This document shows positions 1-64,000 of a stretch of 64,000 nucleotides of DNA, piece after piece (positions within the stretch are counted from its first letter, which is position 1; every line of letters starts with the position of its first letter). The stretch is from Candidatus Bathyarchaeia archaeon (lineage in GTDB: Archaea; Thermoproteota; Bathyarchaeia; Bathyarchaeales; Bathycorpusculaceae): assembly GCA_038882955.1 (NCBI GenBank), contig JAVZNC010000001.1, positions 64,001 through 128,000 on the forward strand. The letters are read 5' to 3'. Below the pieces are notes generated by a model. That model made no database searches and was not told the origin of the DNA. It was given only the letters and a program-made list of their open reading frames with translations. A program made the translations under genes and the position numbers.

Positions 1-631
1 TGTCTGTTAGGTTGAATATTGTGACTGACGCGTCACGGGTTATGCCAACCACATAGCCGTATTCTCTAGCCCTTGCAACAACGTACCAAAGGTCGCCGTG
101 TTTGCAGTAATCTTCGAAAAGCGAAGTGTTGATAAGGTCTGGTCCATAAAGCGAAAGCTTGTTCACGTTTGGAATGTCAACGTTATCGAAAAACGTTATT
201 TTCGTATCTTCAGGATTCTTCAAGTGGAAATCTCTTAAGGTTTCGGGTGGAATCCGCGCCTCAACTATCCCGCCAACCTTTTCGAATAGGATTTCACTGA
301 GCTTGTTGGCTATGAAGTTGGCTAGACGCTTCTTCTCTACAACGGTCAAAAATGTGGCTTCGCCATGTTCTGCAAAACTGAACAGCGCTTCAACAGTGCG
401 CGGCAAAGGCGCCATCTTGCCTCTATGGAAAACATGAATGACGTAATCATGCGAGTAAATGCCTCGAAGACCACCTTCTTTTGAGAGAAGGTCAACAACC
501 TCGCTAACGAGCGTAAATTTGTAATCGCCCTCCTCGTATGGTTCCTCAACATGGTATCCCTCCAGTCTAGAAGCAATTTCAGCCAACGGAAGCGGCTCCG
601 AAAGCTTGAACACTTTGCCAGCAACAACCAT
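1..631 (-). CDS. Hypothetical protein, 3'-truncated by the window edge (not in ORF track)
   Basis: Manual translation from ATG at 631: MVVAGKVFKLSEPLPLAEIASRLEGYHVEEPY...VVGITRDASVTIFNLTD, 210 codons open to position 1 with protein-like composition. Confidence 0.8.
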   Translation of the reverse strand, partial: MVVAGKVFKLSEPLPLAEIASRLEGYHVEEPYEEGDYKFTLVSEVVDLLSKEGGLRGIYSHDYVIHVFHRGKMAPLPRTVEALFSFAEHGEATFLTVVEKKRLANFIANKLSEILFEKVGGIVEARIPPETLRDFHLKNPEDTKITFFDNVDIPNVNKLSLYGPDLINTSLFEDYCKHGDLWYVVARAREYGYVVGITRDASVTIFNLTD

Positions 632-732
632 CAAACATCGCCAACGAGTAAATTGTGAAAATGAACAATAAAGTTTTGTGTTTCTCATCTTGCCTTAGCG
701 GGTTAAGTTTGCATCACCGCTTAACACATGAG

Positions 733-1011
733 TTAATTTTTATTGGGAAAGTTTGCTTGCTTAGACAACGAGACATTTTCTTCTATTTTCAACTCGTTAG
801 TGTATTGGATATCACCGCTTATTTGGCAATCAGATTCGATTATTACGTTTTCTCCATAAATGTTGTCCGCGTGCGCGCCGCTTTTTAGAATTATTTTTAT
901 AATGTCAGCGTAGATATCGTATTTTGTTCTTCTTCGTTCGGGCAATTGGCTCTCCACTGATAGGTGGTATAAATTTAACAAAAGCTTTCCTAGCATTTCC
1001 AATTTACTCAC
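733..1011 (-). pseudogene. Possible chimeric gene remnant (winged-helix-like start joined to beta-helix/bactofilin-like tail)
   Basis: RRRTKYDIYADIIKII resembles the N-terminus of archaeal wHTH regulators; NIYGENVIIESDCQISGDIQYT resembles a polymer-forming beta-helix end; too short for either to be complete. Confidence 0.3.
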
Positions 1012-1140
1012 AATTGAATAGCCTATCCCACGCGTTGAGTCGTCATCGTTAATTTAAAACATTAGTCCGCAACTCACGTTGAAAGCAATTTCAGAACTTA
1101 ACTTAATATTTTGGCAGCAGCTATTGGGAAAGCAGGTAAA

Positions 1141-1533
1141 CTATGCAATGTAGGCTGTTTGTGTTGCTTCTGGATACTCTTTCGGTTTGCCAAAAACTAT
1201 CATCCAATTGTTAGTTGCGGGTTCTCTGAACACTATGATGCTTGAACAGCCCGCTTCCTTTGCGATTATAGAGCTTTCGATGAGGTTCTGTAGAAGCTCT
1301 GGGCTCCAGTTGCAGATTATGGAAGTTTCTTCTTGTCCATTTTTGTCCACAGCAACCATGTGGAGGAAGTAGTCGCCGACGGGTATTTCTTTCACAATGC
1401 AGGTTTCGTCTATTTTTTGCATGATTTCTATCGTGTGTATGAGGTAACTGTTGTCTTGTTCTTTTATTATTAGGTGGATGCCGTTTCCCACAAATGAGCG
1501 CATGAATTGTTCCATGATTTCAAGTTTGTTCAT
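1141..1533 (-). CDS. Hypothetical protein
   Basis: 130-aa ORF with ATG start and upstream TTATAA; no recognised motif. Confidence 0.7.
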   Translation of the reverse strand: MNKLEIMEQFMRSFVGNGIHLIIKEQDNSYLIHTIEIMQKIDETCIVKEIPVGDYFLHMVAVDKNGQEETSIICNWSPELLQNLIESSIIAKEAGCSSIIVFREPATNNWMIVFGKPKEYPEATQTAYIA

Positions 1534-1669
1534 GTTTTTCCCAGAAGTTGAGTGGGAGGTTGATTGTTATAAGAGGTGTTCTGAAAAAAAGAATATATCA
1601 TGATTCGTAAGACGTAATATTTATTAGTTTGTGCGTCGCACTCATATACAGACAGAGGTGAAAAAAGAA

Positions 1670-2737
1670 ATGGCGGTTACTCCACAAATAGAACCCCCAA
1701 CCCCCGCTTACGCAAAAGAAGAAGACATTGAACAATTCGCAAAGCTGGCTCAACCCACCATCATGGCAATAGGCCTCGGTGGAGCAGGCTCCAACATAAT
1801 ATCGTGGATCAAAGAAAAGGGCATCGTCGGAGCCAAACTCGTAGCAGTAAACACGGACGCAAACCACTTGAGAATAACCAAAGCCGACAGAAGAATCCTA
1901 ATAGGCGCAAACCTCACGAAGGGACTGGGCTGCGGCGGATACCCCGAAGTAGGAGCCAAAGCCCTACTGGAGAGTACAGACAAAGTCATTCAAGAAGTTG
2001 CAGACGCCAACATCATATTTCTAGTTGCAGGATTAGGCGGAGGCACAGGAACAGGCGGAATAGTCGCATTATCAGAAGAGCTACGCAAAAGATTTGCAGA
2101 TTCGCCAATCCCACGCTTAATCATAGGAGTAGTCACGCTTCCTTTCGAAGTTAAAACTGCCAGAATGGAATTTGCCAAGAAAGAACTGGACAACCTTAAA
2201 AGAACATGCGACACTGTCGTAGTGATCGACAACAACAGGCTTGTCAAGATTGCTGGAAACTTGCCATTCAAAGAAGCCTTAGGCGTTGCAAACACCACCA
2301 TTGGAAAATTCATTAAGGGCATAACCGAGACAATAACAACAGCCAGCCTAATCAACCTAGACTACGCAGACCTAAGAGCTATAATGCAAGGAGCAGGACT
2401 CGCCTCCATAGGCGTAGGCGAAGGCACAGGAGAAGGAAGAGTAGAAGAAGCCGTCGAAAAAGCGATAAACGGACGCCTCCTAGACATAGAAGACGTAACA
2501 AGAGCACGCGGCTTGCTTATACACGTTTCAGGCGGCGAAGATCTAACTCTCTTTGAAGTCAGCCACGCAGCCGAAATAGTGAAGCGTTCTCTGCCGCCTA
2601 AGGCAAAAGTGATCTGGGGCGCAAGAGTTGATGAAGAAAATCGCGGAAGAGTTGCTGTCATGGCCGTCGTAACCGGCGTGGAGAGCGCGTTCTTGAAACG
2701 AAGCGAAAAACGCTTAGGACCAATTAAACTACATTAA
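1670..2737 (+). CDS. ftsZ: Cell division GTPase FtsZ
   Basis: GLGGAGSN, AVNTDA, tubulin signature GLGGGTGTG, T7 loop INLDYADL, IWGARVD; start probably ATG 1670 after GAGGTG (ORF track starts 1631). Confidence 0.96.
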   Translation: MAVTPQIEPPTPAYAKEEDIEQFAKLAQPTIMAIGLGGAGSNIISWIKEKGIVGAKLVAVNTDANHLRITKADRRILIGANLTKGLGCGGYPEVGAKALLESTDKVIQEVADANIIFLVAGLGGGTGTGGIVALSEELRKRFADSPIPRLIIGVVTLPFEVKTARMEFAKKELDNLKRTCDTVVVIDNNRLVKIAGNLPFKEALGVANTTIGKFIKGITETITTASLINLDYADLRAIMQGAGLASIGVGEGTGEGRVEEAVEKAINGRLLDIEDVTRARGLLIHVSGGEDLTLFEVSHAAEIVKRSLPPKAKVIWGARVDEENRGRVAVMAVVTGVESAFLKRSEKRLGPIKLH

Positions 2738-3001
2738 TTCGACGATTCCACTTCTCTTTTCTCTATAATCTCATATCCCATATCGTAGTAATGATACCCT
2801 TCAACTTTAATCTCTGCACTCTCTTATTGTCACGTTCCGGTTTCGTTTATTCACTTTCGAGGGATGATGCTCTCATCTTATCTGTAACCTGTAAAATATA
2901 GGTTAGCCTTTCACCGTTGTTTGCCTAATTGTTTTAATAAGAGTTTTTATCCTCTATTTTATACTGCATAAAGGCAAAGCGCTAGAGGAAAAGAAGGGCA
3001 A

Positions 3002-4945
3002 ATGCTCATCAGCGAGGTAATCCTTGAGAACTTCATGAGCTACGAGTACGCTAGGGTACCCCTTAAACCAGGCGTGAACGTCATTTGCGGTCCGAACGGT
3101 TCTGGAAAATCCTCGCTTTTGTTGGCAATTTCTGTAGCCCTTGGGCAGTCTTATACTGAACGTTCAAGGAAATTGAGCGACTTGATTCGTTGGGGTGGAA
3201 ACCAAGCCCGCGTCACGTTAATTTTGGACAACTCCAAGAAAGGCGGAAGGCGCCCAGTTCCAAAGTTTAATAAGGACCAGCTTTTTCTTACGCGTGTTTT
3301 GCGTAGTGATGGGCAGTACTGGTTTGAGTTGGAGAATCGGGCTGTTACAAAGGCTGAGGTTGACAGATTCCTCTCAAAACTTGGTGTTGACCCAAACAAC
3401 ATGCTCATAATCATGCATCAAAACATGGTTGAACAGTTCACCGTGCTTTCACAACAACAAAAGCTACGCATGGTAGAAGCAGCCGTCGGTCTTGAGCCTT
3501 TCCGCGCCAACGTTTTGGAAGCCCAGAAAAAGTTAACGCGAATCTTAAGCCAAGAAGAATCCATAAGTAAGCTTTTGGAATCCGCCGAACAGACGCTTAA
3601 TTATTGGCGGGAACAGTATGAGCGGTACCAAGAGAAGAAGCAGTTAATTACGAAGAGGCGGTTTTTGGAGAGGGAACTGGCGTGGGCAGAGGTTGCCAGA
3701 AGAGAAGAAGCGATGAGCGAGTTGGAAGCTGAAAAGAGAAGGCGGCTAGACACTTTAAGCCAAATCGAAAAAGAAACAGGCGAAGTGGAAGAACGCCTAA
3801 AAGCGCATCAAAATGAACTGGAAAAGCTTAGAAGCGAATGGAAAGCGTTGTTTGAGGAGCGCTTAAGCCTTGAACGTGAAAAGGCTGGAAATGAAGCCAC
3901 CGTTGCCATTTACGAGCAGCTTCTAAAGGAAACTTCAACGTTTGAAAGATTTTCAAAAGGAAGCCTAAACCCATCCGCACAAGAAAATCCGCAGTTTAAA
4001 CTCTTAAGAACTGAAAACCTTAAGGAGCTTATACAAAGCTCTAGCCAAAACCTTTCAAAGTTGAAGGGCAAGATAGATGAAAACCAGTTGAAAACTAAAA
4101 GCCTAGACGAAAATATTGAAAAAGTTGGAAACCATGTTTTAGAAAATCACGTTAAGCTGGCTTTGCTTCAGTTCCGTCGCGAAAATGTCAAGGCTGATTT
4201 GGAAGAAATTGAGCAGCAACTAAAAAGCGCAAGCGCGCAGTTAAACGAAGCCGTAAGCCGCGCGGAGCAAACTGGACCAAGAATCGCGGTTGTTAAAAGT
4301 TTAGGCGAAATTTTGGATGAATTAAGGGTTACGGATGGACATTTGGCGGCGCTTTCAAATGTTTCCGAGGACATAGAGCGCATGTACGAGTCCTACTCGA
4401 AATTGTATTTGGAGCTTAAGGAAAAGGCTAGGCTTGTTGCGGAAAACAGGGAAAAAGCATTAGAAGAGGTTAAGACGAGGATGCAAGCTTGGCGAACAGT
4501 TATTCAAAGTCTCCTTGACCGTGTAAGCTTGGAATATCAGAAAATCCTAAGCCAGTCTCAAGCTGTTGGCGAGGTTAGGCTTGTTAATGGGCATGATATA
4601 GAGGCTGCGGGGTTGGAGATTCTGGTGGGCTTTAAGGGTGGAAAACCAGTTCCATTAGACGCTTACACGCAAAGCGGCGGCGAAAGAACAACAGCCACTA
4701 TGAGCTTTCTTTTAGCCTTGCAACAGCATGTCCGCTCGCCGTTTAGAGCGGTTGACGAGTACGACATTCACATGGACCCGAAGAACCGCGAGTTAATCGC
4801 TAAAATGTTGATATCGATGGTTAAGGATGCAAACGCTCAATACATTATAATCACGCCAAGCCAGGTGACGTTTGCAGAAGAGGACGTGAACATAATCACT
4901 GTGCAAAATGTTGAGGGTAAATCGATAATACGCGAGGTTGTCTAA
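3002..4945 (+). CDS. Short SMC-family ATPase (SMC5/6-like heads, no visible hinge or zinc hook)
   Basis: Walker A GPNGSGKS, Q-loop MHQN, about 350-aa coiled coil, signature QSGGER, Walker B/D-loop PFRAVDEYDIHMD. Confidence 0.9.
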   Translation: MLISEVILENFMSYEYARVPLKPGVNVICGPNGSGKSSLLLAISVALGQSYTERSRKLSDLIRWGGNQARVTLILDNSKKGGRRPVPKFNKDQLFLTRVLRSDGQYWFELENRAVTKAEVDRFLSKLGVDPNNMLIIMHQNMVEQFTVLSQQQKLRMVEAAVGLEPFRANVLEAQKKLTRILSQEESISKLLESAEQTLNYWREQYERYQEKKQLITKRRFLERELAWAEVARREEAMSELEAEKRRRLDTLSQIEKETGEVEERLKAHQNELEKLRSEWKALFEERLSLEREKAGNEATVAIYEQLLKETSTFERFSKGSLNPSAQENPQFKLLRTENLKELIQSSSQNLSKLKGKIDENQLKTKSLDENIEKVGNHVLENHVKLALLQFRRENVKADLEEIEQQLKSASAQLNEAVSRAEQTGPRIAVVKSLGEILDELRVTDGHLAALSNVSEDIERMYESYSKLYLELKEKARLVAENREKALEEVKTRMQAWRTVIQSLLDRVSLEYQKILSQSQAVGEVRLVNGHDIEAAGLEILVGFKGGKPVPLDAYTQSGGERTTATMSFLLALQQHVRSPFRAVDEYDIHMDPKNRELIAKMLISMVKDANAQYIIITPSQVTFAEEDVNIITVQNVEGKSIIREVV

Positions 4946-5772
4946 TGCAGTCAAAGAGGGAGCGGATGAAGGCTGGTAGGGAAAGGCTCCAGCGAATAAT
5001 TGAAATGTGCAAGTCCGTGGAGGAGCGCTCCCTAGACCCGTTCCTGATAGATGTTGACGATGTCATAGCGACTGTTAAGGAGTATTTTCCAGAATGGGAA
5101 ATTCCAGAAGACTTATGTCTAGATGCTGAAACCATACATCACATAGCCTCGGTCATAAAATTACAGAGCGAATGGCTTAAACACCGCTCAACATCGCTTT
5201 ACACAGATCCATTCTTGCTAGAGGAGAAGATAAGGCGTATTGAAAAAGAGGAAATTGTGGAAAGTTTCCTTCAAGCTTGGCACCCAACAGTTGAATTGGA
5301 GCAAATTTCGCTCCACAGCCTAGCAGAAGCAATGCGATACTGGGAAAGCCTACTGCCACTAAAAGAAAGGTGGAAGGAACTTCTACCCCTAGAAGTCGAA
5401 GCAGGCAAGACAACGCGCAAAGAGCTTGTAGAAGAGCAAATCTTGCTGGACAAAGCCTTCTCCGAAGAACTGGAAAACTTTTGGCGAGAACTCAGAAACA
5501 AAACAGCCGAAAAGGGCGAAGATGGAAAGATACGCTATTGGGATTTCATAATGGCTGAAACATATGAGAAAACAGTTCACAGAGCTTTCATGACAAGTTT
5601 CCTAATCACATATGGCTACGCAACACTAGAAATCCGCCCGCTAGAAGAGGAAATATTCATAAAACCCTACGAGAAGCCTCCAGCAAAACTCGGCAAGAAA
5701 CAACTCGTTTCCGTGCCCATAGCAATCTCGCCAGAAGAATGGCTTAAACGCAAGGGAGAACGCCAAGAATGA
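4945..5772 (+). CDS. Putative kleisin (ScpA/Nse4-like)
   Basis: N-terminal LDPFLIDVDDVI...IASVIKLQSEWL and C-terminal winged-helix-like AFMTSFLITYGYATLE...EIFI resemble ScpA termini; TAATG overlap with the SMC gene. Confidence 0.65.
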   Translation: MQSKRERMKAGRERLQRIIEMCKSVEERSLDPFLIDVDDVIATVKEYFPEWEIPEDLCLDAETIHHIASVIKLQSEWLKHRSTSLYTDPFLLEEKIRRIEKEEIVESFLQAWHPTVELEQISLHSLAEAMRYWESLLPLKERWKELLPLEVEAGKTTRKELVEEQILLDKAFSEELENFWRELRNKTAEKGEDGKIRYWDFIMAETYEKTVHRAFMTSFLITYGYATLEIRPLEEEIFIKPYEKPPAKLGKKQLVSVPIAISPEEWLKRKGERQE

Positions 5773-6323
5773 GCAAACGCAAAGCCCTCTACGCGAACAA
5801 AATGAAGAGGGCAGTCCACATGCTATTCTACAGAAGACACAAAAAACCAGGCGTAAAGGGGTGGGAACTGCGAAAAGCCCTAGGAGCAGACTACCCGAAA
5901 GTTCTCAAGCTTTTGGACGATTACTTGAAAATTTTGGACTTGCAAGTTAAAACAGTCTTTGAAGAGGAAAAACCAAAGGAAAATCCGACATTAGAGGAGC
6001 TTGACAGGGCAAGGTTCTACATAACATTGCGGGGCGAACTAACGCCTAAAGAGGCGAAGATGATTGGGTGGAGAATAGACGACTTGGCTGGACTAGCAAT
6101 AGCCATAGCCTACATAATATCAAAAAAGGGAAAAGCTCCAAGAAAGGAAGTTGAAGAACTTTTACACGAAAAGCTTCCAGGATGGAAGGTTAACGTCAAC
6201 ATTGACCGCTACATTAGGTACGGTTATCTAACGCAAGACGAAAACGAACAGCTTTACTTGGACTGGCGGACACGCGCAGAAGTAGACCAGAAAGCACTCA
6301 TAGAAATGCTCTTGTCAAAGTAG
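5769..6323 (+). CDS. Putative KITE protein (ScpB/Nse1-3-like tandem winged helix)
   Basis: AVHMLF...ELRKALG...LAGLAIAIAY...PRKEVEELL...IDRYIRYGYL follows the ScpB pattern; ATGA overlap with the upstream gene. Confidence 0.6.
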   Translation: MSKRKALYANKMKRAVHMLFYRRHKKPGVKGWELRKALGADYPKVLKLLDDYLKILDLQVKTVFEEEKPKENPTLEELDRARFYITLRGELTPKEAKMIGWRIDDLAGLAIAIAYIISKKGKAPRKEVEELLHEKLPGWKVNVNIDRYIRYGYLTQDENEQLYLDWRTRAEVDQKALIEMLLSK

Positions 6324-6336
6324 AATGTCCTATAGC

Positions 6337-6516
6337 TTACTTTCTTATTTTGTGGTAGATGAAGGCTATCACGTCGATTACGATTAGGATTGTTAAAATG
6401 AGCAATGGAGTTTCCAGAAATTGGGTGAAAATAAAATCGTCTTCAGCCCTAGCAACGCCAATTAAGATAGAAAGTAGGAAAAACGCGAATAGTGCTAACG
6501 ATGTTCGCCTTTTCAT
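6337..6516 (-). CDS. Small membrane protein, 59 aa (not in ORF track)
   Basis: Manual translation MKRRTSLALFAFFLLSILIGVARAEDDFIFTQFLETPLLILTILIVIDVIAFIYHKIRK; signal-peptide-like start, one TM and a basic tail; fills the gap after nusA. Confidence 0.65.
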   Translation of the reverse strand: MKRRTSLALFAFFLLSILIGVARAEDDFIFTQFLETPLLILTILIVIDVIAFIYHKIRK

Positions 6517-6534
6517 TCTCGGGATTCCCCAAGC

Positions 6535-6972
6535 CTATGTTATGCTCACGTTTTGTATGTCAAAGTAGCGTTTTGCCAGAAAGCGCAGTCTTTCAGCGTT
6601 TCTTCCGTTCTTTCCGATCGCTACGCCTTTGTCTCGAGGGTTAACCGCAACAACGGCTATTTTCTTTCCGTCAGTTCTTTCTGTGAGGCGAACCTCCTTC
6701 ACTATGGCTGGTTTTAGGGCGTTTTTTATGAATTGCACCGGGTCTTCGGAATACTCGATTATTTCGTGTTTCTTTCCAGTCATCGACTCTAAAGTGCGGA
6801 TGTTTCTTCCGCCTTTTCCAATGGCTACGCCTATTTGTCCCTCGTTTACAACGAAGATTACGCGTCCCTGTTCCTCGTCGACTATGCAGTCTTTGACGCT
6901 TGCCCCTGTTATACTTTCAAAAAGCGCGATATAACGCATTTCAGTACTCGTGATTTTTATTCCGCTTGTCAT
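6535..6972 (-). CDS. nusA: Archaeal NusA (two KH domains)
   Basis: Two AIGKxG KH motifs; follows rpl30e in the RNAP operon. Confidence 0.95.
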   Translation of the reverse strand: MTSGIKITSTEMRYIALFESITGASVKDCIVDEEQGRVIFVVNEGQIGVAIGKGGRNIRTLESMTGKKHEIIEYSEDPVQFIKNALKPAIVKEVRLTERTDGKKIAVVAVNPRDKGVAIGKNGRNAERLRFLAKRYFDIQNVSIT

Positions 6973-7304
6973 TCGCTGCCTCCAGCGGTTTCCTCTGTTT
7001 CGCCTTTTTCAGCTAACTCGAGTATTTCCGAGTCGCCTGGTTCTCTTATACTTAACGCTGAAACAACATAAGGTTTTCCACAGACGGCAGCCAAATCCAT
7101 TGATGAACCCTTATAGACGATTAGCGGTACTTTTGAAAGTTTGCAGTAGTATTCGATGTCCTCGCGTATGTTTTTTGGACAATTCGAAGCCAAAATTATC
7201 ATTTTCGCCCTTCCAGTTTTGGCGCTGTGTATGGCTGTGTTCGCACCGAAAAATACTTTGCCCGTTTTTACGGCTGTGGCTATTGCCTTGTCTATGTCAA
7301 TCAT
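6969..7304 (-). CDS. rpl30e: 50S ribosomal protein L30e
   Basis: KTGKVFFG, ASNCP, DLAAVCGKPY, EPGDSEIL; conserved position after rpoA. Confidence 0.96.
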   Translation of the reverse strand: MIDIDKAIATAVKTGKVFFGANTAIHSAKTGRAKMIILASNCPKNIREDIEYYCKLSKVPLIVYKGSSMDLAAVCGKPYVVSALSIREPGDSEILELAEKGETEETAGGSE

Positions 7305-10300
7305 TTCTCGTTTTTCCTCCCCATCTCGAACGTGGACATGTATAATTCAACTAACCCAGTGCCTATTGGTATTGACTGCCCAACTATAACGTTTTCAGTT
7401 ACGCCCTCAAGCGGGTCACTTTCGCCCTTAACCGCGGCATCAACAATGTTTGGAACAGTTATCTCAAACGCCGCCCTAGCCAAAACACTTGATTTCTTCC
7501 CACTTATGCCGTGCCTTCCTATCTGCTGCACTTCGCCGGTGGAAGTCATCATGTCAGCAACAAGCATAACGTGGCGGACATCAACGTCCAGCCCTTGCTC
7601 TTCTAGAACACCTCTAGACTCGTTTATTAGGGCGTTTCTGGCTGCTTCTATGCCCAAAGTTTTGGCTATTTCATGAATGTTGTTTGTTGTTGTCCGCGAG
7701 GTGTCCACTCCACAAATTTCAAGAACCTTGGGTAAGTTTGAACCGTCCGTTCTTATAATCCATTCTCCCTTTTCTTCGGTGACGAGAACACGCTTTATGC
7801 CCTGGATGCCCTTAATGTAGAACGCGGAGATTTTATCAAGCAGCTTTTTGAGGTTTTCCTCCTTTTTGGGTTTCACGCGTATCGTGTTGCCCTTCATTTT
7901 TATCGTGCAGTTTTGGATTTGCAGCTTTTCTTTAAGTTCTTCAAGTGTTACGCCTCGGTCTTCCATCATAACCTTGTTGAGTTCCACAACAATCTCGCCG
8001 CGGACAGCATCCTCGTATATGGCTCGCGCCAAATTCTCCAATGCTGTGTAAACTATGTTTCTGGCAATTTTAACAGCTGCCTCTCTGCTCTTCCTATGCT
8101 TTTCAGTTAAGTAAATAGTCATTATTGGCGTTGATGGAATACGCCTAGCATCAACAATCTCTATCAGCCTCGGCAACCCCAATGTTACGTTTTGTTCCCT
8201 AACACCAGCATAGTGGAATGTCCTAAGCGTCATCTGTGTGCCGGGCTCTCCTATTGATTGGGCTGCGATTATGCCGACTGCTTCGCCCGGTTCCATCAAA
8301 GAGCGCTTATAATGTTCGACTGTTAGTTTTACGGCTTTGTCCACTCCTTCCTTGCTTATTTTTGCTTTTGAGAGGCTTTGTTTGAGTTCGTCTATAAGCA
8401 GGGGCGTAAGCTGGTCTTCAACTTCCTTAATCTTCTTTTTAATGTATTCGGCTTCTGCGGGTTTGCCGCGTCCAGTTGCGATTCTTATTTGGTCGACGAG
8501 TCTGCTGACGTTCACGGCTTTTCCATGGTCGCTTTTCGCTGGGTCAACCCCGTCCTCGCCATATTTGAATTGGATTATGTCTCCAGCAGAGTTCCTAACC
8601 GTTCCATCGTATTCTAGGCGTATGTGCTCGAGCGCATTGATTAGCCGTCTCTGCATGTAACCGCTTTGCTGCGTCCTAACGGCGGTGTCAACAAGCCCCT
8701 CGCGCCCGCCCATGGCATGGAAGAAGAATTCAATGGAGTCAAGTCCTTTCTGATAGGATGAGTAGACGAACCCCCTAGCCCTTGGACTTGGGTCACCAGT
8801 TTTAAAGTGCGGAAGAGCGCGTCCGATGTATCCACGCAATATTCTTTTGCCTCGCACCGACTGCTGCCCGACACAGGCGCTCATTTGCCCGATGTTTAGG
8901 CTTGAACCCCGCGCACCTGTTCGCGTCATCACTATGCCAGCGTTTTCAAGCGTGAAATCCCGGTCTGCTATTTTGCCAGCTTCATCTCTTGCCGTGGCAA
9001 GTTCGTTCATAACGTAAATTTCAAAGGACTCTTCAAGCGTCTGTCCTGGAAGCCCCTGCAGTGTGCCGTTTCGATAGCTTTCTATTAGTTCTTCAACTTT
9101 TTTCTGAACCCTTTCCATGGTCTTCTTTATCTTGTTTTCAGCTTCTGGCGAGAGGACAAGCTCTTTATATGAGTATGTGAAGCCCCTCATTGAAATGAAG
9201 AGCTTCAGAAGTCTTGTTATTTTGTTTAGAAATTCCCGTCCAGCCTTTGTTCCATAATCCTTTATTATTCTGTGGAGGAGGCTTTCAGATTGTTCAGCGC
9301 CTATTGAACGCCTATCTATAACGCCGCTTATTAACTCGCCATTTTTCACAACAACATACGCGTCATGCGGACAGTTCTCCTCTTGGCACTTGACGCATCC
9401 TTGGCAAATCGTCGCTTTCAGAACGTAGTTAAAATCTTTTGGTAGAAAGAGGCTAAAAATCTGTTTACCAGTCCAAAGCGGCTGCGGCTCCTTTATTTTC
9501 GGCTCTGGAAGTGGCCCATCATACCCTGCTGCTGCGAGTAGTCTACCAACTTCACTTCCCGTCAAATAATTGTTTTTTCTTGTGAATAAATAAGCTGCTG
9601 TTATGAAATCGCGTATCGCCCCAATTATTGGACCGCCAAACCTCGGCGAAAGTATCTGGTCTTGAACCTGCATTAGCATCAGCGCCTCTGTACGTGCTTC
9701 TTCGCTTTGCGGTATGTGAAGGTTCATTTCGTCTCCGTCGAAGTCCGCGTTGTATGGTGGACAGACGCAGAGATGCAAACGGAAGGTTTTGTATGGCAAA
9801 ACGCGAACGTAATGCGCCATAATAGACATTCTGTGAAGCGATGGCTGACGATTAAAGATGGCTATGTCCCCGTTTTTAAGGTGCCTCTCAACAATGTAGC
9901 CTGGCTCCACCGCCTCAGCAATCTTCGTCCTATCAGTCACAAACTCAAGCCTTATACGTTTACCGTCAGGTCTAATAATGTAAAGCGCTCCTGGATATTT
10001 TTCAGGTCCATTTATGACTAATTTCCGCATTTCCTCAATATTCCATTCTGTAACTTTTTCTGGCACGGATAGGCGCATGGCAACTTCCTGTGGTACGCCA
10101 ACTTCGCTTATATCAAGGTTCGGGTCTGGCGATATGACTGTTCTCGCCGAGAAGTCAACACGCTTTCCAGAGAGATTGCTTCTGAATCTTCCCTCTTTGC
10201 CCTTCAGTCTTTGCGAGAGCGTTTTTAAAGCTCTTCCTGAGCGGTGTCTTGCTGGCGGTATGCCAGACGCCTCATTGTTGAAGTATGTGGTCACATGGTA

Positions 10301-11131
10301 CTGTAGGAGTTCTGAAAGGTCTTGAATTATGAGGGTTGGGGCTCCAGCATCCATGTTCTCTTTTAATCTCTGGTTTATGCGTATTATGTCCACAAGTTTG
10401 TGGGTTAAGTCGTCTTCCGAGCGTATGCCCGACTCAAGTGTGATTGATGGGCGAACGTAAACTGGCGGAACCGGAAGAACTTGTAGAACCATCCATTCTG
10501 GACGAGCAGCTTTGGAATTAAAACCTAAAATTTCAAGGTCGTCGTCCGGGATGCGTTCAAGTCTCTCGCGAACCATGCTCGGCGTTAGCGGTTCTGAACC
10601 GCTTTCTGGAATCTGCTCGCTAAATTTTGTTGGTTTCTCAAAAGTTATTTTGTACTGGACCGCGCCGCAGTGTGGACACTGTTTGGTTTTCGCCTCTTGT
10701 ACGACTCCCTTGCTAACCTCGTCTGGAACAACGCCAAGAAGCTGTTTAGTTTTTCCAATTTTTGCCTTCACACGCTTTATGGTTTCGTCTGGCAGCAGTA
10801 TGCGTCCGCAGTTCCTGCATGTTGCCCTCAAAAGGTCATAGATTAACTTTGTAAATTCTATGTGTATAATGGGAACGGCAAGTTCAATATGCCCGAAATG
10901 CCCTGGACACCTAACCGCAGTGTTTCCGCACGTCTTGCATCTTTGCCTCGGCTCTAAAGTCCCAAGCCTGCCATCCATAAGCCCAGCGGTTATTGGCGCG
11001 CCATCCTCGTCATAAGTGTCTGGCGTTTGAATCTCCACAACGGACAACTTGCGAATCTCTTGTGGCGAGAACAATCCGAATCGGATTTCATCTACAACTT
11101 TATGCACTATTTCTTCTACAGCCATAATCAT
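7301..11131 (-). CDS. rpoA: DNA-directed RNA polymerase largest subunit, A' and A'' fused
   Basis: CPGHFGHIEL, catalytic NADFDGDEMN, then A''-type QSIGEPGTQMTLRTFH and ARAAFE in one 1276-aa ORF. Confidence 0.98.
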   Translation of the reverse strand: MIMAVEEIVHKVVDEIRFGLFSPQEIRKLSVVEIQTPDTYDEDGAPITAGLMDGRLGTLEPRQRCKTCGNTAVRCPGHFGHIELAVPIIHIEFTKLIYDLLRATCRNCGRILLPDETIKRVKAKIGKTKQLLGVVPDEVSKGVVQEAKTKQCPHCGAVQYKITFEKPTKFSEQIPESGSEPLTPSMVRERLERIPDDDLEILGFNSKAARPEWMVLQVLPVPPVYVRPSITLESGIRSEDDLTHKLVDIIRINQRLKENMDAGAPTLIIQDLSELLQYHVTTYFNNEASGIPPARHRSGRALKTLSQRLKGKEGRFRSNLSGKRVDFSARTVISPDPNLDISEVGVPQEVAMRLSVPEKVTEWNIEEMRKLVINGPEKYPGALYIIRPDGKRIRLEFVTDRTKIAEAVEPGYIVERHLKNGDIAIFNRQPSLHRMSIMAHYVRVLPYKTFRLHLCVCPPYNADFDGDEMNLHIPQSEEARTEALMLMQVQDQILSPRFGGPIIGAIRDFITAAYLFTRKNNYLTGSEVGRLLAAAGYDGPLPEPKIKEPQPLWTGKQIFSLFLPKDFNYVLKATICQGCVKCQEENCPHDAYVVVKNGELISGVIDRRSIGAEQSESLLHRIIKDYGTKAGREFLNKITRLLKLFISMRGFTYSYKELVLSPEAENKIKKTMERVQKKVEELIESYRNGTLQGLPGQTLEESFEIYVMNELATARDEAGKIADRDFTLENAGIVMTRTGARGSSLNIGQMSACVGQQSVRGKRILRGYIGRALPHFKTGDPSPRARGFVYSSYQKGLDSIEFFFHAMGGREGLVDTAVRTQQSGYMQRRLINALEHIRLEYDGTVRNSAGDIIQFKYGEDGVDPAKSDHGKAVNVSRLVDQIRIATGRGKPAEAEYIKKKIKEVEDQLTPLLIDELKQSLSKAKISKEGVDKAVKLTVEHYKRSLMEPGEAVGIIAAQSIGEPGTQMTLRTFHYAGVREQNVTLGLPRLIEIVDARRIPSTPIMTIYLTEKHRKSREAAVKIARNIVYTALENLARAIYEDAVRGEIVVELNKVMMEDRGVTLEELKEKLQIQNCTIKMKGNTIRVKPKKEENLKKLLDKISAFYIKGIQGIKRVLVTEEKGEWIIRTDGSNLPKVLEICGVDTSRTTTNNIHEIAKTLGIEAARNALINESRGVLEEQGLDVDVRHVMLVADMMTSTGEVQQIGRHGISGKKSSVLARAAFEITVPNIVDAAVKGESDPLEGVTENVIVGQSIPIGTGLVELYMSTFEMGRKNEK

Positions 11132-14100
11132 GCCTTCTCCTTAAGCTTTAATCTAGGCGCAATACAAAGGCTCATTAACTCTTGTAGAAGCAGTTTAAAA
11201 GCGTATGAAACCACGACGGGAGAGATTTTCGCCTTGTCCTCGCAGACCTTGCATACGTACTTGCGTTGTTTCATGTCGTAATAGGCGATGTAGCCGCAGT
11301 TTTCGCAAACATAAAGAGTGTATTTGTCAGATTCCTCGAGCAGCCTATCGCGGAGAAGCATCGCCGCGCCATGACCTATCAAGCAGTCGCGCTCCATCTC
11401 GCCGAACCTCAAGCCTCCGCCTCTGGCTCTCCCCTCTGTAGGTTGCCTCGTCAACATTTGCACTTGTCCTCTCGCCCTAGCATGTATCTTGTCTGCAACC
11501 ATGTGGTGAAGTTTCTGGTAATAGACGATTCCAACGAAAACGTCTGCAACGAATTTTTCTCCAGTTATCCCATTGTAGAACACTTCTGTTCCAGTGTGGC
11601 TGAATCCAAGTTTTATCAACGCTTTTCGCAGTTCATCAGATCTTTCGCTTGTGAATGGTGTTCCGTCAACTGGTTTTCCACGGACAGCAGCAACCTTTCC
11701 AGCGATTGACTCTATAAACTGTCCAATAGTCATTCTCGACGGAATCGCATGTGGATTAATTATTATGTCTGGAACTACGCCGTCCTCAGTGAAGGGCAAA
11801 TCTTCTTGTGGAACAATCAAGCCTATAACGCCCTTTTGCCCATGCCGCGAAGCAAACTTGTCGCCTAACTCGGGTACACGCTGGTCGCGCACCCTAACCT
11901 TCACGAGTTTGCTTCCCTCGCCAGACTCTGTCAAGAACACGGCATCCACTATGCCAGTTTCCGATGGACGCATATCCACGGAAGTGTCACGCATCGAGGG
12001 ACCCTTCACTTCGAACTCCTTGTACTCCTCAATAAACCTCGGCGGGCTAATTCTGCCTATGAGGACATCTCCACCAGCAACGGCAGACTCCAAACTTATT
12101 ATCCCGTCTGGCTCAAGCAGCCTATAGTACTGTTCGCCCCTGTACCCGCGGGTTCCAGGCTCTGGCAACGTGAACTTGTCCTTTAAACCGCCAAGGTATT
12201 GGCGGCATTCAGCCTCATATATCCTATAAAATGTTGAGCGGGCTAAGCCCCTTTCTATCGAGGCTTTGTTAAATATTAGGGCGTCTTCCATGTTATAGCC
12301 TTCATAAGAGAGAACAGCAACCACACAGTTTTGTCCCGATGGACGAAGCTTATAGCCCATAACATCCATCAAGGCGGTTTCAACAAGCGGCACTTGCGGA
12401 TAATGAAGTATATGCGACCTTGAGTCTACTCTTTGATGGAAGTTTGTAGCGTAAACGCCTAAGGCTTGCTTCGCCATTGCCGCCTGGTAGGAGTTGCGTG
12501 GCGACTGGTTGTGTTCTGCGTACGGTATTGTTGACGCGCATATTCCAAGAATTGTATAGGTTGCAATTTCCAGGTGCGTGTGTTCTGGCGTTAGCTCTTC
12601 TTGGCTAACGGCGACGTAGGCGTTTTCCTCTTCTTCGGCGTCGAGGTATTCGATTAAACCGTTCTTGACAAGGTCCTCCCAAGACCATTCTCCAGAAGCT
12701 ACCTTCTCGACGTGTTCGCGTTGAAGCCTCGGCACGCCATTATCAACTATTATGAGTGGACGCCGCACCCTTCCCTCATCACAGTTAACGTAAACCTCTT
12801 CCTTTTCAGTTTGAAGTTTTGGATAATAGGCTATGTTGACTTCGGTTGAGATTTCACCTCTTCTCCGCCTCTCCCTAAATTCCCGTGTCAACTCTTCTGG
12901 AGAAACACAATATCCAATTATGTTTCCATCAACAAAGACCTTGGCTCCAGAAAGCTTGAGAGTTTCATTCGCCTCCTCTATGGGGACAACACCCATATCA
13001 AAAAGCACCTGCTTTATCTTTTCGGGGTTCACGCCAACAGAAATGCATGCGGACAAAGCCAAATTTTTGACAAGCCCGCAGTTTGAACCTTCAGGCGTCT
13101 CGTTTGGGCATAGGCGTCCCCAGTGTGTTGGATGCAAGTCTCGCGCTTCAAAGTTTGGTTGGCTTCTGCTCAATGGAGACTGCAACCTTCGCAAGTGGCT
13201 TAAGGTTGAAAGGTGGTTTGTTCTGTCCAAAAGCTGTGTTACGCCGACCCTTCCCCTTCCCCAATTTCCAGTTGCAAGCGCATGCTGAAGTCTCTCGCTT
13301 ATTATTCCTGGACGAACAGCCGCAGAAACAGTTATTATTGGACCTTTAACGCCTATGCGTTCAAGCTGATACTTTATGTCTCTGACAAGGTTTCTGAACG
13401 CCACTCGAAAGAGGTCTGCAAGCAGCGGTCCCGCAAGCCTTAGCCTCTTGTTTTTGAAGTGGTCTTTGTCATCTGGCTGTCTCCTTCCAAGTTTTAATTC
13501 AATTACGCGGCACGCCATCTCACCTAGAAAGATTGCCTTTGCCCTTCTGCTTTGACTTGTTCTCCCAATGTGTGGCAAAAAGTTCTTGTCAAGTATTGTT
13601 TCAGCCTTTTGGATGCGGTACTCCTCAACTTGACCATGCGCAACACGATTGCCAATAAACAATATTGCGTCTTTCACAGTATCAACGCCAAGGGACTTTT
13701 CAAACGTCGTTTCAAGCTCCGCTTGAATGTCCCTATCCAAAGAAACGGCTTCGGCTATTTCCTTGTCTGACTCCAAGCCTAGGGCGCGCATCACCACAAC
13801 AAGCGGAATTTCCGAAGGCACGCCTGGCATTGAAACGTATATTGCCTCATCGGATTTCAGTTTAAGCTCAATTCTCGCCCTAAAACCAACAGTAGTTGAA
13901 AACATCTTCGCTTGGTAAACTGGCGTTGCACCTTTCTCGTCTATGTCAACTATAATGCGATTAGGAGCCAAATCTTCCATCGCAACAATGACGCGCTCCG
14001 AACCGTTAACAATAAAGTAGCCTCCAGGGTCATCTGGGTCTTCTCCACAAGCTATTAGTTCTTCCCTCGAAAGCTGCGATAAAAAGCACAGCTTTGATTT

Positions 14101-14493
14101 GAGCATCACTGGAATGTTTCCGATGAATACAAGTTCTGTGTCTTGTTCCCTGCCGTCAATCACCGGCGTCATTTCAAGCGCTACTGGCGCAGCGTAAGTT
14201 AAGTTGCGGAGCCTTGCCTCCATCGGGTAAATTTCATGCTTTGTCCCGTCAACCTCGGTCGCGTAAGGTCCAGTTATTCTAGTCTGGGGGTCTATTATCC
14301 AAACCTGTCCAAGCTTGACCTTGTAGGGGCTTTCTGGAACCTCTATTGGGATTTCGCCAACTTCGTCTATGACCTCTTGAAGCCCGTGGTCGATAAACTC
14401 GTTGAAAGAGTCCAGATGCTGACGCACAAGGCCCTTTTCTATAAAGAATGCCTTCAACAGCTGATTTCTATCCTCTTTTGAAAATTCAGTCAA
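11128..14493 (-). CDS. rpoB: DNA-directed RNA polymerase subunit B (unsplit)
   Basis: GGYFIVNGSERV, ETPEG, GDKFASRHGQKG, GGLRFGEMERD, C-terminal Zn ribbon. Confidence 0.98.
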   Translation of the reverse strand: MTEFSKEDRNQLLKAFFIEKGLVRQHLDSFNEFIDHGLQEVIDEVGEIPIEVPESPYKVKLGQVWIIDPQTRITGPYATEVDGTKHEIYPMEARLRNLTYAAPVALEMTPVIDGREQDTELVFIGNIPVMLKSKLCFLSQLSREELIACGEDPDDPGGYFIVNGSERVIVAMEDLAPNRIIVDIDEKGATPVYQAKMFSTTVGFRARIELKLKSDEAIYVSMPGVPSEIPLVVVMRALGLESDKEIAEAVSLDRDIQAELETTFEKSLGVDTVKDAILFIGNRVAHGQVEEYRIQKAETILDKNFLPHIGRTSQSRRAKAIFLGEMACRVIELKLGRRQPDDKDHFKNKRLRLAGPLLADLFRVAFRNLVRDIKYQLERIGVKGPIITVSAAVRPGIISERLQHALATGNWGRGRVGVTQLLDRTNHLSTLSHLRRLQSPLSRSQPNFEARDLHPTHWGRLCPNETPEGSNCGLVKNLALSACISVGVNPEKIKQVLFDMGVVPIEEANETLKLSGAKVFVDGNIIGYCVSPEELTREFRERRRRGEISTEVNIAYYPKLQTEKEEVYVNCDEGRVRRPLIIVDNGVPRLQREHVEKVASGEWSWEDLVKNGLIEYLDAEEEENAYVAVSQEELTPEHTHLEIATYTILGICASTIPYAEHNQSPRNSYQAAMAKQALGVYATNFHQRVDSRSHILHYPQVPLVETALMDVMGYKLRPSGQNCVVAVLSYEGYNMEDALIFNKASIERGLARSTFYRIYEAECRQYLGGLKDKFTLPEPGTRGYRGEQYYRLLEPDGIISLESAVAGGDVLIGRISPPRFIEEYKEFEVKGPSMRDTSVDMRPSETGIVDAVFLTESGEGSKLVKVRVRDQRVPELGDKFASRHGQKGVIGLIVPQEDLPFTEDGVVPDIIINPHAIPSRMTIGQFIESIAGKVAAVRGKPVDGTPFTSERSDELRKALIKLGFSHTGTEVFYNGITGEKFVADVFVGIVYYQKLHHMVADKIHARARGQVQMLTRQPTEGRARGGGLRFGEMERDCLIGHGAAMLLRDRLLEESDKYTLYVCENCGYIAYYDMKQRKYVCKVCEDKAKISPVVVSYAFKLLLQELMSLCIAPRLKLKEKA

Positions 14494-14721
14494 TCAGAAT
14501 CCTCCATTCAATATTAAACATAAATGTATGGGGAACATTCGACGCGTATCTTTTCAAACTTTCAATTTCCTCCAATGCGAGGGTCATCCAACTAAAAAGT
14601 CTCCAATTTTAAAGAGCTAAAAACGTAAACCACACACCCCATTAATAAACTTTTTTGTGCAAAAAGTCATCTTCGCACTCGGGAAATAATTAATAAGAAA
14701 GAAAACCAGAAAAACTTGTAG

Positions 14722-14839
14722 GCGGCGGTAGCCAAGCCAGGTCAAAGGCGGAGGACTCAAGATCGGCGTTTAAGGGCTAGACCCCCTATGAGCCATCCTC
14801 TCCCGTAGGGGTTCGCCGGTTCAAATCCGGCCCGCCGCA
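14722..14839 (+). tRNA. tRNA-Leu(CAA) with 33-nt intron at 37/38 (14762-14794)
   Basis: Acceptor GCGGCGG/CCGCCGC, anticodon stem GAGGA/TCCTC, long variable arm, T-arm GCCGG-TTCAAAT-CCGGC; bulge-helix-bulge with CTCA:TGAG helix and AGA/CCA bulges; CCA not encoded. Confidence 0.93.
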
Positions 14840-14956
14840 TCAAGCCTCGTTTTGTTGAACGTATCGCTTTGTGCTTTTTAGTTAGGTTTTGTGTTTCAGA
14901 TTTTGGGTTAATAAGGCATATATTCGCGTGGTCTTTCTATTAAATAACTACCTTGG

Positions 14957-15808
14957 GTGGTCATATTGTGCACCTACCAAATTATACAAGAAGGTGTACG
15001 ATGGAATCCCGAGGGATATTTTAAGCCTTTAAATATTGGAAGAATCATGCTTTCTGACAAAAACAGAAAAATTTACGGGTTTGTCATAGAATCAAAGGTG
15101 GAGAAGAATGCGCTTAGGGATTTGTCTGCACTGGCATATGATTCGGGCGTTGTTGTTCGTTATATTCAATTTTCAATGGAGGAAATAGACAAACCAGTTT
15201 TAACTGCCATCACTTTCCTAGACTTTTCAGGAGCAAAAATTTCACCAGAACAAGTTCTAAATCTTATCAGAAGCCAAAGTTTTGTGGTTAATGCCCAGCT
15301 TATAAAACCTAGTAGGAATGGCATTTTTTATGATAATCACTTTTTCCCTTTGGTGACTGACGAAAACCAGAGGGTGGTGATATTCAGAAAATCAATTTAC
15401 AAAGCTTTGTTCAACGGTATTAGGAAGAAGTTCGGCTCCGCTGGCGACGCGATGTTGTACTATCAAGGTTTCACCATTGGATTTGAGGCGTATGATGAGT
15501 ATATTAGGGCTGCTGGTTCAGAAGAGCCAGAAGATTTGATAGAGGTTGCCAAGGCAGTTAATATGACTTTGGGTTGGGGAATAATTGACGATGTACGGGT
15601 TGACGTTAAAAGGAGAAAGGCGCGGTTGCGAATATACGGAAGCTTTGAGTGTGAACTTAGCGAAGGCTCTGAAAAGCCCTACAGCCAATTCTATAGGGGC
15701 GCCATCGCTGGAATCTTTGCGCGGTTTTTTGGAAAAGATGTTAAAGTTGATGAAGTTAAATGCATCGCAAAGGGAAACCCATACTGTGAATTCGTGGTTA
15801 AAGGATGA
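14957..15808 (+). CDS. V4R-domain ligand-binding protein with N-terminal ACT-like region
   Basis: LGWG, SFEC, GAIAGIF, EVKCIAKGNPYCEF are V4R motifs; true start probably downstream of 14957. Confidence 0.85.
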   Translation: MVILCTYQIIQEGVRWNPEGYFKPLNIGRIMLSDKNRKIYGFVIESKVEKNALRDLSALAYDSGVVVRYIQFSMEEIDKPVLTAITFLDFSGAKISPEQVLNLIRSQSFVVNAQLIKPSRNGIFYDNHFFPLVTDENQRVVIFRKSIYKALFNGIRKKFGSAGDAMLYYQGFTIGFEAYDEYIRAAGSEEPEDLIEVAKAVNMTLGWGIIDDVRVDVKRRKARLRIYGSFECELSEGSEKPYSQFYRGAIAGIFARFFGKDVKVDEVKCIAKGNPYCEFVVKG

Positions 15809-15863
15809 ATTTAAACTCTTGAAATCTTAAAATTTTTATATCCCATGAATCAGAATTATTTGA

Positions 15864-16064
15864 TTGCTTCGTTGGGGCGCATGTGCGCCTATGACAGGCG
15901 AAGGAAAAGGAAAAATCGTAGATAGAGGGAAGAAATACAGCAAAATTTTCATTTACATACCCAAGGAGGTTTCTACAGATACGAGTTTTCCATTTAAGGT
16001 CGGCGAAGATGTAAACGTAAAAATTGACGGAAAAAAATTAATTATCGAGAAAAGAAAGCAGTAA
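15864..16064 (+). CDS. AbrB/MazE/SpoVT-family DNA-binding protein
   Basis: IYIPKEV...FKVGEDVNVKIDGKKLIIEK swapped-hairpin pattern; start probably the internal Met (MTGEGK). Confidence 0.75.
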   Translation: MLRWGACAPMTGEGKGKIVDRGKKYSKIFIYIPKEVSTDTSFPFKVGEDVNVKIDGKKLIIEKRKQ

Positions 16065-16103
16065 GCAACGTGTGCCTAAAGCAAGTAAAGTAAGTGGCGG
16101 AAC

Positions 16104-16667
16104 TTGGAAGATAAACAGTTGCCTCCTGGACAAAGAAAAGCAAGGAGCATCCCTTTACGCCACATAGGTGAAATTCCGCGGGTCAGCGCTGAAACATGGC
16201 GTTTGGAAGTTTATGGTGAAGTTGAAGCGCTAAAAGTGTTCAGTTTTGAGGATTTGAGGCGCATGCCAAGCGTCGTGGTTGTTTCTGATTTTCATTGCGT
16301 GGAAGGTTGGAGCTTACTGGATAACAAGTGGGAGGGTGCACCTTTTAAGGCGATTATGGATGCGGTTAAGCCGAAGGCTACAGCGAAATATGTAAGTTTT
16401 GAGTGTTATGATGGTTATACAACTTCGCTTCCACTTTCAGAACTGCTTAAAGAAAACGTTATTTTGGCTTACAAATTGAATGATGAGCCTCTGCCCCTTG
16501 AGAGAGGAGGTCCAGTTAGGCTTATTGTTCCGCATAAATACGCCTATAAGAGTCCGATGTGGCTGAGAAAGGCGAAGTTTACTTCTGTCCGTGAGTTGGG
16601 CTATTGGGAAATGCGTGGCTACAGCGATACTGCCGACCCGTGGAAAGAGGATAGACGCGCTGAATAG
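16104..16667 (+). CDS. Molybdopterin-dependent oxidoreductase (sulfite oxidase-like)
   Basis: LPPGQ, DFHCVEGWS, GGPVRLIVPHKYAYKS, GYWEMRGYS. Confidence 0.9.
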   Translation: MEDKQLPPGQRKARSIPLRHIGEIPRVSAETWRLEVYGEVEALKVFSFEDLRRMPSVVVVSDFHCVEGWSLLDNKWEGAPFKAIMDAVKPKATAKYVSFECYDGYTTSLPLSELLKENVILAYKLNDEPLPLERGGPVRLIVPHKYAYKSPMWLRKAKFTSVRELGYWEMRGYSDTADPWKEDRRAE

Positions 16668-16962
16668 CAGTGCGTGTTTTGGAGTTTGTTTTGTATTTTT
16701 GTTGCACTTTTATACCATAATGTTTATTAAGACTTGCGATACCATAGGCTGAAACTCGGTGGATGAAAGAATGAGAAAAAGACCAGACACAAACATAACC
16801 CAGAGAATTGAAGAAATGAAATCTGAAACGTTAACAGTTGAATTTCTGATATACGAAGCTTTAATTCGTAACAAAACACTCTAAAAAACATAAAACGCGC
16901 AAAACAGCAACTCAAGCTTTTAAAGCAGCTTTCTCGTCTAACAATACAAAAGTGGAAGAAGA

Positions 16963-17433
16963 ATGGTTAACAAAAATCTCGTAGGTAGATGCGGACTGTA
17001 TTGCGGTGCCTGCGGAATCTATAGAGCCTACAGAGACAAGGGCGAATTCCTAAAAAAAATCGCAAAGAACTTCAAATGCCCACCAGAAAAAGTGAGATGT
17101 GAAGGCTGTATGGCTTTAACACAAGAATGCTGGGGAAACGACTGCAAAATCGTTCAATGCCTTGAAAACAAAGGATTGAAATTTTGTTATCAATGCAGCG
17201 AATATGAAAAGGATTCTTGCGAAAAGTTCATGAAGCTAGCTCAGCGCTATGCAAAAATCGGAGTGAACGTGAAGGAAAATCTTAAAAGAATCAAAAAAGG
17301 CGAAACAGAAGAATGGCTTCATGAAAGCGCGAATAAATATACATGTCCATTCTGCGGGAAACCCCTGCCAGTTTACGGGACTGAAGGCAAATGTTATCAC
17401 TGTGGAAGTACAATTCCAGAAGTGTTCGCTTAA
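16963..17433 (+). CDS. Cys-rich DUF3795-type protein with C-terminal zinc ribbon
   Basis: CGLYCGAC, CEGC, CKIVQC, FCYQC, CPFCG...CYHCG. Confidence 0.8.
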   Translation: MVNKNLVGRCGLYCGACGIYRAYRDKGEFLKKIAKNFKCPPEKVRCEGCMALTQECWGNDCKIVQCLENKGLKFCYQCSEYEKDSCEKFMKLAQRYAKIGVNVKENLKRIKKGETEEWLHESANKYTCPFCGKPLPVYGTEGKCYHCGSTIPEVFA

Positions 17434-17507
17434 GGTGCCCTTGCTAGGCAAAGGATATATCCTACTGTTTGGTTTAGAAACCCTACAAATTTGATAATGA
17501 CTGGGCA

Positions 17508-18446
17508 TTGCAAAGGCGAATGCAAGTGGAGTTAAGAGACAAGATACTTAAACTGAAGAAAGAGAAGAAAGCCATAATACTCGCACACAACTACCAGCGA
17601 CCAGAAATTCAAGATATTGCAGACTACATTGGCGACAGCATAGAATTAAGCAAGAAGGCAATGGAGGAAAAAGAGGCTGAAATCATACTTTTCTCTGCAG
17701 TGGATTTTATGGCTGAATCCGCGGCGATACTTAACCCAGAAAAGAAAGTTTTGCTGCCAACCCTTGGCGCACGCTGTCCAATGGCGCAGATGCTTACAGT
17801 TGACGAAATTAAGAGGTGGAAAGTTCTCTATCCACTTGTGCCAGTCGTCCTATACGTTAACACATTGGCATCCGCAAAAGCCTACTGTGACGTCTGCTGC
17901 ACCTCAGCTAACGCGGTTGAGGTCATAGAATCAATCAACGCGGAAACCATCCTCTTTGGACCGGACAGAAACTTGGCTGAGCACGTTCAAGAAAAAACTG
18001 GAAAAACAATTATCCCAATACCAGAATGGGGCTTCTGTCCCACGCATCTGCTTTTCCAGCCAGAAGAGGTGCAAGTTCTCAAAACGCAATATCCAGACGC
18101 CGTGGTCATGGTTCACCCAGAATGCACACAGGAAATGCGCAAAATAGCCGACTTTGTTGGAAGCACATCGCAAATGTGCCGTTACGCAAGGGAAAGCGGC
18201 ACAAAAACGTTCATTGTGGCAACTGAAGAGGGACTTTTGCATCGCCTAAGGAAGGATAACCCGCAAAAACAGTTCATTCTAGCCTACAAGGAAGCCGTAT
18301 GCCCAAACATGAAGTTAAACACTCTTGAAAGGCTTTACGTCGCCTTAAAAGAGGAAAAGTACGTCGTTAATATTCCAGAGCCAATAGCAAAACACGCCAG
18401 AAAAGCCTTAGAGCGAATGTTTGAAATAACAAACAAGAAAAGCTAA
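17508..18446 (+). CDS. nadA: Quinolinate synthase
   Basis: LAHNYQ, FMAE, CPMA, YVNT, CPTH, HPEC, GST, CPNMK. Confidence 0.96.
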   Translation: MQRRMQVELRDKILKLKKEKKAIILAHNYQRPEIQDIADYIGDSIELSKKAMEEKEAEIILFSAVDFMAESAAILNPEKKVLLPTLGARCPMAQMLTVDEIKRWKVLYPLVPVVLYVNTLASAKAYCDVCCTSANAVEVIESINAETILFGPDRNLAEHVQEKTGKTIIPIPEWGFCPTHLLFQPEEVQVLKTQYPDAVVMVHPECTQEMRKIADFVGSTSQMCRYARESGTKTFIVATEEGLLHRLRKDNPQKQFILAYKEAVCPNMKLNTLERLYVALKEEKYVVNIPEPIAKHARKALERMFEITNKKS

Positions 18447-18850
18447 ACATGAACAATAGTCATCTTAAGTATTTTAACACCTCTTTTCGAGGCTAACTCA
18501 TCGCTTAATTTTCTTATTTCCTCAGCTTTTCCCTTAACTGCAATAGCCTCTAGACAGTCACGTTCGCTAAGGTGAATATGCATAGTCGAACAGATTATAT
18601 GCGAATAGCGATGCTGAATATCCGTTAACGTGCTCTCTAACCCCCTAACCTCATGGTCGTAAAGCACAGTCAAAACGCCAGCTTTCTCGCCGTGCTCCTC
18701 ATGAAGCCACTTCTTCTCGGAAACAAACAGTCTCACAGCATCTTGAACAGCCTTTGAGCGATTCTCATAACCCATCTTACGCGTAACCTCGTCAAAATCC
18801 CTAAGCAAATCTGGCGGAAAAGTCACGCCAACACGAACAATCTTCGACAT
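18443..18850 (-). CDS. nikR: Nickel-responsive regulator NikR
   Basis: RHH N-terminus (RVGVT, NRSKA), YDHE, HIH...CLE nickel-binding residues. Confidence 0.93.
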   Translation of the reverse strand: MSKIVRVGVTFPPDLLRDFDEVTRKMGYENRSKAVQDAVRLFVSEKKWLHEEHGEKAGVLTVLYDHEVRGLESTLTDIQHRYSHIICSTMHIHLSERDCLEAIAVKGKAEEIRKLSDELASKRGVKILKMTIVHV

Positions 18851-19024
18851 GAATTTCCCGCTTATTACCTAGAAAGTATTCACAATAAAACTTTTGCTAG
18901 ACTTGCCATCCAACAGCAAATCAAACTTGAAATCTAGAGGGGATAACCATTATCGGCTTGTTTTAGCTCCAAAAGTATGTTTAAAAGCGGTTAATCTATG
19001 ACAGCAAACCTTTTATAAAGAATT

Positions 19025-19054
19025 GGTAATACTAAAATGCACAAAAGTGTTACC
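19025..19054 (+). promoter_or_regulatory. Putative NikR operator
   Basis: GGTAATAC-N14-GTGTTACC inverted repeat (6-16-6 spacing) between the TATA-like TTTTATAAA at 19011 and the NikM-like gene start. Confidence 0.75.
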
Positions 19055-19065
19055 GAGGTTTAAGT

Positions 19066-19737
19066 TTGCACATACCAGACGGACTAATAACGCCAGAAAT
19101 CGCCGCGTTAATGTACATAATATCACTCACTTTCCTCGCATGGTGTTGGAGAAAGGCAAAAACCACATATGAAAGGTCTCTCGCCTCACTTTTGGCAGTT
19201 TCAAGCGCATTCATATTCGTAGCGCAGATGATAAACTTCCCAATAGCATACGGGACAAGCGGGCACCTGGTTGGAGGAACATTCCTCGCCGTGCTCCTTG
19301 GACCTTACGCTGCAGCTTTAGGCATGACCATTGTACTGCTCATGCAAGCGTTATTCTTCGCGGACGGTGGTATAATGGCGCTTGGAGCAAACATTTTCAA
19401 CATGGCAGTGATAGGCGCACTAAGTTTCTTCATAATAAAATACCTCGCAAAAAACGCCGGCAGCAGAAAAGGCTTGTTTTTCACAAGTGTCTTTGTCGCC
19501 TCTTGGCTTTCGGTGGTTTTAGGCGCATTGGCATGCGCTTTGGAAATTTCTCCAGCGTTCTCAAACGTTGGAGGCATAACATCTACAATCCCAGCCATGC
19601 TCTTTTGGCATGTCCTAATAAGCTTATTCGAAGCAACAATAACAACAACCTTAACGACTCAGCTTTGGAGGCTACAGCCAACAGCGCTAAGCGGACTAAA
19701 CATTTTAATGAGGGGGGAACATGCGAGGCTACCTTAA
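19066..19737 (+). CDS. ECF-type Ni/Co transporter S component (CbiM/NikM)
   Basis: MHIPDG N-terminus, GTSGHLVGG, QALFFADGG. Confidence 0.93.
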   Translation: MHIPDGLITPEIAALMYIISLTFLAWCWRKAKTTYERSLASLLAVSSAFIFVAQMINFPIAYGTSGHLVGGTFLAVLLGPYAAALGMTIVLLMQALFFADGGIMALGANIFNMAVIGALSFFIIKYLAKNAGSRKGLFFTSVFVASWLSVVLGALACALEISPAFSNVGGITSTIPAMLFWHVLISLFEATITTTLTTQLWRLQPTALSGLNILMRGEHARLP

Positions 19738-20011
19738 AGCCCTAATCATAATATTGGTTTGTTTGGCAGTTTTGATACCATTCGCCTCGGAATTCCCAGA
19801 TGGTCTAGAAACAGTTGTTGAAAACTTCCAAATAAAAGAAAACGAGCCTTACTGGAAGGGTTTAATGCCAGACTACACGCTTCCAACAATAGAGAACCAA
19901 TATGCCTCAACGTTGTTGGCTGGAATCTGCGGATTCTTCCTTGTGTTAGCCGCAGCTTACACGGTAGGTTTAGCAGCAACAAAGCCAAAAGGTGAAAAAA
20001 GTGCACGATGA
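19721..20011 (+). CDS. PDGLE-domain protein (NikN-like)
   Basis: ASEFPDGLE...MPDY followed by a TM helix. Confidence 0.88.
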   Translation: MRGYLKALIIILVCLAVLIPFASEFPDGLETVVENFQIKENEPYWKGLMPDYTLPTIENQYASTLLAGICGFFLVLAAAYTVGLAATKPKGEKSAR

Positions 20012-20555
20012 AAGACGCCTTACAGCGCAAGACATAGCGTTAATAGGCTTTTTCTGCGCGTTATGGGCGGTCCTTAACATAAACGTTGGTCCACTGGGCT
20101 TCCAATTGTGGGGACTTCCCATACTATGCGATTTCTCGGTTTTCTTCACACTTTTATTGACGACATGGGCTACTGGCAAGTTTGGAACAGCATCCATGGT
20201 CGGCGTAATAGGCACAATCATAGTGCTGATGATTAGACCTTCACCCCACATGATGGGCTTCGCACTCTCAGCAATACTGTTCGACACGCTCATGTTCGCA
20301 AGCAAACATAAAATCCATTCAAAACCAAAACCTATAGCCGCAACGATTTCTGCAACAATAATATCAGCCTACTTCGCTGGAGTAGTCATCGGCATCTTCT
20401 TTAGCAACAAAACTTTAGAGTGGACAACAATGGAGTGGGCGCTCACCTTTTGGGGAATACTCCACCTGTTAGGCGGAATACTAAGCTTGGCGATAACATT
20501 GCCAGTTATAGGCGCCTTAGAAAAAGCGAACGTAAGGAGAATCATAAGTGCCTAA
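19992..20555 (+). CDS. Membrane protein, ECF S-component-like
   Basis: 5-6 TM helices, DIALIG-type N-terminus. Confidence 0.6.
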   Translation: MKKVHDERRLTAQDIALIGFFCALWAVLNINVGPLGFQLWGLPILCDFSVFFTLLLTTWATGKFGTASMVGVIGTIIVLMIRPSPHMMGFALSAILFDTLMFASKHKIHSKPKPIAATISATIISAYFAGVVIGIFFSNKTLEWTTMEWALTFWGILHLLGGILSLAITLPVIGALEKANVRRIISA

Positions 20556-20973
20556 AAGAAGCGAAAAACTCGATTCCATCATAAAAAGGGCGCGGGAGCT
20601 TCATGGACATTTAGGTCCATTCCTCGTTATTGGCGTTAGAATAGGTGAATATGCGAAGAAGACGTTAAAAGGCGAAATGAAAGTGCTTGTTAGAGTTCCT
20701 ATGACAACGCCTCTTTCATGCATCATCGACGGAATCCAAGCATCAACTCAATGCACAGTTGGAAACAGAAAACTGTCAATAGAGGAATCTGAAAATGAAA
20801 TAGTAGTACATTTTAAGTCGCAGAAAACCGGAAAATCCATAAAAGTTTATGTGAAACCCCAACTGGTAGAAGAGCTCAAACAAAAACTCTCGCAGGGAAT
20901 AGCGAGCGAAGAGTTAGCGCAGAAAGTGGCAAGTGCCCTTGAAGGCGAAATATTTACCGTAGAAAAGCAATAA
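20548..20973 (+). CDS. FmdE/FwdE-family protein
   Basis: LHGHLGPFLVIG, CIIDGIQASTQCTVGN. Confidence 0.88.
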   Translation: MPKRSEKLDSIIKRARELHGHLGPFLVIGVRIGEYAKKTLKGEMKVLVRVPMTTPLSCIIDGIQASTQCTVGNRKLSIEESENEIVVHFKSQKTGKSIKVYVKPQLVEELKQKLSQGIASEELAQKVASALEGEIFTVEKQ

Positions 20974-21001
20974 ATAGTTTGGAATAACCCTTAAACCTAA
21001 A

Positions 21002-21451
21002 ATGAAAAACAATGATTTGGAGATAGCTAAAAGAAGGCTGAAGCAGAAGGGTTTAACGCTTTCTATAGTGAAGAACGGCGAAGTCGTCTTTGAAACAGCC
21101 TCTCGTGGAATTTCTGGTTTCCTAGAAGCCGTGGAAAAGTTTGGAGAAACGCTTAATGGAAGTTCTGTTGCGGACAAGGTCGTTGGGAAGGCAATAGCAC
21201 TATTATGCGTTGACGCAAAGGTTAAGGCTGTTTATGCAGTTGTATTAAGCGAAAAGGCTAGAGAGATTCTGTGGAAGTACACAGTTCAGCACGAGTGGGA
21301 AAGGCTTGTTGAAAAAATTTTGGCTCCAAACAAGGCTGAAATTTGTCCATTCGAAAAGCTTGCAGATGAACTGGAAAATCCAGCAGAAGCTTACGCAAGG
21401 TTTAAGGCTCTTCAAAACAAGTTAAAAGGAGCAGCAGATGAAAAGGCATGA
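21002..21451 (+). CDS. DUF1893 (TM1506-like) protein
   Basis: VADKVVGKA, ICPFE. Confidence 0.8.
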   Translation: MKNNDLEIAKRRLKQKGLTLSIVKNGEVVFETASRGISGFLEAVEKFGETLNGSSVADKVVGKAIALLCVDAKVKAVYAVVLSEKAREILWKYTVQHEWERLVEKILAPNKAEICPFEKLADELENPAEAYARFKALQNKLKGAADEKA

Positions 21452-21882
21452 GTGGAAAACGCGAACAATTTATATCAGACGAAGACAAAGAACTTGAACA
21501 CATACGCGCGAAGAAACTTCAAGAGTTGATGAAAGCTCAAAAGGAGAGAGTGCAAATGCCAACGGAACCAGCGCATTTGACAGATTCAAACTTTGACAGT
21601 GTAATTAGCAAGAATGCTTTAGCCCTAATAGATTTTTGGGCTCCATGGTGCGGTCCATGCCGAGCGCTTGCTCCAACAATTGATGAGTTATGCAAGGAGT
21701 ATGCTGGAAAAATTTTTATTGGAAAGCTAAACGTTGACGAAAACCCGCAGACGGCAGAGCGCTTCCAAGTTTTCAGCATTCCAACGCTGGTGCTCATGAA
21801 GAATGGGAAAGAGGTTGACAGGATAGTTGGGCTTGTCCCAAAAAACCGCATTGAAGCCATTTTAGACAAGCACTTGAGGTAA
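21448..21882 (+). CDS. trxA: Thioredoxin
   Basis: DFWAPWCGPC, SIPTL. Confidence 0.93.
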   Translation: MSGKREQFISDEDKELEHIRAKKLQELMKAQKERVQMPTEPAHLTDSNFDSVISKNALALIDFWAPWCGPCRALAPTIDELCKEYAGKIFIGKLNVDENPQTAERFQVFSIPTLVLMKNGKEVDRIVGLVPKNRIEAILDKHLR

Positions 21883-21888
21883 AGCCAC

Positions 21889-22023
21889 ATGGACATTCAA
21901 GAGAAGCGAATAATAGGCGCGCTGCTTTTACTGTTGGGATTTTCTTTTCTCGCAATAGGCATCTACACTGGGCAAGTGAATAGAGTAATCGACCTTTTAA
22001 AAAGCATGTTTAAGCCATTCTAG
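21889..22023 (+). CDS. Small single-pass membrane protein, 44 aa (not in ORF track)
   Basis: MDIQEKRIIGALLLLLGFSFLAIGIYTGQVNRVIDLLKSMFKPF begins 6 nt after the trxA stop. Confidence 0.55.
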   Translation: MDIQEKRIIGALLLLLGFSFLAIGIYTGQVNRVIDLLKSMFKPF

Positions 22024-22091
22024 AAAAAGGGTTTTAAACCAAACCAGTCAGACTTAAACGCATAATCCATTAACAAGCGTGTGATGCCATA

Positions 22092-22652
22092 ATGTGTCCA
22101 ACAGTTGAAAGCATTAAAGGCGAACGTGAAGGGCTTCTTGAGGCAGCTAGGCTAATGCTGGTAGCCGCAAGAACAGCCCCAAAAACAGCGGGATTAGACG
22201 ACATATTAACATGCATAGTTTATGACGAAGAAAAGGAAGCCATAGCTGAAATGATGGAGAGGATAGCTGAAGAAAGAAAAATTGAAGGCTTCAAAAGAGA
22301 CGCCAAAAACGTCAGAGACTCGGAAGCAGTCGTTTTGATTGGCATTAGAGGAAACAAAAGCGTGGGACTAAACTGCAGCGCATGTGGCAGCAAAAACTGC
22401 AAAGAATTCGAAGAAAAAGAGAAAAAGCTCGGACAAGACTTCTATGGACCAAACTGTATCTTTAAGGCACTAGACCTCGGAATAGCCCTAGGCTCAGCAG
22501 TCAAAATTGCAGGCATGTTAAACGTTGACAACCGCATAATGTACCGTGTGGGCACAGCCGCCATAAGATTAAAATTACTTCCAGAAGCAACAGTCATCAT
22601 GGGAATACCCATATCAGCAAAAGGCAAAAACATATACTTTGACAGGCGTTAA
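22092..22652 (+). CDS. DUF2148 ferredoxin-domain protein
   Basis: AARTAPK, CSACG..C, DLGIALGSA, DNRIMY, NIYFDR. Confidence 0.85.
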   Translation: MCPTVESIKGEREGLLEAARLMLVAARTAPKTAGLDDILTCIVYDEEKEAIAEMMERIAEERKIEGFKRDAKNVRDSEAVVLIGIRGNKSVGLNCSACGSKNCKEFEEKEKKLGQDFYGPNCIFKALDLGIALGSAVKIAGMLNVDNRIMYRVGTAAIRLKLLPEATVIMGIPISAKGKNIYFDRR

Positions 22653-22657
22653 ACGGG

Positions 22658-23230
22658 CTAGCTTTGTCCCCTCATTTTTTCATACATTTTCTCCAAAGTC
22701 CAACGAATACTAGATTTAAGCTCCCTCAAACGCTCCTCATCAGCATTCTTCACCAAAATTTCGCGGAAAACATCGCCATCCTTAACAATGTTGTATGAAA
22801 AAACCTTTTCTGGCGGCAATTGCCCAGTCCTTGCCAATTCTAAATCCTTCTCCTGCATCTTCATCAAAACCCTTTCAACAAGAAAGGAAGTAAACGGCGG
22901 CGTGTTAACATTGAAGTTTTTATCTTCAGCAGGCACAACACGCAAAAAATTGTCGCCCACATAAAGCGTGGCAAGCAACTCGCCAGACATAGCCTTCAAC
23001 TGCACTACACTTTCATATTCCACTGCTGGCGCGGGCGGTGCCGCTGCTGCCTCGGCTTCTGTTTTTACGGCGATTTCTGCACGCTTAAACCCTTTCTCCA
23101 ACAAAATTGATTTTACAAGCTCAAGCGTTGACTGTAACTCCTCAAGTTCAGACTTAAGCTGCTCAATACGCTTTTCAAGTTTCTCCTTAAACTCAACAAG
23201 CCTCTTTATCCTCTCAGTATCCTGCGACAT
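22658..23230 (-). CDS. Hypothetical protein with N-terminal coiled coil
   Basis: 190-aa ORF with heptad-rich N-terminus and Ala/Pro linker. Confidence 0.8.
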   Translation of the reverse strand: MSQDTERIKRLVEFKEKLEKRIEQLKSELEELQSTLELVKSILLEKGFKRAEIAVKTEAEAAAAPPAPAVEYESVVQLKAMSGELLATLYVGDNFLRVVPAEDKNFNVNTPPFTSFLVERVLMKMQEKDLELARTGQLPPEKVFSYNIVKDGDVFREILVKNADEERLRELKSSIRWTLEKMYEKMRGQS

Positions 23231-23298
23231 CTTGGCTTCACAGAATATATTTTAAATGTCCACCCTTATCAAACCTTTGAAACTACGCGATTATGCAT

Positions 23299-23787
23299 TT
23301 AACTTTCAACGGCAACATCATTTAGCAACATGCGACTACCCGAAAGCGTAATAACCCCAAACTTGACATTCAACTCCCTTTTAAGAAAATTTTCAAACTC
23401 TTGAAAGACGGGACTTTCTGTTTCATTTATTTTTGCGCAAAAGTTTTTCCCCTCCAACAACGGGCTTAAGTCATAAACCGCTATGCGCTCAGCAAATTCT
23501 GGATTTTCAAGAATGTCCCTTAAAAGCAACTTTGAAGGGGGCTCCAGAAAAAGCCAAGCCGTATAAGCAGCTTCAACAATCCTGTAAGACAAGCCTTCCT
23601 TGACTGCACATTTCCTGTTTGAAGCAATCTTCTTAAACGACGATGGGTGAATGTCCCTTGCATACAAGAAATTGTGGTATTCATCACCAATCCTAATCAA
23701 ATCCTCATTTTCAGAAGCCTTCCAACCGCGAAGCCTACATAAACCCTTAAACTTTTCCAGAATCTCCCAAACCTTAGGCATCTTCAT
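23299..23787 (-). CDS. Hypothetical protein
   Basis: 162-aa ORF with ATG start; no recognised motif. Confidence 0.75.
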   Translation of the reverse strand: MKMPKVWEILEKFKGLCRLRGWKASENEDLIRIGDEYHNFLYARDIHPSSFKKIASNRKCAVKEGLSYRIVEAAYTAWLFLEPPSKLLLRDILENPEFAERIAVYDLSPLLEGKNFCAKINETESPVFQEFENFLKRELNVKFGVITLSGSRMLLNDVAVES

Positions 23788-24062
23788 TTCAAATCACAAC
23801 CTTTATGTTAGAATCTTCTAGAACAATATTCTATTAATCAAACACAAATTTAAACTTATTTATCTATTTACTTTGAAAAAATGAAGGAAAAAAGTGTTAA
23901 AAATTGAAATTTTGTATATAATAATCTATGGAGGCTACAAATTTTCGGAAAATTGCAAAGGCGAAAAAATGAAGGAAAAAAAGCGCATTTTCTACATTTT
24001 TACGGCAACAAACCATAAATCCTCACCAAACATAATTCTGTCACAGAAAGGGGAAGACCCTT

Positions 24063-24584
24063 TTGAAACAAAAAAGCAACAACTCCTCATTCACACTGGA
24101 TACCACAGACTTAAAAATTTTGCAAGCCTTACAAGAAGATGCAAGGCACACCTACACGGAAATTGGCAAACTCCTAGGGGTAGCACACTCCACGGTCTAT
24201 GATAGAATTAAGAAAATGGAAAACTTCGGGATAATAAAGAGATATACGACCATAATAGACCCGGAGAAAATTGGAAACAAAAATGTTACAGCATTAATGA
24301 CCATCTATACAGACCCAAAGGAAAGCGAAAAAGTTGCTGAAAAACTCTGCCAGTCACCACAAGTCCTAGAAGTCTACTCCTCCCTTTCAGAAGAACTACA
24401 AATAATTGCAAAGGTAATCGCTGAAAACCAAGAAAACCTCCACGAATTTATTGCACGCTTGGTTGCGCCGCTGCCAGGAGTTTTAAGAATTCGCACTTTA
24501 ATAGTGACCAAAAAGTTTAAGGAAACCCCTTTTTCAATGGTCAATGACCCCACAAAGGTTAACACTTATAAAAAGAACACATAA
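24063..24584 (+). CDS. Lrp/AsnC-family transcriptional regulator
   Basis: LDTTDLKILQALQEDAR, HTH LGVAHSTVYDRIKKM, GIIKRY, C-terminal RAM domain. Confidence 0.93.
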   Translation: MKQKSNNSSFTLDTTDLKILQALQEDARHTYTEIGKLLGVAHSTVYDRIKKMENFGIIKRYTTIIDPEKIGNKNVTALMTIYTDPKESEKVAEKLCQSPQVLEVYSSLSEELQIIAKVIAENQENLHEFIARLVAPLPGVLRIRTLIVTKKFKETPFSMVNDPTKVNTYKKNT

Positions 24585-24603
24585 TAATAATGGAGAAAAA
24601 CAA

Positions 24604-24924
24604 ATGAAAACAGAAGCATCAAAAATCTTAAGAACGGTTCCGAGAGAGAAAGCCTTCTATTTCTTCACATCAATTGGAAACTACACGGGCGTAAGCGCAT
24701 GCTCCCTCAAAGAATTTTTAGAAAAAATAAACGAAGTCAACGTGAAATCGTTAGAGTTTCACCTTCACCGAGGAGATTTCGAAAAATGGATAAACGAAGT
24801 CCTAGAAGATAAGGAACTGGCAGAAGAAATAGGAAAAATACAAAAGATGAATCTTGCAGGTGAAAATCTTCGAAACCAGTTATATATGGTCATATCAAAA
24901 GAGTTTAAGCGGTTAACAATCTAA
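24604..24924 (+). CDS. DUF5752-family protein
   Basis: KAFYFF, ACSLKEF, SLEFH..RGDFEKWI; start at MKTEASK. Confidence 0.8.
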   Translation: MKTEASKILRTVPREKAFYFFTSIGNYTGVSACSLKEFLEKINEVNVKSLEFHLHRGDFEKWINEVLEDKELAEEIGKIQKMNLAGENLRNQLYMVISKEFKRLTI

Positions 24925-25855
24925 GGTTTACTACGCATTTTTTAGCGTTTTTTGGTCTATCAACGATTATAAATTGAATATTGTGATAATTAATCAGCGA
25001 AAAACTTGCAGAAGCACTTTGAACCTTCGCCTCTTCAATTAAAGCATGCAACGTCAAATTTTCCGCAGATGACGGAAAATAACTCATAAAGCTACCTCCC
25101 GTTTCCATATCCTTTCTTGCTTCAGAAACAGCTTTAGCCAATGTTTTATTTTCGAAGAGAAGCCGCCATATTAACTTCGCAGTTTCATTGTCTGTATGCG
25201 ACACTGTAACCATGCTGGACCATCCAACATAAGCTATTGCACCTTTTTCATGAAATTCTTGTGCCATTTGCATTAAACTCGAATTTAAGCTCCAACATCC
25301 CATGGCAAAAACTACGCTTTTAGGAAACACGCCCTCCAACTCTCTCACAAAATCAGGAGTAAACGCGAAATATTCCTTAACTTCAGAAAAGTTTAGTATA
25401 CCTTCAACTAAAAGACCCTGATCACAATCTCTGGAATATTCTCCGTAACGCTTTTGTTCGCTATAATGTTCAGAAGTGAAAAAGTCGACTATTGGCTGGT
25501 CTTCTCTTAAGGCTGAGTGAACCCGCAATATTATTATTCCGTAATTGCCTTTTGCGAGCCCCTTAAAGAATGTAACATTTGCTTGCGTATAATCGTAATA
25601 TTTAACATTAAAGCCATAGCTTTCCAAAGTTGAACTGACGTTTTCGATAAACGTCGGATTGGGAAAATCTTCGCCAAGTTGATCAATTATAGCAGCGTTT
25701 AAGGAAAATATTACTGACGATTGTTGCCACAGAAAAAGGAAAAATATGGAACCAACAGTTATGGATAATGCACAAAGCAAAGATAAAACTGCAAGCTGTC
25801 TCCTTGAAATAGACCATGAACTTTTTTGCGGAGTCTTCTTCCCCTTCTTAACCAT
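24905..25855 (-). CDS. Membrane-anchored extracellular protein, possible clan CD peptidase fold
   Basis: N-terminal TM; IIILRVHSA and VVFAMGCWS His/Cys motifs; GAIAYVGW. Confidence 0.6.
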   Translation of the reverse strand: MVKKGKKTPQKSSWSISRRQLAVLSLLCALSITVGSIFFLFLWQQSSVIFSLNAAIIDQLGEDFPNPTFIENVSSTLESYGFNVKYYDYTQANVTFFKGLAKGNYGIIILRVHSALREDQPIVDFFTSEHYSEQKRYGEYSRDCDQGLLVEGILNFSEVKEYFAFTPDFVRELEGVFPKSVVFAMGCWSLNSSLMQMAQEFHEKGAIAYVGWSSMVTVSHTDNETAKLIWRLLFENKTLAKAVSEARKDMETGGSFMSYFPSSAENLTLHALIEEAKVQSASASFSLINYHNIQFIIVDRPKNAKKCVVNLRLLTA

Positions 25856-25911
25856 GGAAGACTAACCTTTAACAACTGTAAATTCTTCTAAAATAGAATT
25901 GGAAAGGTGAA

Positions 25912-28890
25912 TTATTTTCTTTTGCGCTTTGTTAGGCTTAAAATTATTCCGAATAGGCATAAAACTAACGCGTATGCTGCCACTGGCGTTGTTTGAGGCG
26001 CGCCAATCAGCGAGACCGAGTAGCCGCCAACAGAAACTGTCCCAACCGTTATTTTTGCGACGCTTGACTGCGCTATGTTGCTCCCAGCGTCCACCACCTT
26101 CAGATACACATAGTATATGCCTGTTGTTGTGGGCTTAAAGGTCCAGCTTGTTCCATTGGCGCCTGAAACTGCTGCATCGTTCAAATACCACTGGTAGGTG
26201 TAGGGCGTTGCTCCACCCGTAACGCTTGATGTGAACGTTACTTGTTGACCGACAAATATCGATTCGGACATTGGATTTATAGATATTGAAAGCGGTGACA
26301 GAGCAGATTTAAAGAACGCTTTCAAAACATAATTGCTGTTCATTGTTACAGTGTATGTTGTTGATGTGCCAACGTTTGTGCCGTTAAGCTCCCAATGGTC
26401 AAAGACATAGCCACCACTTGGAATCGCAATTACCTGAACTTGTGAACCGGATGCATAAGTGTAAGTGCCCGGCGCTGGGTTTGTTGTGCCGCCCGCGGTT
26501 GTCTCAATTTTAAGCGTGTAAGTTATTACTTGGGCTGCGTAGTGGGCGGTGGCTGTGTGTGGAGCATTCATGACCACTGTTATTGGGTTTACACCGCTTC
26601 CTTGCGATGCACCGTCAACATCCCAGTATTGGAACGTGTAACCCGACACTGTTGGCGCGGTGAGCTGAACGCTTTGTGAAGCATCGTACCAGCCTTCTCC
26701 TGGAATTGTTACAATGCCAGGCGGATCAGTGCGCACAGTCAAATAATATTGAACTTTATAGGAGGCGCTCACTGTGAAGGGTTCATTCACGGTTTGTGGC
26801 GACGCTGGAGCGACGCTTGTTAAAATATAACGTATACCTGGAGCAGCTCCTAGTACAGTGTCCTGGTAGGCGTACGTAATTTGGGAGCCGGCTAATACCC
26901 AAACTGTGAAGGGCACGGTTTCTGTTGGATCCGTGTCTGCTGTGTAGGTGACTGTTGGCGCCACACCAGAGCCAATCTGAGCGAAGGTTACAGCATACTG
27001 GGTCTTCCAGTTTGCCATTGCAGTTTTTGGACTGTCCATAACTATTGGGTTGCTTTGGGCGTAGTTTGTTCCAGAAGCATCTCCGCCCCAGCTTGTGAAA
27101 ACTCTTCGCGTTCCATTTCCATGGTCAACAATTCCCGTGTTTAGTGTCGCGTAGGCTGTTGCTCCGCTTTGATACCAGCCTTCCCCGCCCACAGTGCCGA
27201 AGGGGGAGGAAACTGTTAAGTAATATTCAGTTACGTAGTGGGCGGTGGCTGTGTGGTTAGCATTCATCAAAACGGTTATTGGGTTGCTCGTCTTTGGTGC
27301 GCCATCGACATCCCAATAGCTAAACTTGTAGCGTGCGCCAGTCGCAATTGGCACTGTTTCTGGAGCTGTTAACGTGACTTCTGCTCCTTCATTATACCAG
27401 TTTTCTCCCGGAATGGTCGTAATGCCCTCGGGGTCTGTCTTAACTTTCAAGTAATACCTGATCGGAACGACTGTTATCGTCTTTGTTTCTGTATCCCATC
27501 TGCCTTCGCTGTCAGTAACATTTAACGTGACTAGGTAATCGCCTGCTGACGCATACACATGTGTTATTACTGGGTCAGACTCCTCAACTATTGGTGAACC
27601 ATCGCCAAAATCCCAAGCGTAGCTTATTATTACGCCTCCGTCGGGAGAGGATATCGAAGCGTCGAAAGTGACTGTTTCGCCTCTCTGTGGACAGTATGGG
27701 TCCCAAGTGAAGTCTGCTACTGGTGCGTTTTCAACGGTTATTTGTTTGGATTCCGTGTCCCATTTTCCTTCGCTATCCGTAACATTCAACGTAACCGTGT
27801 AAGTTCCCCAAGTTTCATAAGCATGCGTAATTATGGGTCCTGAAACAGTTGTGACATTGCCGTCGCCAAAGTTCCACGTGTAGCTTATTATTACGCCTCC
27901 GTCTGGACTGGAGGCTGACGCATCAAAAGTTACAATTTCATGCATTAACGGGTCCAAAGGTGAAAATGCAAATGCAGCAACTGGATGTTGGCTGACATGA
28001 ATTGTCGCTGTCTCGTCGTCTGTTAAACCATTGTTGTCTGTAACAGTTAACTTGACAACATAATCTCCAAAGGATGTATAAATGTGCGTTATTATCGGGT
28101 TTGATGTTGACGTGATGTTACCGTCGCCAAAATTCCAGGTATAACTTACAATATAGCCGTCTGGGTCATAACTACTAGAAGCATTAAAAGTCGCAATTTG
28201 GTTAACTTCGGGATATGTTGGCGCAAACGTGAAGCTGGCAATAGGTGGCTGTTGAGGGGGAGGACCAGCTTGGAACAGAACAGTAGAATCTTCCGAAAGC
28301 GAGTTATGGACTATCTGACCCTCCGAAGTCACGCTTCCAGAAGTTGATTTTCCATAAGCGTCGAAATGCATCTTCACGCCGCTGGCATCATAAAAACTGG
28401 CAAAAACAATCAAGTTCACATCACTCTTTTTCCCAATCGTACCAACATTGACAAGCGTGTCGTTAAACCATGCTGGATAAACGTCACCAGAAGGCCAAGT
28501 CCACTTGTTATAAGGCTTAGGCGTGCCCCACTTAAAGGCAGATTTAGGCACACTCGTACCATTCACAACAAGCGAAACAAGATTATTATAACCAGCATCA
28601 TTAAGTGCAATAACCAAACGCGTATCATAAGACCTCAACGACGCACTCGTGTTATTAATTCTAACAACAAAAGTCTGAACAACACCAGTAAGATTCAAAA
28701 CATAACTCTCGCTTAACCAAGGATCAACATCATACCCGTGATAAACGCCTTCAGGCAAAGAAACCTTAAGAACAGCACAAGGCGTAGCCCCAACAGGAAC
28801 AACGAGGCACGAAGACACTATTGAAAAAACAAAGATCAATAGCAATAGCAATAACTGCCTTTTCAACACGTGTTCCTCTCCCCTCGGCAC
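25912..28890 (-). CDS. Large surface protein: 3 PKD domains, beta-rich repeats, C-terminal TM anchor
   Basis: Signal peptide; three W(N/D)FGDG PKD motifs; repeated G(E)GWY...F.YWDVDG...HTATAHY; VGGYSV, TM and KRKRK tail. Confidence 0.88.
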   Translation of the reverse strand: MPRGEEHVLKRQLLLLLLIFVFSIVSSCLVVPVGATPCAVLKVSLPEGVYHGYDVDPWLSESYVLNLTGVVQTFVVRINNTSASLRSYDTRLVIALNDAGYNNLVSLVVNGTSVPKSAFKWGTPKPYNKWTWPSGDVYPAWFNDTLVNVGTIGKKSDVNLIVFASFYDASGVKMHFDAYGKSTSGSVTSEGQIVHNSLSEDSTVLFQAGPPPQQPPIASFTFAPTYPEVNQIATFNASSSYDPDGYIVSYTWNFGDGNITSTSNPIITHIYTSFGDYVVKLTVTDNNGLTDDETATIHVSQHPVAAFAFSPLDPLMHEIVTFDASASSPDGGVIISYTWNFGDGNVTTVSGPIITHAYETWGTYTVTLNVTDSEGKWDTESKQITVENAPVADFTWDPYCPQRGETVTFDASISSPDGGVIISYAWDFGDGSPIVEESDPVITHVYASAGDYLVTLNVTDSEGRWDTETKTITVVPIRYYLKVKTDPEGITTIPGENWYNEGAEVTLTAPETVPIATGARYKFSYWDVDGAPKTSNPITVLMNANHTATAHYVTEYYLTVSSPFGTVGGEGWYQSGATAYATLNTGIVDHGNGTRRVFTSWGGDASGTNYAQSNPIVMDSPKTAMANWKTQYAVTFAQIGSGVAPTVTYTADTDPTETVPFTVWVLAGSQITYAYQDTVLGAAPGIRYILTSVAPASPQTVNEPFTVSASYKVQYYLTVRTDPPGIVTIPGEGWYDASQSVQLTAPTVSGYTFQYWDVDGASQGSGVNPITVVMNAPHTATAHYAAQVITYTLKIETTAGGTTNPAPGTYTYASGSQVQVIAIPSGGYVFDHWELNGTNVGTSTTYTVTMNSNYVLKAFFKSALSPLSISINPMSESIFVGQQVTFTSSVTGGATPYTYQWYLNDAAVSGANGTSWTFKPTTTGIYYVYLKVVDAGSNIAQSSVAKITVGTVSVGGYSVSLIGAPQTTPVAAYALVLCLFGIILSLTKRKRK

Positions 28891-28925
28891 TAATATTTAA
28901 ATCACCAGTTAAAATTTAAATATTA

Positions 28926-28940
28926 TGGAACTATCTTCTA
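28926..28940 (-). promoter_or_regulatory. Shared operator copy 1 (TGGAA CTATC TTCTA)
   Basis: 15-bp imperfect palindrome 5 nt upstream of the TATA-like TTTAAAT of the 28890 gene. Confidence 0.65.
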
Positions 28941-29060
28941 ACTATTCATAACTTGCAAATAATAACGGACGCGCACCAAATCAACATCTAAAGTACTCTT
29001 TTTCCTATGGCGACATAAAATTACGCAATCAAACATTTAAAACTTTTATAATTAATTACT

Positions 29061-29786
29061 TTATAGTATATCTTCAAGTTCTTCATCAGCACTTTTTTTA
29101 TGCACTCTTTTAGGTCTCCTCTTCAGAACAATTATACTAAGAGGTACAAGTGGTGCAACAGTTTCAACAGCTAAAACAATGATTCTAAACTCAAATCCTG
29201 TCCAAATAGGAGGCGGATCTCTGTCTGTTACCAAACCATAAACTTCTTTATGTTCAACAGATATTGTTGGGTTTATTAGCGTTTCAACCCATGCACGTCC
29301 CGATGAAGGTCCGACTATCTCGATGGTCGTCGTCCCAGGGTTTACACAGACAAAGTTGATGGTGGCCAAAACACCAGAACCATTGGCAGAAAATCCTGCC
29401 TTAAAAATAAGTAAACCTAGGCCAGCTATCTTTCCTGCTAAATTGTCTACACTATTAACCACAAGCTTTGATGTATTGCTAACGTCTCTAAAGAAAGGCC
29501 CAAGGTAAATACTATAATTAACACCCCTAAGCAGATATCCGTTGGGATCATCAACTGCAACTTGCAATACATATGGGTCCCATGCCAGATCTAATACGAC
29601 GGCGGTAAGCAGTTCTGCATCATAAACGGAGACGTTGATTGTCACAATTTGACCCGATTGTAATTTTAGGCCATATAACCGTGTCAATTCAATTGTCGGT
29701 CCATGTGCGGGAAGAAAATAATAATATAGTACAGATGAAACTATCAACACTAAAATAATCAAGGCAAGAAGCGATTTCTTTCTCAA
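29061..29786 (-). CDS. Single cohesin-like domain with N- and C-terminal TM helices
   Basis: VTINVSV...LAWDPYVLQV...GSGVLATINF...GTTTIEI cohesin pattern. Confidence 0.7.
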   Translation of the reverse strand: MRKKSLLALIILVLIVSSVLYYYFLPAHGPTIELTRLYGLKLQSGQIVTINVSVYDAELLTAVVLDLAWDPYVLQVAVDDPNGYLLRGVNYSIYLGPFFRDVSNTSKLVVNSVDNLAGKIAGLGLLIFKAGFSANGSGVLATINFVCVNPGTTTIEIVGPSSGRAWVETLINPTISVEHKEVYGLVTDRDPPPIWTGFEFRIIVLAVETVAPLVPLSIIVLKRRPKRVHKKSADEELEDIL

Positions 29787-29910
29787 TATTCCACCATCCT
29801 CGCTGTTATTCTTTTTTGTTTTATATCCTTTGCTCTAACCTTTTTAAGTTTTTGGTGCAAAAACAGTCGGTTTGACAATAACATGACATTAAAAGAAAAA
29901 GTAGTGAGGA

Positions 29911-30957
29911 TTAATTTTTCTGAGGCGCAGATATTCTTAGTTTCGTTCGAAATCTCAGTAGAAGCGCTGCAGATATGAGAATTAACGGCAGCATTAGAAT
30001 TGGAAACTCGGGTACAACACTTGTTCCCATGATTTGAATGGGTCGTTGACTTGTGGTGAAGGTAAAGTATAGCCATGTATGCGTAGTATTCCCTCCGACT
30101 TGAGGGGTGACGAGTTCCCCGCCTACAAAAACCAGCCAGTTATCGGATGGTAGTTCAAGCCACAAGAGATCTTTTGGAATGGTAACATTAACGAAACATG
30201 TAGCACCGTCAGCTCCGGTTGCATTGAAATAAAGCATTCTATATCGCGTGTAAAGCATAATTGGAGATATTGTTGCATTACTTTCAGTAACTACGGTGAA
30301 GTTTTGGCTGTCAATAGTAATAATATGATAAAGCGTTTCTCTTTCAAATTTTAATTCATAATAACCGTGTTGTACTGTATGCGCTATTGGCTTGCCAGAT
30401 GTATCACCTGGTTTGCTTACTGTAATGTTAAGTACACAAGACAAGGATGTGCCTAGAACTGCTGGCTTGTCCAATATCTTTAGTGTTATTATTGCTGCTG
30501 CTAGTTTTCCTTCTGGGTAGCCTTCAGCCAGAGTTATATTTATGGGCGCATAGCCTCTTTCTAATGCTCTTGTTAAGTTTTGATAAGTATAGGCGTACCA
30601 GACGTGGTCTGCTGCCACTTCATTCATTAGCTGCCATATGTTTCCTGTCTCACCGGACGGTGTAACTGTTTTGAAGAGGTTTTCAGTCATATTGACCCCT
30701 TCGAGTATCGAAGAATTCCAGTATAACTTGAACTCGAAACCAGCAAGGCCTGTTATATTTGCGAGAGTTAAACTCACAGTAAAAGTATCGTTAACTGTTT
30801 TCTGCGTAATATCAAAGATGTTGTTGGGTGGATCCACAAATACTTTAGCACCGTCTGTAGCATATGCTGGAGACACCTTTGGCAACATTAGAAATGAAAA
30901 AATCATCGCAAACATCAGAGTCCACAGGAAACTTTTCACTTTTGACAAATGTTCCAT
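29911..30957 (-). CDS. Cohesin-domain surface protein with PEF-CTERM-like sorting signal
   Basis: Signal peptide; FTVSLTLANITGLAGFEFKLYWNSSIL; ends VVPEFP, TM and basic residues. Confidence 0.8.
   Translation of the reverse strand: MEHLSKVKSFLWTLMFAMIFSFLMLPKVSPAYATDGAKVFVDPPNNIFDITQKTVNDTFTVSLTLANITGLAGFEFKLYWNSSILEGVNMTENLFKTVTPSGETGNIWQLMNEVAADHVWYAYTYQNLTRALERGYAPINITLAEGYPEGKLAAAIITLKILDKPAVLGTSLSCVLNITVSKPGDTSGKPIAHTVQHGYYELKFERETLYHIITIDSQNFTVVTESNATISPIMLYTRYRMLYFNATGADGATCFVNVTIPKDLLWLELPSDNWLVFVGGELVTPQVGGNTTHTWLYFTFTTSQRPIQIMGTSVVPEFPILMLPLILISAALLLRFRTKLRISAPQKN
30485..30690. repeat. Near-identical cohesin-coding segment, copy 1 (copy 2 at 40710-40915)
   Basis: 71-nt perfect match 30485-30555 = 40710-40780, plus further identical blocks across 206 nt. 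Confidence 0.9.
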
Positions 30958-31054
30958 TTTTAAGCCCCGACACTTATGATTAGCTATCTGGTATATAATA
31001 TTTTTCGCTAAATTCGTTTAAAAGGTGGCGCCCTAATGGATTTTTATCATTCAC

Positions 31055-32326
31055 TTATTTTTTGAACTTCTTTTTCAGAAGATAAACGAATACACCAGCC
31101 CATACTAGAGGTATCAGAATGATAGTTATTATCCACCAATCGACGCTTAATGGTTCTGGCGGTTCTGCTAACGTGATCACCTTTGTTGTAGTACTAGTGT
31201 GATTTGCCTGATCTTTTACTGTTAGTGTAACATTGTATGTTCCGGGATTTCGATATAAGTGCGTCACAATAGTGCCTTTTCCGGTAAATCCATCACCGAA
31301 ATCCCAGTAATAATCAACGATTTCTGTAGTTACATCATAACTTGCAGAAGCATTAAATGTAACATTCCATTTATACGTTCCAAAGATAATTCCAGCATTA
31401 ATAACATTTTCAAACGAAGCTATAGGGGGAGTTGTGTCTACAGTAAAGTATATAGGACTTGAGGATCCTATTTGGCCTACCGTGTCGTTGGCATATACTA
31501 TTATATAATGCGATCCGTCTGGTGGGCTTATGGTTGTATTTCCATCTATTGTTACGTTTGCTTGCCCGTCCAGAACGTAACTAATCCAAACTGTTTCTTT
31601 ACTCAACGTGAATATCAGGTTGATAGGAACATTATTATAAATTATGTTTGTAGGCGATAAGATCACTATTGTTGGGGGTGGGTTACCTACAGTCACCGTA
31701 CTTTCAATCAAATTGTAATTTGCGGGTAAGGGTTTCTTTGGGTAGTCCACCACATAAACCGTCTTTTTCTGAATCGGGTCCCAGCTGCCAATTTTCAATA
31801 ATGAAAATGTTAAAGTCGCGTATCCCGTTGCTGTTGCATTTAATGTCACTACCGCTATGGTTTGGTTTCCTGATATTGGAGCATAACCCTTTTCTAAAGC
31901 TCTTGTAAGGTTCATCCACGTATAGGCATACTCTACATATCCATCAGTTACTGTATGTGATAACGCCCATATGTTAGATTGTTCACTTTCAGGAGTGCAT
32001 GCATGAAAAAGAACTTCTTCCATGTTTATTGCCTTTAGAATATTTGAATCCCAACTGATTTTAAATTGGAGACCTACAATTCCCGGATCTTGCGGCATAT
32101 TTTCAAGTTTAACGGTGATGTTAAATACGCTGCCTTCACTTACAAGTAGCGTGGCTGGATCCATTAGAATTGACGTCTCTTGTTCTTGTGCTTTTGAGAT
32201 AGAAGCGATAAAACTTAGACTAAAAATTAAAAGAATGCATATTAATGTCATTGCTGTTCGATTTTTGTTCCGTGTCGTAAGCATCGAATGTTCACCTTGA
32301 CCTACAATGGTATTTAAGTGAAACAT
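31055..32326 (-). CDS. Cohesin + Ig-like + PKD protein with C-terminal TM
   Basis: FNITVKLEN...GLQFKISWDSNIL; YANDTVG...FTVDT; WDFGDG; TM and KKKFKK. Confidence 0.8.
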   Translation of the reverse strand: MFHLNTIVGQGEHSMLTTRNKNRTAMTLICILLIFSLSFIASISKAQEQETSILMDPATLLVSEGSVFNITVKLENMPQDPGIVGLQFKISWDSNILKAINMEEVLFHACTPESEQSNIWALSHTVTDGYVEYAYTWMNLTRALEKGYAPISGNQTIAVVTLNATATGYATLTFSLLKIGSWDPIQKKTVYVVDYPKKPLPANYNLIESTVTVGNPPPTIVILSPTNIIYNNVPINLIFTLSKETVWISYVLDGQANVTIDGNTTISPPDGSHYIIVYANDTVGQIGSSSPIYFTVDTTPPIASFENVINAGIIFGTYKWNVTFNASASYDVTTEIVDYYWDFGDGFTGKGTIVTHLYRNPGTYNVTLTVKDQANHTSTTTKVITLAEPPEPLSVDWWIITIILIPLVWAGVFVYLLKKKFKK

Positions 32327-32394
32327 TTAAGACTTTCGCAGTTCCCTTTCGTGAATGAAATGTCATAAAATTAAAAAATATTTGGGAATTGAAG

Positions 32395-34284
32395 CTACAC
32401 TGTCTTGCCGAAATTTTTGGAAAGCAGAATCATATCGAATATGTCGACTATGTCATCGCCATTTATATCACAATCGGGATTCCAGTTAGGCATTCCAGGA
32501 TTAGTTCCGAAGGCGTTTGAGGCCAGCAATGCATCTAGAACATCGACGATGTCGTCTCCGTTAATGTCGCCGGGGATCTTTATTTTTACAGTTCCATCAA
32601 AGAAGATGTTGTCTGTTATGTCTAGTTCATAAGGAACGGAGGGAACTTCGGCTTTAATTGTGTGATTTCCGAAAGGAACACCGTTAGTGCTCCATGTGAT
32701 TGTTTCTGTTGCATCCTCGCTTGGAGGCAGATCAGTTATATTAATTGTCATTATTATGGTATCGTCATAATAGATTTTTATGCTAAAGGTTTCTGTGATG
32801 TTACCTTCATTTCTTACAGTTACTGTGATGTTTGCTTTTTGGCCTTGATATACTGCTGTTGGATACGCGTAGAGATCAACAATTGCTATGTCTCGTATTA
32901 GACTTTGGAAAAAGCCATTGTATGTTTCGTGGGCGATCGGTTGTCCTATTGAGTTTATGAGTTTGGTGTTGCAGAGGGTCAGATTGCTTGAGCCTATAGC
33001 CTTAACTCTGAATTTGATGCTCGCTAGGGGGGTTTGTGCGTAGATGTTTAGGGGTGTGGCTGGCGGGTAGTAGGTTACGTTTATGGTTATGAAGCCTTTT
33101 AGGTTATCAATGTATTGGTTCGGTATGTAGTTTGTCTCGTTTAAGACATCGTGGATGGTTATTTGGAGGCAGATAAGTACATTTGGATTGAAGGTTAAGT
33201 TGAACTCGTATCCGTAAAGGTCTTCTACATCAGCAATGGTTACATTGATCGTGAATGTTGATGGAGGAAGCAATGTTGGATCAATTATTTCTTCTGGTTG
33301 CACGGCAAGTTTTGCTAATAATATGTTGTTGAAACTGCCACTTGAAGCTGTGTGCGGTAGGGGTTGACCTATTATGTCGAATAGTTTTGTGTCATAGAGG
33401 TTTAGAGGTGATTTCCCTAGACCTTCTACGTGGAATGTTATTATGGCTAAGGAGCCGTTGCCGCTGAGGGATGTCCCAAGTGAGACGTTAAATCGCATAT
33501 ACCCAGCAGCGTTGTTTATTTCGATGTTTGGAGTTACGGAAGGTGGAATGAAGTCACCTTGTTCGGCTTTTACCACGCTTAGTATACTGTTGTCGAAGCC
33601 TAATTTGAATTCGACACTGTAGATGTCAGTGGCTTTGCTGATGTTAACGTTAATTGTGAAATTGTGGCATGGCGTAAGGGTTATGTCGAAAATTTTTGGT
33701 GGATCTACGAAAAGTAATGCTGGTAAGGGTGGTGGAGAATTTTGGAAGTAGCCGTCAAATGCTTCGTGTGCGATCGGTTTACCTTTTGGATCTCCAAGTT
33801 TTGTGTTAGTTAGATCTAGAATTGTTTTTCCCACACCTTTTACTTTAAGCGTTATTATTGCGGCTGTATGATTGCCGGATATCGGTGCATATCCTTTTTC
33901 TAACGCTCGTGTTATGTTCATCCATGTGTAGGCGTACTCTGCATAACTTGCGGTTACATCATGGGCTAGCGGCCATATGTTACTTTTTTCGTTTGGTGGG
34001 GTTACGGAGTTGAATAAAATTTCTGTCATGCTTACTCCTTCTAGGATTGTGGGATTCCAAGTAATTTTGAATTGTAGTCCTACTAGTCCTGGATCTTGAG
34101 GTATGTTCTCGATTTTTACGGTTATGTTGAAGGTTTTACCCGGAGTTAGTGTTTGGTCGATTATTGATGACGGGACTATGTAGATTTTTGTATTTTGGGC
34201 GTATACTTTTGTTGGTGTTGTGAAGATGTAAAGAAGGGATAGCGCGAGAATCGTGAGGATTATTCCTTTTATTTTTTGTTGCAT
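32395..34284 (-). CDS. Scaffoldin-like protein: 3 cohesins + CARDB + dockerin
   Basis: Three F(N/T)I(T/N)V...(Q/E)F.(I/L).(W/F)(N/D)..(I/V)L modules; DIAIV...VRNEG CARDB; duplicated DINGDDIVD..D dockerin at the C-terminus. Confidence 0.85.
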   Translation of the reverse strand: MQQKIKGIILTILALSLLYIFTTPTKVYAQNTKIYIVPSSIIDQTLTPGKTFNITVKIENIPQDPGLVGLQFKITWNPTILEGVSMTEILFNSVTPPNEKSNIWPLAHDVTASYAEYAYTWMNITRALEKGYAPISGNHTAAIITLKVKGVGKTILDLTNTKLGDPKGKPIAHEAFDGYFQNSPPPLPALLFVDPPKIFDITLTPCHNFTINVNISKATDIYSVEFKLGFDNSILSVVKAEQGDFIPPSVTPNIEINNAAGYMRFNVSLGTSLSGNGSLAIITFHVEGLGKSPLNLYDTKLFDIIGQPLPHTASSGSFNNILLAKLAVQPEEIIDPTLLPPSTFTINVTIADVEDLYGYEFNLTFNPNVLICLQITIHDVLNETNYIPNQYIDNLKGFITINVTYYPPATPLNIYAQTPLASIKFRVKAIGSSNLTLCNTKLINSIGQPIAHETYNGFFQSLIRDIAIVDLYAYPTAVYQGQKANITVTVRNEGNITETFSIKIYYDDTIIMTINITDLPPSEDATETITWSTNGVPFGNHTIKAEVPSVPYELDITDNIFFDGTVKIKIPGDINGDDIVDVLDALLASNAFGTNPGMPNWNPDCDINGDDIVDIFDMILLSKNFGKTV

Positions 34285-34336
34285 TCTCCTCTCCCCTTTG
34301 TAATTATTAAATTGTTTTTGGGGATTATAAATATTC

Positions 34337-34351
34337 TGGAATTGTTTTCTA
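34337..34351 (-). promoter_or_regulatory. Shared operator copy 2 (TGGAA TTGTT TTCTA)
   Basis: 5 nt upstream of TTTATAA of the scaffoldin gene; overlaps the stop codon of the upstream gene. Confidence 0.65.
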
Positions 34352-36388
34352 TGATTTTTTATTTGGGTATATTTTGTCTTTTAGGTTGTAGCCGTAGTAC
34401 CATGCTGTCCATCCGTTGTGGAAGGCTTCCGTTTCTTCTCTTTTCCTTTTTCTGTGGTAGAGCCAAATTATTAGCAAAAATATTAGGAGTAAGAGTAATA
34501 TGAGTAGCCAGTAGAACCATTCTGGGATGAACCAGCCTTTTGGTGGGGTCGAGATTGTTATTGTGCCGTTTGTGAGGTAGTTGTCTTCTGTGTCTTCTTC
34601 GTCTTGGACTGGCGTTGCGAACGCGCTTAGGATGTAGTTGCCTTCTGTTATGTTTTTGGTGTTCCAAAGGAAAGTTAGTATCGTTGTGCTGTTTGATGTT
34701 AGATTGTTTACTGTCTGGGTTTCGATGGCTGTTGTGTTGTGGTAGACTGTTACTTGGAATGATTCATCGTAATTTCCTTCGTTTTTGGCGACTACTTGGA
34801 TGGTTATTGTTTCTCCGATGTATGCTGTTTGGGTTGATGGTTGGATGCTTAGGAGGGCGATGTCATGTATTGGGGTTTTAACTCGCACTATTCCGTTTGT
34901 GAAGTTGTTGTCGGATATATCGATTTCGCCTTGGACAGGTTCTGCGTAGGCGCTTATTTCATAAAAACCCTCATCCACACCAAAAGTAACCCAAACGAAA
35001 GATAGTGTTGCTTGGATCCCGGATGAAAGATTTACTATTTGACAAGTTTCAATTAAATTTAAGTTTTGATACTCAATTTTTCTATAATAAATACTTAAAT
35101 TGAATGTCTCTGGAACTGTTCCTTCGTTTATAACATCGACGTTTATGTGAAGCGATTCGCCGACATATAAGCTTTCATTTGAGATTGTGATGTTTACAAT
35201 GGCAATATCATGAATAAAAGGTGGAATTTCTTGTTTAATTTCGATAATTCCATCAAGAAACCTATTGTCTGTTTTATCTGTTTCGTTGGTTAAGTAAGGA
35301 ATAAAGGCAATTACCGTGTAATTTCCAGTCTTAAGAGAGGATGTATTAGCAATGAAGTTTAAGGCTATTCTTGAATATGGCGTAAGTTTGGTTACTTCTA
35401 TATTTTCAATGAGGGTATCGTTAAAATATGTTATTACGTCAAAACTCTCAATTTCCGTTCCCTCGTTTTGAACAAATACAGTTATATTCACAAGCTGACC
35501 TTGATTGACAGATCTGGCTGAAGAAATTACTCTTGTGATGGCTACGTCGTGGAAACATAATGCCAATGGTGGTGAAGGCGTAATAAAAAATTCTACCGAT
35601 ACGGCAGGACTATAAGGGATTCCACCTTCATTTATTGATTTTGTGAGTGGAACTACACTTGCGATTGCTTTTCCTATGTGTGACCATTTAGGAATATATG
35701 CCTTACAATATAATATTACTGGTTTCTCATTGGGATAAACTTCAAAATTAGGTACTATAGAGAAGTTGACGGGTACTCCTACCTCGTCTTGTATGGTTAT
35801 GGCGAGTGTGACATTCTTTTCTATCATCGCCATATTTTTTAGCGCAATCTCTAGTCCTACGTCACCCTCAATTCCGAAAAATGCTTGGTAATTGTTATTT
35901 TCGTTAATGGTTCGGACTTGTATTATTTTTACAATATAATCTACTTTAAAGGTGAGTGTATCTTGAACGACTTTGTTTCCAACGATAGTGATGGCTAGAA
36001 CAAACCATTCTCCAAAAAATTCGGTTTCGTTTTCACATTTTTGGGGTATTGTGAAATTAGTTGTTGCAATACCACTTGCATTTGTTACACCGAAGAGAGT
36101 GAAATAGGTTCCTTCAGGGACTCGTATGTGAAAAGATACGAAATAATTTTCGCGGGGATATCCGTTATATGTAACTAGGGCAAATAAAATAACGGCTTCG
36201 TTAGGACCAAATGAGTCGCTTGGCGTATTCGGCCCTCTTCCACAGTATGGTTCTTTTTGTGTGAACACGTCAATTTCTTCAATAGCATCTTCAGAAAAAA
36301 TTAAAACCATGTTTCTTGATACTCCATCGATAAGAATCAGCATCATTATTGCCAAGGCTAACGTTTTCGGTAGAGTTTTCATCATCAT
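34349..36388 (-). CDS. Surface protein: uncharacterised IDxFTQ module + 3 CARDB + TM
   Basis: Signal peptide; three HD(V/I)A...NEG CARDB repeats; TM followed by a cytoplasmic tail containing GWTAWYYGY. Confidence 0.82.
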   Translation of the reverse strand: MMMKTLPKTLALAIMMLILIDGVSRNMVLIFSEDAIEEIDVFTQKEPYCGRGPNTPSDSFGPNEAVILFALVTYNGYPRENYFVSFHIRVPEGTYFTLFGVTNASGIATTNFTIPQKCENETEFFGEWFVLAITIVGNKVVQDTLTFKVDYIVKIIQVRTINENNNYQAFFGIEGDVGLEIALKNMAMIEKNVTLAITIQDEVGVPVNFSIVPNFEVYPNEKPVILYCKAYIPKWSHIGKAIASVVPLTKSINEGGIPYSPAVSVEFFITPSPPLALCFHDVAITRVISSARSVNQGQLVNITVFVQNEGTEIESFDVITYFNDTLIENIEVTKLTPYSRIALNFIANTSSLKTGNYTVIAFIPYLTNETDKTDNRFLDGIIEIKQEIPPFIHDIAIVNITISNESLYVGESLHINVDVINEGTVPETFNLSIYYRKIEYQNLNLIETCQIVNLSSGIQATLSFVWVTFGVDEGFYEISAYAEPVQGEIDISDNNFTNGIVRVKTPIHDIALLSIQPSTQTAYIGETITIQVVAKNEGNYDESFQVTVYHNTTAIETQTVNNLTSNSTTILTFLWNTKNITEGNYILSAFATPVQDEEDTEDNYLTNGTITISTPPKGWFIPEWFYWLLILLLLLIFLLIIWLYHRKRKREETEAFHNGWTAWYYGYNLKDKIYPNKKS

Positions 36389-36511
36389 CGCATATTATTA
36401 CTCTATCTTGACTTCTTTAATGGTATTCTTTAATCAGAAATATTACTATGATAGATATCAGTTCACGAATTTCGTTGGGTTAATTTTGTCACTGATTGGA
36501 TGGTTTTGCAA

Positions 36512-38113
36512 TTAGATTGATTCTCCATAATGCGCTGAGAGGATGATTGCGTCGAATATGTCTATTTCTCCTGAGTTGTCGAGGTCTGCGTTGGGGTTCC
36601 AGTTTGGGTTGCCGGGTTTGGCGCCGAAAGATATGCTTAACAATATAGCGTCGAATATATCCACTGTTCCGTCACCATTAATGTCGCCTAGTAACGCGAT
36701 AAAACGAACTATTACAATTTTTGTTTCATTATCTTTAAGTCCACCAGCATCGGTTATCGTTAGCGTTACTGTATAGTTTGCTTCCGCTGAATATTTGTGA
36801 GTTATTGTGGGGTAATTTCCGCTTGTTATGTTTCCGTCTCCAAAGTTCCATTCATAATTAACTATCGGTGGGCTAGCTGTTCCATTCCAGCCCAGTTTCG
36901 AACTTGTAGCATCGAAGGTTACGGTTTGATTTACGAGTGGAGTTGATGGGTACCATATGAAGTTGGCGGTGGGTCCTGTTGGAGGAAGTATTGTTATAGG
37001 TTTGGATGTTATAGACCACAAGCCTTCACTATCTGTGACATTGAGTGTAACAATGTAGGTGTTAACTTGCGTAAACGTATGGTTGATTGTAGGAGTCGTT
37101 TTGGATTCTTTTGGTGTGCCGTCACCGAAGTCCCATTCATATTTGACTATTGTGTCGTTGTATCCTTCTGCTGTTGATGATGAGGCATCGAAAGCGATGC
37201 TCATGTTAACGTAGGGTTCAAGTGGTGTATAAAAGAATGAAGCTTGAGGTGGAGAGGGTGATGACTCAACTTGGAAGGTTGTTGCATTTTGGATTAATGT
37301 TGAGTCTTTGCTGGTGCTTGTATAGATTGTGTAGATTCCTGATTTTGACTCGGGATGCAGTCTCAAGTTTGTCAAAAAGGTTCCTTCATTTGTAGGTGGG
37401 GTGCTTGGAGGAGTTGTGGAATAGGAAAGTTCTGGGTTTCTTTTAATTTCGAAGGATACAGATTTTTCTGGACAATATGGAATCCCGCCGTCTTTCGGGA
37501 GATTTGAATATATATTGGCAAATATTGTTGCATTTCCTGGATATGCCCATGGGTCTAGGCGTGTTGCCATAAATGAAAAGGTTCTGCTTTCTCCAGGGTT
37601 AAGTGTGGGGTTCATTGGATACCAGACGCCAAGGGGGATGTTGTTTCCATCATAAAGGGTTAAGGCAACCAGCGCACTGTGAGGTTGGCTATCAAAGTTT
37701 TTGATTGTGCCTCTTATGTAGAGGATTTGTTTTACAATAAAGGAGTATTTTGGATTTCCATCTATAGAGTCTGTTGGATAAAGACTTACAAAGTTTACTG
37801 GCCACGTGGTTGCAGAGATATTTCCTGTAGGCACTGTTCGAAAGATGATGGGTAAATTAGAAGGATTTCGTATTTCTACGGCTACGAGGGCATTTGAAAT
37901 TGGTGTTCCATCCTGTTTTAACGCCCCTTGGATTAGTATGTTTTCCCTTATGTAATATGCTGGTTTGTTTGTTGAAACGGCAAGGTAAAGTGGATCGCTT
38001 GATTGTGATGAGTGACATATTGGTAATTTTATAATTATTAGTATGGAGAATAGTAAACAAGTGGATAATACTTTTTTTAATTGCAACAATCCGTCACTCC
38101 TTTTAAAAAGCAT
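36512..38113 (-). CDS. Secreted protein: Ig-like module + 2 PKD + dockerin
   Basis: STNKPAY start, two W(D/N)FGDG motifs, GDINGDGTVDIFD...DLDNSGEIDIFD. Confidence 0.85.
   Translation of the reverse strand: MLFKRSDGLLQLKKVLSTCLLFSILIIIKLPICHSSQSSDPLYLAVSTNKPAYYIRENILIQGALKQDGTPISNALVAVEIRNPSNLPIIFRTVPTGNISATTWPVNFVSLYPTDSIDGNPKYSFIVKQILYIRGTIKNFDSQPHSALVALTLYDGNNIPLGVWYPMNPTLNPGESRTFSFMATRLDPWAYPGNATIFANIYSNLPKDGGIPYCPEKSVSFEIKRNPELSYSTTPPSTPPTNEGTFLTNLRLHPESKSGIYTIYTSTSKDSTLIQNATTFQVESSPSPPQASFFYTPLEPYVNMSIAFDASSSTAEGYNDTIVKYEWDFGDGTPKESKTTPTINHTFTQVNTYIVTLNVTDSEGLWSITSKPITILPPTGPTANFIWYPSTPLVNQTVTFDATSSKLGWNGTASPPIVNYEWNFGDGNITSGNYPTITHKYSAEANYTVTLTITDAGGLKDNETKIVIVRFIALLGDINGDGTVDIFDAILLSISFGAKPGNPNWNPNADLDNSGEIDIFDAIILSAHYGESI
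36521..36592. repeat. Identical dockerin-coding segment, copy 1 (copy 2 at 38238-38309)
   Basis: 72-nt exact match read from the sequence. Confidence 0.9.
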
Positions 38114-38140
38114 TATTGATATGAAAACTAATAAGGTTTC

Positions 38141-38155
38141 TGGAATTATTTTCTA
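38141..38155 (-). promoter_or_regulatory. Shared operator copy 3 (TGGAA TTATT TTCTA)
   Basis: 5 nt upstream of CTTATTA; part of a 25-nt identity with 39284-39308. Confidence 0.65.
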
Positions 38156-38225
38156 CTTTGTGTTGAAAACTTAAAACGGAGAAGCTTTACCTTTTCTAGC
38201 GTTTGAATAATCCGTTTATTGATAT

Positions 38226-39248
38226 TTAAAGCGCTTCTTCTCCATAATGCGCTGAGAGGATGATTGCGTCGAATATGTCTATTTCTCCTGAGTTGTCGAG
38301 GTCTGCGTTTGGGTTCCATTTTGGATCACCATTATGTGAGCCATAAGCTATTGACATTAAAATGGCATCGAAAATATCAACTACTTTATCTCCGTTTATA
38401 TCGCCGATTAGAACGACTTCAAATGTTTTATTGGTTGTGGCTATTTGTCCTTCACTGTAAGCGCTTGCATAAACTGTGTAGTTGCCTATGCGGGCGTCCG
38501 TTTTGGGCAGCCGTAAAGATAGTTCGTATGTCCCCGCATCGAATGTTTCAGCATATTGGATTAGGTTTGAGGTTGAGGATGAAGTTGAGCTTGTAATTGT
38601 GAATGTTGCTGTTCTTTCTGGGCAGTATGGGTAACCACCGTTTTTTGGGAAATCCGTGTAAGCGTTGGCGTACAATGTGGCGGTTCCAAGGGCGGCTGAT
38701 GATGGAATTTTATCTGCGAAAAAAAGGACACTTTTGGAGGCGCCTGGTTCTAGGGTTGTGGTCAGGGGGTACCATGAGCCTATGGGAACCATGTTGGCGT
38801 CAAAAAGGGTTATACAGGCTATGACTGCGTGGCTGCTGATTGTGTCAAAGTTTTTAATTTCAAAAAATATGTAGAGGTTGTTTCCTCTTTTGAAACTGTA
38901 TTTTGGGTATCCGTTGGAGTCACATGAGAACAGTTGTGTATAGTTTACAAGCCAGTTTTCAGAAGTTATGGTGCCTGAGGGTCTTGTTCTAAATGCGAAG
39001 GGCAGGTTTGCTGGATCCCTAATTTCGATTCCAATAACTGTGTTGACTGATATGTTGTATGGTTGCCATTTTAGGGTTCCGTTTATGTATACGTTTTCGT
39101 TTAGGCCGTATCTATGTTTGTCTGTGGATACCGTTATTTCAAGTGTGACAACGGCGCTTAATGTTGGTTTTGCACATATGATAAGAAACAGTATTATAAG
39201 TAGTAACCATGTTTGTAAATGCGACTTTCTGATTGTTTTGGTGTACAT
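38226..39248 (-). CDS. Secreted protein: Ig-like module + dockerin (paralog of 36512..38113)
   Basis: Shared EIR.P.NLP..FRT.P.G, PKYSF and PK.GG.PYCPE motifs; C-terminal dockerin. Confidence 0.85.
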   Translation of the reverse strand: MYTKTIRKSHLQTWLLLIILFLIICAKPTLSAVVTLEITVSTDKHRYGLNENVYINGTLKWQPYNISVNTVIGIEIRDPANLPFAFRTRPSGTITSENWLVNYTQLFSCDSNGYPKYSFKRGNNLYIFFEIKNFDTISSHAVIACITLFDANMVPIGSWYPLTTTLEPGASKSVLFFADKIPSSAALGTATLYANAYTDFPKNGGYPYCPERTATFTITSSTSSSTSNLIQYAETFDAGTYELSLRLPKTDARIGNYTVYASAYSEGQIATTNKTFEVVLIGDINGDKVVDIFDAILMSIAYGSHNGDPKWNPNADLDNSGEIDIFDAIILSAHYGEEAL

Positions 39249-39293
39249 ATTGTTCTAGTTCTAGTTATTCTTAATTCTTCACTATAAGGTTTC

Positions 39294-39308
39294 TGGAATT
39301 ATTTTCTA
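39294..39308 (-). promoter_or_regulatory. Shared operator copy 4 (TGGAA TTATT TTCTA)
   Basis: 5 nt upstream of CTTATAG. Confidence 0.65.
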
Positions 39309-39355
39309 TCTTGTTGAAAATTTAGAATTAAAAAAAGAGGGGAAGTTTTGTTTGT

Positions 39356-41200
39356 TTAGGCCCATTCGGCTAGTATGTCCACAGGCACTGGAGTGAATGG
39401 TCCGCTTACGACTGTTCCGCCGTTGGCTGGCCAGTCGTTTAGTACGCCTACGATTATTTTGGCTTGTCCTGCTCTTGCCCATTTGACCACGTGAATGCTT
39501 ACTGTTTCTCTGAAGTTCTTGTAGCTGCAGTATTGGGCTCCGCCTACTGATGTTTCTACGTAGATGAAGCCGAAGGGTACGCCTGTTTCATCTAGAACTG
39601 TGACTGACAGTATTACGTCGTAGTGTTGCATTGCGTAGGATTTGAATTCAACTGTTATGTTCATGTATTCGCAGTGGGCGTATTTGGTTTTGTCTGTTGT
39701 TACTTTGACTATGCGGACTAGGTAGTCGTATTTGAAGGTTAACGTGTCGTTCACAATTGTGCATGCAACATCAACTGTTCCTATTACTGTCCATTCTCCG
39801 AAGTAGTATTCTGGGTCGTCGCATGGCCACGGCAGCCTAAAGAAGGCTTCTGCTATGCCCGTGGCGTTTGTTCTCGCGTAGATTACTGTGTATGTGTCGC
39901 CGTGGGGGTCGATAATTTGGAAGGCTACATCCTTGTTCTGTTCTGGCCATTCGTTGTATGTTACTTTAGCGTATAGTATTACTTCTTTCTGTGGCCAGAA
40001 CATGTCGCTTGGTTTGCCTATTCCTTGTCCGCCGTATGGGTCTGGATATTGCGTGAATATGTCGATCATTCTGCCTAAAACTTTTGGTCTTATGCTGTAG
40101 GAGCCGTCTACTGGTGGATTTTGTGGGACTGGTTGAGCTAGCCAGTTTCCAATTTTAGTGTCGTAGAGATCCAAGACGCAGCTTAAAACTTCTGGGAACA
40201 TTCCTTGTAAGGTAGCGTTGAATTCTATTATGGCGAGCACTCCTGAATCGCTTGGGAACGGCGCATGCCATACACCGTGTGCGTCTGGAAGCACCAAGTC
40301 ACCGAACAGTACATAGTTGGTTCCTATAACATGCATTGGTAATGTGCCTTGGTTCGGTGAAGCCCCAAATGGCTTCAGCCACGGTCCTTCATAAACATTT
40401 AACACTTGAAGTAGTGTATTATTGAACTTCAGTTTGAATTCAAAGCCTACTGCTTCCCATCCGGCGTCCAAATTGTTTATTTTAATGCTTATGTTGAATA
40501 CTTGTCCTAGGGCAGTTGCTTCAAAGCTTGGTGGATCAACCGAGAAGAATGGCTTAATGGTTGGCGGCGACCAGTTAAGCCTGTAATAGCCATTTATCAC
40601 AGTGTGCGGAATAGGCTTTCCAGCTATGTCACCAGGCTTACTAACTGTTATATTAAGAACACAATCAACAAAACCCTCAGCCATTGTTGGAACTTTCTTA
40701 ACTTTTAGGGTTATTATTGCTGCTGCTAGTTTTCCTTCTGGGTAGCCTTCAGCCAGAGTTATATTTATGGGCGCATAGCCCAGGTCTTTGGCTCTTGTTA
40801 AGTTCTTGTAGGTATAGGCGTACCAGACGTGGTCTGCTGCCACTTCGTGAGACAGTTGCCATATGTTTCCTGTCTCACCGGGCGGTGTAACTGTTTTGAA
40901 GAGGTTTTCAGTCATGTCGACGCCTTCAAGTAATGCTGGGTCCCAGTAAAGTTTGAACTCGAAACCGCCAATGTTAGTCATGTTTGCGATGGCGACGCTT
41001 ACTGTGAAGGTATCGCCCACTCCAAGGTATGGTGGTGGAAATATGTTGTTTGTTGGATCTACGAGAACTAGGGCCCCGTCTGTTGCGTATGTTGGAAGGA
41101 CGTTTGCGAATCCCAAGATCATCATTGAAGTCAAGAAGAGCGCTATTGCTTTTAGAATTCTATTCTTCATTTTTGTTTTCTCCCTTCTCCATTCGTTCAA
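39356..41200 (-). CDS. Two-cohesin protein + IDxFTQ module, no TM or dockerin
   Basis: Signal peptide (probable start MKNRIL); GGFEFKLYWDPALL and VGFEFKLKFNNTLL cohesin motifs; C-terminal half homologous to the N-terminal part of 34349..36388. Confidence 0.82.
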   Translation of the reverse strand: MNEWRREKTKMKNRILKAIALFLTSMMILGFANVLPTYATDGALVLVDPTNNIFPPPYLGVGDTFTVSVAIANMTNIGGFEFKLYWDPALLEGVDMTENLFKTVTPPGETGNIWQLSHEVAADHVWYAYTYKNLTRAKDLGYAPINITLAEGYPEGKLAAAIITLKVKKVPTMAEGFVDCVLNITVSKPGDIAGKPIPHTVINGYYRLNWSPPTIKPFFSVDPPSFEATALGQVFNISIKINNLDAGWEAVGFEFKLKFNNTLLQVLNVYEGPWLKPFGASPNQGTLPMHVIGTNYVLFGDLVLPDAHGVWHAPFPSDSGVLAIIEFNATLQGMFPEVLSCVLDLYDTKIGNWLAQPVPQNPPVDGSYSIRPKVLGRMIDIFTQYPDPYGGQGIGKPSDMFWPQKEVILYAKVTYNEWPEQNKDVAFQIIDPHGDTYTVIYARTNATGIAEAFFRLPWPCDDPEYYFGEWTVIGTVDVACTIVNDTLTFKYDYLVRIVKVTTDKTKYAHCEYMNITVEFKSYAMQHYDVILSVTVLDETGVPFGFIYVETSVGGAQYCSYKNFRETVSIHVVKWARAGQAKIIVGVLNDWPANGGTVVSGPFTPVPVDILAEWA

Positions 41201-41233
41201 TAGATTATTTGCAGTTTCTAAATTTAAAGATTC

Positions 41234-41248
41234 TGGAATTATGTTCTA
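41234..41248 (-). promoter_or_regulatory. Shared operator copy 5 (TGGAA TTATG TTCTA)
   Basis: 5 nt upstream of TTTAAAT. Confidence 0.65.
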
Positions 41249-41332
41249 TTCAAGTGTCAATAATTTGCATAAACGCAAATGCTGCTTTCAATATTGTGAA
41301 ATCGAAAAAAAGGGGGGGTTGGGAATTATTTC

Positions 41333-44029
41333 TTATGGTATGCTACCGCCGAAGTTGCCTGCTAAGATGATTGCGTCGAAAATGTCTATGACTCCGTCGC
41401 CGTTCAGATCGCAGAGTGGATCATAGTTGGATGCTCCAGTCACAGCTCCGAATGAGCCGGCGAATGTTATTGCGTCGAAAATGTCAACTTCGCCTGAACC
41501 GTCGATGTCGCCAATCAGTTCCTTTGCCCTAACGAGGTAGGGGCTGAATTGCTGGTTGTTGGCTGTGTTTGGATCGACGACGGTTTCACCTGTTGCTCCA
41601 GCAACAGGGCTTGTGTACAATGAGATATTCCATAGTCCTTCAGACATCGTTCCATCTTCGTACCACACAACTTGCTCGCTGTCTGATCCTCCAGGAGTTA
41701 TTATTCGCACGATGTCTACTGGAATGTAAGTTTGCGTTGGATCCTCAAGGTTTACCCTTCTCAGACAGTAGTAGACAAGCACGGATCCGGCAGTTCCAGA
41801 CAGGTACTTTACGCTTAGAGTGTAGTTGATTTTTGCTGGGTTGCCGCCGAGGCGCATTTCACCTAGGTAGACTTGTATTAGCGGGTAGACGGTTGTTGTG
41901 TTCACTATTGTGTCAGCAGCTGAGATATCTGCCTCGTAAACGGTTCCAACAGCTGCCTTCCATATCGTGTAGACGAAGAGTCCTGGGCTTATCGGGTTCA
42001 TGTTGAATGTCTTGTCGTAGCCGTGAATCCATGTTCTTTCGTAGTGGCGTCCAACTGTTACGCCCAGCGGGAGCTGTGTTGCCTCTGCGTAGTATATGTC
42101 CATAAGCTCGTTGTAGACTTTCTCCCTAAGTTCAGGAGCCAAGCCTACACCGACGTCGATTAGGTGGGCAACATAGCTGTTGTTTATTGCTGAAACGTAT
42201 TCGCCTAGAGCGTTTGTGTATGGCGGTGGACCATAAGATGCACCTTTATACCAGTTCTCCGCCAGCGAAGTTGGGTCTAAGCCGTAAGTTACATTTTGTC
42301 TTCCACAGTACGTTCCCAGTGGGTGCATGAAGGGCTGGAACCAGTTGTGCGGGTCTGGGAAGTCAGCCAACCAACCCACCGTGAAGAACGTATACATGCG
42401 GGTCCTCATGCCAGGCAAGTATGTTGACCATGGCTCTCCTTTTACTATAATGTCAACTTTAGTTCCAGCAGGCCATGGGATGTAGTTTTCAATGTAGTAT
42501 TCAAGCATCTCAGCAGCAGTTTGCCTCACCACGTTGCCGATGTTATAGACAAGTGTTATGGTCATTCCTTCGTTCCAGACGCGTCCACCCCAAGCTTTCT
42601 GGAAGTATTCTGCTGCCTTGGTTAGGTTGATGTCGTAGACTGGTTTTGATTCGTTGTAGTATGCTGTGCCTGGAGGCATGCATACTGGCGGGTGTATTGC
42701 CTCGCCCAGGTAGACATCTTGAATGTATTTGGTGAAGTTGAAGCAGTATATGAAGCCGAGTCTCAAATATCTGTCTGAGAATATGTCTAGTTTGACTTCT
42801 GTTCCAAGTTTCGGCGGATACGGAGTGTTTGGATTCACTGTGAATGTGAAGTAAAAGGCATCCAATACTGGTGTAACGATCTTCATTAGCCTGAAACCTG
42901 GCAGTGTTGGGCCGTCTTTGTTTCCGTCAACGTGTAGTTCTGGGCAGTTCATTCTTGGGACGGCGCAGAAGTCTGCCTGTAGGGCGGGGTCTGTTGAGAA
43001 GAACTGTGCCTTTCTGTTGCTCCATTCCTCAACGCTTTTAACAGTTGCATATGTCGCATAGCCTCCAGCGGGAACACCGTCCGTGAAGAACTCTGCTGGA
43101 GCTGGCCAACCGCGCCAGTATCCATCGAACTTCTCAAGGGTGAAGTATCCGGTGTGTGGGTCTGGGTCCATGGCTTTTAGTTTGTATGGGCCTGTTCCCA
43201 TTGCCATAGGTGCTGGTTCCATTAGTGGACCTGGTTCTGGCGGGTCCCATGTGCGTTTGAATTCTGCATAGGCTTGGTCTGAGGTCCATCCGTATGTTTC
43301 GACGAGCGTCTTGTTCCATAGGCCTTTTTCTTCACACCACCTTCTGCACATGACTTCTGACCATGTTTGGCTTAGGATTTGCTGGAAGGGCGCGTAAGGC
43401 TGCTTTAGGTTGAACCAGACGTGTGTAGAGTTGCTCTCTATAGCGCCGTCTATGTCCAACGCCAAAGCAATATATTCCGTTTTACTAAGATCGCCATCCC
43501 CGTCAAGGTCATATTCATATGAAGTGTCGCACTTTAGAAGAGGCTCGTAAAGCATCCACATTGGACCAGCAGTGTGATCCATGAGCATACCACGCTCAAA
43601 AGAGTATTCAACGTCCTCCGGCGTCACATAACCATAGGTGGAAATCTGCCATGGAACATTTGGCCTAATATGGAAGTACCATGTTTCAACAGTGCCCGCA
43701 GGCGCACTTGGATCCGGAGGAGACGGTATTATGGCGTTTCCAGGCGCAGTGCCAAGACCAGGCCAGTCATCAGCAATCGCAGGAAGGAACGAAGCAGCAT
43801 CAGTCACATTGAAGATGCATAATGGCTCATAAATGTTCTGAATGAGTGTACCACTAGCTGTATCGTAAGCCCAGTGAGGATCAACAGTCTCAGGCATACC
43901 AATCGTAACAAAGTATATGTGGTCGGGGTTTGGTATTCCTTGTCCTCTAACAACAGAGATGGGAATCATTGTACCTACTAGAAAAGTCAACAGCAGAACA
44001 AATAGGATTTTTCGATTCATTTTCTCCAT
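41333..44029 (-). CDS. Family 5 (oligopeptide-type) ABC substrate-binding protein with C-terminal dockerin
   Basis: PETVDPHWAYD, NIYEPL, TPEDVEYSFER, GTGPYKL, GWLADFPDP; ends GDIDGSGEVDIFD...DLNGDGVIDIFD with no TM. Confidence 0.9.
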   Translation of the reverse strand: MEKMNRKILFVLLLTFLVGTMIPISVVRGQGIPNPDHIYFVTIGMPETVDPHWAYDTASGTLIQNIYEPLCIFNVTDAASFLPAIADDWPGLGTAPGNAIIPSPPDPSAPAGTVETWYFHIRPNVPWQISTYGYVTPEDVEYSFERGMLMDHTAGPMWMLYEPLLKCDTSYEYDLDGDGDLSKTEYIALALDIDGAIESNSTHVWFNLKQPYAPFQQILSQTWSEVMCRRWCEEKGLWNKTLVETYGWTSDQAYAEFKRTWDPPEPGPLMEPAPMAMGTGPYKLKAMDPDPHTGYFTLEKFDGYWRGWPAPAEFFTDGVPAGGYATYATVKSVEEWSNRKAQFFSTDPALQADFCAVPRMNCPELHVDGNKDGPTLPGFRLMKIVTPVLDAFYFTFTVNPNTPYPPKLGTEVKLDIFSDRYLRLGFIYCFNFTKYIQDVYLGEAIHPPVCMPPGTAYYNESKPVYDINLTKAAEYFQKAWGGRVWNEGMTITLVYNIGNVVRQTAAEMLEYYIENYIPWPAGTKVDIIVKGEPWSTYLPGMRTRMYTFFTVGWLADFPDPHNWFQPFMHPLGTYCGRQNVTYGLDPTSLAENWYKGASYGPPPYTNALGEYVSAINNSYVAHLIDVGVGLAPELREKVYNELMDIYYAEATQLPLGVTVGRHYERTWIHGYDKTFNMNPISPGLFVYTIWKAAVGTVYEADISAADTIVNTTTVYPLIQVYLGEMRLGGNPAKINYTLSVKYLSGTAGSVLVYYCLRRVNLEDPTQTYIPVDIVRIITPGGSDSEQVVWYEDGTMSEGLWNISLYTSPVAGATGETVVDPNTANNQQFSPYLVRAKELIGDIDGSGEVDIFDAITFAGSFGAVTGASNYDPLCDLNGDGVIDIFDAIILAGNFGGSIP

Positions 44030-44084
44030 TTCTCCCTTTTCTTATCGCAAATTAATATGTCACAACTCTAATATTTAATTCTTA

Positions 44085-44099
44085 TGGAACTAATCTCTA
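44085..44099 (-). promoter_or_regulatory. Shared operator copy 6 (TGGAA CTAAT CTCTA)
   Basis: One mismatch; 5 nt upstream of ATTAAAT in the divergent SBP/dppB intergenic region. Confidence 0.55.
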
Positions 44100-44178
44100 G
44101 CACATCAACCGTATAAAACTCCCTCATATAAATCGACAAAGTTATAAATATCCAACAAATCCATTTCAAAAAGGAGGG

Positions 44179-45234
44179 GTGAGGAGCGTGGGCTTAAAAG
44201 AATATATAATAAGGAGAGTAATATTGGTCATACCAACCCTGTTAGGCGTAATTTTATTAATATTCGCAGTTTCACAATTATTCACACCAGAACAAAGAGC
44301 AAGCCTTTACATAACAAACGAAAAACAACTTCAACAAGTCGAAAACATCATCAGAATATATCACCTAAACGAATCAGTGCTGGTACAACTATCAGACTGG
44401 ATGTCTAAATTATTCCAAGGCAATCTAGGTTTCTCCCACACCTCAAGACTACCAGTTTTGGATACTTTATTAAAAAAGTTGCCAGCCACAGTTGAAGTTG
44501 TAATATGGTGCATTCCCATAATCATTCTATTAGGAATATACCTAGGAATACAGTCAGCTGTTCACAGAGACGGCCCAATAGACCACATAACACGGACACT
44601 AGCAATAATTGGAACATCACTTCCAAGCTTCTGGATAGGCATAATGCTAATTGCAATATTCTTTTCAGGTCTAGGGTGGTTCCCACCAGAAAGAATGAGC
44701 AGCAGTGTTAAAAACTTCATTAATATGTCAGAACAATGGCACTGGTACACAGGATTATTATCAATAGACGGATTATTAAATGGACAATTATGGATAACAC
44801 TAGACCTCCTTAGACACATGGTTTTACCCACGATATCACTCACAATAATCAACATAGCACTAGTCATAAGAGTAATGCGTTCAAGCATGCTAGAAGCTCT
44901 TGGCAAAGGCTACATTGTTGCAGCCAGAGCAAAGGGTCTAAGCAATAAGGAAGTTATAAACAAACACGCAAGAAGAAACGCCTTGATACCCGTAGTCACA
45001 ATTTCAGGACTTCTAACAGCAGGCTTGCTAACAGGAGTCACAATAACTGAAACGGTATTTAACATCGACGGAATAGGAAGATGGGCAGCAACTGCTGCCG
45101 GAGGCGGTGGCTCCGTACCCGACATACCAGGCGTACTTGGCTTTGCCCTCTTTGCAGGAATAGTCTACGTCTTTGCAAACCTCATAGTTGACATATTATA
45201 CGCATACATAGATCCACGAATAAGGTTGGGATGA
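44179..45234 (+). CDS. dppB: Oligopeptide ABC permease (DppB/OppB)
   Basis: GNLGFS, LPSFW, ARAKGL EAA loop, HARRNALIP, DPRIR. Confidence 0.92.
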   Translation: MRSVGLKEYIIRRVILVIPTLLGVILLIFAVSQLFTPEQRASLYITNEKQLQQVENIIRIYHLNESVLVQLSDWMSKLFQGNLGFSHTSRLPVLDTLLKKLPATVEVVIWCIPIIILLGIYLGIQSAVHRDGPIDHITRTLAIIGTSLPSFWIGIMLIAIFFSGLGWFPPERMSSSVKNFINMSEQWHWYTGLLSIDGLLNGQLWITLDLLRHMVLPTISLTIINIALVIRVMRSSMLEALGKGYIVAARAKGLSNKEVINKHARRNALIPVVTISGLLTAGLLTGVTITETVFNIDGIGRWAATAAGGGGSVPDIPGVLGFALFAGIVYVFANLIVDILYAYIDPRIRLG

Positions 45235-45235
45235 G

Positions 45236-46408
45236 ATGAGCACAAAAACAGGCCTTAAATATAGAATACAAGAATTTAGAAGAGGGTTAGGACCAGCAAA
45301 AAAGGAACTGCTCTTCACTCTAAGAAGAATAAAAAAGAGCCCCCTATCAATAGTGGGCTTATTAATAGTAGCATTCTATGCTATGATAGCAATACTTGCA
45401 CCTGTGATAGCTCCACCAGTAAATCCTGACCCATTCAGAATTTGGCGTGACGGTTTCAGCGCAATTCCAAAACCCCCAGGCACTCCAGTTACAGACGATG
45501 TGGCATTGCGGGTCGGATGGACGGTTCATTACTTCGGTGTAGCAGAAGGAGGCTACGACATCTTCTATGGATGCATTTGGGGAACGATAACAGCCTTCAG
45601 AGTAGGCGCAATGGTAGTTGTAATATCACTTGCAATAGGAATTTTATTAGGATGCCTTGCCGGATACTACGGCGGAATAATCGACGAGATATTGATGCGT
45701 TTCACAGATATAATTCTAGCATTTCCGGGACTAATACTCGCTATGGCCCTTGTTATAGCCTTACCACCAATTTGGAACTTGGACGTAGGACTGCTGGGCA
45801 CGGCAGCTCTGATATTTTTAATTCACGCAGTTGCCTGTTACATTTTAAAAATAAAAAGTACTATTTGGATAAGCTTCATTAGTCTCATTGGTTTTCTAAT
45901 ATTATATATTTGGGCCTTAAATTCTCCATCTATAGCAATTATAACTTTAGATGTAAGCCAACTTGATAAAGTTCTAATAGCACTAGCTATCGTTGGATGG
46001 CCAGGCTACACACGAGTAATCAGAGGAGAAATTTTACGAGTAAAACAAGAAGATTATATAGAAGCTGCCAAAGCCATAGGATGTTCGGATGCCAGAATAA
46101 TTTTGAAACACATAATTCCAAACGCGATTTACCCAATAGTGATAATGGCCTCTCTTGACATAGGATCTATAGTCTTAACAGCAGCAGCACTAAGCTTTCT
46201 TGGAATAGGCGCTCCGCCAGGCTACGCAGACTGGGGACAAATGATAAGCTTTGCAAGAAACTGGATCTGGGCAGGATTCCAAGATCCGTGGAAATATTGG
46301 TACACATTCACAATACCAGGCATATTCATTTTTACATTCGTATTGGGATGGAACTTGCTAGGAGACGCTTTTAGAGACATATTAGATCCAACGCTCAGGA
46401 GGAGATAA
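45236..46408 (+). CDS. dppC: Oligopeptide ABC permease (DppC/OppC)
   Basis: MRFTDIILAFP, YIEAAKAIG, LSFLGIG, NLLGDAFRDILDP. Confidence 0.92.
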   Translation: MSTKTGLKYRIQEFRRGLGPAKKELLFTLRRIKKSPLSIVGLLIVAFYAMIAILAPVIAPPVNPDPFRIWRDGFSAIPKPPGTPVTDDVALRVGWTVHYFGVAEGGYDIFYGCIWGTITAFRVGAMVVVISLAIGILLGCLAGYYGGIIDEILMRFTDIILAFPGLILAMALVIALPPIWNLDVGLLGTAALIFLIHAVACYILKIKSTIWISFISLIGFLILYIWALNSPSIAIITLDVSQLDKVLIALAIVGWPGYTRVIRGEILRVKQEDYIEAAKAIGCSDARIILKHIIPNAIYPIVIMASLDIGSIVLTAAALSFLGIGAPPGYADWGQMISFARNWIWAGFQDPWKYWYTFTIPGIFIFTFVLGWNLLGDAFRDILDPTLRRR

Positions 46409-46409
46409 A

Positions 46410-47549
46410 ATGTCGGAAGAAATCCTTCAAATAGATGATCTTCAACTAAAGTTTTATACATACGAGGGAGTTGTTGAAGCTCTAGACGGAGTCAAAATAA
46501 ATCTCAAAAAAGGAGAAACGTTAGGCATAGTCGGTGAAACTGGATGTGGAAAATCAGTCACTGGACTTTCAGTTATGGCAATAGTACTACCCCCAGGAAA
46601 GATAGAAGGTGGACAAATAATCTTCAATGTAAAAGGACGAGCCATAAATCTGCTAAACTTAAGAGACTCCGTACTGAGGAAAATCAGAGGAAAATATATT
46701 TCAATGATATTCCAAGATCCCAGATCCGCTTTGAATCCCGTTTATACAGCCGGAGATCAAATAATTGAAACTCTTCTTAAACATAAGATTAAAGAACTCG
46801 CCGAAAAAGCGATAGAAGAACTAGATAAGGAGACACAGAACAAAAAAGCAAATTTTCTAACAAAATACTATAGAAATAATTTACAAAAAATGATACTGAA
46901 TCCAAAGGCTCTTAGTTTAAAAATCACTTCAAAAATTCCTTTACTTAACAGATATAAAAAATTACTATTTAAACAAGCAAAAAAAGAAGCCGTTAGAATG
47001 CTTAGACTAATGCGAATACCCGACCCTGAAAGAGTCGTAGACATGCATCCTCATGAACTCAGCGGAGGAATGGCACAACGCGTAGTAATAGCAATGGCAC
47101 TCGCATGCAACCCAGAAGTACTGATAGCAGACGAACCTACTACAAATCTTGACGTGACAGTTCAACTTCAAATACTAAACCTATTAAGAGAACTAAGACA
47201 ACAATTCTCTTCATCCATCATTTACGTAACGCATGATATGGGTGTAGTGGCGGAAATGTGTGACCGCGTTGCAGTCATGTACGCTGGAAACGTTGTGGAA
47301 ACAGCTGATGTATTTGAACTCTTTAAAAACCCACTGCACCCATACACAAAAGGATTATTGGAATCGATACCAAGACCAGGACACCCATTCAAGTCTATTG
47401 AAGGCACTGTTCCTAGCCTAATAGATCCACCTAAAGGCTGCCGATTCCACAACAGATGCCAATACGCCATGGAAATATGTACTAGAGTTAAACCTAAAAT
47501 AATTGACGTTGGAAGAAATCACTTTGTTCAATGCTTCTTATACCAATAA
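46410..47549 (+). CDS. dppD: Oligopeptide ABC ATPase (DppD/OppD)
   Basis: [34 protein letters not shown]. Confidence 0.93.
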
Positions 47550-48609
47550 AGATGTGAGAACAATGAAAACATTAATAGAAGTAAGAAGATTGAAGAAATA
47601 CTTCCCAGTTTTAGGAGGAGTCCTAAGAAGGAAAATTGCTGATGTTAAAGCTGTAGACGATGTAAGTTTCACAATATTCAAAGGAGAATGCTTTGGTCTA
47701 GTAGGAGAATCTGGTTGCGGAAAAACCACGCTTGGCAAAACAACAATTCGCTTACATGATCCAACCGCCGGCAGCATATACTTTGATGTCCCAGAAGACA
47801 TCATAAAAGAGATAGAGGAACTAGAAAGAAATGATCCAAAATCTCATAGATTAAAAGAGTTAAGAAGAAGATATGATCTTGCAACGTACAGGGGAGCAAT
47901 GCTTGCTAGCATGAGAAGAAGAATGCAAATAGTGTATCAAGATCCAACAACATCGTTAAATCCGAGGATGCTTGTGAAAGACATCGTTGCAGAACCACTA
48001 ATTGTACAAGGACTCGCCAAAGGTTTGGAAGCAAGAAAAAGAGTTTTAGAGATCCTAAATAGGGTAGGATTAACAGAAAGACACCTATATCGATATCCAC
48101 ATGAATTTAGTGGTGGGCAGAGGCAGAGAATAGCAGTAGCAAGGGCGCTGGTGACTAACCCTGACTTTATAGTGTTAGATGAACCCACATCCTCTGTAGA
48201 CGTGTCGGTTCGCGCCCAGCTACTAAATCTGTTTCAGAATTTACAAAAAGATTTGAACTTAACATACGTATTCATAAGTCATGACTTAAGCGTTGTCGAA
48301 TGCATAGCGCAAAGGGTAGCAGTTATGTATCTTGGGAAGATCGTGGAAGTAACACAAACAGAGGAACTATTCAAAAATCCTCTTCATCCATATGCTCAAG
48401 CATTGTTTTCGGCAATACCAATTCCAGATCCTACTATCAAAAGAAAACCAATAATGCTTACGGGAGAGGTGCCTAGCCCAGTTAATCCTCCTACGGGTTG
48501 TAGATTCCACCCAAGATGTCAATACGCCATGGACATGTGCAGCAAAGAAGAACCACCACTTAAGGACGTTGGAAATAACCATTTAGTAGCTTGCTTTGCA
48601 GTCGATTAA
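47503..48609 (+). CDS. dppF: Oligopeptide ABC ATPase (DppF/OppF)
   Basis: [29 protein letters not shown]; start probably at MKTLIEV. Confidence 0.93.
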
Positions 48610-48703
48610 AAGACTTATTATTTTCTATCTGTCAGTGTTAAATCTACAATTTTCATAAAGTATTTATTACCGTAAAAACAAAAATTGATGGGGGGATAAC
48701 GAA

Positions 48704-48961
48704 GTGGTTAGCAGCGTACTAGTAGAAATCTTATGTCCCCAACACGGTCTTGAACGATTCAAAATTAAAGTGATTAGAAAATTTAACATGGCATCTAATG
48801 ATATAGTACCGAAAACAAGAAGCAGACCAAAACCTAAGGAAATAAGTGCCTTGTACATCGGTAGAAACGTTAGTTATAATGAGGTTAAAGAGTACTTGGT
48901 TAACTATTTTGAACAGAGGGGCGTCATAAAGGACATAATTATGATGCGGATGCTTACGTAA
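48704..48961 (+). CDS. Small basic hypothetical protein
   Basis: 85-aa ORF with CPQHG motif; GGGGG SD-like tract upstream. Confidence 0.65.
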   Translation: MVSSVLVEILCPQHGLERFKIKVIRKFNMASNDIVPKTRSRPKPKEISALYIGRNVSYNEVKEYLVNYFEQRGVIKDIIMMRMLT

Positions 48962-48989
48962 AATTACTACATTTGAAAGGTTTCAGATT

Positions 48990-49379
48990 ATGGAAAAAAA
49001 GTGGGTGGACAGGCAAATTTCGCTTGCAACATTAACAGCCCGAATTGGAGAATTTCTTAAGGATAAAGATTTTGAAGCAATAAAAGGACAAACAAGTGAA
49101 GGTTACCAGATTTTTGCTGGTAACTCTCCACGTTTTAAAATTGATGGATATATAAATGTAGCAATTAGGGGAGAACCAAACAATTTTAGCGTGAAATTTG
49201 AACATTGTAACACTCGTAAAAAGTTTTTTCCTGTCTTGTTCTCTACATTGATCTTTGGGGGATACCCTCTCTTACGAAGCATGAAATCCACGGAGGATTG
49301 GATAAAGTTAGAAAGGGATTTTTGGACGTACGTAGACAACACTATTCTTCAACTAACTGGTTCAGAAAACCAGTTATAA
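48990..49379 (+). CDS. Hypothetical protein
   Basis: 129-aa ORF with a short hydrophobic segment. Confidence 0.7.
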   Translation: MEKKWVDRQISLATLTARIGEFLKDKDFEAIKGQTSEGYQIFAGNSPRFKIDGYINVAIRGEPNNFSVKFEHCNTRKKFFPVLFSTLIFGGYPLLRSMKSTEDWIKLERDFWTYVDNTILQLTGSENQL

Positions 49380-49398
49380 AACAATAAAAACCAGTGAG

Positions 49399-50046
49399 CT
49401 ACTTTTTTCGGCTATCTCTTGGTTTAATACGTTCATGTTTGGAACCAGTAGCAGCAACAACAGAAATAACAATACCTACCAAGCTTGTGATTCCACCTAT
49501 CGGGACAAATGCAAGATAAGGAGTTACAACAATTTCTTTATAAAGTATCATTTTATCCGGAGGCCCAGATGTCCAATTTAAAAGACCTTCATCGTTCAGA
49601 ATATGGACAGTGTATGTTCCATTGTATTTCACAGAAAAGCGAATTTGCGGGTAAAGCTCGTCCACCACTAAACTGCTCGAATCTATTTCAAGATATTTTG
49701 TTCTATAGAGAGACGGAAGAGTTCCTAAATGCATACCTTGTGCTGGAGCAGCAATAAAAAAAGCTTGAACTCTTGTCTTTGCTTTGTTAGGCGAAATTAT
49801 TTCTATAAAAATCGACGTAAAATCTTCAGGAACATCTTCTTGTGGATAATCATATCGCCACTGCTCACTTGCCTTTATATCGATCACATACGTTTCTTTT
49901 TCGGTGAGGTTCCAAGAACACTCCCAACTATTCTGAGCAAAGTCAATTTGCACCTTTCTAGTGTTTCGCATTAGCGATGCAAAAGTCAACAACGTTAAAC
50001 CTATAGTCAGAAAAATTATTCCTGCTACAAACGCGGCTCTTTTCAC
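49399..50046 (-). CDS. Membrane protein (2 TM flanking an extracellular beta domain)
   Basis: Hydrophobic N- and C-terminal helices, GAGG upstream. Confidence 0.75.
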   Translation of the reverse strand: MKRAAFVAGIIFLTIGLTLLTFASLMRNTRKVQIDFAQNSWECSWNLTEKETYVIDIKASEQWRYDYPQEDVPEDFTSIFIEIISPNKAKTRVQAFFIAAPAQGMHLGTLPSLYRTKYLEIDSSSLVVDELYPQIRFSVKYNGTYTVHILNDEGLLNWTSGPPDKMILYKEIVVTPYLAFVPIGGITSLVGIVISVVAATGSKHERIKPRDSRKK

Positions 50047-50115
50047 TTCTCTACCTCATTAAATTTCAAGAAAGAGCACCTTCATTAACTTTACTCCAAC
50101 ACAAAACTCTTTCTT

Positions 50116-50481
50116 TTAAAAGTGTCTCAAAAATCTTCTAAATAGATATACCAGAATGAATGATAACGCGAAGTATATAACAAAATCCAATAGTAAGCCA
50201 CCCCAAAGCACCCTAATTATTCCACTACCAGAGTGATATATCCAAAAATACTCTATATCTGAAAGAGGAGTTAGAATTCCGATCATTTTAAAAGGAAAAC
50301 CGTAATATGCGATGTGAACGATATATTTTAGGACACCAGTTTCTAAAGTAACGCTGATCTCGGTTGTCGATAATTCAGTGTAACTAACGAAGGATATCAA
50401 GAGAAAAAGAAAAGTTAATAATAAAATGATGATGTAGTCCTTTCGATCAAGATAAACATGTATGCTTGCAAAGGTGTTCAT
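50116..50481 (-). CDS. Small membrane protein
   Basis: Two TM helices, YYGFP motif. Confidence 0.65.
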   Translation of the reverse strand: MNTFASIHVYLDRKDYIIILLLTFLFLLISFVSYTELSTTEISVTLETGVLKYIVHIAYYGFPFKMIGILTPLSDIEYFWIYHSGSGIIRVLWGGLLLDFVIYFALSFILVYLFRRFLRHF

Positions 50482-50574
50482 GACTTGTTCTCACATTTAC
50501 ATAAATTTAAGTTTTTTTAAGCAACTTAAGCAATTATCTTCTTTTTCATCTAACAAGCGTTGCTCTCGGAAAAT

Positions 50575-51921
50575 TTATTCACTCATAAATTCTAACAAAA
50601 GAAAAACTAGTGCTATTGCCATGAGTTCCCAGAACACTGTAACATATTCATCAGCTATCACCTTAATAGGCGTAATTGAATTCAGAGTCATCGTTGTTGA
50701 ATAGAAAATCACGGGACATAGTAATGTTCCAGAAAAATTATAGAATGTTCCAAGAAAAGCTGCTAAAAAGAAGAAGTAAATTAATTCGAGTAGAAGATGA
50801 GATGGATTAAGTGGAAATATTGAAAATCGATATACTGCAAAAAGGATTGATGCTATAAGCAGAGCCTTTACAGAATCAAACTTTTTTCCGAGTTCACTCT
50901 GAAGATATCCTCGAAAAAGGGTTTCGCCAACTAAGCTAATAAAAAAACCAAGAAAAATGAATAATAAACACTCTATAAGCGACGGAGAAGGAAAAACATA
51001 GTATTCCGCAAAAAATCCTGGTAAGAAAAAGACTACAAAATTATATGCCACAGCCAAGAATAAACTACCATACATACATTTGTAAAAGCTTCTAGGCCAC
51101 CGATAACCATATTCTTTGAGATTTGAATCTTTTCCTATAACAATAAAGAAGAATAAGACAAGATACATGAATTGAATCAAAAGCTGTAGAGAATAGTGAA
51201 TTGTGTCGGAAAAAAGGGATTTAGATATAAGCGCATTTGCAATTTGCCACGATAGTATAAGAAATACATAAAAAAGAACAACTCTTTTGGTTTTAATTGA
51301 GAAACTTGCAGTTTTAGTGACAACAGATCTTCTAGAACGTTTGGAAATTTTAATAGGACCCACTATCAACATACAGAAACCGAGAAAAACGAGTGCAATC
51401 AAATATACTGCAAGATAACTAAAAATCATTAAGTCACGTATTGTGGTTCGTATGACTACTGATATAGGAAAATATGTAACGTCTTGAAGGTAGCATTCTT
51501 TTCCATCATACCAGTATAATTCTATTTTAACATCATAAGATGTTGGCTTTAAGGTCTCCAGTGAAGGAATGTTATAATACCGCGTAATGCTACTTCCCAC
51601 ATTACACTGCCATGTCTTATAGTTCGTGTTATTGAACTCATTCCACCAAATTTCATCATTGAGGTAGATCATTAAGAAGAAAGAGGGAATGCCATATTCA
51701 TTTGCTGAACAGTTGGTGTTATGCACCGTCAAACGCCAAATGTTATTTTCCCCCTCATAGACCACTCTTGGGCAATCAATTTTTTCAAAATATGCTCCTA
51801 AAGCCCCACTTTTTTCAGGTATCTGCACTGAATATAAATAATTCAAACAACCTATAATTATGACTGTGAAAATAAATAAAAAAATGAGGCATGTTTTAAA
51901 TTTCACATCGTAACCTCTCAC
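50575..51921 (-). CDS. CPBP (Abi/CAAX protease-like) membrane protein with extracellular N-terminal domain and degenerate active site
   Basis: GETLFRGYLQ and ASILFAVYR in a multi-TM C-terminal half. Confidence 0.75.
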   Translation of the reverse strand: MRGYDVKFKTCLIFLFIFTVIIIGCLNYLYSVQIPEKSGALGAYFEKIDCPRVVYEGENNIWRLTVHNTNCSANEYGIPSFFLMIYLNDEIWWNEFNNTNYKTWQCNVGSSITRYYNIPSLETLKPTSYDVKIELYWYDGKECYLQDVTYFPISVVIRTTIRDLMIFSYLAVYLIALVFLGFCMLIVGPIKISKRSRRSVVTKTASFSIKTKRVVLFYVFLILSWQIANALISKSLFSDTIHYSLQLLIQFMYLVLFFFIVIGKDSNLKEYGYRWPRSFYKCMYGSLFLAVAYNFVVFFLPGFFAEYYVFPSPSLIECLLFIFLGFFISLVGETLFRGYLQSELGKKFDSVKALLIASILFAVYRFSIFPLNPSHLLLELIYFFFLAAFLGTFYNFSGTLLCPVIFYSTTMTLNSITPIKVIADEYVTVFWELMAIALVFLLLEFMSE

Positions 51922-52003
51922 TTAAGTTACAAATATGAGATGACATAAGCTTTACGCAATTTTGACTCATTTATAGAAAAAGAAGGGGAAGTATTGTTAA
52001 CTA

Positions 52004-55000
52004 TTATGGGTCTGTTTCTCCGAAGTGAGTTGAGAGGATGATGGCGTCGAAGATATCTATTTCGTTTGTGTTGTCGATGTCTGCGTTTGGGTTCCAGTTT
52101 GGATCGCCTTGTTTGGCGCCGAAGGATGTGCTTAACAGTATTGCGTCGTAGATGTCTATTGTTCCGTCTCCGTTGATGTCGCCTGGAATGCCAACGTAAA
52201 CTATGCCATCGCTAAACGTGTTGTCCGCGGTTTCGGTTTCGCTTGGAACAGGCCAAGCATAAGCCCACATCGTATAATTGCCCTTAGTAAAACCACTAGT
52301 GTCCCATGCGAAGGTTAACGTGATATTCTCACCCGAATTTAAGGTTATTTCTTGTGTTCCGATTTCGGTGGAGTTTGCATAGGCAGTTACGTTGAAAGTT
52401 TCAGAATAGTCGCCTTGATTCTCAACAGTTACATAAACGCTACAAGTGAAGTTATTACCAACAGTGGGCATAGGCGAACATCCAGTCTTGGAAGTTGTAA
52501 TGTTTTTGACGGAAACATCATGCACATAAACAGCGTATGGGCAAGTTATCACTGCAGCCTCAATCTGCCATATGGTGCCAGGTGGATTAACTATTGACCC
52601 AGGATAGCCGATGATTGCAAGTGGGCCGCCTGGACATGGCTGTATTATGACTTTGTACATGTCGTGTGAGACCAAGTTAGCTTTGTTGTGTGTAATGTAT
52701 GGTGGTTCAGGTGGTGGGTGAACATGCGGGACTGGAACATTGCCCGGTCCTCCTGCTTCTGCATTGTCGTTTATTGGGTCGCTTAATACTATTTCCCATG
52801 TAGTAGCGTTTAAGCCTGCAACTGTGACGTAATGTGCACCTTCATCGTAGCGGTACCATTCAACGCCGTTATAGTACCATGGAGCAATAAGTAAGACAAC
52901 GTCTTGGCATCTCATAACTTCATCTACGATAAGTTCCCATGGAGGCGCCATCACTGTATGTTCATAGAACATTCCGCTTAAGCCCATATTCATCTGCACA
53001 AGCATAAGATCATTCATGTTTATGACATTGTCAGCTGTTGGTGGATATGTCGTCGTTGCTGGCCATATGTCGGCTCTGATGTCCCAGCCTGGCATTCCTG
53101 GACTTGTTCCCCAAGCAGCAAGAACTATTGCTTGGTCATTCTGGGTGACAATTCCGTCTCCGTCCACATCTCCAAGCGGGTTCACTCCGGTCCACGATAG
53201 ATAGTGCGTCAGTCCAGCTTGCATGTCGAAGACATTTGTACCAAGCTTAACAATGCCTGTTCTTAAGCCGTTCGTATCCATCAAATATGCCAAATGCTCA
53301 ACCAACGGCTGAACGTTCTGCGGGTCATGGTCGTCCCATGGACCGTAGGCTTGAACCAGCGGATAGTTGTCAATTATTGTTGGTGGAGGCACAGTGTTTG
53401 GCTCGAACTCTGAGTCTAGCCACCAAAGCGAGTTTGCAACAGCAACTGGTCCACAGTGGCTCCAGCGTTGCGCAGAATCCCACCAGGGGTAGGTGCCGAG
53501 TTGTCTTTGGTCGAAGTCTGGCATTCCACTCGGAGCGTAATCTGGGAATGGGGGCTTCATGTACCATGATGGTGACGGAGGAGGTCCCTCCGTTATTTTC
53601 TTAACAGTGATGTCTAACGCTACTTCGTCGACTAGGCACCGCATAGTTCCGTCGGGGCTTTGAAGTTCGAGGATGTCAAAGTGGCTGAGGATTCCATTAC
53701 AGTTGTCGTACCACTTCTCGATTGTAAGTGGATAGCCAAATCGGTTGGTTGGACAGACTACTTCCCAACCAGTGTATAATGGGTTTGTCTTTGGATAGTA
53801 CATTAGCTTCCAATTGTACATGGCATCAAGATACTCTACGTATATCCGTTCTCCTACCGTGAATGGCATGGTTGGGTCAACATCGTTTACTGTGAGGTTG
53901 AGGGTAAGTGTCACGTTTTCTACATGATACTTGTCGGTCGGACCAGTTGGCAGAAGCGTCAGAGTGATGTTATAGCAAGGACTTAGCTGTCTTTCGCCAG
54001 GGCCTTCCCAATCTAATGTGTAATAGTCATTGACGCAGCAGTTAGGGTAAAGTTCATGCCAAACTATGCCATAGGTTATGTCATAGGGAGCGATAAACTC
54101 CTCGTTGAGGATTACGTCTATTGAAATTTCTTCAACGTGCCACCAACCATAATAGAAGTCTATGTTCAAATCGTACATTTCAATGTAGTCGCAGGAGTCA
54201 AGCACTCCGTTACAGTTGTCTATCCAACTAGTAATGTTCATAGAAGCGGAATAGGATGGGTAGACTTCGTGCCATGTTGAGTTTACCACCGTTGTCTTAA
54301 TATTGTACATCGTCTCGAAAGGCCCTTTATATTCGATGCACATTTCTTGCATAGGATCGCTTTCATTGATTACCCTCATTGTAAAAGTTACCCTGTCAAC
54401 ATAGTACCATTTTGTCATTCCACTTGTCTGGTTAATCATTTCAATGTGATCGCCGGGGCTAAGCATTTCATGGAACAATATGTCTTCAGGTGGTTCTTCC
54501 CAACGGGTGGTAAGGTGGTAGTTGCAGAAGTTTGGGTAAAGTTCATGCCACTCGATGCCAATAGGGTTCGTAACTTTTTCGTTTAGGATCAGATCCGTAG
54601 CATATTCTTCAACGTGCCACCAAAGTCCTGGCCATTGTCCGAACTCGATCCAGTCGCAGACGCCCAGATAGCCTGTGTTACCTATCCCAGTGTCTTGCCA
54701 GTTAACGATGTGGTATGGGTTTCCTGGACCGAACACTCCATGGTAGACGGGCCATACTTCGTGCCATAGGGTGCATATGGGTTGAATATATGGGTTGTAT
54801 GGTCCTTTAAATTCAACGTATATCTCTTCGTCATGCGTGTTCCGCAACTTCATTGTCATTGTTACTCTGTCTACATGGAACCAGTGCATTTTTTGAGAAC
54901 CGATGATAGTCATGCCGAATTGGTCAGAAGAGTCAAGATAACCGTTGCCGTTGTCTGCCCAAGCCCAGAGATGCCAGTTTTCGCAGTACGTGGGGTAAAG

Positions 55001-55270
55001 TTCGTGCCAAATGAAGCCAACTGGGTTAGTTAGGTCTATTATTCCTATTGTTGAGTGCATGTGGATGGGTGTGAGAGGTAGACCGTGCATGTGGATAGGT
55101 GTTAAAGAAGGACCATGAAGATAAATGAGCCCCTCGGACTGTGCTATTGCAGGTAGTTTCAAGTTAACTAGCAGCAGAGATGAAAACAGCAAAGCCAAGG
55201 TGAAAATAATAGAAACCCTCTTCTTATTAGACGTTGACATTTTCCTTTCTCCCCGTGTTTTATTTTTCAC
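52004..55270 (-). CDS. Secreted multidomain protein: 6 WHExYP repeats, putative C39-like cysteine peptidase with inserted dockerin, CARDB, C-terminal dockerin
   Basis: Signal peptide; FDQ...HCGPVAVAN, GAHYVTVAG, LSDP; internal GDVDGDGIV; terminal GDINGDGTIDIYD...DIDNTNEIDIFD. Confidence 0.8.
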   Translation of the reverse strand: MKNKTRGERKMSTSNKKRVSIIFTLALLFSSLLLVNLKLPAIAQSEGLIYLHGPSLTPIHMHGLPLTPIHMHSTIGIIDLTNPVGFIWHELYPTYCENWHLWAWADNGNGYLDSSDQFGMTIIGSQKMHWFHVDRVTMTMKLRNTHDEEIYVEFKGPYNPYIQPICTLWHEVWPVYHGVFGPGNPYHIVNWQDTGIGNTGYLGVCDWIEFGQWPGLWWHVEEYATDLILNEKVTNPIGIEWHELYPNFCNYHLTTRWEEPPEDILFHEMLSPGDHIEMINQTSGMTKWYYVDRVTFTMRVINESDPMQEMCIEYKGPFETMYNIKTTVVNSTWHEVYPSYSASMNITSWIDNCNGVLDSCDYIEMYDLNIDFYYGWWHVEEISIDVILNEEFIAPYDITYGIVWHELYPNCCVNDYYTLDWEGPGERQLSPCYNITLTLLPTGPTDKYHVENVTLTLNLTVNDVDPTMPFTVGERIYVEYLDAMYNWKLMYYPKTNPLYTGWEVVCPTNRFGYPLTIEKWYDNCNGILSHFDILELQSPDGTMRCLVDEVALDITVKKITEGPPPSPSWYMKPPFPDYAPSGMPDFDQRQLGTYPWWDSAQRWSHCGPVAVANSLWWLDSEFEPNTVPPPTIIDNYPLVQAYGPWDDHDPQNVQPLVEHLAYLMDTNGLRTGIVKLGTNVFDMQAGLTHYLSWTGVNPLGDVDGDGIVTQNDQAIVLAAWGTSPGMPGWDIRADIWPATTTYPPTADNVINMNDLMLVQMNMGLSGMFYEHTVMAPPWELIVDEVMRCQDVVLLIAPWYYNGVEWYRYDEGAHYVTVAGLNATTWEIVLSDPINDNAEAGGPGNVPVPHVHPPPEPPYITHNKANLVSHDMYKVIIQPCPGGPLAIIGYPGSIVNPPGTIWQIEAAVITCPYAVYVHDVSVKNITTSKTGCSPMPTVGNNFTCSVYVTVENQGDYSETFNVTAYANSTEIGTQEITLNSGENITLTFAWDTSGFTKGNYTMWAYAWPVPSETETADNTFSDGIVYVGIPGDINGDGTIDIYDAILLSTSFGAKQGDPNWNPNADIDNTNEIDIFDAIILSTHFGETDP

Positions 55271-55448
55271 AAAATTTTAAGTATCAGCGATTGCTGAATT
55301 CTTAAAATCTTGTAAACATTATATAAATGAACGAACAGCAAAAAAGTTTTTGGTATTGACTTGAAATGTCTTCTAAATTTCTCGAAAAAGGTTACTTCGC
55401 TCATCATAAACAAGCAAAATCATACTCTTGGCTCAAAAAGATTTTAGC

Positions 55449-57215
55449 CTAACTTTCAGCGATTTTCTTCAGTTGCTTCTGGTACATCTCAACAATTTCG
55501 CTTGCGGTTGTTGCGTCTTCTGCTGCTTTGTCGATTCTGTAGCTGCCAGTGAACCTTGGGAAGCGTATTGCCAAGCCGCTTCCTTGACGTATCGCGTTCA
55601 TTGCGCATGTGTGGATTGGGCTTAGGGTTATTTCTGCGCCTAAGATTTCTAGCACTATTTTTGGTTCTAACCATATGTCTGCTTCTATCAGCGAGTTTAC
55701 TCTTGGATGCTTATGCTGTATAACGTGTGGCTTCAGCATCTGCGGCAATTTTGCCAAGTCTTCGTCTGTAAACCCGGTTCCGCATTTAGTAACTGTTTCG
55801 AACGTGTCATTTTCTGGATTGTACGCCGCCAATAATAGTGCGCCGTAAGTTCCTGCACGTTTTCCACGCCCATAAAAAGCTCCAACCACAACCAAATCCA
55901 CAGTGTCTGTCATTTCGCTCTTGTAGTCGCGTTTGTATTTTATCCACAACCAACCCCTCGCACCCGCTTGGTAAACGGCATCTTCAGCTACTGATTTGCA
56001 TACTAGGCCCTCGCAGCCGTCTTCTATTGCCTCTAGAAAGAACTTTTCCAGTTCTTTTGCATTGCTTGTTATTATGTGTTTGGCGATTTGCACTCTTTCG
56101 CCTTCAATTATTGCCTTTTCAAGTGCTTTTCTCCTTTTCGGGTAGGGCTCCAATGTTAGGTCTTTTCCATCTATGTATAGCGCGTCAAACATGAAAAGCG
56201 AGACGGGATATTCTTCTATTGCTTTTTCGATTTCATATTTGCGTCTTCTGTGCATTAGTTCCTGGAAGGGCCGCATTTCGCCTGTGTCTAGGTCTATTGC
56301 TACACATTCCGCCTCTAAAATGGCGTCTTTTGCCTTCACATGCTTTTTAACGAGTTCTATGGCGTCTGGATACTGGCTTGAAATGTTTTCTAGACGTCTG
56401 GAAAAGAGTATTACCTCATCGCCTTTCTTGTGTATCTGGACACGTTCACCGTCGTACTTATATTCTGCTATACATTTCCCACCAAGCTTTTCCAAAATCT
56501 CCTCTGGAGATGAAAGCCTTTCAGCTAGCATAGGCCTTATCGGCTCGCCTATTAGGACTTGGAACTCCTTCATTCCTTCAAGTCCTTTTTCGGCTACGGT
56601 TTTTGCCACTCTCCCAAGGTCCGAGGAAATGTTGTAGGCTCTTTCAATTAGCTCACGGGCTTCTTTTCCTCCGCCGTAGGCTATCGCCAAAGCGTCAAGA
56701 ACAGTCATGTCCGCTATTCCCAAGCGCAAGTTTCCAGTAACCGTCCGCATGATATATTTTGCCTCTTTTGGCGTTGCATCCGCCAGAAGCCCAGCTAACA
56801 ACGCGGTTTTTGTGTCCACTGCCCCGCTGCCCGAAGCCTTAGCCATTTTATCAAGCGTCTCGTATACTCTTTGGACTGTTAGGGGTTTTTGGAAGAATGT
56901 CACCTGTCTCTTTTTTGCTATAAATTTTTGGGCTGTTTCACCTATGTCTCCGCTTTTCTTCAAGTCTTCTTCGATTTCGGTTTCTTTTGCGCCAGAAGCC
57001 CGCGCTAGGGCTTTTATGGCAAGTTTTTCTGCTACGCCTATTTCTAGGCCCACGAAGTCTGGGTAGATTTTGCCTTGCGTCAAGTAGACGACTTTGTCGA
57101 TTATTTCTTTTGGCGTGCTTTTTAGAAGGTTGACTAGGAGGTCTGTCATTTCAAGCCTTTTTGTTGTGGCCTCAATTTGCTCGTAGATGTCGGCGATTTG
57201 GAGATACTGCAACAA
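55449..57215 (-). CDS. lig: ATP-dependent DNA ligase
   Basis: EYKYDGER adenylation motif, EGLVCK, WIKYKRDY, IRFPRF. Confidence 0.97.
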   Translation of the reverse strand: MLQYLQIADIYEQIEATTKRLEMTDLLVNLLKSTPKEIIDKVVYLTQGKIYPDFVGLEIGVAEKLAIKALARASGAKETEIEEDLKKSGDIGETAQKFIAKKRQVTFFQKPLTVQRVYETLDKMAKASGSGAVDTKTALLAGLLADATPKEAKYIMRTVTGNLRLGIADMTVLDALAIAYGGGKEARELIERAYNISSDLGRVAKTVAEKGLEGMKEFQVLIGEPIRPMLAERLSSPEEILEKLGGKCIAEYKYDGERVQIHKKGDEVILFSRRLENISSQYPDAIELVKKHVKAKDAILEAECVAIDLDTGEMRPFQELMHRRRKYEIEKAIEEYPVSLFMFDALYIDGKDLTLEPYPKRRKALEKAIIEGERVQIAKHIITSNAKELEKFFLEAIEDGCEGLVCKSVAEDAVYQAGARGWLWIKYKRDYKSEMTDTVDLVVVGAFYGRGKRAGTYGALLLAAYNPENDTFETVTKCGTGFTDEDLAKLPQMLKPHVIQHKHPRVNSLIEADIWLEPKIVLEILGAEITLSPIHTCAMNAIRQGSGLAIRFPRFTGSYRIDKAAEDATTASEIVEMYQKQLKKIAES

Positions 57216-57252
57216 TTAGTGCCTCGTTAATAATTATGTCAACGCTGAGATA

Positions 57253-58023
57253 TTAGATTTTCATTTTGTCAAGTTCTTTTAAAAATTCAGCAAGCCTTTC
57301 TATGGCTAGTTTCCAGGCGAATTCGCCTTTTTCTTTCGAAGCCTTTGTCGGGTCGCCTATAACTCCAGTTTCGCTCAGTTCTTTTGTTCTGAAACTCCAC
57401 GAGACTTTTGGGCCTATCTCCTTTAATCCTATTTTCACGTATTTTGATTCTGGAAGCCTTATCTCAGCCTTCTTAATTCTTTCTTTAACTACGCAGTTTT
57501 CTCTGTTGGCCAGCGTTGTGGATGTTTCGAATTCTCCAGCATGTGCGTCATGTGATGTTTCTATGTGCTTTTCGATGAAGTCTGGTATGAGACTGACTGT
57601 ATCGATGGCTACGAATGCGTTTGTGTCCATCTTGACCCTTTGGGCTGTGGCTTCTAAGGCATGAGTATTTCCGCCATGACCATTTTCGAACACTATTTTT
57701 CTGAACCCATGCTCTGTTAGGGAGTGAGCCACCTCGTAGGCTAGTTGCTCCAGCGTGTTTGATGAAAGCGTAACTGTTCCTGTGAAGTCCATGTGATGCT
57801 GTGAAACTCCATAATATATTGGTGGAGCCACAAGTGCGCACTGTGCCATTTCAGCGGCCTTTAATGAAAGCCATAAAGCATCATAAGCGTCTGTGTCAAG
57901 CGGTAAATGTGGGCCGTGCTGTTCGCAGCTTCCAACTGGTATTATGGCTACATTGTGTTTTGAAAGGAATTCTTTTATGTCGACCCATGTGAGCTCGCCC
58001 ATGTAGTAGCTGCGCATCTTCAT
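57253..58023 (-). CDS. Creatininase-family amidohydrolase
   Basis: GSCEQHGPHLPLDTD, NGHGGN, HAGEFETS, GVIGDP. Confidence 0.93.
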   Translation of the reverse strand: MKMRSYYMGELTWVDIKEFLSKHNVAIIPVGSCEQHGPHLPLDTDAYDALWLSLKAAEMAQCALVAPPIYYGVSQHHMDFTGTVTLSSNTLEQLAYEVAHSLTEHGFRKIVFENGHGGNTHALEATAQRVKMDTNAFVAIDTVSLIPDFIEKHIETSHDAHAGEFETSTTLANRENCVVKERIKKAEIRLPESKYVKIGLKEIGPKVSWSFRTKELSETGVIGDPTKASKEKGEFAWKLAIERLAEFLKELDKMKI

Positions 58024-58029
58024 ACTCTT

Positions 58030-58563
58030 TCACCCAAAAGTTTCGTAGTGAACCACTTGTTGTATAGGTCTTCTTTTAGGTGGTTGAGGAGCCCCGTCTG
58101 GATAGCCCACTGGGATTATTGCGACTGGGCGTATGCCATTCGGAATTTTTAATACTTCTCGTGCCTCTTCTTCTCTGAAGGCTCCAATCCAGCATGTGCC
58201 TAAACCAAGCGAGTATGCAGCTAAATGTATGTTTTGGATGGCTGCAGCCGTGTCCTGTATGCAATATAAGGTTTTTCCGCGTGAACCGTAGCCTCGTGCT
58301 GAACGCTCTTCATTAGCGCATACAACTATCACGACTGGAGCTTCTGCAATAAACTCTTGACCAAGCGCGGCATCCACAAGCTTTCGTTTAATTTCGCTGT
58401 TCCGCACAACTATGAACTCCCATGGCTGAATATTTCCAGCAGAAGGTGCCCAACATGCAGCCTCAATAAGCTTTTTAACTGTTTCTTCTGAGACATTTTG
58501 GCTTTTGAATGCTCTTATGCTTCTTCTACCCTTGATGGCTTCTAGAACTTCCACAATCTTCAT
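58030..58563 (-). CDS. Nitroreductase-family protein
   Basis: RRSIRAF, APSAGNIQPWEF, GLGTCWIG. Confidence 0.93.
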   Translation of the reverse strand: MKIVEVLEAIKGRRSIRAFKSQNVSEETVKKLIEAACWAPSAGNIQPWEFIVVRNSEIKRKLVDAALGQEFIAEAPVVIVVCANEERSARGYGSRGKTLYCIQDTAAAIQNIHLAAYSLGLGTCWIGAFREEEAREVLKIPNGIRPVAIIPVGYPDGAPQPPKRRPIQQVVHYETFG

Positions 58564-58772
58564 CTCCTCATGGTGGTTGTGTATGCTATTTTAGTGGAAA
58601 AAGCCTTAAGTTTTGCCATGCTGAGTATATTTTGGATGATGACGCAGAGAGTCAATAGAGCTTCTATCATGGCTGTGATATGGCTCGACGGGCGAACTGA
58701 CATTTTTTCTAAGGAAAATTTATCAGTGCAAAAAGCGAATGAGAAAGGAATTAACATCTAGAAGTCTAGTGG

Positions 58773-60455
58773 GTGAAAGGCTGGACGGGACATTTGCCTA
58801 AGAAATTTGTTGAAACTTTAGATAGGCTTTCAGCGCGAATGACTGTTAAGTATGTAGTTTACTTGATTGCCGTTGTTTTGTTTTTTGCGCTGATTTTGTT
58901 GCCGCCAATACTTGGAATAGTGATTAAATGGGGTTCAATTCAACAAGTCTTAGATCAACCAGAAATTGTGGCGAGGGCGCTTAATGCGATTCAAAATTCG
59001 TTTATAATAGCCCTGCTTGTTTCCGCCGTTGATGTGCTCGCTGGACTTCCCATGGCGTGGCTTGTAGCCCGAGGAAAATCGAAATGGCTTAACGTGCTTG
59101 ACACCTTATGCGACATACCGTTCATTGTGCCAACGGCAGCCCTTGGCTATTCACTTTTACTGTTTTGGAGCTACCCAAACGGGATATCGACACTTTTTGG
59201 GGGTTCCCTAATATCGGAGGGCTGGCTCCTTGTCGTGCTGCTTCACTTCACATTCTCTTATCCAGTTGTTGTCAGAGTAATCGTTGGAGCGTTGCTTGAC
59301 TACAAAATGGAATATGAGCAAGCTTCAAGAACCCTCGGGGCACCACCGTTCATAGCTGCTAGGACGGTCACACTTTCGATAATTAAGCCCTCGTTGATAG
59401 CGGCCTTCATACTCGCATTTTCAAGGTCAATTTCCGAAACAGGCGCTACAATGATGGTTGCAGGAACGTTTGAAAATGGCCCAGTCTTTATTCAGAACAT
59501 GAAAAACTATTTTTCAGAAACTAATCCAGCGCTTTATGAAGGTGCAACAGTCCTAGCAAGCTTCATACTAATCGCTGTGTCATGTACAATCTTTGCCATA
59601 ATCCGTGCAGTGGGACCAAAACTAAAAATGCCAGTAAAGAAAGTTTGGCCATCCATCGAACGAAAGTTAAGTTACACGTCTGCCGCATCAATAAGAAACA
59701 CTGTAACGCTGGCGGTTTTTCTGATAATAATTCTTATTCCATCACTTTTTGTTGCATTTCCAGCTTTTCAAGCAGTTTTCACGCCTACATTGTGGGATGC
59801 GCTTTCTGGGACAAGCGAACACTGGAATGTCTATTGGCAGAGCATAGTTCTTTCATATTCTGTTGGGGCTGTTGCGACACTTCTGAACGTTGTTATGGGT
59901 TTGCCAGTGGCTATAATGATTGCGAGGAAAAAGTTTGGAACGTTAGTTTCAACATTGCTGGATGTGCTTGTGAACATTCCAATCGTTGTGCCATCAATAG
60001 CCTTAGGCGTTTCTTTAAAGTTCTTTTGGAAAGAAACCGTCCAGTTTATTCCGGACTTATGGCTTTTAATTTTTGCGCATTTGGCAATAACTTACCCGTA
60101 TTTTGTGAGAGCGATGGCGGCGGCTGTTGAGAGGATAAGCATAGAGTTGGAGGATGCCTCAAGAACCTTGGGAGCTAAGCCATTAGGCGTTTTTAGAACG
60201 ATTATACTGCCATTAACCAAGTACTCCATGTTTTCTGGAGCCATAATGGTTTTCACGAGAAGCGTTAGCGAAACTGGCGCCACGTTAGCCGTCACTTCGC
60301 TTAAAACAGCGCCTGTTGTGCTTGTTGATTGGGTTAAGGGCAAAGTTTCAGTTACACCATTAGAAATAGGTTTGGGATGCGGTTTTTTGGTATTATTTTC
60401 TTTCATAATTCTTTTAGCTTTAAGACTCGCCGTTAAGGGGAAGGGAAGATACTAG
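58773..60455 (+). CDS. Tandem-fused ABC permease (iron/thiamine/oxyanion class)
   Basis: Two EAA loops (EQASRTLGA, EDASRTLGA) and two RS.SETGAT motifs. Confidence 0.88.
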   Translation: MKGWTGHLPKKFVETLDRLSARMTVKYVVYLIAVVLFFALILLPPILGIVIKWGSIQQVLDQPEIVARALNAIQNSFIIALLVSAVDVLAGLPMAWLVARGKSKWLNVLDTLCDIPFIVPTAALGYSLLLFWSYPNGISTLFGGSLISEGWLLVVLLHFTFSYPVVVRVIVGALLDYKMEYEQASRTLGAPPFIAARTVTLSIIKPSLIAAFILAFSRSISETGATMMVAGTFENGPVFIQNMKNYFSETNPALYEGATVLASFILIAVSCTIFAIIRAVGPKLKMPVKKVWPSIERKLSYTSAASIRNTVTLAVFLIIILIPSLFVAFPAFQAVFTPTLWDALSGTSEHWNVYWQSIVLSYSVGAVATLLNVVMGLPVAIMIARKKFGTLVSTLLDVLVNIPIVVPSIALGVSLKFFWKETVQFIPDLWLLIFAHLAITYPYFVRAMAAAVERISIELEDASRTLGAKPLGVFRTIILPLTKYSMFSGAIMVFTRSVSETGATLAVTSLKTAPVVLVDWVKGKVSVTPLEIGLGCGFLVLFSFIILLALRLAVKGKGRY

Positions 60456-60526
60456 TATGCCTAATATAGCGCTTAAATTATACATTCTCTCTTACGCTGG
60501 TTTAGGCTTAGGCGAAGTGAAGGAGC

Positions 60527-61630
60527 ATGCCTGAAGTCCGCCTCGTCAACGTTACAAAAAGGTTTGGAAAGATAGTTGCCGTTGACAACGTCAGCCTCCA
60601 CATTTACGACAGAGAGTATTTTTCGCTTTTGGGTCCAAGCGGTTGTGGAAAGACCACGCTTCTGCGGCTTATCGCAGGGTTAATTCAGCCAGATGAAGGC
60701 GAAATCTACATTGGAGACAGACTGGTCAACGATGTGCCGCCAGAGGATAGGGACATAGGCTTTGTTTTCCAGACGTTTGCTCTTTTCCCGCATATGACTG
60801 CTTGGGACAATGTGACTTATGGTCCGCGAGTGAAGGGGTTTGACATGAGGAAGGCTGAAACTATTGGGCATGAGGTGCTTGAGATGGTTAGGCTTCATGA
60901 GCGTTTGGACGCTTTTCCACACGAGTTAAGCGGTGGGATGATGCAGCGAATAGCCGTTGCAAGAGCATTAGCTGCTGGAGCAAAACTGCTACTTCTAGAC
61001 GAGCCTTTAGGACAGTTGGACGCCAAAGTTAGGAATGAGTTACGCTATGAGATAAGGAGAATGGCAAAAGATTTAGAGTTGACAGCCATACACGTAACGC
61101 ATGACCAATCAGAGGCAATGGCTATCTCCGATAGAATCGCCGTTATGAAGAAGGGGAAGGTTTTGCAGGTTGGCACTCCTTCAGAGCTTTACCTAAACCC
61201 GCAGAACATATTTGTGGCTCATTTTATTGGAGAGTCGAACTTTCTCGAAGGATACGTTTCAGACACGCGTGAAAAAGCAGCCACCATAGAGCTTCGGGGC
61301 GGGATAAAAGTACAAGCGCTTAACAGAGGCGTAAGCAAAGGCGAGAGAGCGCTTTTAGCAGTAAGACCAGAAGCATTCACTGTCAAGAAAGGGGAGAACA
61401 AGGAGAAAAATGCCATGCTGGGTGTGATTGAGAGAATTACTTTTGAGGGAACAAATATAAGGTATGATGTCAGACTTGAAAATCAAGACTCCATAGTTGT
61501 AGTTAAGCCATCAATGACGGAAGAGTGGTTTAACATGGGAGAAAAAGTAACTGTGACCTTCCCATCGGAAAAAGCGTATGCATTCATGTATCCAGAGGTT
61601 GGCTTGAAGGAGGAAATATCTGTTGAGTGA
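60527..61630 (+). CDS. ABC ATPase (PotA/FbpC class, TOBE domain)
   Basis: GPSGCGKT, LSGGM, LLDEP, THDQ. Confidence 0.92.
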   Translation: MPEVRLVNVTKRFGKIVAVDNVSLHIYDREYFSLLGPSGCGKTTLLRLIAGLIQPDEGEIYIGDRLVNDVPPEDRDIGFVFQTFALFPHMTAWDNVTYGPRVKGFDMRKAETIGHEVLEMVRLHERLDAFPHELSGGMMQRIAVARALAAGAKLLLLDEPLGQLDAKVRNELRYEIRRMAKDLELTAIHVTHDQSEAMAISDRIAVMKKGKVLQVGTPSELYLNPQNIFVAHFIGESNFLEGYVSDTREKAATIELRGGIKVQALNRGVSKGERALLAVRPEAFTVKKGENKEKNAMLGVIERITFEGTNIRYDVRLENQDSIVVVKPSMTEEWFNMGEKVTVTFPSEKAYAFMYPEVGLKEEISVE

Positions 61631-62282
61631 ACTAATAAAATGGTTTGAGAAAAGAAGAGAATCAAAGGCGTTAGCAACTATACAACGGCACCTAGCCCTA
61701 ACAACGGGCATAGTTGAGGATTTAGAGAAAGCTATAAGGGCGGCGATAAAAGGAGACGCTAAAGAGATGCAAGTTTGCATCGACAGAGTGACAAGCAGTG
61801 AGAGAGAAGCGGATGCGCTTCGGAGAAAAGTTATGGATGAAATTTCAAAGGGAGAACTGTCGCCAGCAGATAGGGCTGACCTAATGGATTTAGTCAAGAG
61901 GGTTGACATGGTTGCGGACTGGAGCAGGGAATCAACAAGAGTTTTAGGTGCAATACCGATGGAGCAATTGCCAATTTCAATTAAAGAGGAGTTTATTGAA
62001 ATGGTTAAAAGCGTTAAAGGCTGCGCAATTTCGCTTCAGAAATGCGTAAATAAAATGATGGTTAAGCCAGAAGAAGCGCTCCAAGCAGCAGACGAAGTTG
62101 AACGGGAAGAGGAAAGGGTTGATGATTTACATGAGAAGGCTAGAAAACTTCTCGGCAAGGAAGAATTTCCAAAGGTTGGCATAGCTATTTTGGTAAGTCA
62201 GCTTTTCGAAGCTATAGAGATGATTGCAGATGCGTGTGAGGATGCATGCGACCAAGTTAGGGTCATCATGGTTAGAAAGTGA
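61623..62282 (+). CDS. DUF47/PhoU-like phosphate transport regulator
   Basis: EREAD..RR, D.VAD, EE..D and E.IAD..ED repeats. Confidence 0.88.
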   Translation: MSELIKWFEKRRESKALATIQRHLALTTGIVEDLEKAIRAAIKGDAKEMQVCIDRVTSSEREADALRRKVMDEISKGELSPADRADLMDLVKRVDMVADWSRESTRVLGAIPMEQLPISIKEEFIEMVKSVKGCAISLQKCVNKMMVKPEEALQAADEVEREEERVDDLHEKARKLLGKEEFPKVGIAILVSQLFEAIEMIADACEDACDQVRVIMVRK

Positions 62283-62293
62283 GGTGAAAAACG

Positions 62294-62572
62294 ATGGTTA
62301 AAGTGAAAGTTGATGTTTCAGAGTTGAAGGCTGAAGGAGGCGGCGTGATTAAGGAGCTTGCAGATTTTTTGAAAGAGAAAACGAAGGCGAATGTTGAAAC
62401 GCTAACAGACGCCATAAGCGTTGAGGGAGACGCCATCTCTAGAAAACACTTGCGAGTACTGCTCAAAAAGTTCCTACATCAAATCGAGCTTAAAGACTAT
62501 TACAGAGTTATAGGCGGTGCGGAGAACTCCCTAATTATCAAAGGAAAGAAAATCTCTGAAGAGGAAGAATAA
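62294..62572 (+). CDS. Ribosomal protein eL22-like
   Basis: SRKHLRVLLKKFLH..ELKDYYRVI matches the eukaryotic eL22 core SKRYLKYLTKKYLKK..LRDWLRVV; acidic tail; GAGGTG SD. Confidence 0.72.
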   Translation: MVKVKVDVSELKAEGGGVIKELADFLKEKTKANVETLTDAISVEGDAISRKHLRVLLKKFLHQIELKDYYRVIGGAENSLIIKGKKISEEEE

Positions 62573-62577
62573 TCAAG

Positions 62578-63000
62578 CTATCGTTTTTTGGATTCCTCAC
62601 GCCTTCTCTTCGAAAATTCCTCTTGAACCTTTAACACGTAGTTTCTTGCATTGCGAACCTTTCCATAGGCATCCGAAAATTTTCCATCTTTGATAAGGGT
62701 TTCGGCATTTTTCAAAAAGTGGCTCGCACTTGCAAGTACTTGGTTAAGTTCAACTTTTTTGGGGTCAGGGTCTGATTTCAGCTTAGAAGCCACGTCATCT
62801 TGTATGATCATGGAGAATAAGAAAAGTGCGTATTCGAGTTCCGCAACAACATGCCAAACGTTTTTGGCGAACGCGTCATAATCTTTCTTGTTTAATGCTT
62901 CTATTGAGTTTTCTAGGTAACTTAGGGCTGATGTTATTGCTGTTGTCACTTTATTGTTAATGTCCATCGTCATCGACTCGCTTTTGCACACGTACACCAA
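62578..63000 (-). CDS. Hypothetical alpha-helical protein
   Basis: 140-aa ORF, all-helical character. Confidence 0.7.
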   Translation of the reverse strand: MVYVCKSESMTMDINNKVTTAITSALSYLENSIEALNKKDYDAFAKNVWHVVAELEYALFLFSMIIQDDVASKLKSDPDPKKVELNQVLASASHFLKNAETLIKDGKFSDAYGKVRNARNYVLKVQEEFSKRRREESKKR

Positions 63001-63011
63001 TTTATATATTT

Positions 63012-63935
63012 TTATTCCTTTTGTCTGGCGATAAAAACAATACCAAGCAAAACTAGAAATGCTCCAAAAACTGTTAGGTGCGTGGGAACCTCTTGAAAAA
63101 GTGCTACGCCAAGCAAAGTTGCGCCTACCGGTTCAAGCAACGCGATTGTTGCAGCTTCGAAGGATTTTAGGTTCGAAAGCGAAGAGAAATATAATGTGTG
63201 TGCTACCGCTGTTGGAATTAAACCCAAACCGAACAGGGGAAAAGTAACATTAACGTTTGTAGGCGCGGATAATGCTCCCATAAAAAAGCCAAGGAAAAGC
63301 GCTAATAATGCAGCAAAAAAGTATATTGGCACAATTGACGTGGATAAGTCGGTTTTACCTCGGAGAACTTTGCCATAATTCAGGTAGAAGGCTATGAGCA
63401 AAGCAGCAAAAGCAGCTTCTAAATCGCCCTTTAAAGTCGGCGAAACACTTGCTGATTGAAAACTTGGCGTTTCAGCATAAGCAATCAAACAGACGCCTAT
63501 AAATGAGACTATTAAGCTTAAAATTGTGAGGCGTGATGGCTTGAGCCTAAAAGCGAACACCGAGATAATCATGGAAAACATTGGCGTTGTGTTAACGAGA
63601 ACTGTGGCGTTTAGTATTGTTGTGTCCTTCACAGCAGACGTGAAAAATATAAAGTGTAAGCTAAGGAAAAAGCTGAGAACTAAAATTTCTCGTAGGTTTT
63701 TCCTTACTAGGTTAAAATTGAGTGGGGCATGGAAAATGAAGGCTATCGCTAGTAGCGCTAGGCTTGCGATGAGTAAACGCCAGAAGGTTATGGAAAACGC
63801 GTCTAACCCTACAAGAAAGCGTGTAAAGATGGCGGATGTCCCAAAGAGGACTCCAGCAGCTATGCCTTCAGCCATAGCCTTATCTCTTGTTTTAACGCAC
63901 ATGCTCGCGCCCTTTTTCGCTCTGCTTTTGTGCAA
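63012..63935 (-). CDS. EamA/DMT-family transporter
   Basis: About 10 TM; FWRL, GDL, LLEPVGATLLG..LFQE. Confidence 0.9.
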   Translation of the reverse strand: MHKSRAKKGASMCVKTRDKAMAEGIAAGVLFGTSAIFTRFLVGLDAFSITFWRLLIASLALLAIAFIFHAPLNFNLVRKNLREILVLSFFLSLHFIFFTSAVKDTTILNATVLVNTTPMFSMIISVFAFRLKPSRLTILSLIVSFIGVCLIAYAETPSFQSASVSPTLKGDLEAAFAALLIAFYLNYGKVLRGKTDLSTSIVPIYFFAALLALFLGFFMGALSAPTNVNVTFPLFGLGLIPTAVAHTLYFSSLSNLKSFEAATIALLEPVGATLLGVALFQEVPTHLTVFGAFLVLLGIVFIARQKE

Positions 63936-64000
63936 ATCACATTTATACGTTTGTTTCTAAAAAGGAAAAGAAGCTGGAAGGTGAAAACTGTGAACACTGA

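Follow-up and report, generated by a model that had tools for sequence, protein, structure and literature searches.

Organization of the cohesin-dockerin array

The window, a stretch of 64,000 nucleotides from an uncultured hot-spring archaeon of the Bathyarchaeia, encodes a set of secreted proteins with cohesin and dockerin modules, and the question that it raises is what these modules would hold together in this organism. The original prediction was that of a surface complex built to couple proteolysis to peptide uptake. Its observation of a cohesin-dockerin array was confirmed and its interpretation was partly supported, the case for the coupling itself being weak. We consider, with a probability of about 0.7, that this is a non-cellulosomal system that tethers secreted proteins non-covalently at the cell surface, and that its original job was the tethering of a receptor.

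The array extends over positions 29061-44029 and 52004-55270, with all its genes on the minus strand, as had been claimed, and with intergenic gaps of 64-132 bp. An N-terminal hydrophobic segment was found in 10/10 of the array proteins (named here by the first position of their genes), in agreement with their predicted secretion. C-terminal membrane helices were present in only four of these ten proteins (29061, 29911, 31055 and 34349) and none was found in the dockerin proteins of the array. On the plus strand, oppB, oppC, oppD and oppF (44179..48609; BPD_transp_1, OppC_N, ABC_tran and oligo_HPY matches) encode the permeases and ATPases of a peptide-type ABC importer and are divergent from gene 41333. 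They are followed by genes encoding a 129-aa accessory protein (48990-49379, plus strand) and, on the minus strand, a 215-aa accessory protein with two membrane segments (49399-50046), a 121-aa accessory membrane protein (50116-50481) and a CPBP/Rce1-like intramembrane protease (50575-51921). The latter reached 41.7 bits with the Rce1-like model and 32.6 bits with the MrtS-type CPBP model, far under the cut-off of 130.

A co-directional gene adjoining the array (25912..28890, minus strand) encodes a surface protein with four PKD domains, Flg_new_2 and a C-terminal membrane helix; neither cohesin nor dockerin was detected in it by Pfam. Its homologs come after the anchor in loci L083 and L087, and it is probably part of the same array of surface proteins.

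Cohesins, anchors and scaffoldins

The predicted eight cohesin modules in five genes were all recovered by combining Pfam (PF00963, cut-off of 24.1 bits), local HMMs and the match of a family profile to PDB structures. The adaptor scaffoldin 32395 (32395..34284) gave 90.6 bits in total over three stretches (residues 30-185, 188-322 and 324-465), followed by CARDB (44.8 bits) and a dockerin (566-629); it has a leader and no membrane helix was found. Its orthologs in loci L078, L081 and L085 show 3-4 cohesins plus a dockerin. The free scaffoldin 39356 (39356..41200; 38.7 bits) consists of a leader, two cohesins (42-212, of group A, and 216-373) and a C-terminal beta-rich domain, with neither dockerin nor membrane helix found. 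Both of its cohesins were among the seeds of the local HMM, so the scores of the second module with it (1.8e-52 and 1.9e-41) are circular and the only independent value for this module is the 17.7 bits that it obtained by itself in the six-frame Pfam search.

The three remaining cohesin proteins carry one module and, as proposed, one membrane anchor each. Protein 31055 (31055..32326) has a leader, a group-A cohesin (49-213), Big_13, PKD (PKD_4, 66.4 bits) and a membrane helix at 392-418, and its two Pfam Cohesin scores, 23.7 and 24.6 bits, fall on either side of the cut-off. In 29911 (29911..30957), a leader, a group-A cohesin (35-207) and a stalk domain of about 110 residues precede the membrane helix (312-337). 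This cohesin reached just 15.5-16.5 bits, under the Pfam cut-off, but gave an E value of 1.2e-49 with a local HMM made from six other modules of the window, 29911 being excluded, and it shares 62% identity with the first of the two 39356 cohesins. The most divergent cohesin is that of the small anchor 29061 (29061..29786), formed by a leader, the module itself (approximately 30-190), a conserved PPPIW motif, a membrane helix (200-221) and a charged tail. No Pfam match was obtained for 29061, which appeared in the second iteration of the local cohesin search (E 2.4e-4). However, PF00963 was detected in 20/34 homologs of its family (a count that includes the query), and the 18 PDB matches of family profile A2 at E <= 1 were all cohesin or scaffoldin chains, the best one being 3l8q_A (E 1.9e-7).

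The fourth membrane-anchored protein, 34349 (34349..36388), has a leader, an N-terminal domain that is homologous (36% identity over residues 39-261) to residues 379-604 in the C-terminal region of 39356, three CARDB domains and a membrane helix at 619-647; cohesin and dockerin were not found in it by Pfam.

Linkage of the anchor gene to the Opp importer

The OppA-type substrate-binding protein 41333 (41333..44029) matched SBP_bac_5 with 109.6 bits and contains an N-terminal hydrophobic segment (residues 6-28) and, after a C-terminal spacer, a dockerin (837-898). That a peptide-type receptor adjoins oppBCDF was thus corroborated by Pfam. As 41333 is the sole SBP_bac_5 gene in the 1.54 Mb genome, chance proximity to an anchor would be rare. 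Its dockerin is kept in the orthologs of L034 (64% identity) and L033 (85%).

In the window, the 29061 anchor is placed at the far end of the array, 11.5 kb from 41333. In the Bathyarchaeia record L034, the 29061 ortholog (39% identity, 2e-50) adjoins oppF. Related loci share ancestry and their synteny counts are therefore not independent events: an OppA-type receptor or opp genes were present in 28 of 53 metagenome loci that carry an anchor of the 29061 type and in 22 of the 31 among them with a flank of at least 5 kb; the receptor gene was directly adjacent to the anchor, less than 400 bp upstream on the same strand, in 9 loci; and the 48990-51921 set of accessory genes was beside the anchor in 26/53. 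A dockerin was detected with the local HMM on 14/21 receptors of anchor loci. In L068 and L070, no cohesin gene other than the anchor is present within about 10 kb upstream, and these two and L062 are minimal loci with just the receptor-dockerin gene and the anchor. Judging from gene order, the conserved core is formed by the small 29061-type single-cohesin anchor, oppBCDF and a dockerin-tagged receptor, and the 48990-51921 genes are conserved accessory genes of this Opp/anchor module.

All these data make a peptide-uptake receptor and several secreted proteins clipped to membrane anchors the most likely arrangement; the binding of dockerins to cohesins, the pairs that would form and the cellular location we infer from sequence. 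The type-I membrane proteins 29061, 29911 and 31055 would each expose one cohesin outside the membrane; these sockets would be multiplied by the adaptor 32395, with three cohesins and its own dockerin, and by the free two-cohesin scaffoldin 39356; and the plugs would be proteins with a terminal dockerin, often as a CARDB/PKD-dockerin cassette. With three anchors, an adaptor, a scaffoldin and dockerin-tagged cargo, the full hierarchy that had been postulated is supported. Its conserved and probably original job would be to tether 41333 to the short 29061-type anchor beside OppBCDF. Receptor 41333 has no C-terminal membrane helix; in a cell without outer membrane, tethering would retain it at the membrane. 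Should residues 6-28 act as a signal anchor that is not cleaved, retention would not depend on the dockerin, whose role might then be to recruit another component. Variable accessory passengers would be the peptidase 52004 and the MG2-fold proteins 36512 and 38226 in the window, and NosD-like beta-helices, a PQQ-type propeller and a Liv-type receptor elsewhere in the genome.

Dockerins and cargo

Dockerins were expected in 32395, 36512, 38226, 41333 and 52004, and both Pfam Dockerin_1 (cut-off of 22.9 bits) and alignment of the Ca-loops agreed with this. C-terminal matches were obtained in 32395 (28.0 bits), 36512 (27.8), 38226 (26.1) and 52004 (29.6), whereas 41333 remained under the cut-off in the protein scan (21.7 bits) and passed it in the six-frame search (25.6 bits), in which 5/5 window dockerins were above it. 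Both Ca-loop repeats are present in all five, with D/N at loop positions 1, 3, 5, 9 and 12. The dockerin of 52004 matched the solved dockerin 2y3n_B (E 6e-11) and is 72% identical to that of 36512. In the dockerin tree, receptor and cargo dockerins were not cleanly separated, and in several loci the dockerins grouped by genome and not by carrier.

In the whole genome, 9 ORFs encode 15 cohesin modules and 13 ORFs carry dockerins, the latter comprising three scaffoldins, three binding proteins (one a remnant), three NosD-like beta-helix proteins, one PQQ-type propeller, two MG2-fold proteins and one peptidase-like protein. On contig C6, a second cohesin-dockerin cluster repeats the layout of anchor, scaffoldin and cargo. 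On contig C18, a Liv-type receptor has a C-terminal dockerin and adjoins a LivH-type permease, which points to a second importer following the same logic as Opp; its C2 paralog has an N-terminal membrane helix and lacks the dockerin.

Among the cargo of the window, 38226 (38226..39248) contains a leader, a macroglobulin MG2-like sandwich with an inserted Ig-like sandwich (97-222) and a dockerin (277-340). Its AF2 model (pLDDT 94.6) matched the MG2 domains of C3 (Z 13.5, rmsd 1.9, 101 residues aligned) and alpha2-macroglobulin (Z 13.1, 97/97 aligned), and no catalytic domain was recognised in it. Protein 36512 (36512..38113), 40% identical to 38226 over its residues 42-282, has a leader, an MG2-type domain, two PKD (PKD_4, 99.3 bits) and a dockerin (470-533). 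According to these data, both would be non-enzymatic MG2-fold proteins.

The cargo admits a different reading, a surface coat or adhesion system in which the cohesin-dockerin pairs would mainly assemble beta-rich, non-enzymatic proteins into a layer that attaches the cell to other cells or to a substrate, and receptors would be no more than occasional passengers. Most of the genome cargo is indeed non-enzymatic and beta-rich (MG2, PKD, CARDB, NosD-like beta-helices and propellers), and the 38226 family, with 675 representative clusters, is a large one in which most members carry a dockerin (Dockerin_1 in 48/71 aligned members, MG2 in 13/71). In addition, adhesion was the first proposal made for ANME archaea, as given in the cited part of PMC5244752. 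However, the genes most consistently found around 29061-type anchors are those of the Opp importer and not those of coat proteins, and the minimal loci described above have no more than receptor and anchor, so we regard this reading as possible but clearly the less probable one.

The papain-like peptidase 52004

The protein previously called a putative peptidase, 52004 (52004..55270), was found by fold and profile matches to have a papain-like fold. After a leader, residues 60-560 contain about seven WHE[LV]YP...HV[DE] repeats with no fold assigned; the peptidase core (565-915; Gln590, Cys606, His813, Asp831) is interrupted by a dockerin-like module (699-760), and CARDB and the dockerin (1024-1088) form the C-terminal part. 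Gln590, Cys606 and His813 are invariant across 41 sequences. No PF13529 match was obtained for 52004 itself, but 6/8 scanned homologs passed the Peptidase_C39_2 cut-off. The core shares its fold (Z 11-12) with Peptidase_C39_2 (PF13529)/clan CA peptidases such as staphopain, streptopain, IdeS and PCAT C39 domains, the individual matches being IdeS (Z 12.0), staphopain C (Z 11.7) and C39-like 3erv (Z 11.3). As in these enzymes, the Cys starts a long helix (606-622) and the His a strand (813-821); unlike them, 52004 has the dockerin-like insert, a C-terminal dockerin and the long repeat region.

These features would fit a surface machine in which docked 52004 cuts proteins close to an OppA receptor that is also docked, the resulting peptides entering OppBCDF directly. 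In its favour, 52004 shares its dockerin type with other cargo, its gene is 8 kb away from 41333, the two receptors that carry dockerins belong to peptide or amino-acid types, and a subtilase gene flanks the C6 cluster. However, that subtilase has no dockerin, isopeptidases and amidases are found among clan CA folds too (PeiR, Z 10.6), and the genome-wide dockerin cargo is mostly non-proteolytic, a result that the original prediction had itself named as one that would refute it, with only 1/13 ORFs being peptidase-like; among the dockerin ORFs of related loci, 0/45 matched a peptidase family. In addition, no homolog of the 52004 core was found in 67 related loci. The gene is located between those of the CPBP protease and a DNA ligase. 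The ligase is in the CPBP/accessory neighbourhood in 13/67 related loci and directly after CPBP where both are complete, which makes 52004 a local insertion. The peptidase is thus outside the conserved core of anchor and importer, and we judge the proteolysis-uptake coupling unlikely, somewhat more so than the coat.

Comparison with known systems

The system is not a cellulosome. NosD-like beta-helices and pectate lyases belong to a common fold class. This fold, the cellulosome-like architecture of scaffoldin, adaptor and anchor, and the BNR_2 propellers (3/45) and GH43-like match (1/45) on dockerin ORFs of related loci could be taken for a true polysaccharide-degrading cellulosome with enzymes too divergent for recognition, but this is very improbable, as no glycoside hydrolase, lyase or CBM family was matched in the 13 genome dockerin ORFs, the scaffoldins lack a carbohydrate-binding module, and the identified cargo is a peptide-type receptor, a cysteine peptidase fold and MG2 sandwiches. 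The earlier statement that no glycoside hydrolase is recognisable also held among the window proteins. With clostridial cellulosomes, in which dockerin enzymes are carried by primary, adaptor and anchoring scaffoldins, the array has in common the Pfam cohesin and dockerin families, the three-level hierarchy and the duplicated Ca-loop dockerins, and the best PDB matches of its modules (2y3n_B, 3l8q_A) are cellulosomal. In contrast, it has no CAZyme cargo or CBM, its cargo includes a transport receptor, and anchoring is by C-terminal membrane helices and not by SLH domains or sortase.

Archaeoglobus fulgidus also has archaeal, non-cellulosomal modules, and binding of its cohesin-dockerin pair was reported (Bayer 1999; Haimovitz 2008, as cited in PMC9012536); by the same citation, no archaeal system known at that time had a multi-cohesin scaffoldin, in contrast to the present genome. 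Archaeoglobus, the archaeal case referred to in the original prediction, is no longer the only one: the part of Chadwick et al. (2022, PLoS Biol, PMC9012536) on which we draw describes scaffoldin-like proteins and dockerin-tagged OppA/NikA and TroA receptors in ANME archaea. The design of dockerin-tagged binding proteins plus multi-cohesin scaffoldins is therefore already published for ANME, which are methane-oxidising archaea. Both systems are archaeal, non-cellulolytic and known from genome annotation only, with scaffoldin-like proteins of one dockerin and several cohesins and with dockerin-tagged periplasmic binding proteins of NikA/OppA-type ABC importers. They differ in phylum (Thermoproteota for Bathyarchaeia, Halobacterota for ANME) and in the dedicated single-cohesin anchor with oppBCDF, CPBP protease and small membrane proteins, which that part of the paper does not describe for ANME. 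Dockerin proteins with S-layer domains, in contrast to ANME, were not seen in the present system, whose cargo, unlike that of ANME, includes the papain-like peptidase and the MG2-fold proteins. Finally, of 150 other genomes sampled from the class, 27 encode cohesins; within the family of this archaeon, the figure is 8 of 15.

Cohesin and dockerin modules of the locus

The assembly amounts to 1.54 Mb in 31 contigs, and the window, which is chromosomal, carries core genes for FtsZ, RNA polymerase subunits and an ATP-dependent DNA ligase. For three of its proteins, public relatives bear the label Candidatus Bathyarchaeia. Nine co-directional minus-strand genes, running from 44029 down to 29061 and spaced by 64–132 bp, were found divergent from oppBCDF (44179–48609), and a tenth relevant gene (52004–55270) lies past four genes for small or membrane proteins. 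All ten encoded proteins showed an N-terminal hydrophobic leader by membrane-segment prediction, and a C-terminal membrane helix was limited to 29061, 29911, 31055 and the CARDB protein 34349 (genes are named by their start coordinate).

Eight cohesins in five genes, together with five dockerin genes, had been counted in the original prediction, and the matches to Pfam, local and PDB-derived profiles showed this count to be right. In the Pfam check, dockerins passed in 5/5 genes (six-frame search) and cohesins in 32395, 39356 and 31055, those of 29911 and 29061 being recognised through profiles. The gathering score of Pfam Cohesin (PF00963) was reached by the three modules of 32395 (90.6 bits) and by 39356 (38.7 bits); 31055 was borderline (24.6 bits in the six-frame search and 23.7 with hmmscan), 29911 stayed under the cut-off (15.5–16.5 bits) and 29061 gave no PF00963 match in the Pfam search. 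A local cohesin HMM seeded with six modules of the window, 29911 being left out, retrieved 29911 at E 1.2e-49, and 29061 joined the cohesins at the second HMM iteration (E 2.4e-4). PF00963 was present in 20 of 34 homologs of 29061, and the profile of this family, when compared with the PDB, matched cohesin or scaffoldin chains only (18 of 18 matches, best 1.9e-7). The second module of 39356 has a weak Pfam match (17.7 bits) as its sole independent support, because it was among the six seeds and its local-HMM scores are not independent.

Three of these proteins (29061, 29911 and 31055) carry one cohesin and a membrane helix, 39356 carries two cohesins, and 32395 combines three cohesins with a dockerin, which supports the full hierarchy of anchor, adaptor and cargo proposed originally. 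The whole genome holds 15 cohesin modules across nine ORFs. Within the class the distribution of cohesin genes is patchy: 27 of the 150 other genomes sampled have them, as do 8 of 15 in the same family. When the profile of the 29061 cohesin was searched over 401 genomes of the class (its own gene scoring 293.7 bits and the next best 71 bits), 43 genomes were recovered that have cohesins in general, not specific 29061 orthologs; the synteny counts were made without this search. The C-terminus of 29911 (29911–30957) ends ...VVPEFPILMLPLILISAALLLRFRTK, a tail which we take to resemble a PEF-CTERM-type sorting signal. One match to the exosortase/archaeosortase family was detected in the genome, at C2:209497–210261 (33.2 bits).

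Dockerin_1 (PF00404) was located at the C-terminus of 32395, 36512, 38226, 52004 and 41333. The scores of the six-frame search were 25.6–33.1 bits, all above the gathering score, and with hmmscan four of the five passed, 41333 giving 21.7 against a cut-off of 22.9. The dockerin of 52004 matched a solved dockerin at E 6e-11. An alignment of ten dockerins of the genome revealed two tandem Ca-binding loop–helix repeats, of which DINGDGTVDIFD and DLDNSGEIDIFD are examples, in which D/N occupies loop positions 1, 3, 5, 9 and 12 and D12, D20, D23, D45 and D56 are invariant. A division into one class of receptor and adaptor dockerins and another of cargo dockerins was considered and rejected, no clean split being observed in a FastTree tree of 48 dockerins, in which several cluster by locus. 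A complex prediction of the 29061 cohesin (residues 28–192) with the 41333 dockerin, run without controls, scored 0.05 against a mark of 0.32, a value that speaks neither for nor against their binding.

Dockerin cargo across the genome

Thirteen dockerin-bearing ORFs were identified in the genome: three scaffoldins, three binding proteins, three NosD-like beta-helices, one PQQ-type propeller, two MG2-fold proteins and one peptidase-like protein. No CAZyme appeared in this census: at the thresholds used, none of the 13 ORFs matched a GH, PL, CE or CBM family. A cryptic cellulosome is thus unlikely: multi-cohesin and anchoring scaffoldins do occur as in that kind of complex, but CAZyme cargo is absent from the 13 dockerin ORFs, no SLH or CBM family was matched, and the anchors end in membrane helices, whereas clostridial-type cellulosomes attach to the wall by SLH domains or sortase and target their substrate with a CBM on the scaffoldin.

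The binding proteins are 41333, a Liv-type protein on contig C18 beside its permease, and an internally deleted remnant on contig C7. The receptor gene 41333 is the sole SBP_bac_5 gene of the genome (109.6 bits, plus the dockerin) and is divergent from oppBCDF. The C18 protein (1248–2855) is a binding protein of the Peripla_BP_6 family that ends in a dockerin, and it adjoins a LivH-type permease; its paralog on contig C2 (21640–22929) lacks a dockerin and bears a membrane helix at the N-terminus. The remnant (C7:19938–20562, or 3939–4563 of the fetched locus L031) derives from a second OppA-type receptor–dockerin gene and retains, in two frames, the equivalents of residues 2–98, 652–710 and 840–897 of 41333 only.

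A second cohesin–dockerin cluster (C6:66498–78071) repeats the layout of the window, with two NosD-like beta-helix proteins bearing dockerins, ORF 73397 with two cohesins and a degenerate dockerin, and one three-cohesin and one one-cohesin membrane protein. On its flank stands a secreted subtilase without dockerin, which has a fervidolysin-type prodomain and Big_7 domains.

For residues 30–275 of 38226 the ESM Atlas gave leads all below 0.9 (MG2, SlaA-like, CARDB), and the fold was settled by the structure model (pLDDT 94.6), in which a predicted MG2-like macroglobulin sandwich with an inserted second Ig-like sandwich is followed by the dockerin. The N-terminal domain of 36512 is as in 38226, with two PKD domains in addition. 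This family comprises 675 representative clusters, 48 of 71 aligned members have a dockerin, and no catalytic domain was recognised in either protein of the window.

The peptidase-like protein 52004

The family of 52004 has at least 873 proteins. Its structure model was confident over about residues 590–1088 except for a dip at 845–867, and was not so for residues 1–565. When the whole model was compared with the PDB by Foldseek, CARDB/Ig-like matches only were obtained and the peptidase core was hidden. Via a wide structure search, the core (565–915) aligned with clan CA cysteine peptidases, namely IdeS (Z 12.0), staphopain C (11.7), interpain A (11.5), the C39-like structure 3erv (11.3) and SpeB (11.0). 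In papain-like enzymes the catalytic Cys stands at the N-terminus of a helix and the His on a beta-strand. In the model of 52004, helix 606–622 begins at Cys606 and strand 813–821 at His813; these two residues and Gln590 were invariant in 41 sequences, and Asp831 was at least 90% conserved. The modelled core has, accordingly to that arrangement, a predicted papain-like fold with Cys606 and His813 as candidate catalytic residues. No match of 52004 to Peptidase_C39_2 (PF13529) was obtained at E ≤ 0.1, nor at E ≤ 1 in the six-frame search; among eight homologs scanned, six were above the 24-bit cut-off, one scored 22.6 and one gave none.

Within the papain-like domain, residues 699–760 form a dockerin-like module whose first Ca loop is intact and whose second is expanded, and in the homologs P0028 and P0039 a Dockerin_1 match likewise falls between the two halves of the Peptidase_C39_2 domain. 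Residues 60–560 comprise about seven repeats of 60–80 residues (WHE[LV]YP ... W.HV[DE]) in which Cys, Trp and His are conserved. The repeats are kept across the 41-sequence alignment; they showed no Pfam or NCBIfam match and no usable Atlas one, and were modelled at pLDDT <50.

Anchor and receptor genes in related loci

The 29061-family profile was used to fetch 67 metagenome loci. A 29061-type anchor (coverage ≥0.6, E <1e-15) was recognised in 53 of them, the other 14 being left uncounted. An OppA-type receptor or opp genes accompanied the anchor in 28 of the 53 loci, and in 22 of the 31 whose flanks reach 5 kb or more, counts for which no control neighbourhoods were scored. In nine loci the distance from the anchor to a receptor gene upstream on the same strand is below 400 bp, and 14 of 21 receptors bear a dockerin by the local HMM. 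This proximity is far from chance, because there is one OppA-type gene per 1.54 Mb here, although the loci are mutually related.

Three arrangements were distinguished. In the first, the receptor gene is followed by oppBCDF in divergent orientation, a 130-aa gene and the anchor, and these are faced by a 215-aa gene, a 121-aa gene and CPBP; L043, L044, L047, L054 and L057 show this order in full or almost so. In the second, oppFDCB faces a receptor–dockerin gene followed by the anchor (L062, L068, L070 and L076). In the third, the anchor terminates a cohesin/dockerin array, as in the window, and the same gene order was found in L081. In the named Bathyarchaeia record L034 the opp genes are flanked by an anchor ortholog (39% identity, 2e-50) and by a receptor that is 64% identical and has kept its dockerin. 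On the 10.9-kb contig JAHAWU010000127.1, binned as Candidatus Jordarchaeia, CPBP, the 215-aa gene, oppFDCB and the receptor–dockerin gene stand as in the window; its receptor has 85% protein identity to 41333, and the contig either belongs to Bathyarchaeia and was mis-binned or reflects a recent transfer.

In many related loci the Opp genes and an anchor of the 29061 type come with a CPBP/Rce1-like intramembrane protease, a 129-aa protein and two small membrane proteins, which lie at 48990–51921 in the window. NCBIfam gave only weak CPBP/MrtS-type matches, far under the cut-offs. This protease may serve to sort or process the anchor. A DNA ligase gene occurs in the CPBP/accessory neighbourhood in 13 of the 67 loci, directly after CPBP where both are complete, and 52004 is therefore an insertion between them in the window.

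The related loci held 45 dockerin ORFs, which include 12 with SBP_bac_5, one with SBP_bac_8, seven with cohesins, three BNR_2, one GH43-like and one PQQ-type; no peptidase was found among the 45.

Interpretation of the system

The best reading of these data is a general tethering system for surface proteins, in which cohesins would hold dockerin-bearing partners, binding being inferred throughout. Its conserved core would be a peptide-type receptor that docks, next to its permease, onto a short anchor in the membrane. A role in adhesion or as a coat is compatible with this reading for the many beta-rich cargo proteins. The machine built for proteolysis-coupled uptake that was first envisaged fares worse: a papain-like core is predicted in 52004, but peptidase-like proteins are one of the 13 dockerin ORFs, no homolog of this core was found in any of the 67 related loci, and the case is a weak one, the peptidase being a lone passenger that was acquired locally.

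The tethering reading may be extended, tentatively and at about three chances in ten, to an ABC importer with a docked receptor, encoded by a conserved module of some ten genes across Bathyarchaeia, in which the receptor would be held by cohesin–dockerin binding instead of by a lipid or helix anchor. The module would include OppBCDF, an OppA that carries a dockerin, a dedicated membrane anchor with a single cohesin, an intramembrane protease of the CPBP family and three small proteins, of which two have predicted membrane segments. Receptors would thereby become exchangeable, and through the three-cohesin adaptor one anchor might bear several receptors, or a receptor and a peptidase, as an antenna. 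Myxosortase-type CPBP enzymes of bacteria process or sort C-terminal helices, and the CPBP protease might act in the same way on the C-terminal helix of the anchor.

Cohesin–dockerin modules are found in many non-cellulolytic archaea and bacteria, and to our knowledge their role outside cellulosomes has been open ever since they were sighted in Archaeoglobus. No cohesin–dockerin system of Bathyarchaeia was found described in the literature listings searched. For ANME archaea, Chadwick et al. (2022; PMC9012536) report scaffoldin-like proteins that join a dockerin to as many as five cohesins, as well as dockerin-tagged NikA/OppA and TroA binding proteins, and state that the pairing requires experiments. 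In those respects the present system is alike, with 41333 as the NikA/OppA-type binding protein bearing a dockerin and with 32395 and the C6 ORF 73397 (degenerate dockerin) as the proteins joining one dockerin to several cohesins. Timmers et al. (2017; PMC5244752) counted cohesin and dockerin domains and suggested adhesion. Worth testing as additions are the dedicated anchor–receptor gene pair, of which S4 Data of PMC9012536 may list examples, the conserved CPBP and small-membrane-protein companions, and the peptidase family with a dockerin inside its catalytic domain.

The minimal candidate pair consists of the dockerin-tagged OppA-type receptor and the 241-residue one-cohesin membrane protein, whose genes are adjacent in several relatives. 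If the pair binds, this would reveal how transport receptors are retained on the surface of some archaeal cells that lack an outer membrane. As heterotrophs, Bathyarchaeia abound in sediments and hot springs and are thought to be partly fed by detrital protein, and peptide capture by them therefore bears on carbon cycling. Cohesin and dockerin modules of a thermophile could also double as orthogonal display tags.

Two further observations concern the window. RNA polymerase subunit A, which in archaea is mostly split into A' and A'', is encoded here (7301–11131) by a single unsplit ORF of 1276 residues with Rpb1 domains 1–5. Finally, a search of sequencing runs with the stretch 36000–45999 listed no RNA run; among DNA runs the best match was run X1 (share 0.99), from which this DNA may stem, and X1 and run X2 of a second study (share 0.28) are both labelled as hot springs metagenome.

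Follow-up and report, generated by a model that had tools for sequence, protein, structure and literature searches.

We found, beside the genes of a Dpp/Opp-type ABC importer, a family-5 ABC solute-binding protein (SBP; P0001) that ends in a dockerin, and we consider it likely that this protein is kept at the cell surface, in the steps proposed below, by docking of the dockerin onto a cohesin. The set of parts encoded at the locus is unusually complete (Table 1). The window, that is, the whole stretch of DNA analysed, is 64,000 nt long and comes from an uncultured hot-spring archaeon of the Bathyarchaeia.

Table 1. Features of the SBP locus, with positions in the window
Feature	Positions	Strand	Remarks
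Small protein	29061..29786	-	N- and C-terminal hydrophobic segments, acidic tail
Cohesin + beta domain + PEF-like C-terminal anchor	29911..30957	-	VVPEF, hydrophobic 318-336, basic tail
Cohesin (weak, 23.7 bits) + Ig-like + PKD	31055..32326	-	C-terminal transmembrane segment (TM; 399-417), KKKFKK tail
Adaptor scaffoldin	32395..34284	-	3 Pfam cohesin stretches, CARDB, C-terminal dockerin, no TM
CARDB-repeat protein	34349..36388	-	C-terminal TM (625-643)
Secreted protein, two PKD domains + dockerin	36512..38113	-	Pfam
Secreted dockerin protein	38226..39248	-	N-terminal domain without known family
CohA, secreted cohesin dyad (~44-209, 218-370)	39356..41200	-	plus two beta-sandwich domains
SBP P0001 gene (family-5 ABC SBP + C-terminal dockerin)	41333..44029	-	ORF, 898 aa
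Dockerin, residues 838-894	41348..41518	-	two Ca-loop/helix repeats, loops 841-852 and 874-885
All-beta (Ig-like) spacer, residues 697-836	41522..41941	-	AF2 secondary structure
Binding core, residues 30-691	41957..43942	-	bilobal cluster-C (Dpp/Opp/Nik-type); Pfam, Foldseek
EF-hand-type loop DLDGDGDLSKTE, residues 174-185	43475..43510	-	canonical; inside core
Presequence, residues 1-29	43943..44029	-	signal-peptide-like; cleavage probable
Divergent intergenic region SBP/dppB	44030..44178	.	149 nt, AT-rich; TATA-like stretches by eye only
dppB/oppB-type permease	44179..45234	+	BPD_transp_1 (Pfam); GTG start at 44179
dppC/oppC-type permease	45236..46408	+	BPD_transp_1 (Pfam)
dppD/oppD-type ATPase	46410..47549	+	ABC_tran + oligo_HPY (Pfam)
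dppF/oppF-type ATPase	47503..48609	+	ABC_tran + oligo_HPY (Pfam)
1088-aa secreted protein, CARDB + dockerin	52004..55270	-	~900 N-terminal residues without family

The binding protein and its importer

The first-pass annotation had described a family 5 SBP with a cleavable-looking signal peptide, transcribed divergently from dppBCDF across about 150 nt, and each of these points held. SBP_bac_5 matches residues 116-570 (E 2.4e-31, 109.6 bits; Pfam cut-off 32.4), a signal-peptide-like N-terminus is present, and Foldseek aligns the core with DppA, OppA, GbpA and NikZ (identities of 12-17%, E 8.5e-30 at best). Homologues start at the equivalent of M4, which makes 44020 a possible true start. No other protein of the genome (95.6% complete) matches SBP_bac_5, which we count as support for P0001 being the cognate receptor. 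The divergent arrangement is conserved in loci L001 and L002, and among the 18 dockerin-type loci flanked by 4 kb or more, 11 hold at least two Dpp components. The ligand is presumably a peptide, the family default; it may be an oligosaccharide or a metal chelate.

The C-terminal part likewise agrees with the earlier description of an Ig-like spacer followed by a complete dockerin. The AF2 model (mean pLDDT 93.8) places the dockerin helices at 850-859 and 883-892; no Pfam family matched the spacer. In the whole protein, Dockerin_1 matches residues 840-889 with 21.7 bits (E 2.3e-4), just below the curated Pfam cut-off of 22.9, while the same stretch scored 25.6 bits, above the cut-off, in a six-frame search of the genome. 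With phmmer it matched the solved dockerins 2y3n_B (E 2.2e-7) and 5lxv_B, and a profile built from the genome's 11 other dockerins gave 68 bits (E 2.8e-21). The internal EF-hand-like insert remarked on earlier proved to be a canonical loop; the canonical pattern stands at this position in 38 of the 121 aligned homologues and is confined to a single clade of the family.

Binding proteins of archaea and Gram-positive bacteria are anchored by lipobox lipidation, by N- or C-terminal TMs, or by the class III (pilin-like) signals of Sulfolobus binding proteins. As had been claimed, P0001 lacks a lipobox cysteine, since its first Cys is residue 71, and it lacks a C-terminal TM, since the sole hydrophobic 19-mer scoring at least 1.8 covers residues 8-26. 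Reading the sequence by eye against the class III motif, we saw no G/A after the basic n-region. The stretch at 8-26 scores 2.55 over its 19 residues and is long enough to span the membrane, and CohA, whose gene lies directly downstream in many loci, has no anchor of its own. The N-terminal helix could be an uncleaved signal anchor; the dockerin of a membrane-bound SBP would then bring CohA to the transporter, along with a further dockerin protein bound to CohA's second cohesin.

We regard such an anchor as improbable. The presequence is short, with a basic n-region (MEKMNRK), the hydrophobic core, VVRG/QG with small residues at -3/-1, and then the conserved IPNPD. The same presequence occurs in homologues with a C-terminal TM; specifically, the dockerin and C-terminal TM classes share a short one with a median of 29-30 aa ending in V-(G/A/S)-(G/A), whereas in truly N-terminally anchored homologues it is T/P-rich with a median of 91 aa. 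The genome's own N-terminally anchored Peripla_BP_6 protein also looks different, and residues 1-28 of the AF2 model are of low confidence and detached from the core. Cleavage, judged by eye and from position counts, is the reading we favor for P0001.

Cohesin and dockerin genes around the receptor

The gene after that of the SBP, 132 nt further downstream, encodes CohA; by structure, CohA best matches the solved dyad of cohesins 3l8q (E 8.5e-16). It lacks a TM, a dockerin and any known wall-binding module. Over 217 aa its first cohesin shares 62% identity (E 1e-86) with the cohesin of the 29911 protein, for which Pfam gives no match. CohA's C-terminal pair of domains shares 36% identity with the N-terminal pair of the CARDB-repeat protein that has a C-terminal TM. 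The small 29061 protein resembles the small cohesin-plus-TM proteins of related loci, its own cohesin having no Pfam match.

The first-pass annotation had named three cohesin proteins. Two of them, 29911 and 31055, look membrane-anchored by their C-terminal segments; 32395 has no TM and is an adaptor. The array encodes a multi-cohesin adaptor together with several dockerin proteins, and the cargo includes PKD, CARDB, NosD-like and propeller proteins. The further suggestion that the SBP would be placed next to docked enzymes fell away: no glycosidase, peptidase or CBM domain was found in the dockerin-bearing proteins scanned in this genome.

Anchor types and cohesin neighbors among homologues

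A dockerin is present on 65 of 121 proteins (the query and 120 listed homologues; called with our own profile at E <= 1e-5). A C-terminal TM is present in 8, an N-terminal TM without C-extension in 21, and 27 were classed as 'other'. We built a FastTree tree of the SBP core from 119 of the 121 rows, P0049 and P0074 being dropped. On the 93 labelled rows the tree requires six or more changes among the three anchor states; C-terminal TM forms are nested within dockerin clades, and at least three changes are forced by starred branches. In other words, dockerin, C-terminal TM and N-terminal TM replace one another in this family.

The dockerin is also found on a second kind of receptor. A Peripla_BP_6 (Liv-type) SBP on C18, unrelated to the family-5 SBP, adjoins a LivH permease and ends in a dockerin; of the 120 proteins listed for this SBP, 113 end in the same way, counting its own entry. 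A separate Peripla_BP_6 protein of the genome is anchored by an N-terminal TM. These observations bear on whether the dockerin serves instead to make the SBP part of a bigger multi-protein complex, on the surface or released, for example for substrate capture or cell-cell adhesion, with retention a side effect or otherwise achieved. The multi-cohesin adaptor and several dockerin proteins of the array would suit such a complex, CohA could cross-link two dockerin proteins, and adhesion roles of ANME cohesin-dockerin proteins have been discussed (Timmers 2017; Chadwick 2022, PMC9012536). We nevertheless think this purpose unlikely: the SBP dockerin sits where relatives have a plain TM anchor, two unrelated SBP families of one genome carry a dockerin, and an ABC receptor must reach its permease.

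We examined 83 loci, comprising 80 metagenome loci and L002, L003 and L028, and counted cohesins where the flank reached at least 4 kb. Among these, 13 of 18 dockerin-type loci held a cohesin ORF as against 0 of 19 TM-type loci (0/3 C-terminal, 0/16 N-terminal). The contrast is partly a lineage effect, since anchor class tracks phylogeny and the loci are not independent of one another (L065 is nearly a copy of L066), and the C-terminal TM loci number only three. Of the 14 dockerin-type loci with a cohesin ORF, 10 have the nearest such ORF no more than 300 nt from the SBP gene. Two results count against docking: 5 of the 18 well-flanked dockerin-type loci hold no cohesin ORF, and in L002 (Bathyarchaeia), whose dockerin-bearing SBP is 64% identical, no cohesin gene adjoins, the nearest being 5,388 nt away. 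In a genome of the same genus (G003), dppBCDF is followed by an SBP5-dockerin gene (33% identical), a cohesin plus TM gene and more cohesin/dockerin genes.

Across this genome and 40 relatives, cohesin and dockerin occur together in 20 of the 41, neither occurs in 14, and one alone in 7. This co-occurrence argues against the tail being a Ca-binding stabilizing module or a relic without cohesin partner, the free SBP being kept under the S-layer. Several 'other'-class homologues do have degenerate dockerin-like repeats, and C7 of the same genome holds a decayed SBP-dockerin copy. In P0001, however, the tail keeps its two Ca loops and two helices intact and matches the genome's other dockerins at 68 bits, and even homologues with degenerate tails adjoin cohesin genes (a cohesin ORF in 5 of 15 'other' loci, at gaps of 21-33 nt), which leaves a partnerless tail very improbable. 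Retention by docking fits with the absence of another anchor, the anchor exchange, the cohesin neighbors of dockerin-type loci and the second dockerin SBP.

Known systems and the proposed tether

The idea of docking as a further anchoring mode is thus compatible with the comparative evidence, but the design is not unreported. Dockerin-bearing ABC receptors are already in print for ANME archaea, where dockerins are commonly borne by binding proteins of the NikA/OppA and TroA types (Chadwick 2022, PLoS Biol, PMC9012536). There as here, an archaeal nickel/dipeptide/oligopeptide-family receptor is fused to a dockerin, and some proteins of the genome combine several cohesins with a dockerin; there the hosts are ANME, here Bathyarchaeia by the names of the RpoB 90% clusters. 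In that paper the architecture takes up one sentence, with no anchoring proposal. Our locus joins receptor, importer, cohesin dyad, adaptor and anchored cohesins in one array, and a Liv-type receptor also bears a dockerin. Specific binding was reported for a non-cellulosomal cohesin-dockerin pair of Archaeoglobus fulgidus (Bayer 1999; Haimovitz 2008; Peer 2009, via PMC9012536), likewise archaeal modules outside cellulose degradation.

Bacterial cellulosomes (the Acetivibrio cellulolyticus ScaA adaptor dyad 3l8q; dockerins 2y3n_B and 5lxv_B) share the two-repeat Ca-loop dockerin, the dyad fold, the adaptor scaffoldin with cohesins and dockerin, and cell-bound anchoring cohesins. They differ in that no dockerin protein scanned here carries a glycoside hydrolase or CBM, the anchors are C-terminal TMs or PEF-like tails rather than SLH or sortase signals, and the cargo includes transport receptors. 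As with the known SBP anchors, an ABC receptor would be held at the surface of a cell without outer membrane, and homologues of P0001 itself use C- or N-terminal TMs; P0001, by contrast, has no early Cys and no second hydrophobic segment, and its attachment would be non-covalent, between proteins.

We propose that P0001, as receptor of the adjacent importer, is exported as a precursor from which signal peptidase I probably removes the short N-terminal signal, directly ahead of IPNPD, which would leave the mature protein without lipid or TM anchor. The beta-sandwich spacer would hold the dockerin away from the binding core, and the dockerin would plug, in a Ca-dependent manner, into a cohesin from the same array. 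The first candidate socket is the CohA dyad, the likeliest direct partner because of conserved gene order. Docking onto CohA alone does not explain retention, because CohA has no anchor or known wall-binding module; with neither TM nor dockerin, it does not complete the chain to the membrane, and we infer that CohA is itself linked to the membrane. The 29911 protein, anchored at its C-terminus, has a cohesin of the same type as CohA cohesin 1, and the 32395 adaptor, which could dock onto an anchored cohesin by its own dockerin, is a further candidate. Docking would keep the SBP on the cell surface with DppBC in reach. The archaeon would thus have a receptor with a dockerin 'plug' in place of a membrane anchor, and matching cohesin 'sockets' encoded nearby.

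The dockerin-bearing binding protein

In the genome under study (1.54 Mb in 31 contigs, 95.6% complete), the only SBP_bac_5 match is the protein P0001, where the domain covers residues 116-570 (E 2.4e-31, 109.6 bits against a Pfam cut-off of 32.4). An AF2 model built from 121 sequences has a mean pLDDT of 93.8 and divides the chain into the parts listed in the table below. Its core resembles DppA, OppA, GbpA and NikZ in Foldseek (TM(target) 0.63-0.83), and the modelled fold is certainly that of a bilobal cluster C (Dpp/Opp/Nik) binding protein. Residue D559, within GWLADFPDPHNW, aligns to the DPD motif of solved DppA, a position that presumably takes part in binding the peptide amino group. 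We rejected assigning a substrate from these solved relatives because identity to them is just 12-17%.

The first-pass annotation had described the protein as ending in an Ig-like spacer and a complete dockerin, and both descriptions hold. The spacer corresponds to the all-beta module of the model. The dockerin (Dockerin_1, PF00404) lies at residues 840-889, scoring 21.7 bits on the whole protein against the Pfam gathering cut-off of 22.9; the same stretch reaches 25.6 bits, above the cut-off, in a six-frame Pfam search of the genome. We also built a profile on the genome's 11 other dockerins; the tail scores 68 bits against it (E 2.8e-21) and is 33-56% identical to them, those of the neighboring genes being closest. 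Among solved chains, phmmer matched two dockerins of cellulosomes, 2y3n_B (E 2.2e-7) and 5lxv_B. Two intact repeats are present, each of approximately 22 residues, in which a helix comes after a 12-residue Ca-binding loop: the loops are DIDGSGEVDIFD at 841-852 and DLNGDGVIDIFD at 874-885, and the helices in the AF2 model are 850-859 and 883-892. NCBIfam assigned a family neither to P0001 nor to any of the cohesin and dockerin proteins.

An internal EF-hand-like insert had also been reported, and residues 174-185 do form a textbook loop (D-x-D-x-D-G-x-L-x-x-x-E). It is kept in 38 of the 121 aligned proteins, of which all except P0058 fall within the 50 best matches, counting the query. Because two homologues with the loop have a transmembrane (TM) segment in place of the dockerin, we regard the loop as a feature of the core and not of the tether.

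The first cysteine of P0001 is residue 71, and among its hydrophobic 19-mers residues 8-26 alone reach a score of 1.8 or more; the protein thus has neither a lipobox nor a C-terminal TM segment, as had been proposed from the sequence. Its N-terminus consists of a basic n-region, a hydrophobic core and VVRG-QG, followed by a conserved IPNPD. Among the 107 homologues with an intact N-terminus, those of the dockerin class (n = 55) and the C-terminal-TM class (n = 8) have presequences with a median of 29-30 residues, ending in V-(G/A/S)-(G/A). In the N-terminally anchored class (n = 21), the median is 91 residues, the stretch is rich in T and P, and this site is absent. These two patterns argue for signal cleavage in P0001, in keeping with the cleavable-looking signal peptide noted earlier. 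Class III (pilin-like) signals have G/A after the basic n-region; by eye, P0001 has none there, and we rejected this type of signal.

Features of the binding protein and of the minus-strand array that follows its gene (window coordinates for genes, residues for P0001)
Feature	Start	End	Strand	Description
SBP gene	41333	44029	-	ORF, 898-aa protein P0001
P0001 N-terminal helix	1	28		low confidence (AF2)
P0001 bilobal core	30	691		AF2
P0001 all-beta module	697	836		AF2
CohA	39356	41200	-	cohesin dyad protein
Dockerin protein	38226		-	
Dockerin protein	36512		-	
CARDB protein	34349	36388	-	C-terminal TM
Adaptor	32395		-	three cohesin stretches, CARDB, dockerin
Cohesin protein	31055		-	C-terminal TM
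Cohesin protein	29911	30957	-	PEF-like hydrophobic tail
Small protein	29061		-	hydrophobic segments at both ends
Ninth gene	25912	28890	-	PKD repeats, C-terminal hydrophobic segment; not counted in the system

Importer and cohesin-dockerin array

The importer genes dppBCDF had been placed divergently across about 150 nt from the SBP gene, which agrees with our measurement: dppB starts 149 nt away on the opposite strand, and the four genes encode the expected domains, two permeases and two ATPases with the oligo_HPY tail. Since no NCBIfam equivalog cut-off was reached, no subtype is given. Peptide uptake is the family default, the ligand here being putative. The same divergent layout occurs at locus L001, where the SBP is 85% identical, and at L002 (64%).

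L001 is labelled Candidatus Jordarchaeia / Freyarchaeota. It repeats the gene order of window positions 41333-51921, with ORF lengths nearly equal to those in the window (448, 215, 368, 379, 386, 348 and 902 aa). The RpoB of the window falls in a 90% cluster with proteins named as Bathyarchaeia. Mis-binning or mislabelling of the L001 contig is possible, as is a transfer of the locus.

Nine more minus-strand genes, separated by 64-170 nt, lie downstream of the SBP gene. G+C content is 48.6% in the SBP gene and 45.5% in CohA, compared with 37.5-41.8% in the other cohesin and dockerin genes, 37.6-41.1% in dppBCDF and 43.3% in the genome. The RNA polymerase genes of the window are comparably high, at 47-48%. 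RNA polymerase subunit A, split into A' and A'' in most archaea, is encoded there by one unsplit ORF of 1276 aa (7301-11131, minus strand) with Rpb1 domains 1-5. Elsewhere in the window, a 118-nt tRNA at 14722-14839 on the plus strand (45 bits in Rfam, absent from the ARAGORN output) is probably an intron-containing archaeal tRNA.

CohA, the product of the next gene, has a model with mean pLDDT 83.3, in which a signal helix precedes two cohesins and two beta-sandwich domains; in the structure search it came closest to 3l8q, a solved cohesin dyad (E 8.5e-16). It has neither a TM segment nor a dockerin. Over 217 residues, its first cohesin shares 62% identity with that of the anchored 29911 protein. 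Its last two beta-sandwich domains (379-609) are 36% identical to the first pair (39-261) of the CARDB protein with a C-terminal TM (E 4e-36), and these two pairs are possible candidates for a homotypic contact that would tie the dyad to the membrane.

The cohesins of three genes of the array (29911, 31055 and 32395) had been named for a pull-down with the SBP dockerin. The products of the first two carry a C-terminal hydrophobic anchor; the third encodes an adaptor with a dockerin of its own. The 29911 protein ends in VVPEF, a hydrophobic stretch at 318-336 and RFRTKLR, that is, a PEF motif, a helix and a basic tail, and P316 and E317 are nearly invariant among 41 aligned sequences. Throughout this anchored family (A3), the (I/V)PEF motif, the hydrophobic helix and the Arg/Lys tail are conserved, and the tail appears PEF-CTERM-like. 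No NCBIfam family, and hence no curated PEF-CTERM model, matched the 29911 protein at E <= 1, a search in which short models are readily lost to filters. The genome has one exosortase/archaeosortase match (PF09721, 33.2 bits against 25.7) at 209497-210261 of contig C2. Complex prediction for the SBP dockerin (833-898) and the 29911 cohesin (34-206) gave 0.17 and 0.11 against a mark of 0.32, values that are uninformative either way.

Sequencing runs labelled hot-springs metagenome contain this stretch, and no run that contains it is recorded as RNA. A single run bears a metatranscriptomic label; we judge it to be probably DNA, and it has diverged fragments only.

Dockerins among homologues, loci and genomes

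A search for the SBP_bac_5 plus dockerin architecture had been suggested. We classed the query and the 120 best of 1131 matches by anchor, calling dockerins with our own profile at E <= 1e-5: 65 have a dockerin, 8 a C-terminal TM, 21 an N-terminal TM without a C-terminal extension, and 27 are 'other' (incomplete, or with degenerate duplicated dockerin-like tails). In a FastTree phylogeny built from the core (119 rows, without P0049 and P0074, support local only), the three anchor states require at least six changes over 93 labelled rows. C-terminal-TM forms sit within dockerin clades. The classes are clustered by descent.

We surveyed gene neighborhoods at 80 metagenome loci and at L002, L003 and L028, 83 in all, detecting cohesins with our own profiles. 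With at least 4 kb of flank, a cohesin ORF was present at 13 of 18 dockerin-type loci, 0 of 3 C-terminal-TM loci, 0 of 16 N-terminal-TM loci and 5 of 15 'other' loci; with any flank, the counts were 14/25, 0/3, 1/21 and 6/30, the loci in both cases not being independent and the N-terminal-TM class being one clade. In 10 of the 14 dockerin-type loci that have one, the cohesin ORF lies within 300 nt of the SBP gene, mostly as the next gene and CohA-like. At five loci (L031, L039, L063, L065 and L066), the SBP homologue ends in two degenerate repeats of the type FDGKVDGKDLSLFLxxYKG, under our dockerin threshold, and a CohA-like cohesin gene follows after 21-33 nt, which suggests that these tails could be a divergent, receptor-specific dockerin variant.

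In the same-genus genome G003, the order is an S8 subtilase, dppBCDF, an SBP5-dockerin protein 33% identical to P0001, a small cohesin with a TM, and then more cohesin and dockerin genes; the subtilase fits peptide uptake, the ligand again being putative. Across 41 genomes (this one and 40 relatives), cohesin and dockerin are both found in 20, neither in 14, dockerin only in 2 and cohesin only in 5. The closest protein (86%) and locus L001 bear Freyarchaeota/Jordarchaeia labels, which raised the possibility of an Asgard origin. We rejected it for this genome in view of the RpoB cluster, of the other named matches, which are nearly all Bathyarchaeia, and of the GTDB family, which comprises more than 20 genera.

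Genome-wide, we counted 12 matches to dockerin and 13 to cohesin, and for 11 of the 12 dockerin frames we scanned the proteins for cargo, leaving out a remnant frame on contig C7. Their families are SBP_bac_5, Peripla_BP_6, NosD/Beta_helix, PQQ-type propeller, PKD, CARDB and cohesin. The idea that the receptor sits next to docked enzymes finds no counterpart here: none of the 11 scanned proteins has a hydrolase, GH or CBM domain. A second dockerin-bearing binding protein, a Peripla_BP_6 protein of 535 aa on contig C18 (L015 1248-2855, minus strand), ends in a dockerin and adjoins a LivH-type permease gene (L015 224-1192). Among its 120 listed matches, one of them its own entry, 113 bear a dockerin, so that such proteins form a large family of their own; its named members include Bathyarchaeia. 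The other Peripla_BP_6 protein of the genome, on C2, has a plain N-terminal TM, and the genome has no match to SBP_bac_8 or Bmp.

Contig C6 holds a second cohesin-dockerin cluster (L008 538-10072), with two NosD/beta-helix dockerin proteins, one protein that has two cohesins, and two cohesin proteins anchored by a C-terminal TM. On C7 lies a decayed SBP paralogue (L012 909-1572). One frame has a piece from the N-terminus, with 75% identity to residues 2-117; in another, the end of the core is joined straight to an intact-looking dockerin, the middle and the beta-sandwich spacer being absent. The ORF just upstream of this remnant dockerin frame has no Pfam match.

Known systems and the proposed tether

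Chadwick et al. 2022 (PMC9012536), whose S4 Data tabulate such domains, count binding proteins of the NikA/OppA and TroA types among the common dockerin proteins of ANME archaea; Timmers 2017 gives domain counts only. The ANME case is alike in joining a NikA/OppA-type receptor to a dockerin and in having cohesin-dockerin adaptors in the same archaeon, whereas the host here belongs to the Bathyarchaeia. Full-text literature, with subscription journals mostly outside the search, returned nothing on dockerin SBPs in Bathyarchaeia and no proposal or test of an anchoring role. The array also resembles a cellulosome, with the 32395 protein as scaffoldin (three cohesin stretches and a dockerin) and the 31055 and 29911 proteins as anchored cohesins. 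Unlike a cellulosome, it has no SLH domains and, among the 11 scanned dockerin proteins, no GH or CBM cargo, and because of the missing cargo we rejected that reading.

We think it fairly likely, from sequence comparison, that the dockerin of P0001 is the receptor's tether, with binding to a cohesin predicted. A gap is left in the chain to the membrane, since the conserved neighbor CohA itself has no anchor; the link may run via the 29911 cohesin (anchored, and of the CohA type), via the adaptor, or via the C-terminal domains of CohA. For a compact cohesin-by-dockerin binding matrix, the window offers every part within 20 kb: receptor, importer, cohesin dyad, adaptor scaffoldin and three predicted anchored cohesin proteins.

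What cohesin-dockerin pairs do in archaea without cellulose degradation has, to our knowledge, been an open question ever since they were first sighted in Archaeoglobus. Since an ABC receptor has to remain close to its permease, a dockerin where relatives have a TM anchor would give a clear and testable answer. We give an even chance to the broader proposal that in Bathyarchaeia the cohesin-dockerin pair is a regular, exchangeable mount for unrelated (Opp- and Liv-type) ABC receptors, in which a dedicated CohA-like dyad, its gene directly behind that of the receptor, couples receptors to anchored cohesins or to a second docked protein; such a modular 'plug-in bindosome' would be the first concrete function of archaeal non-cellulosomal cohesin-dockerin pairs. 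If the tether is confirmed, protein-to-protein docking would be a further way to hold archaeal binding proteins, beside lipidation, TM segments and pilin-like signals.
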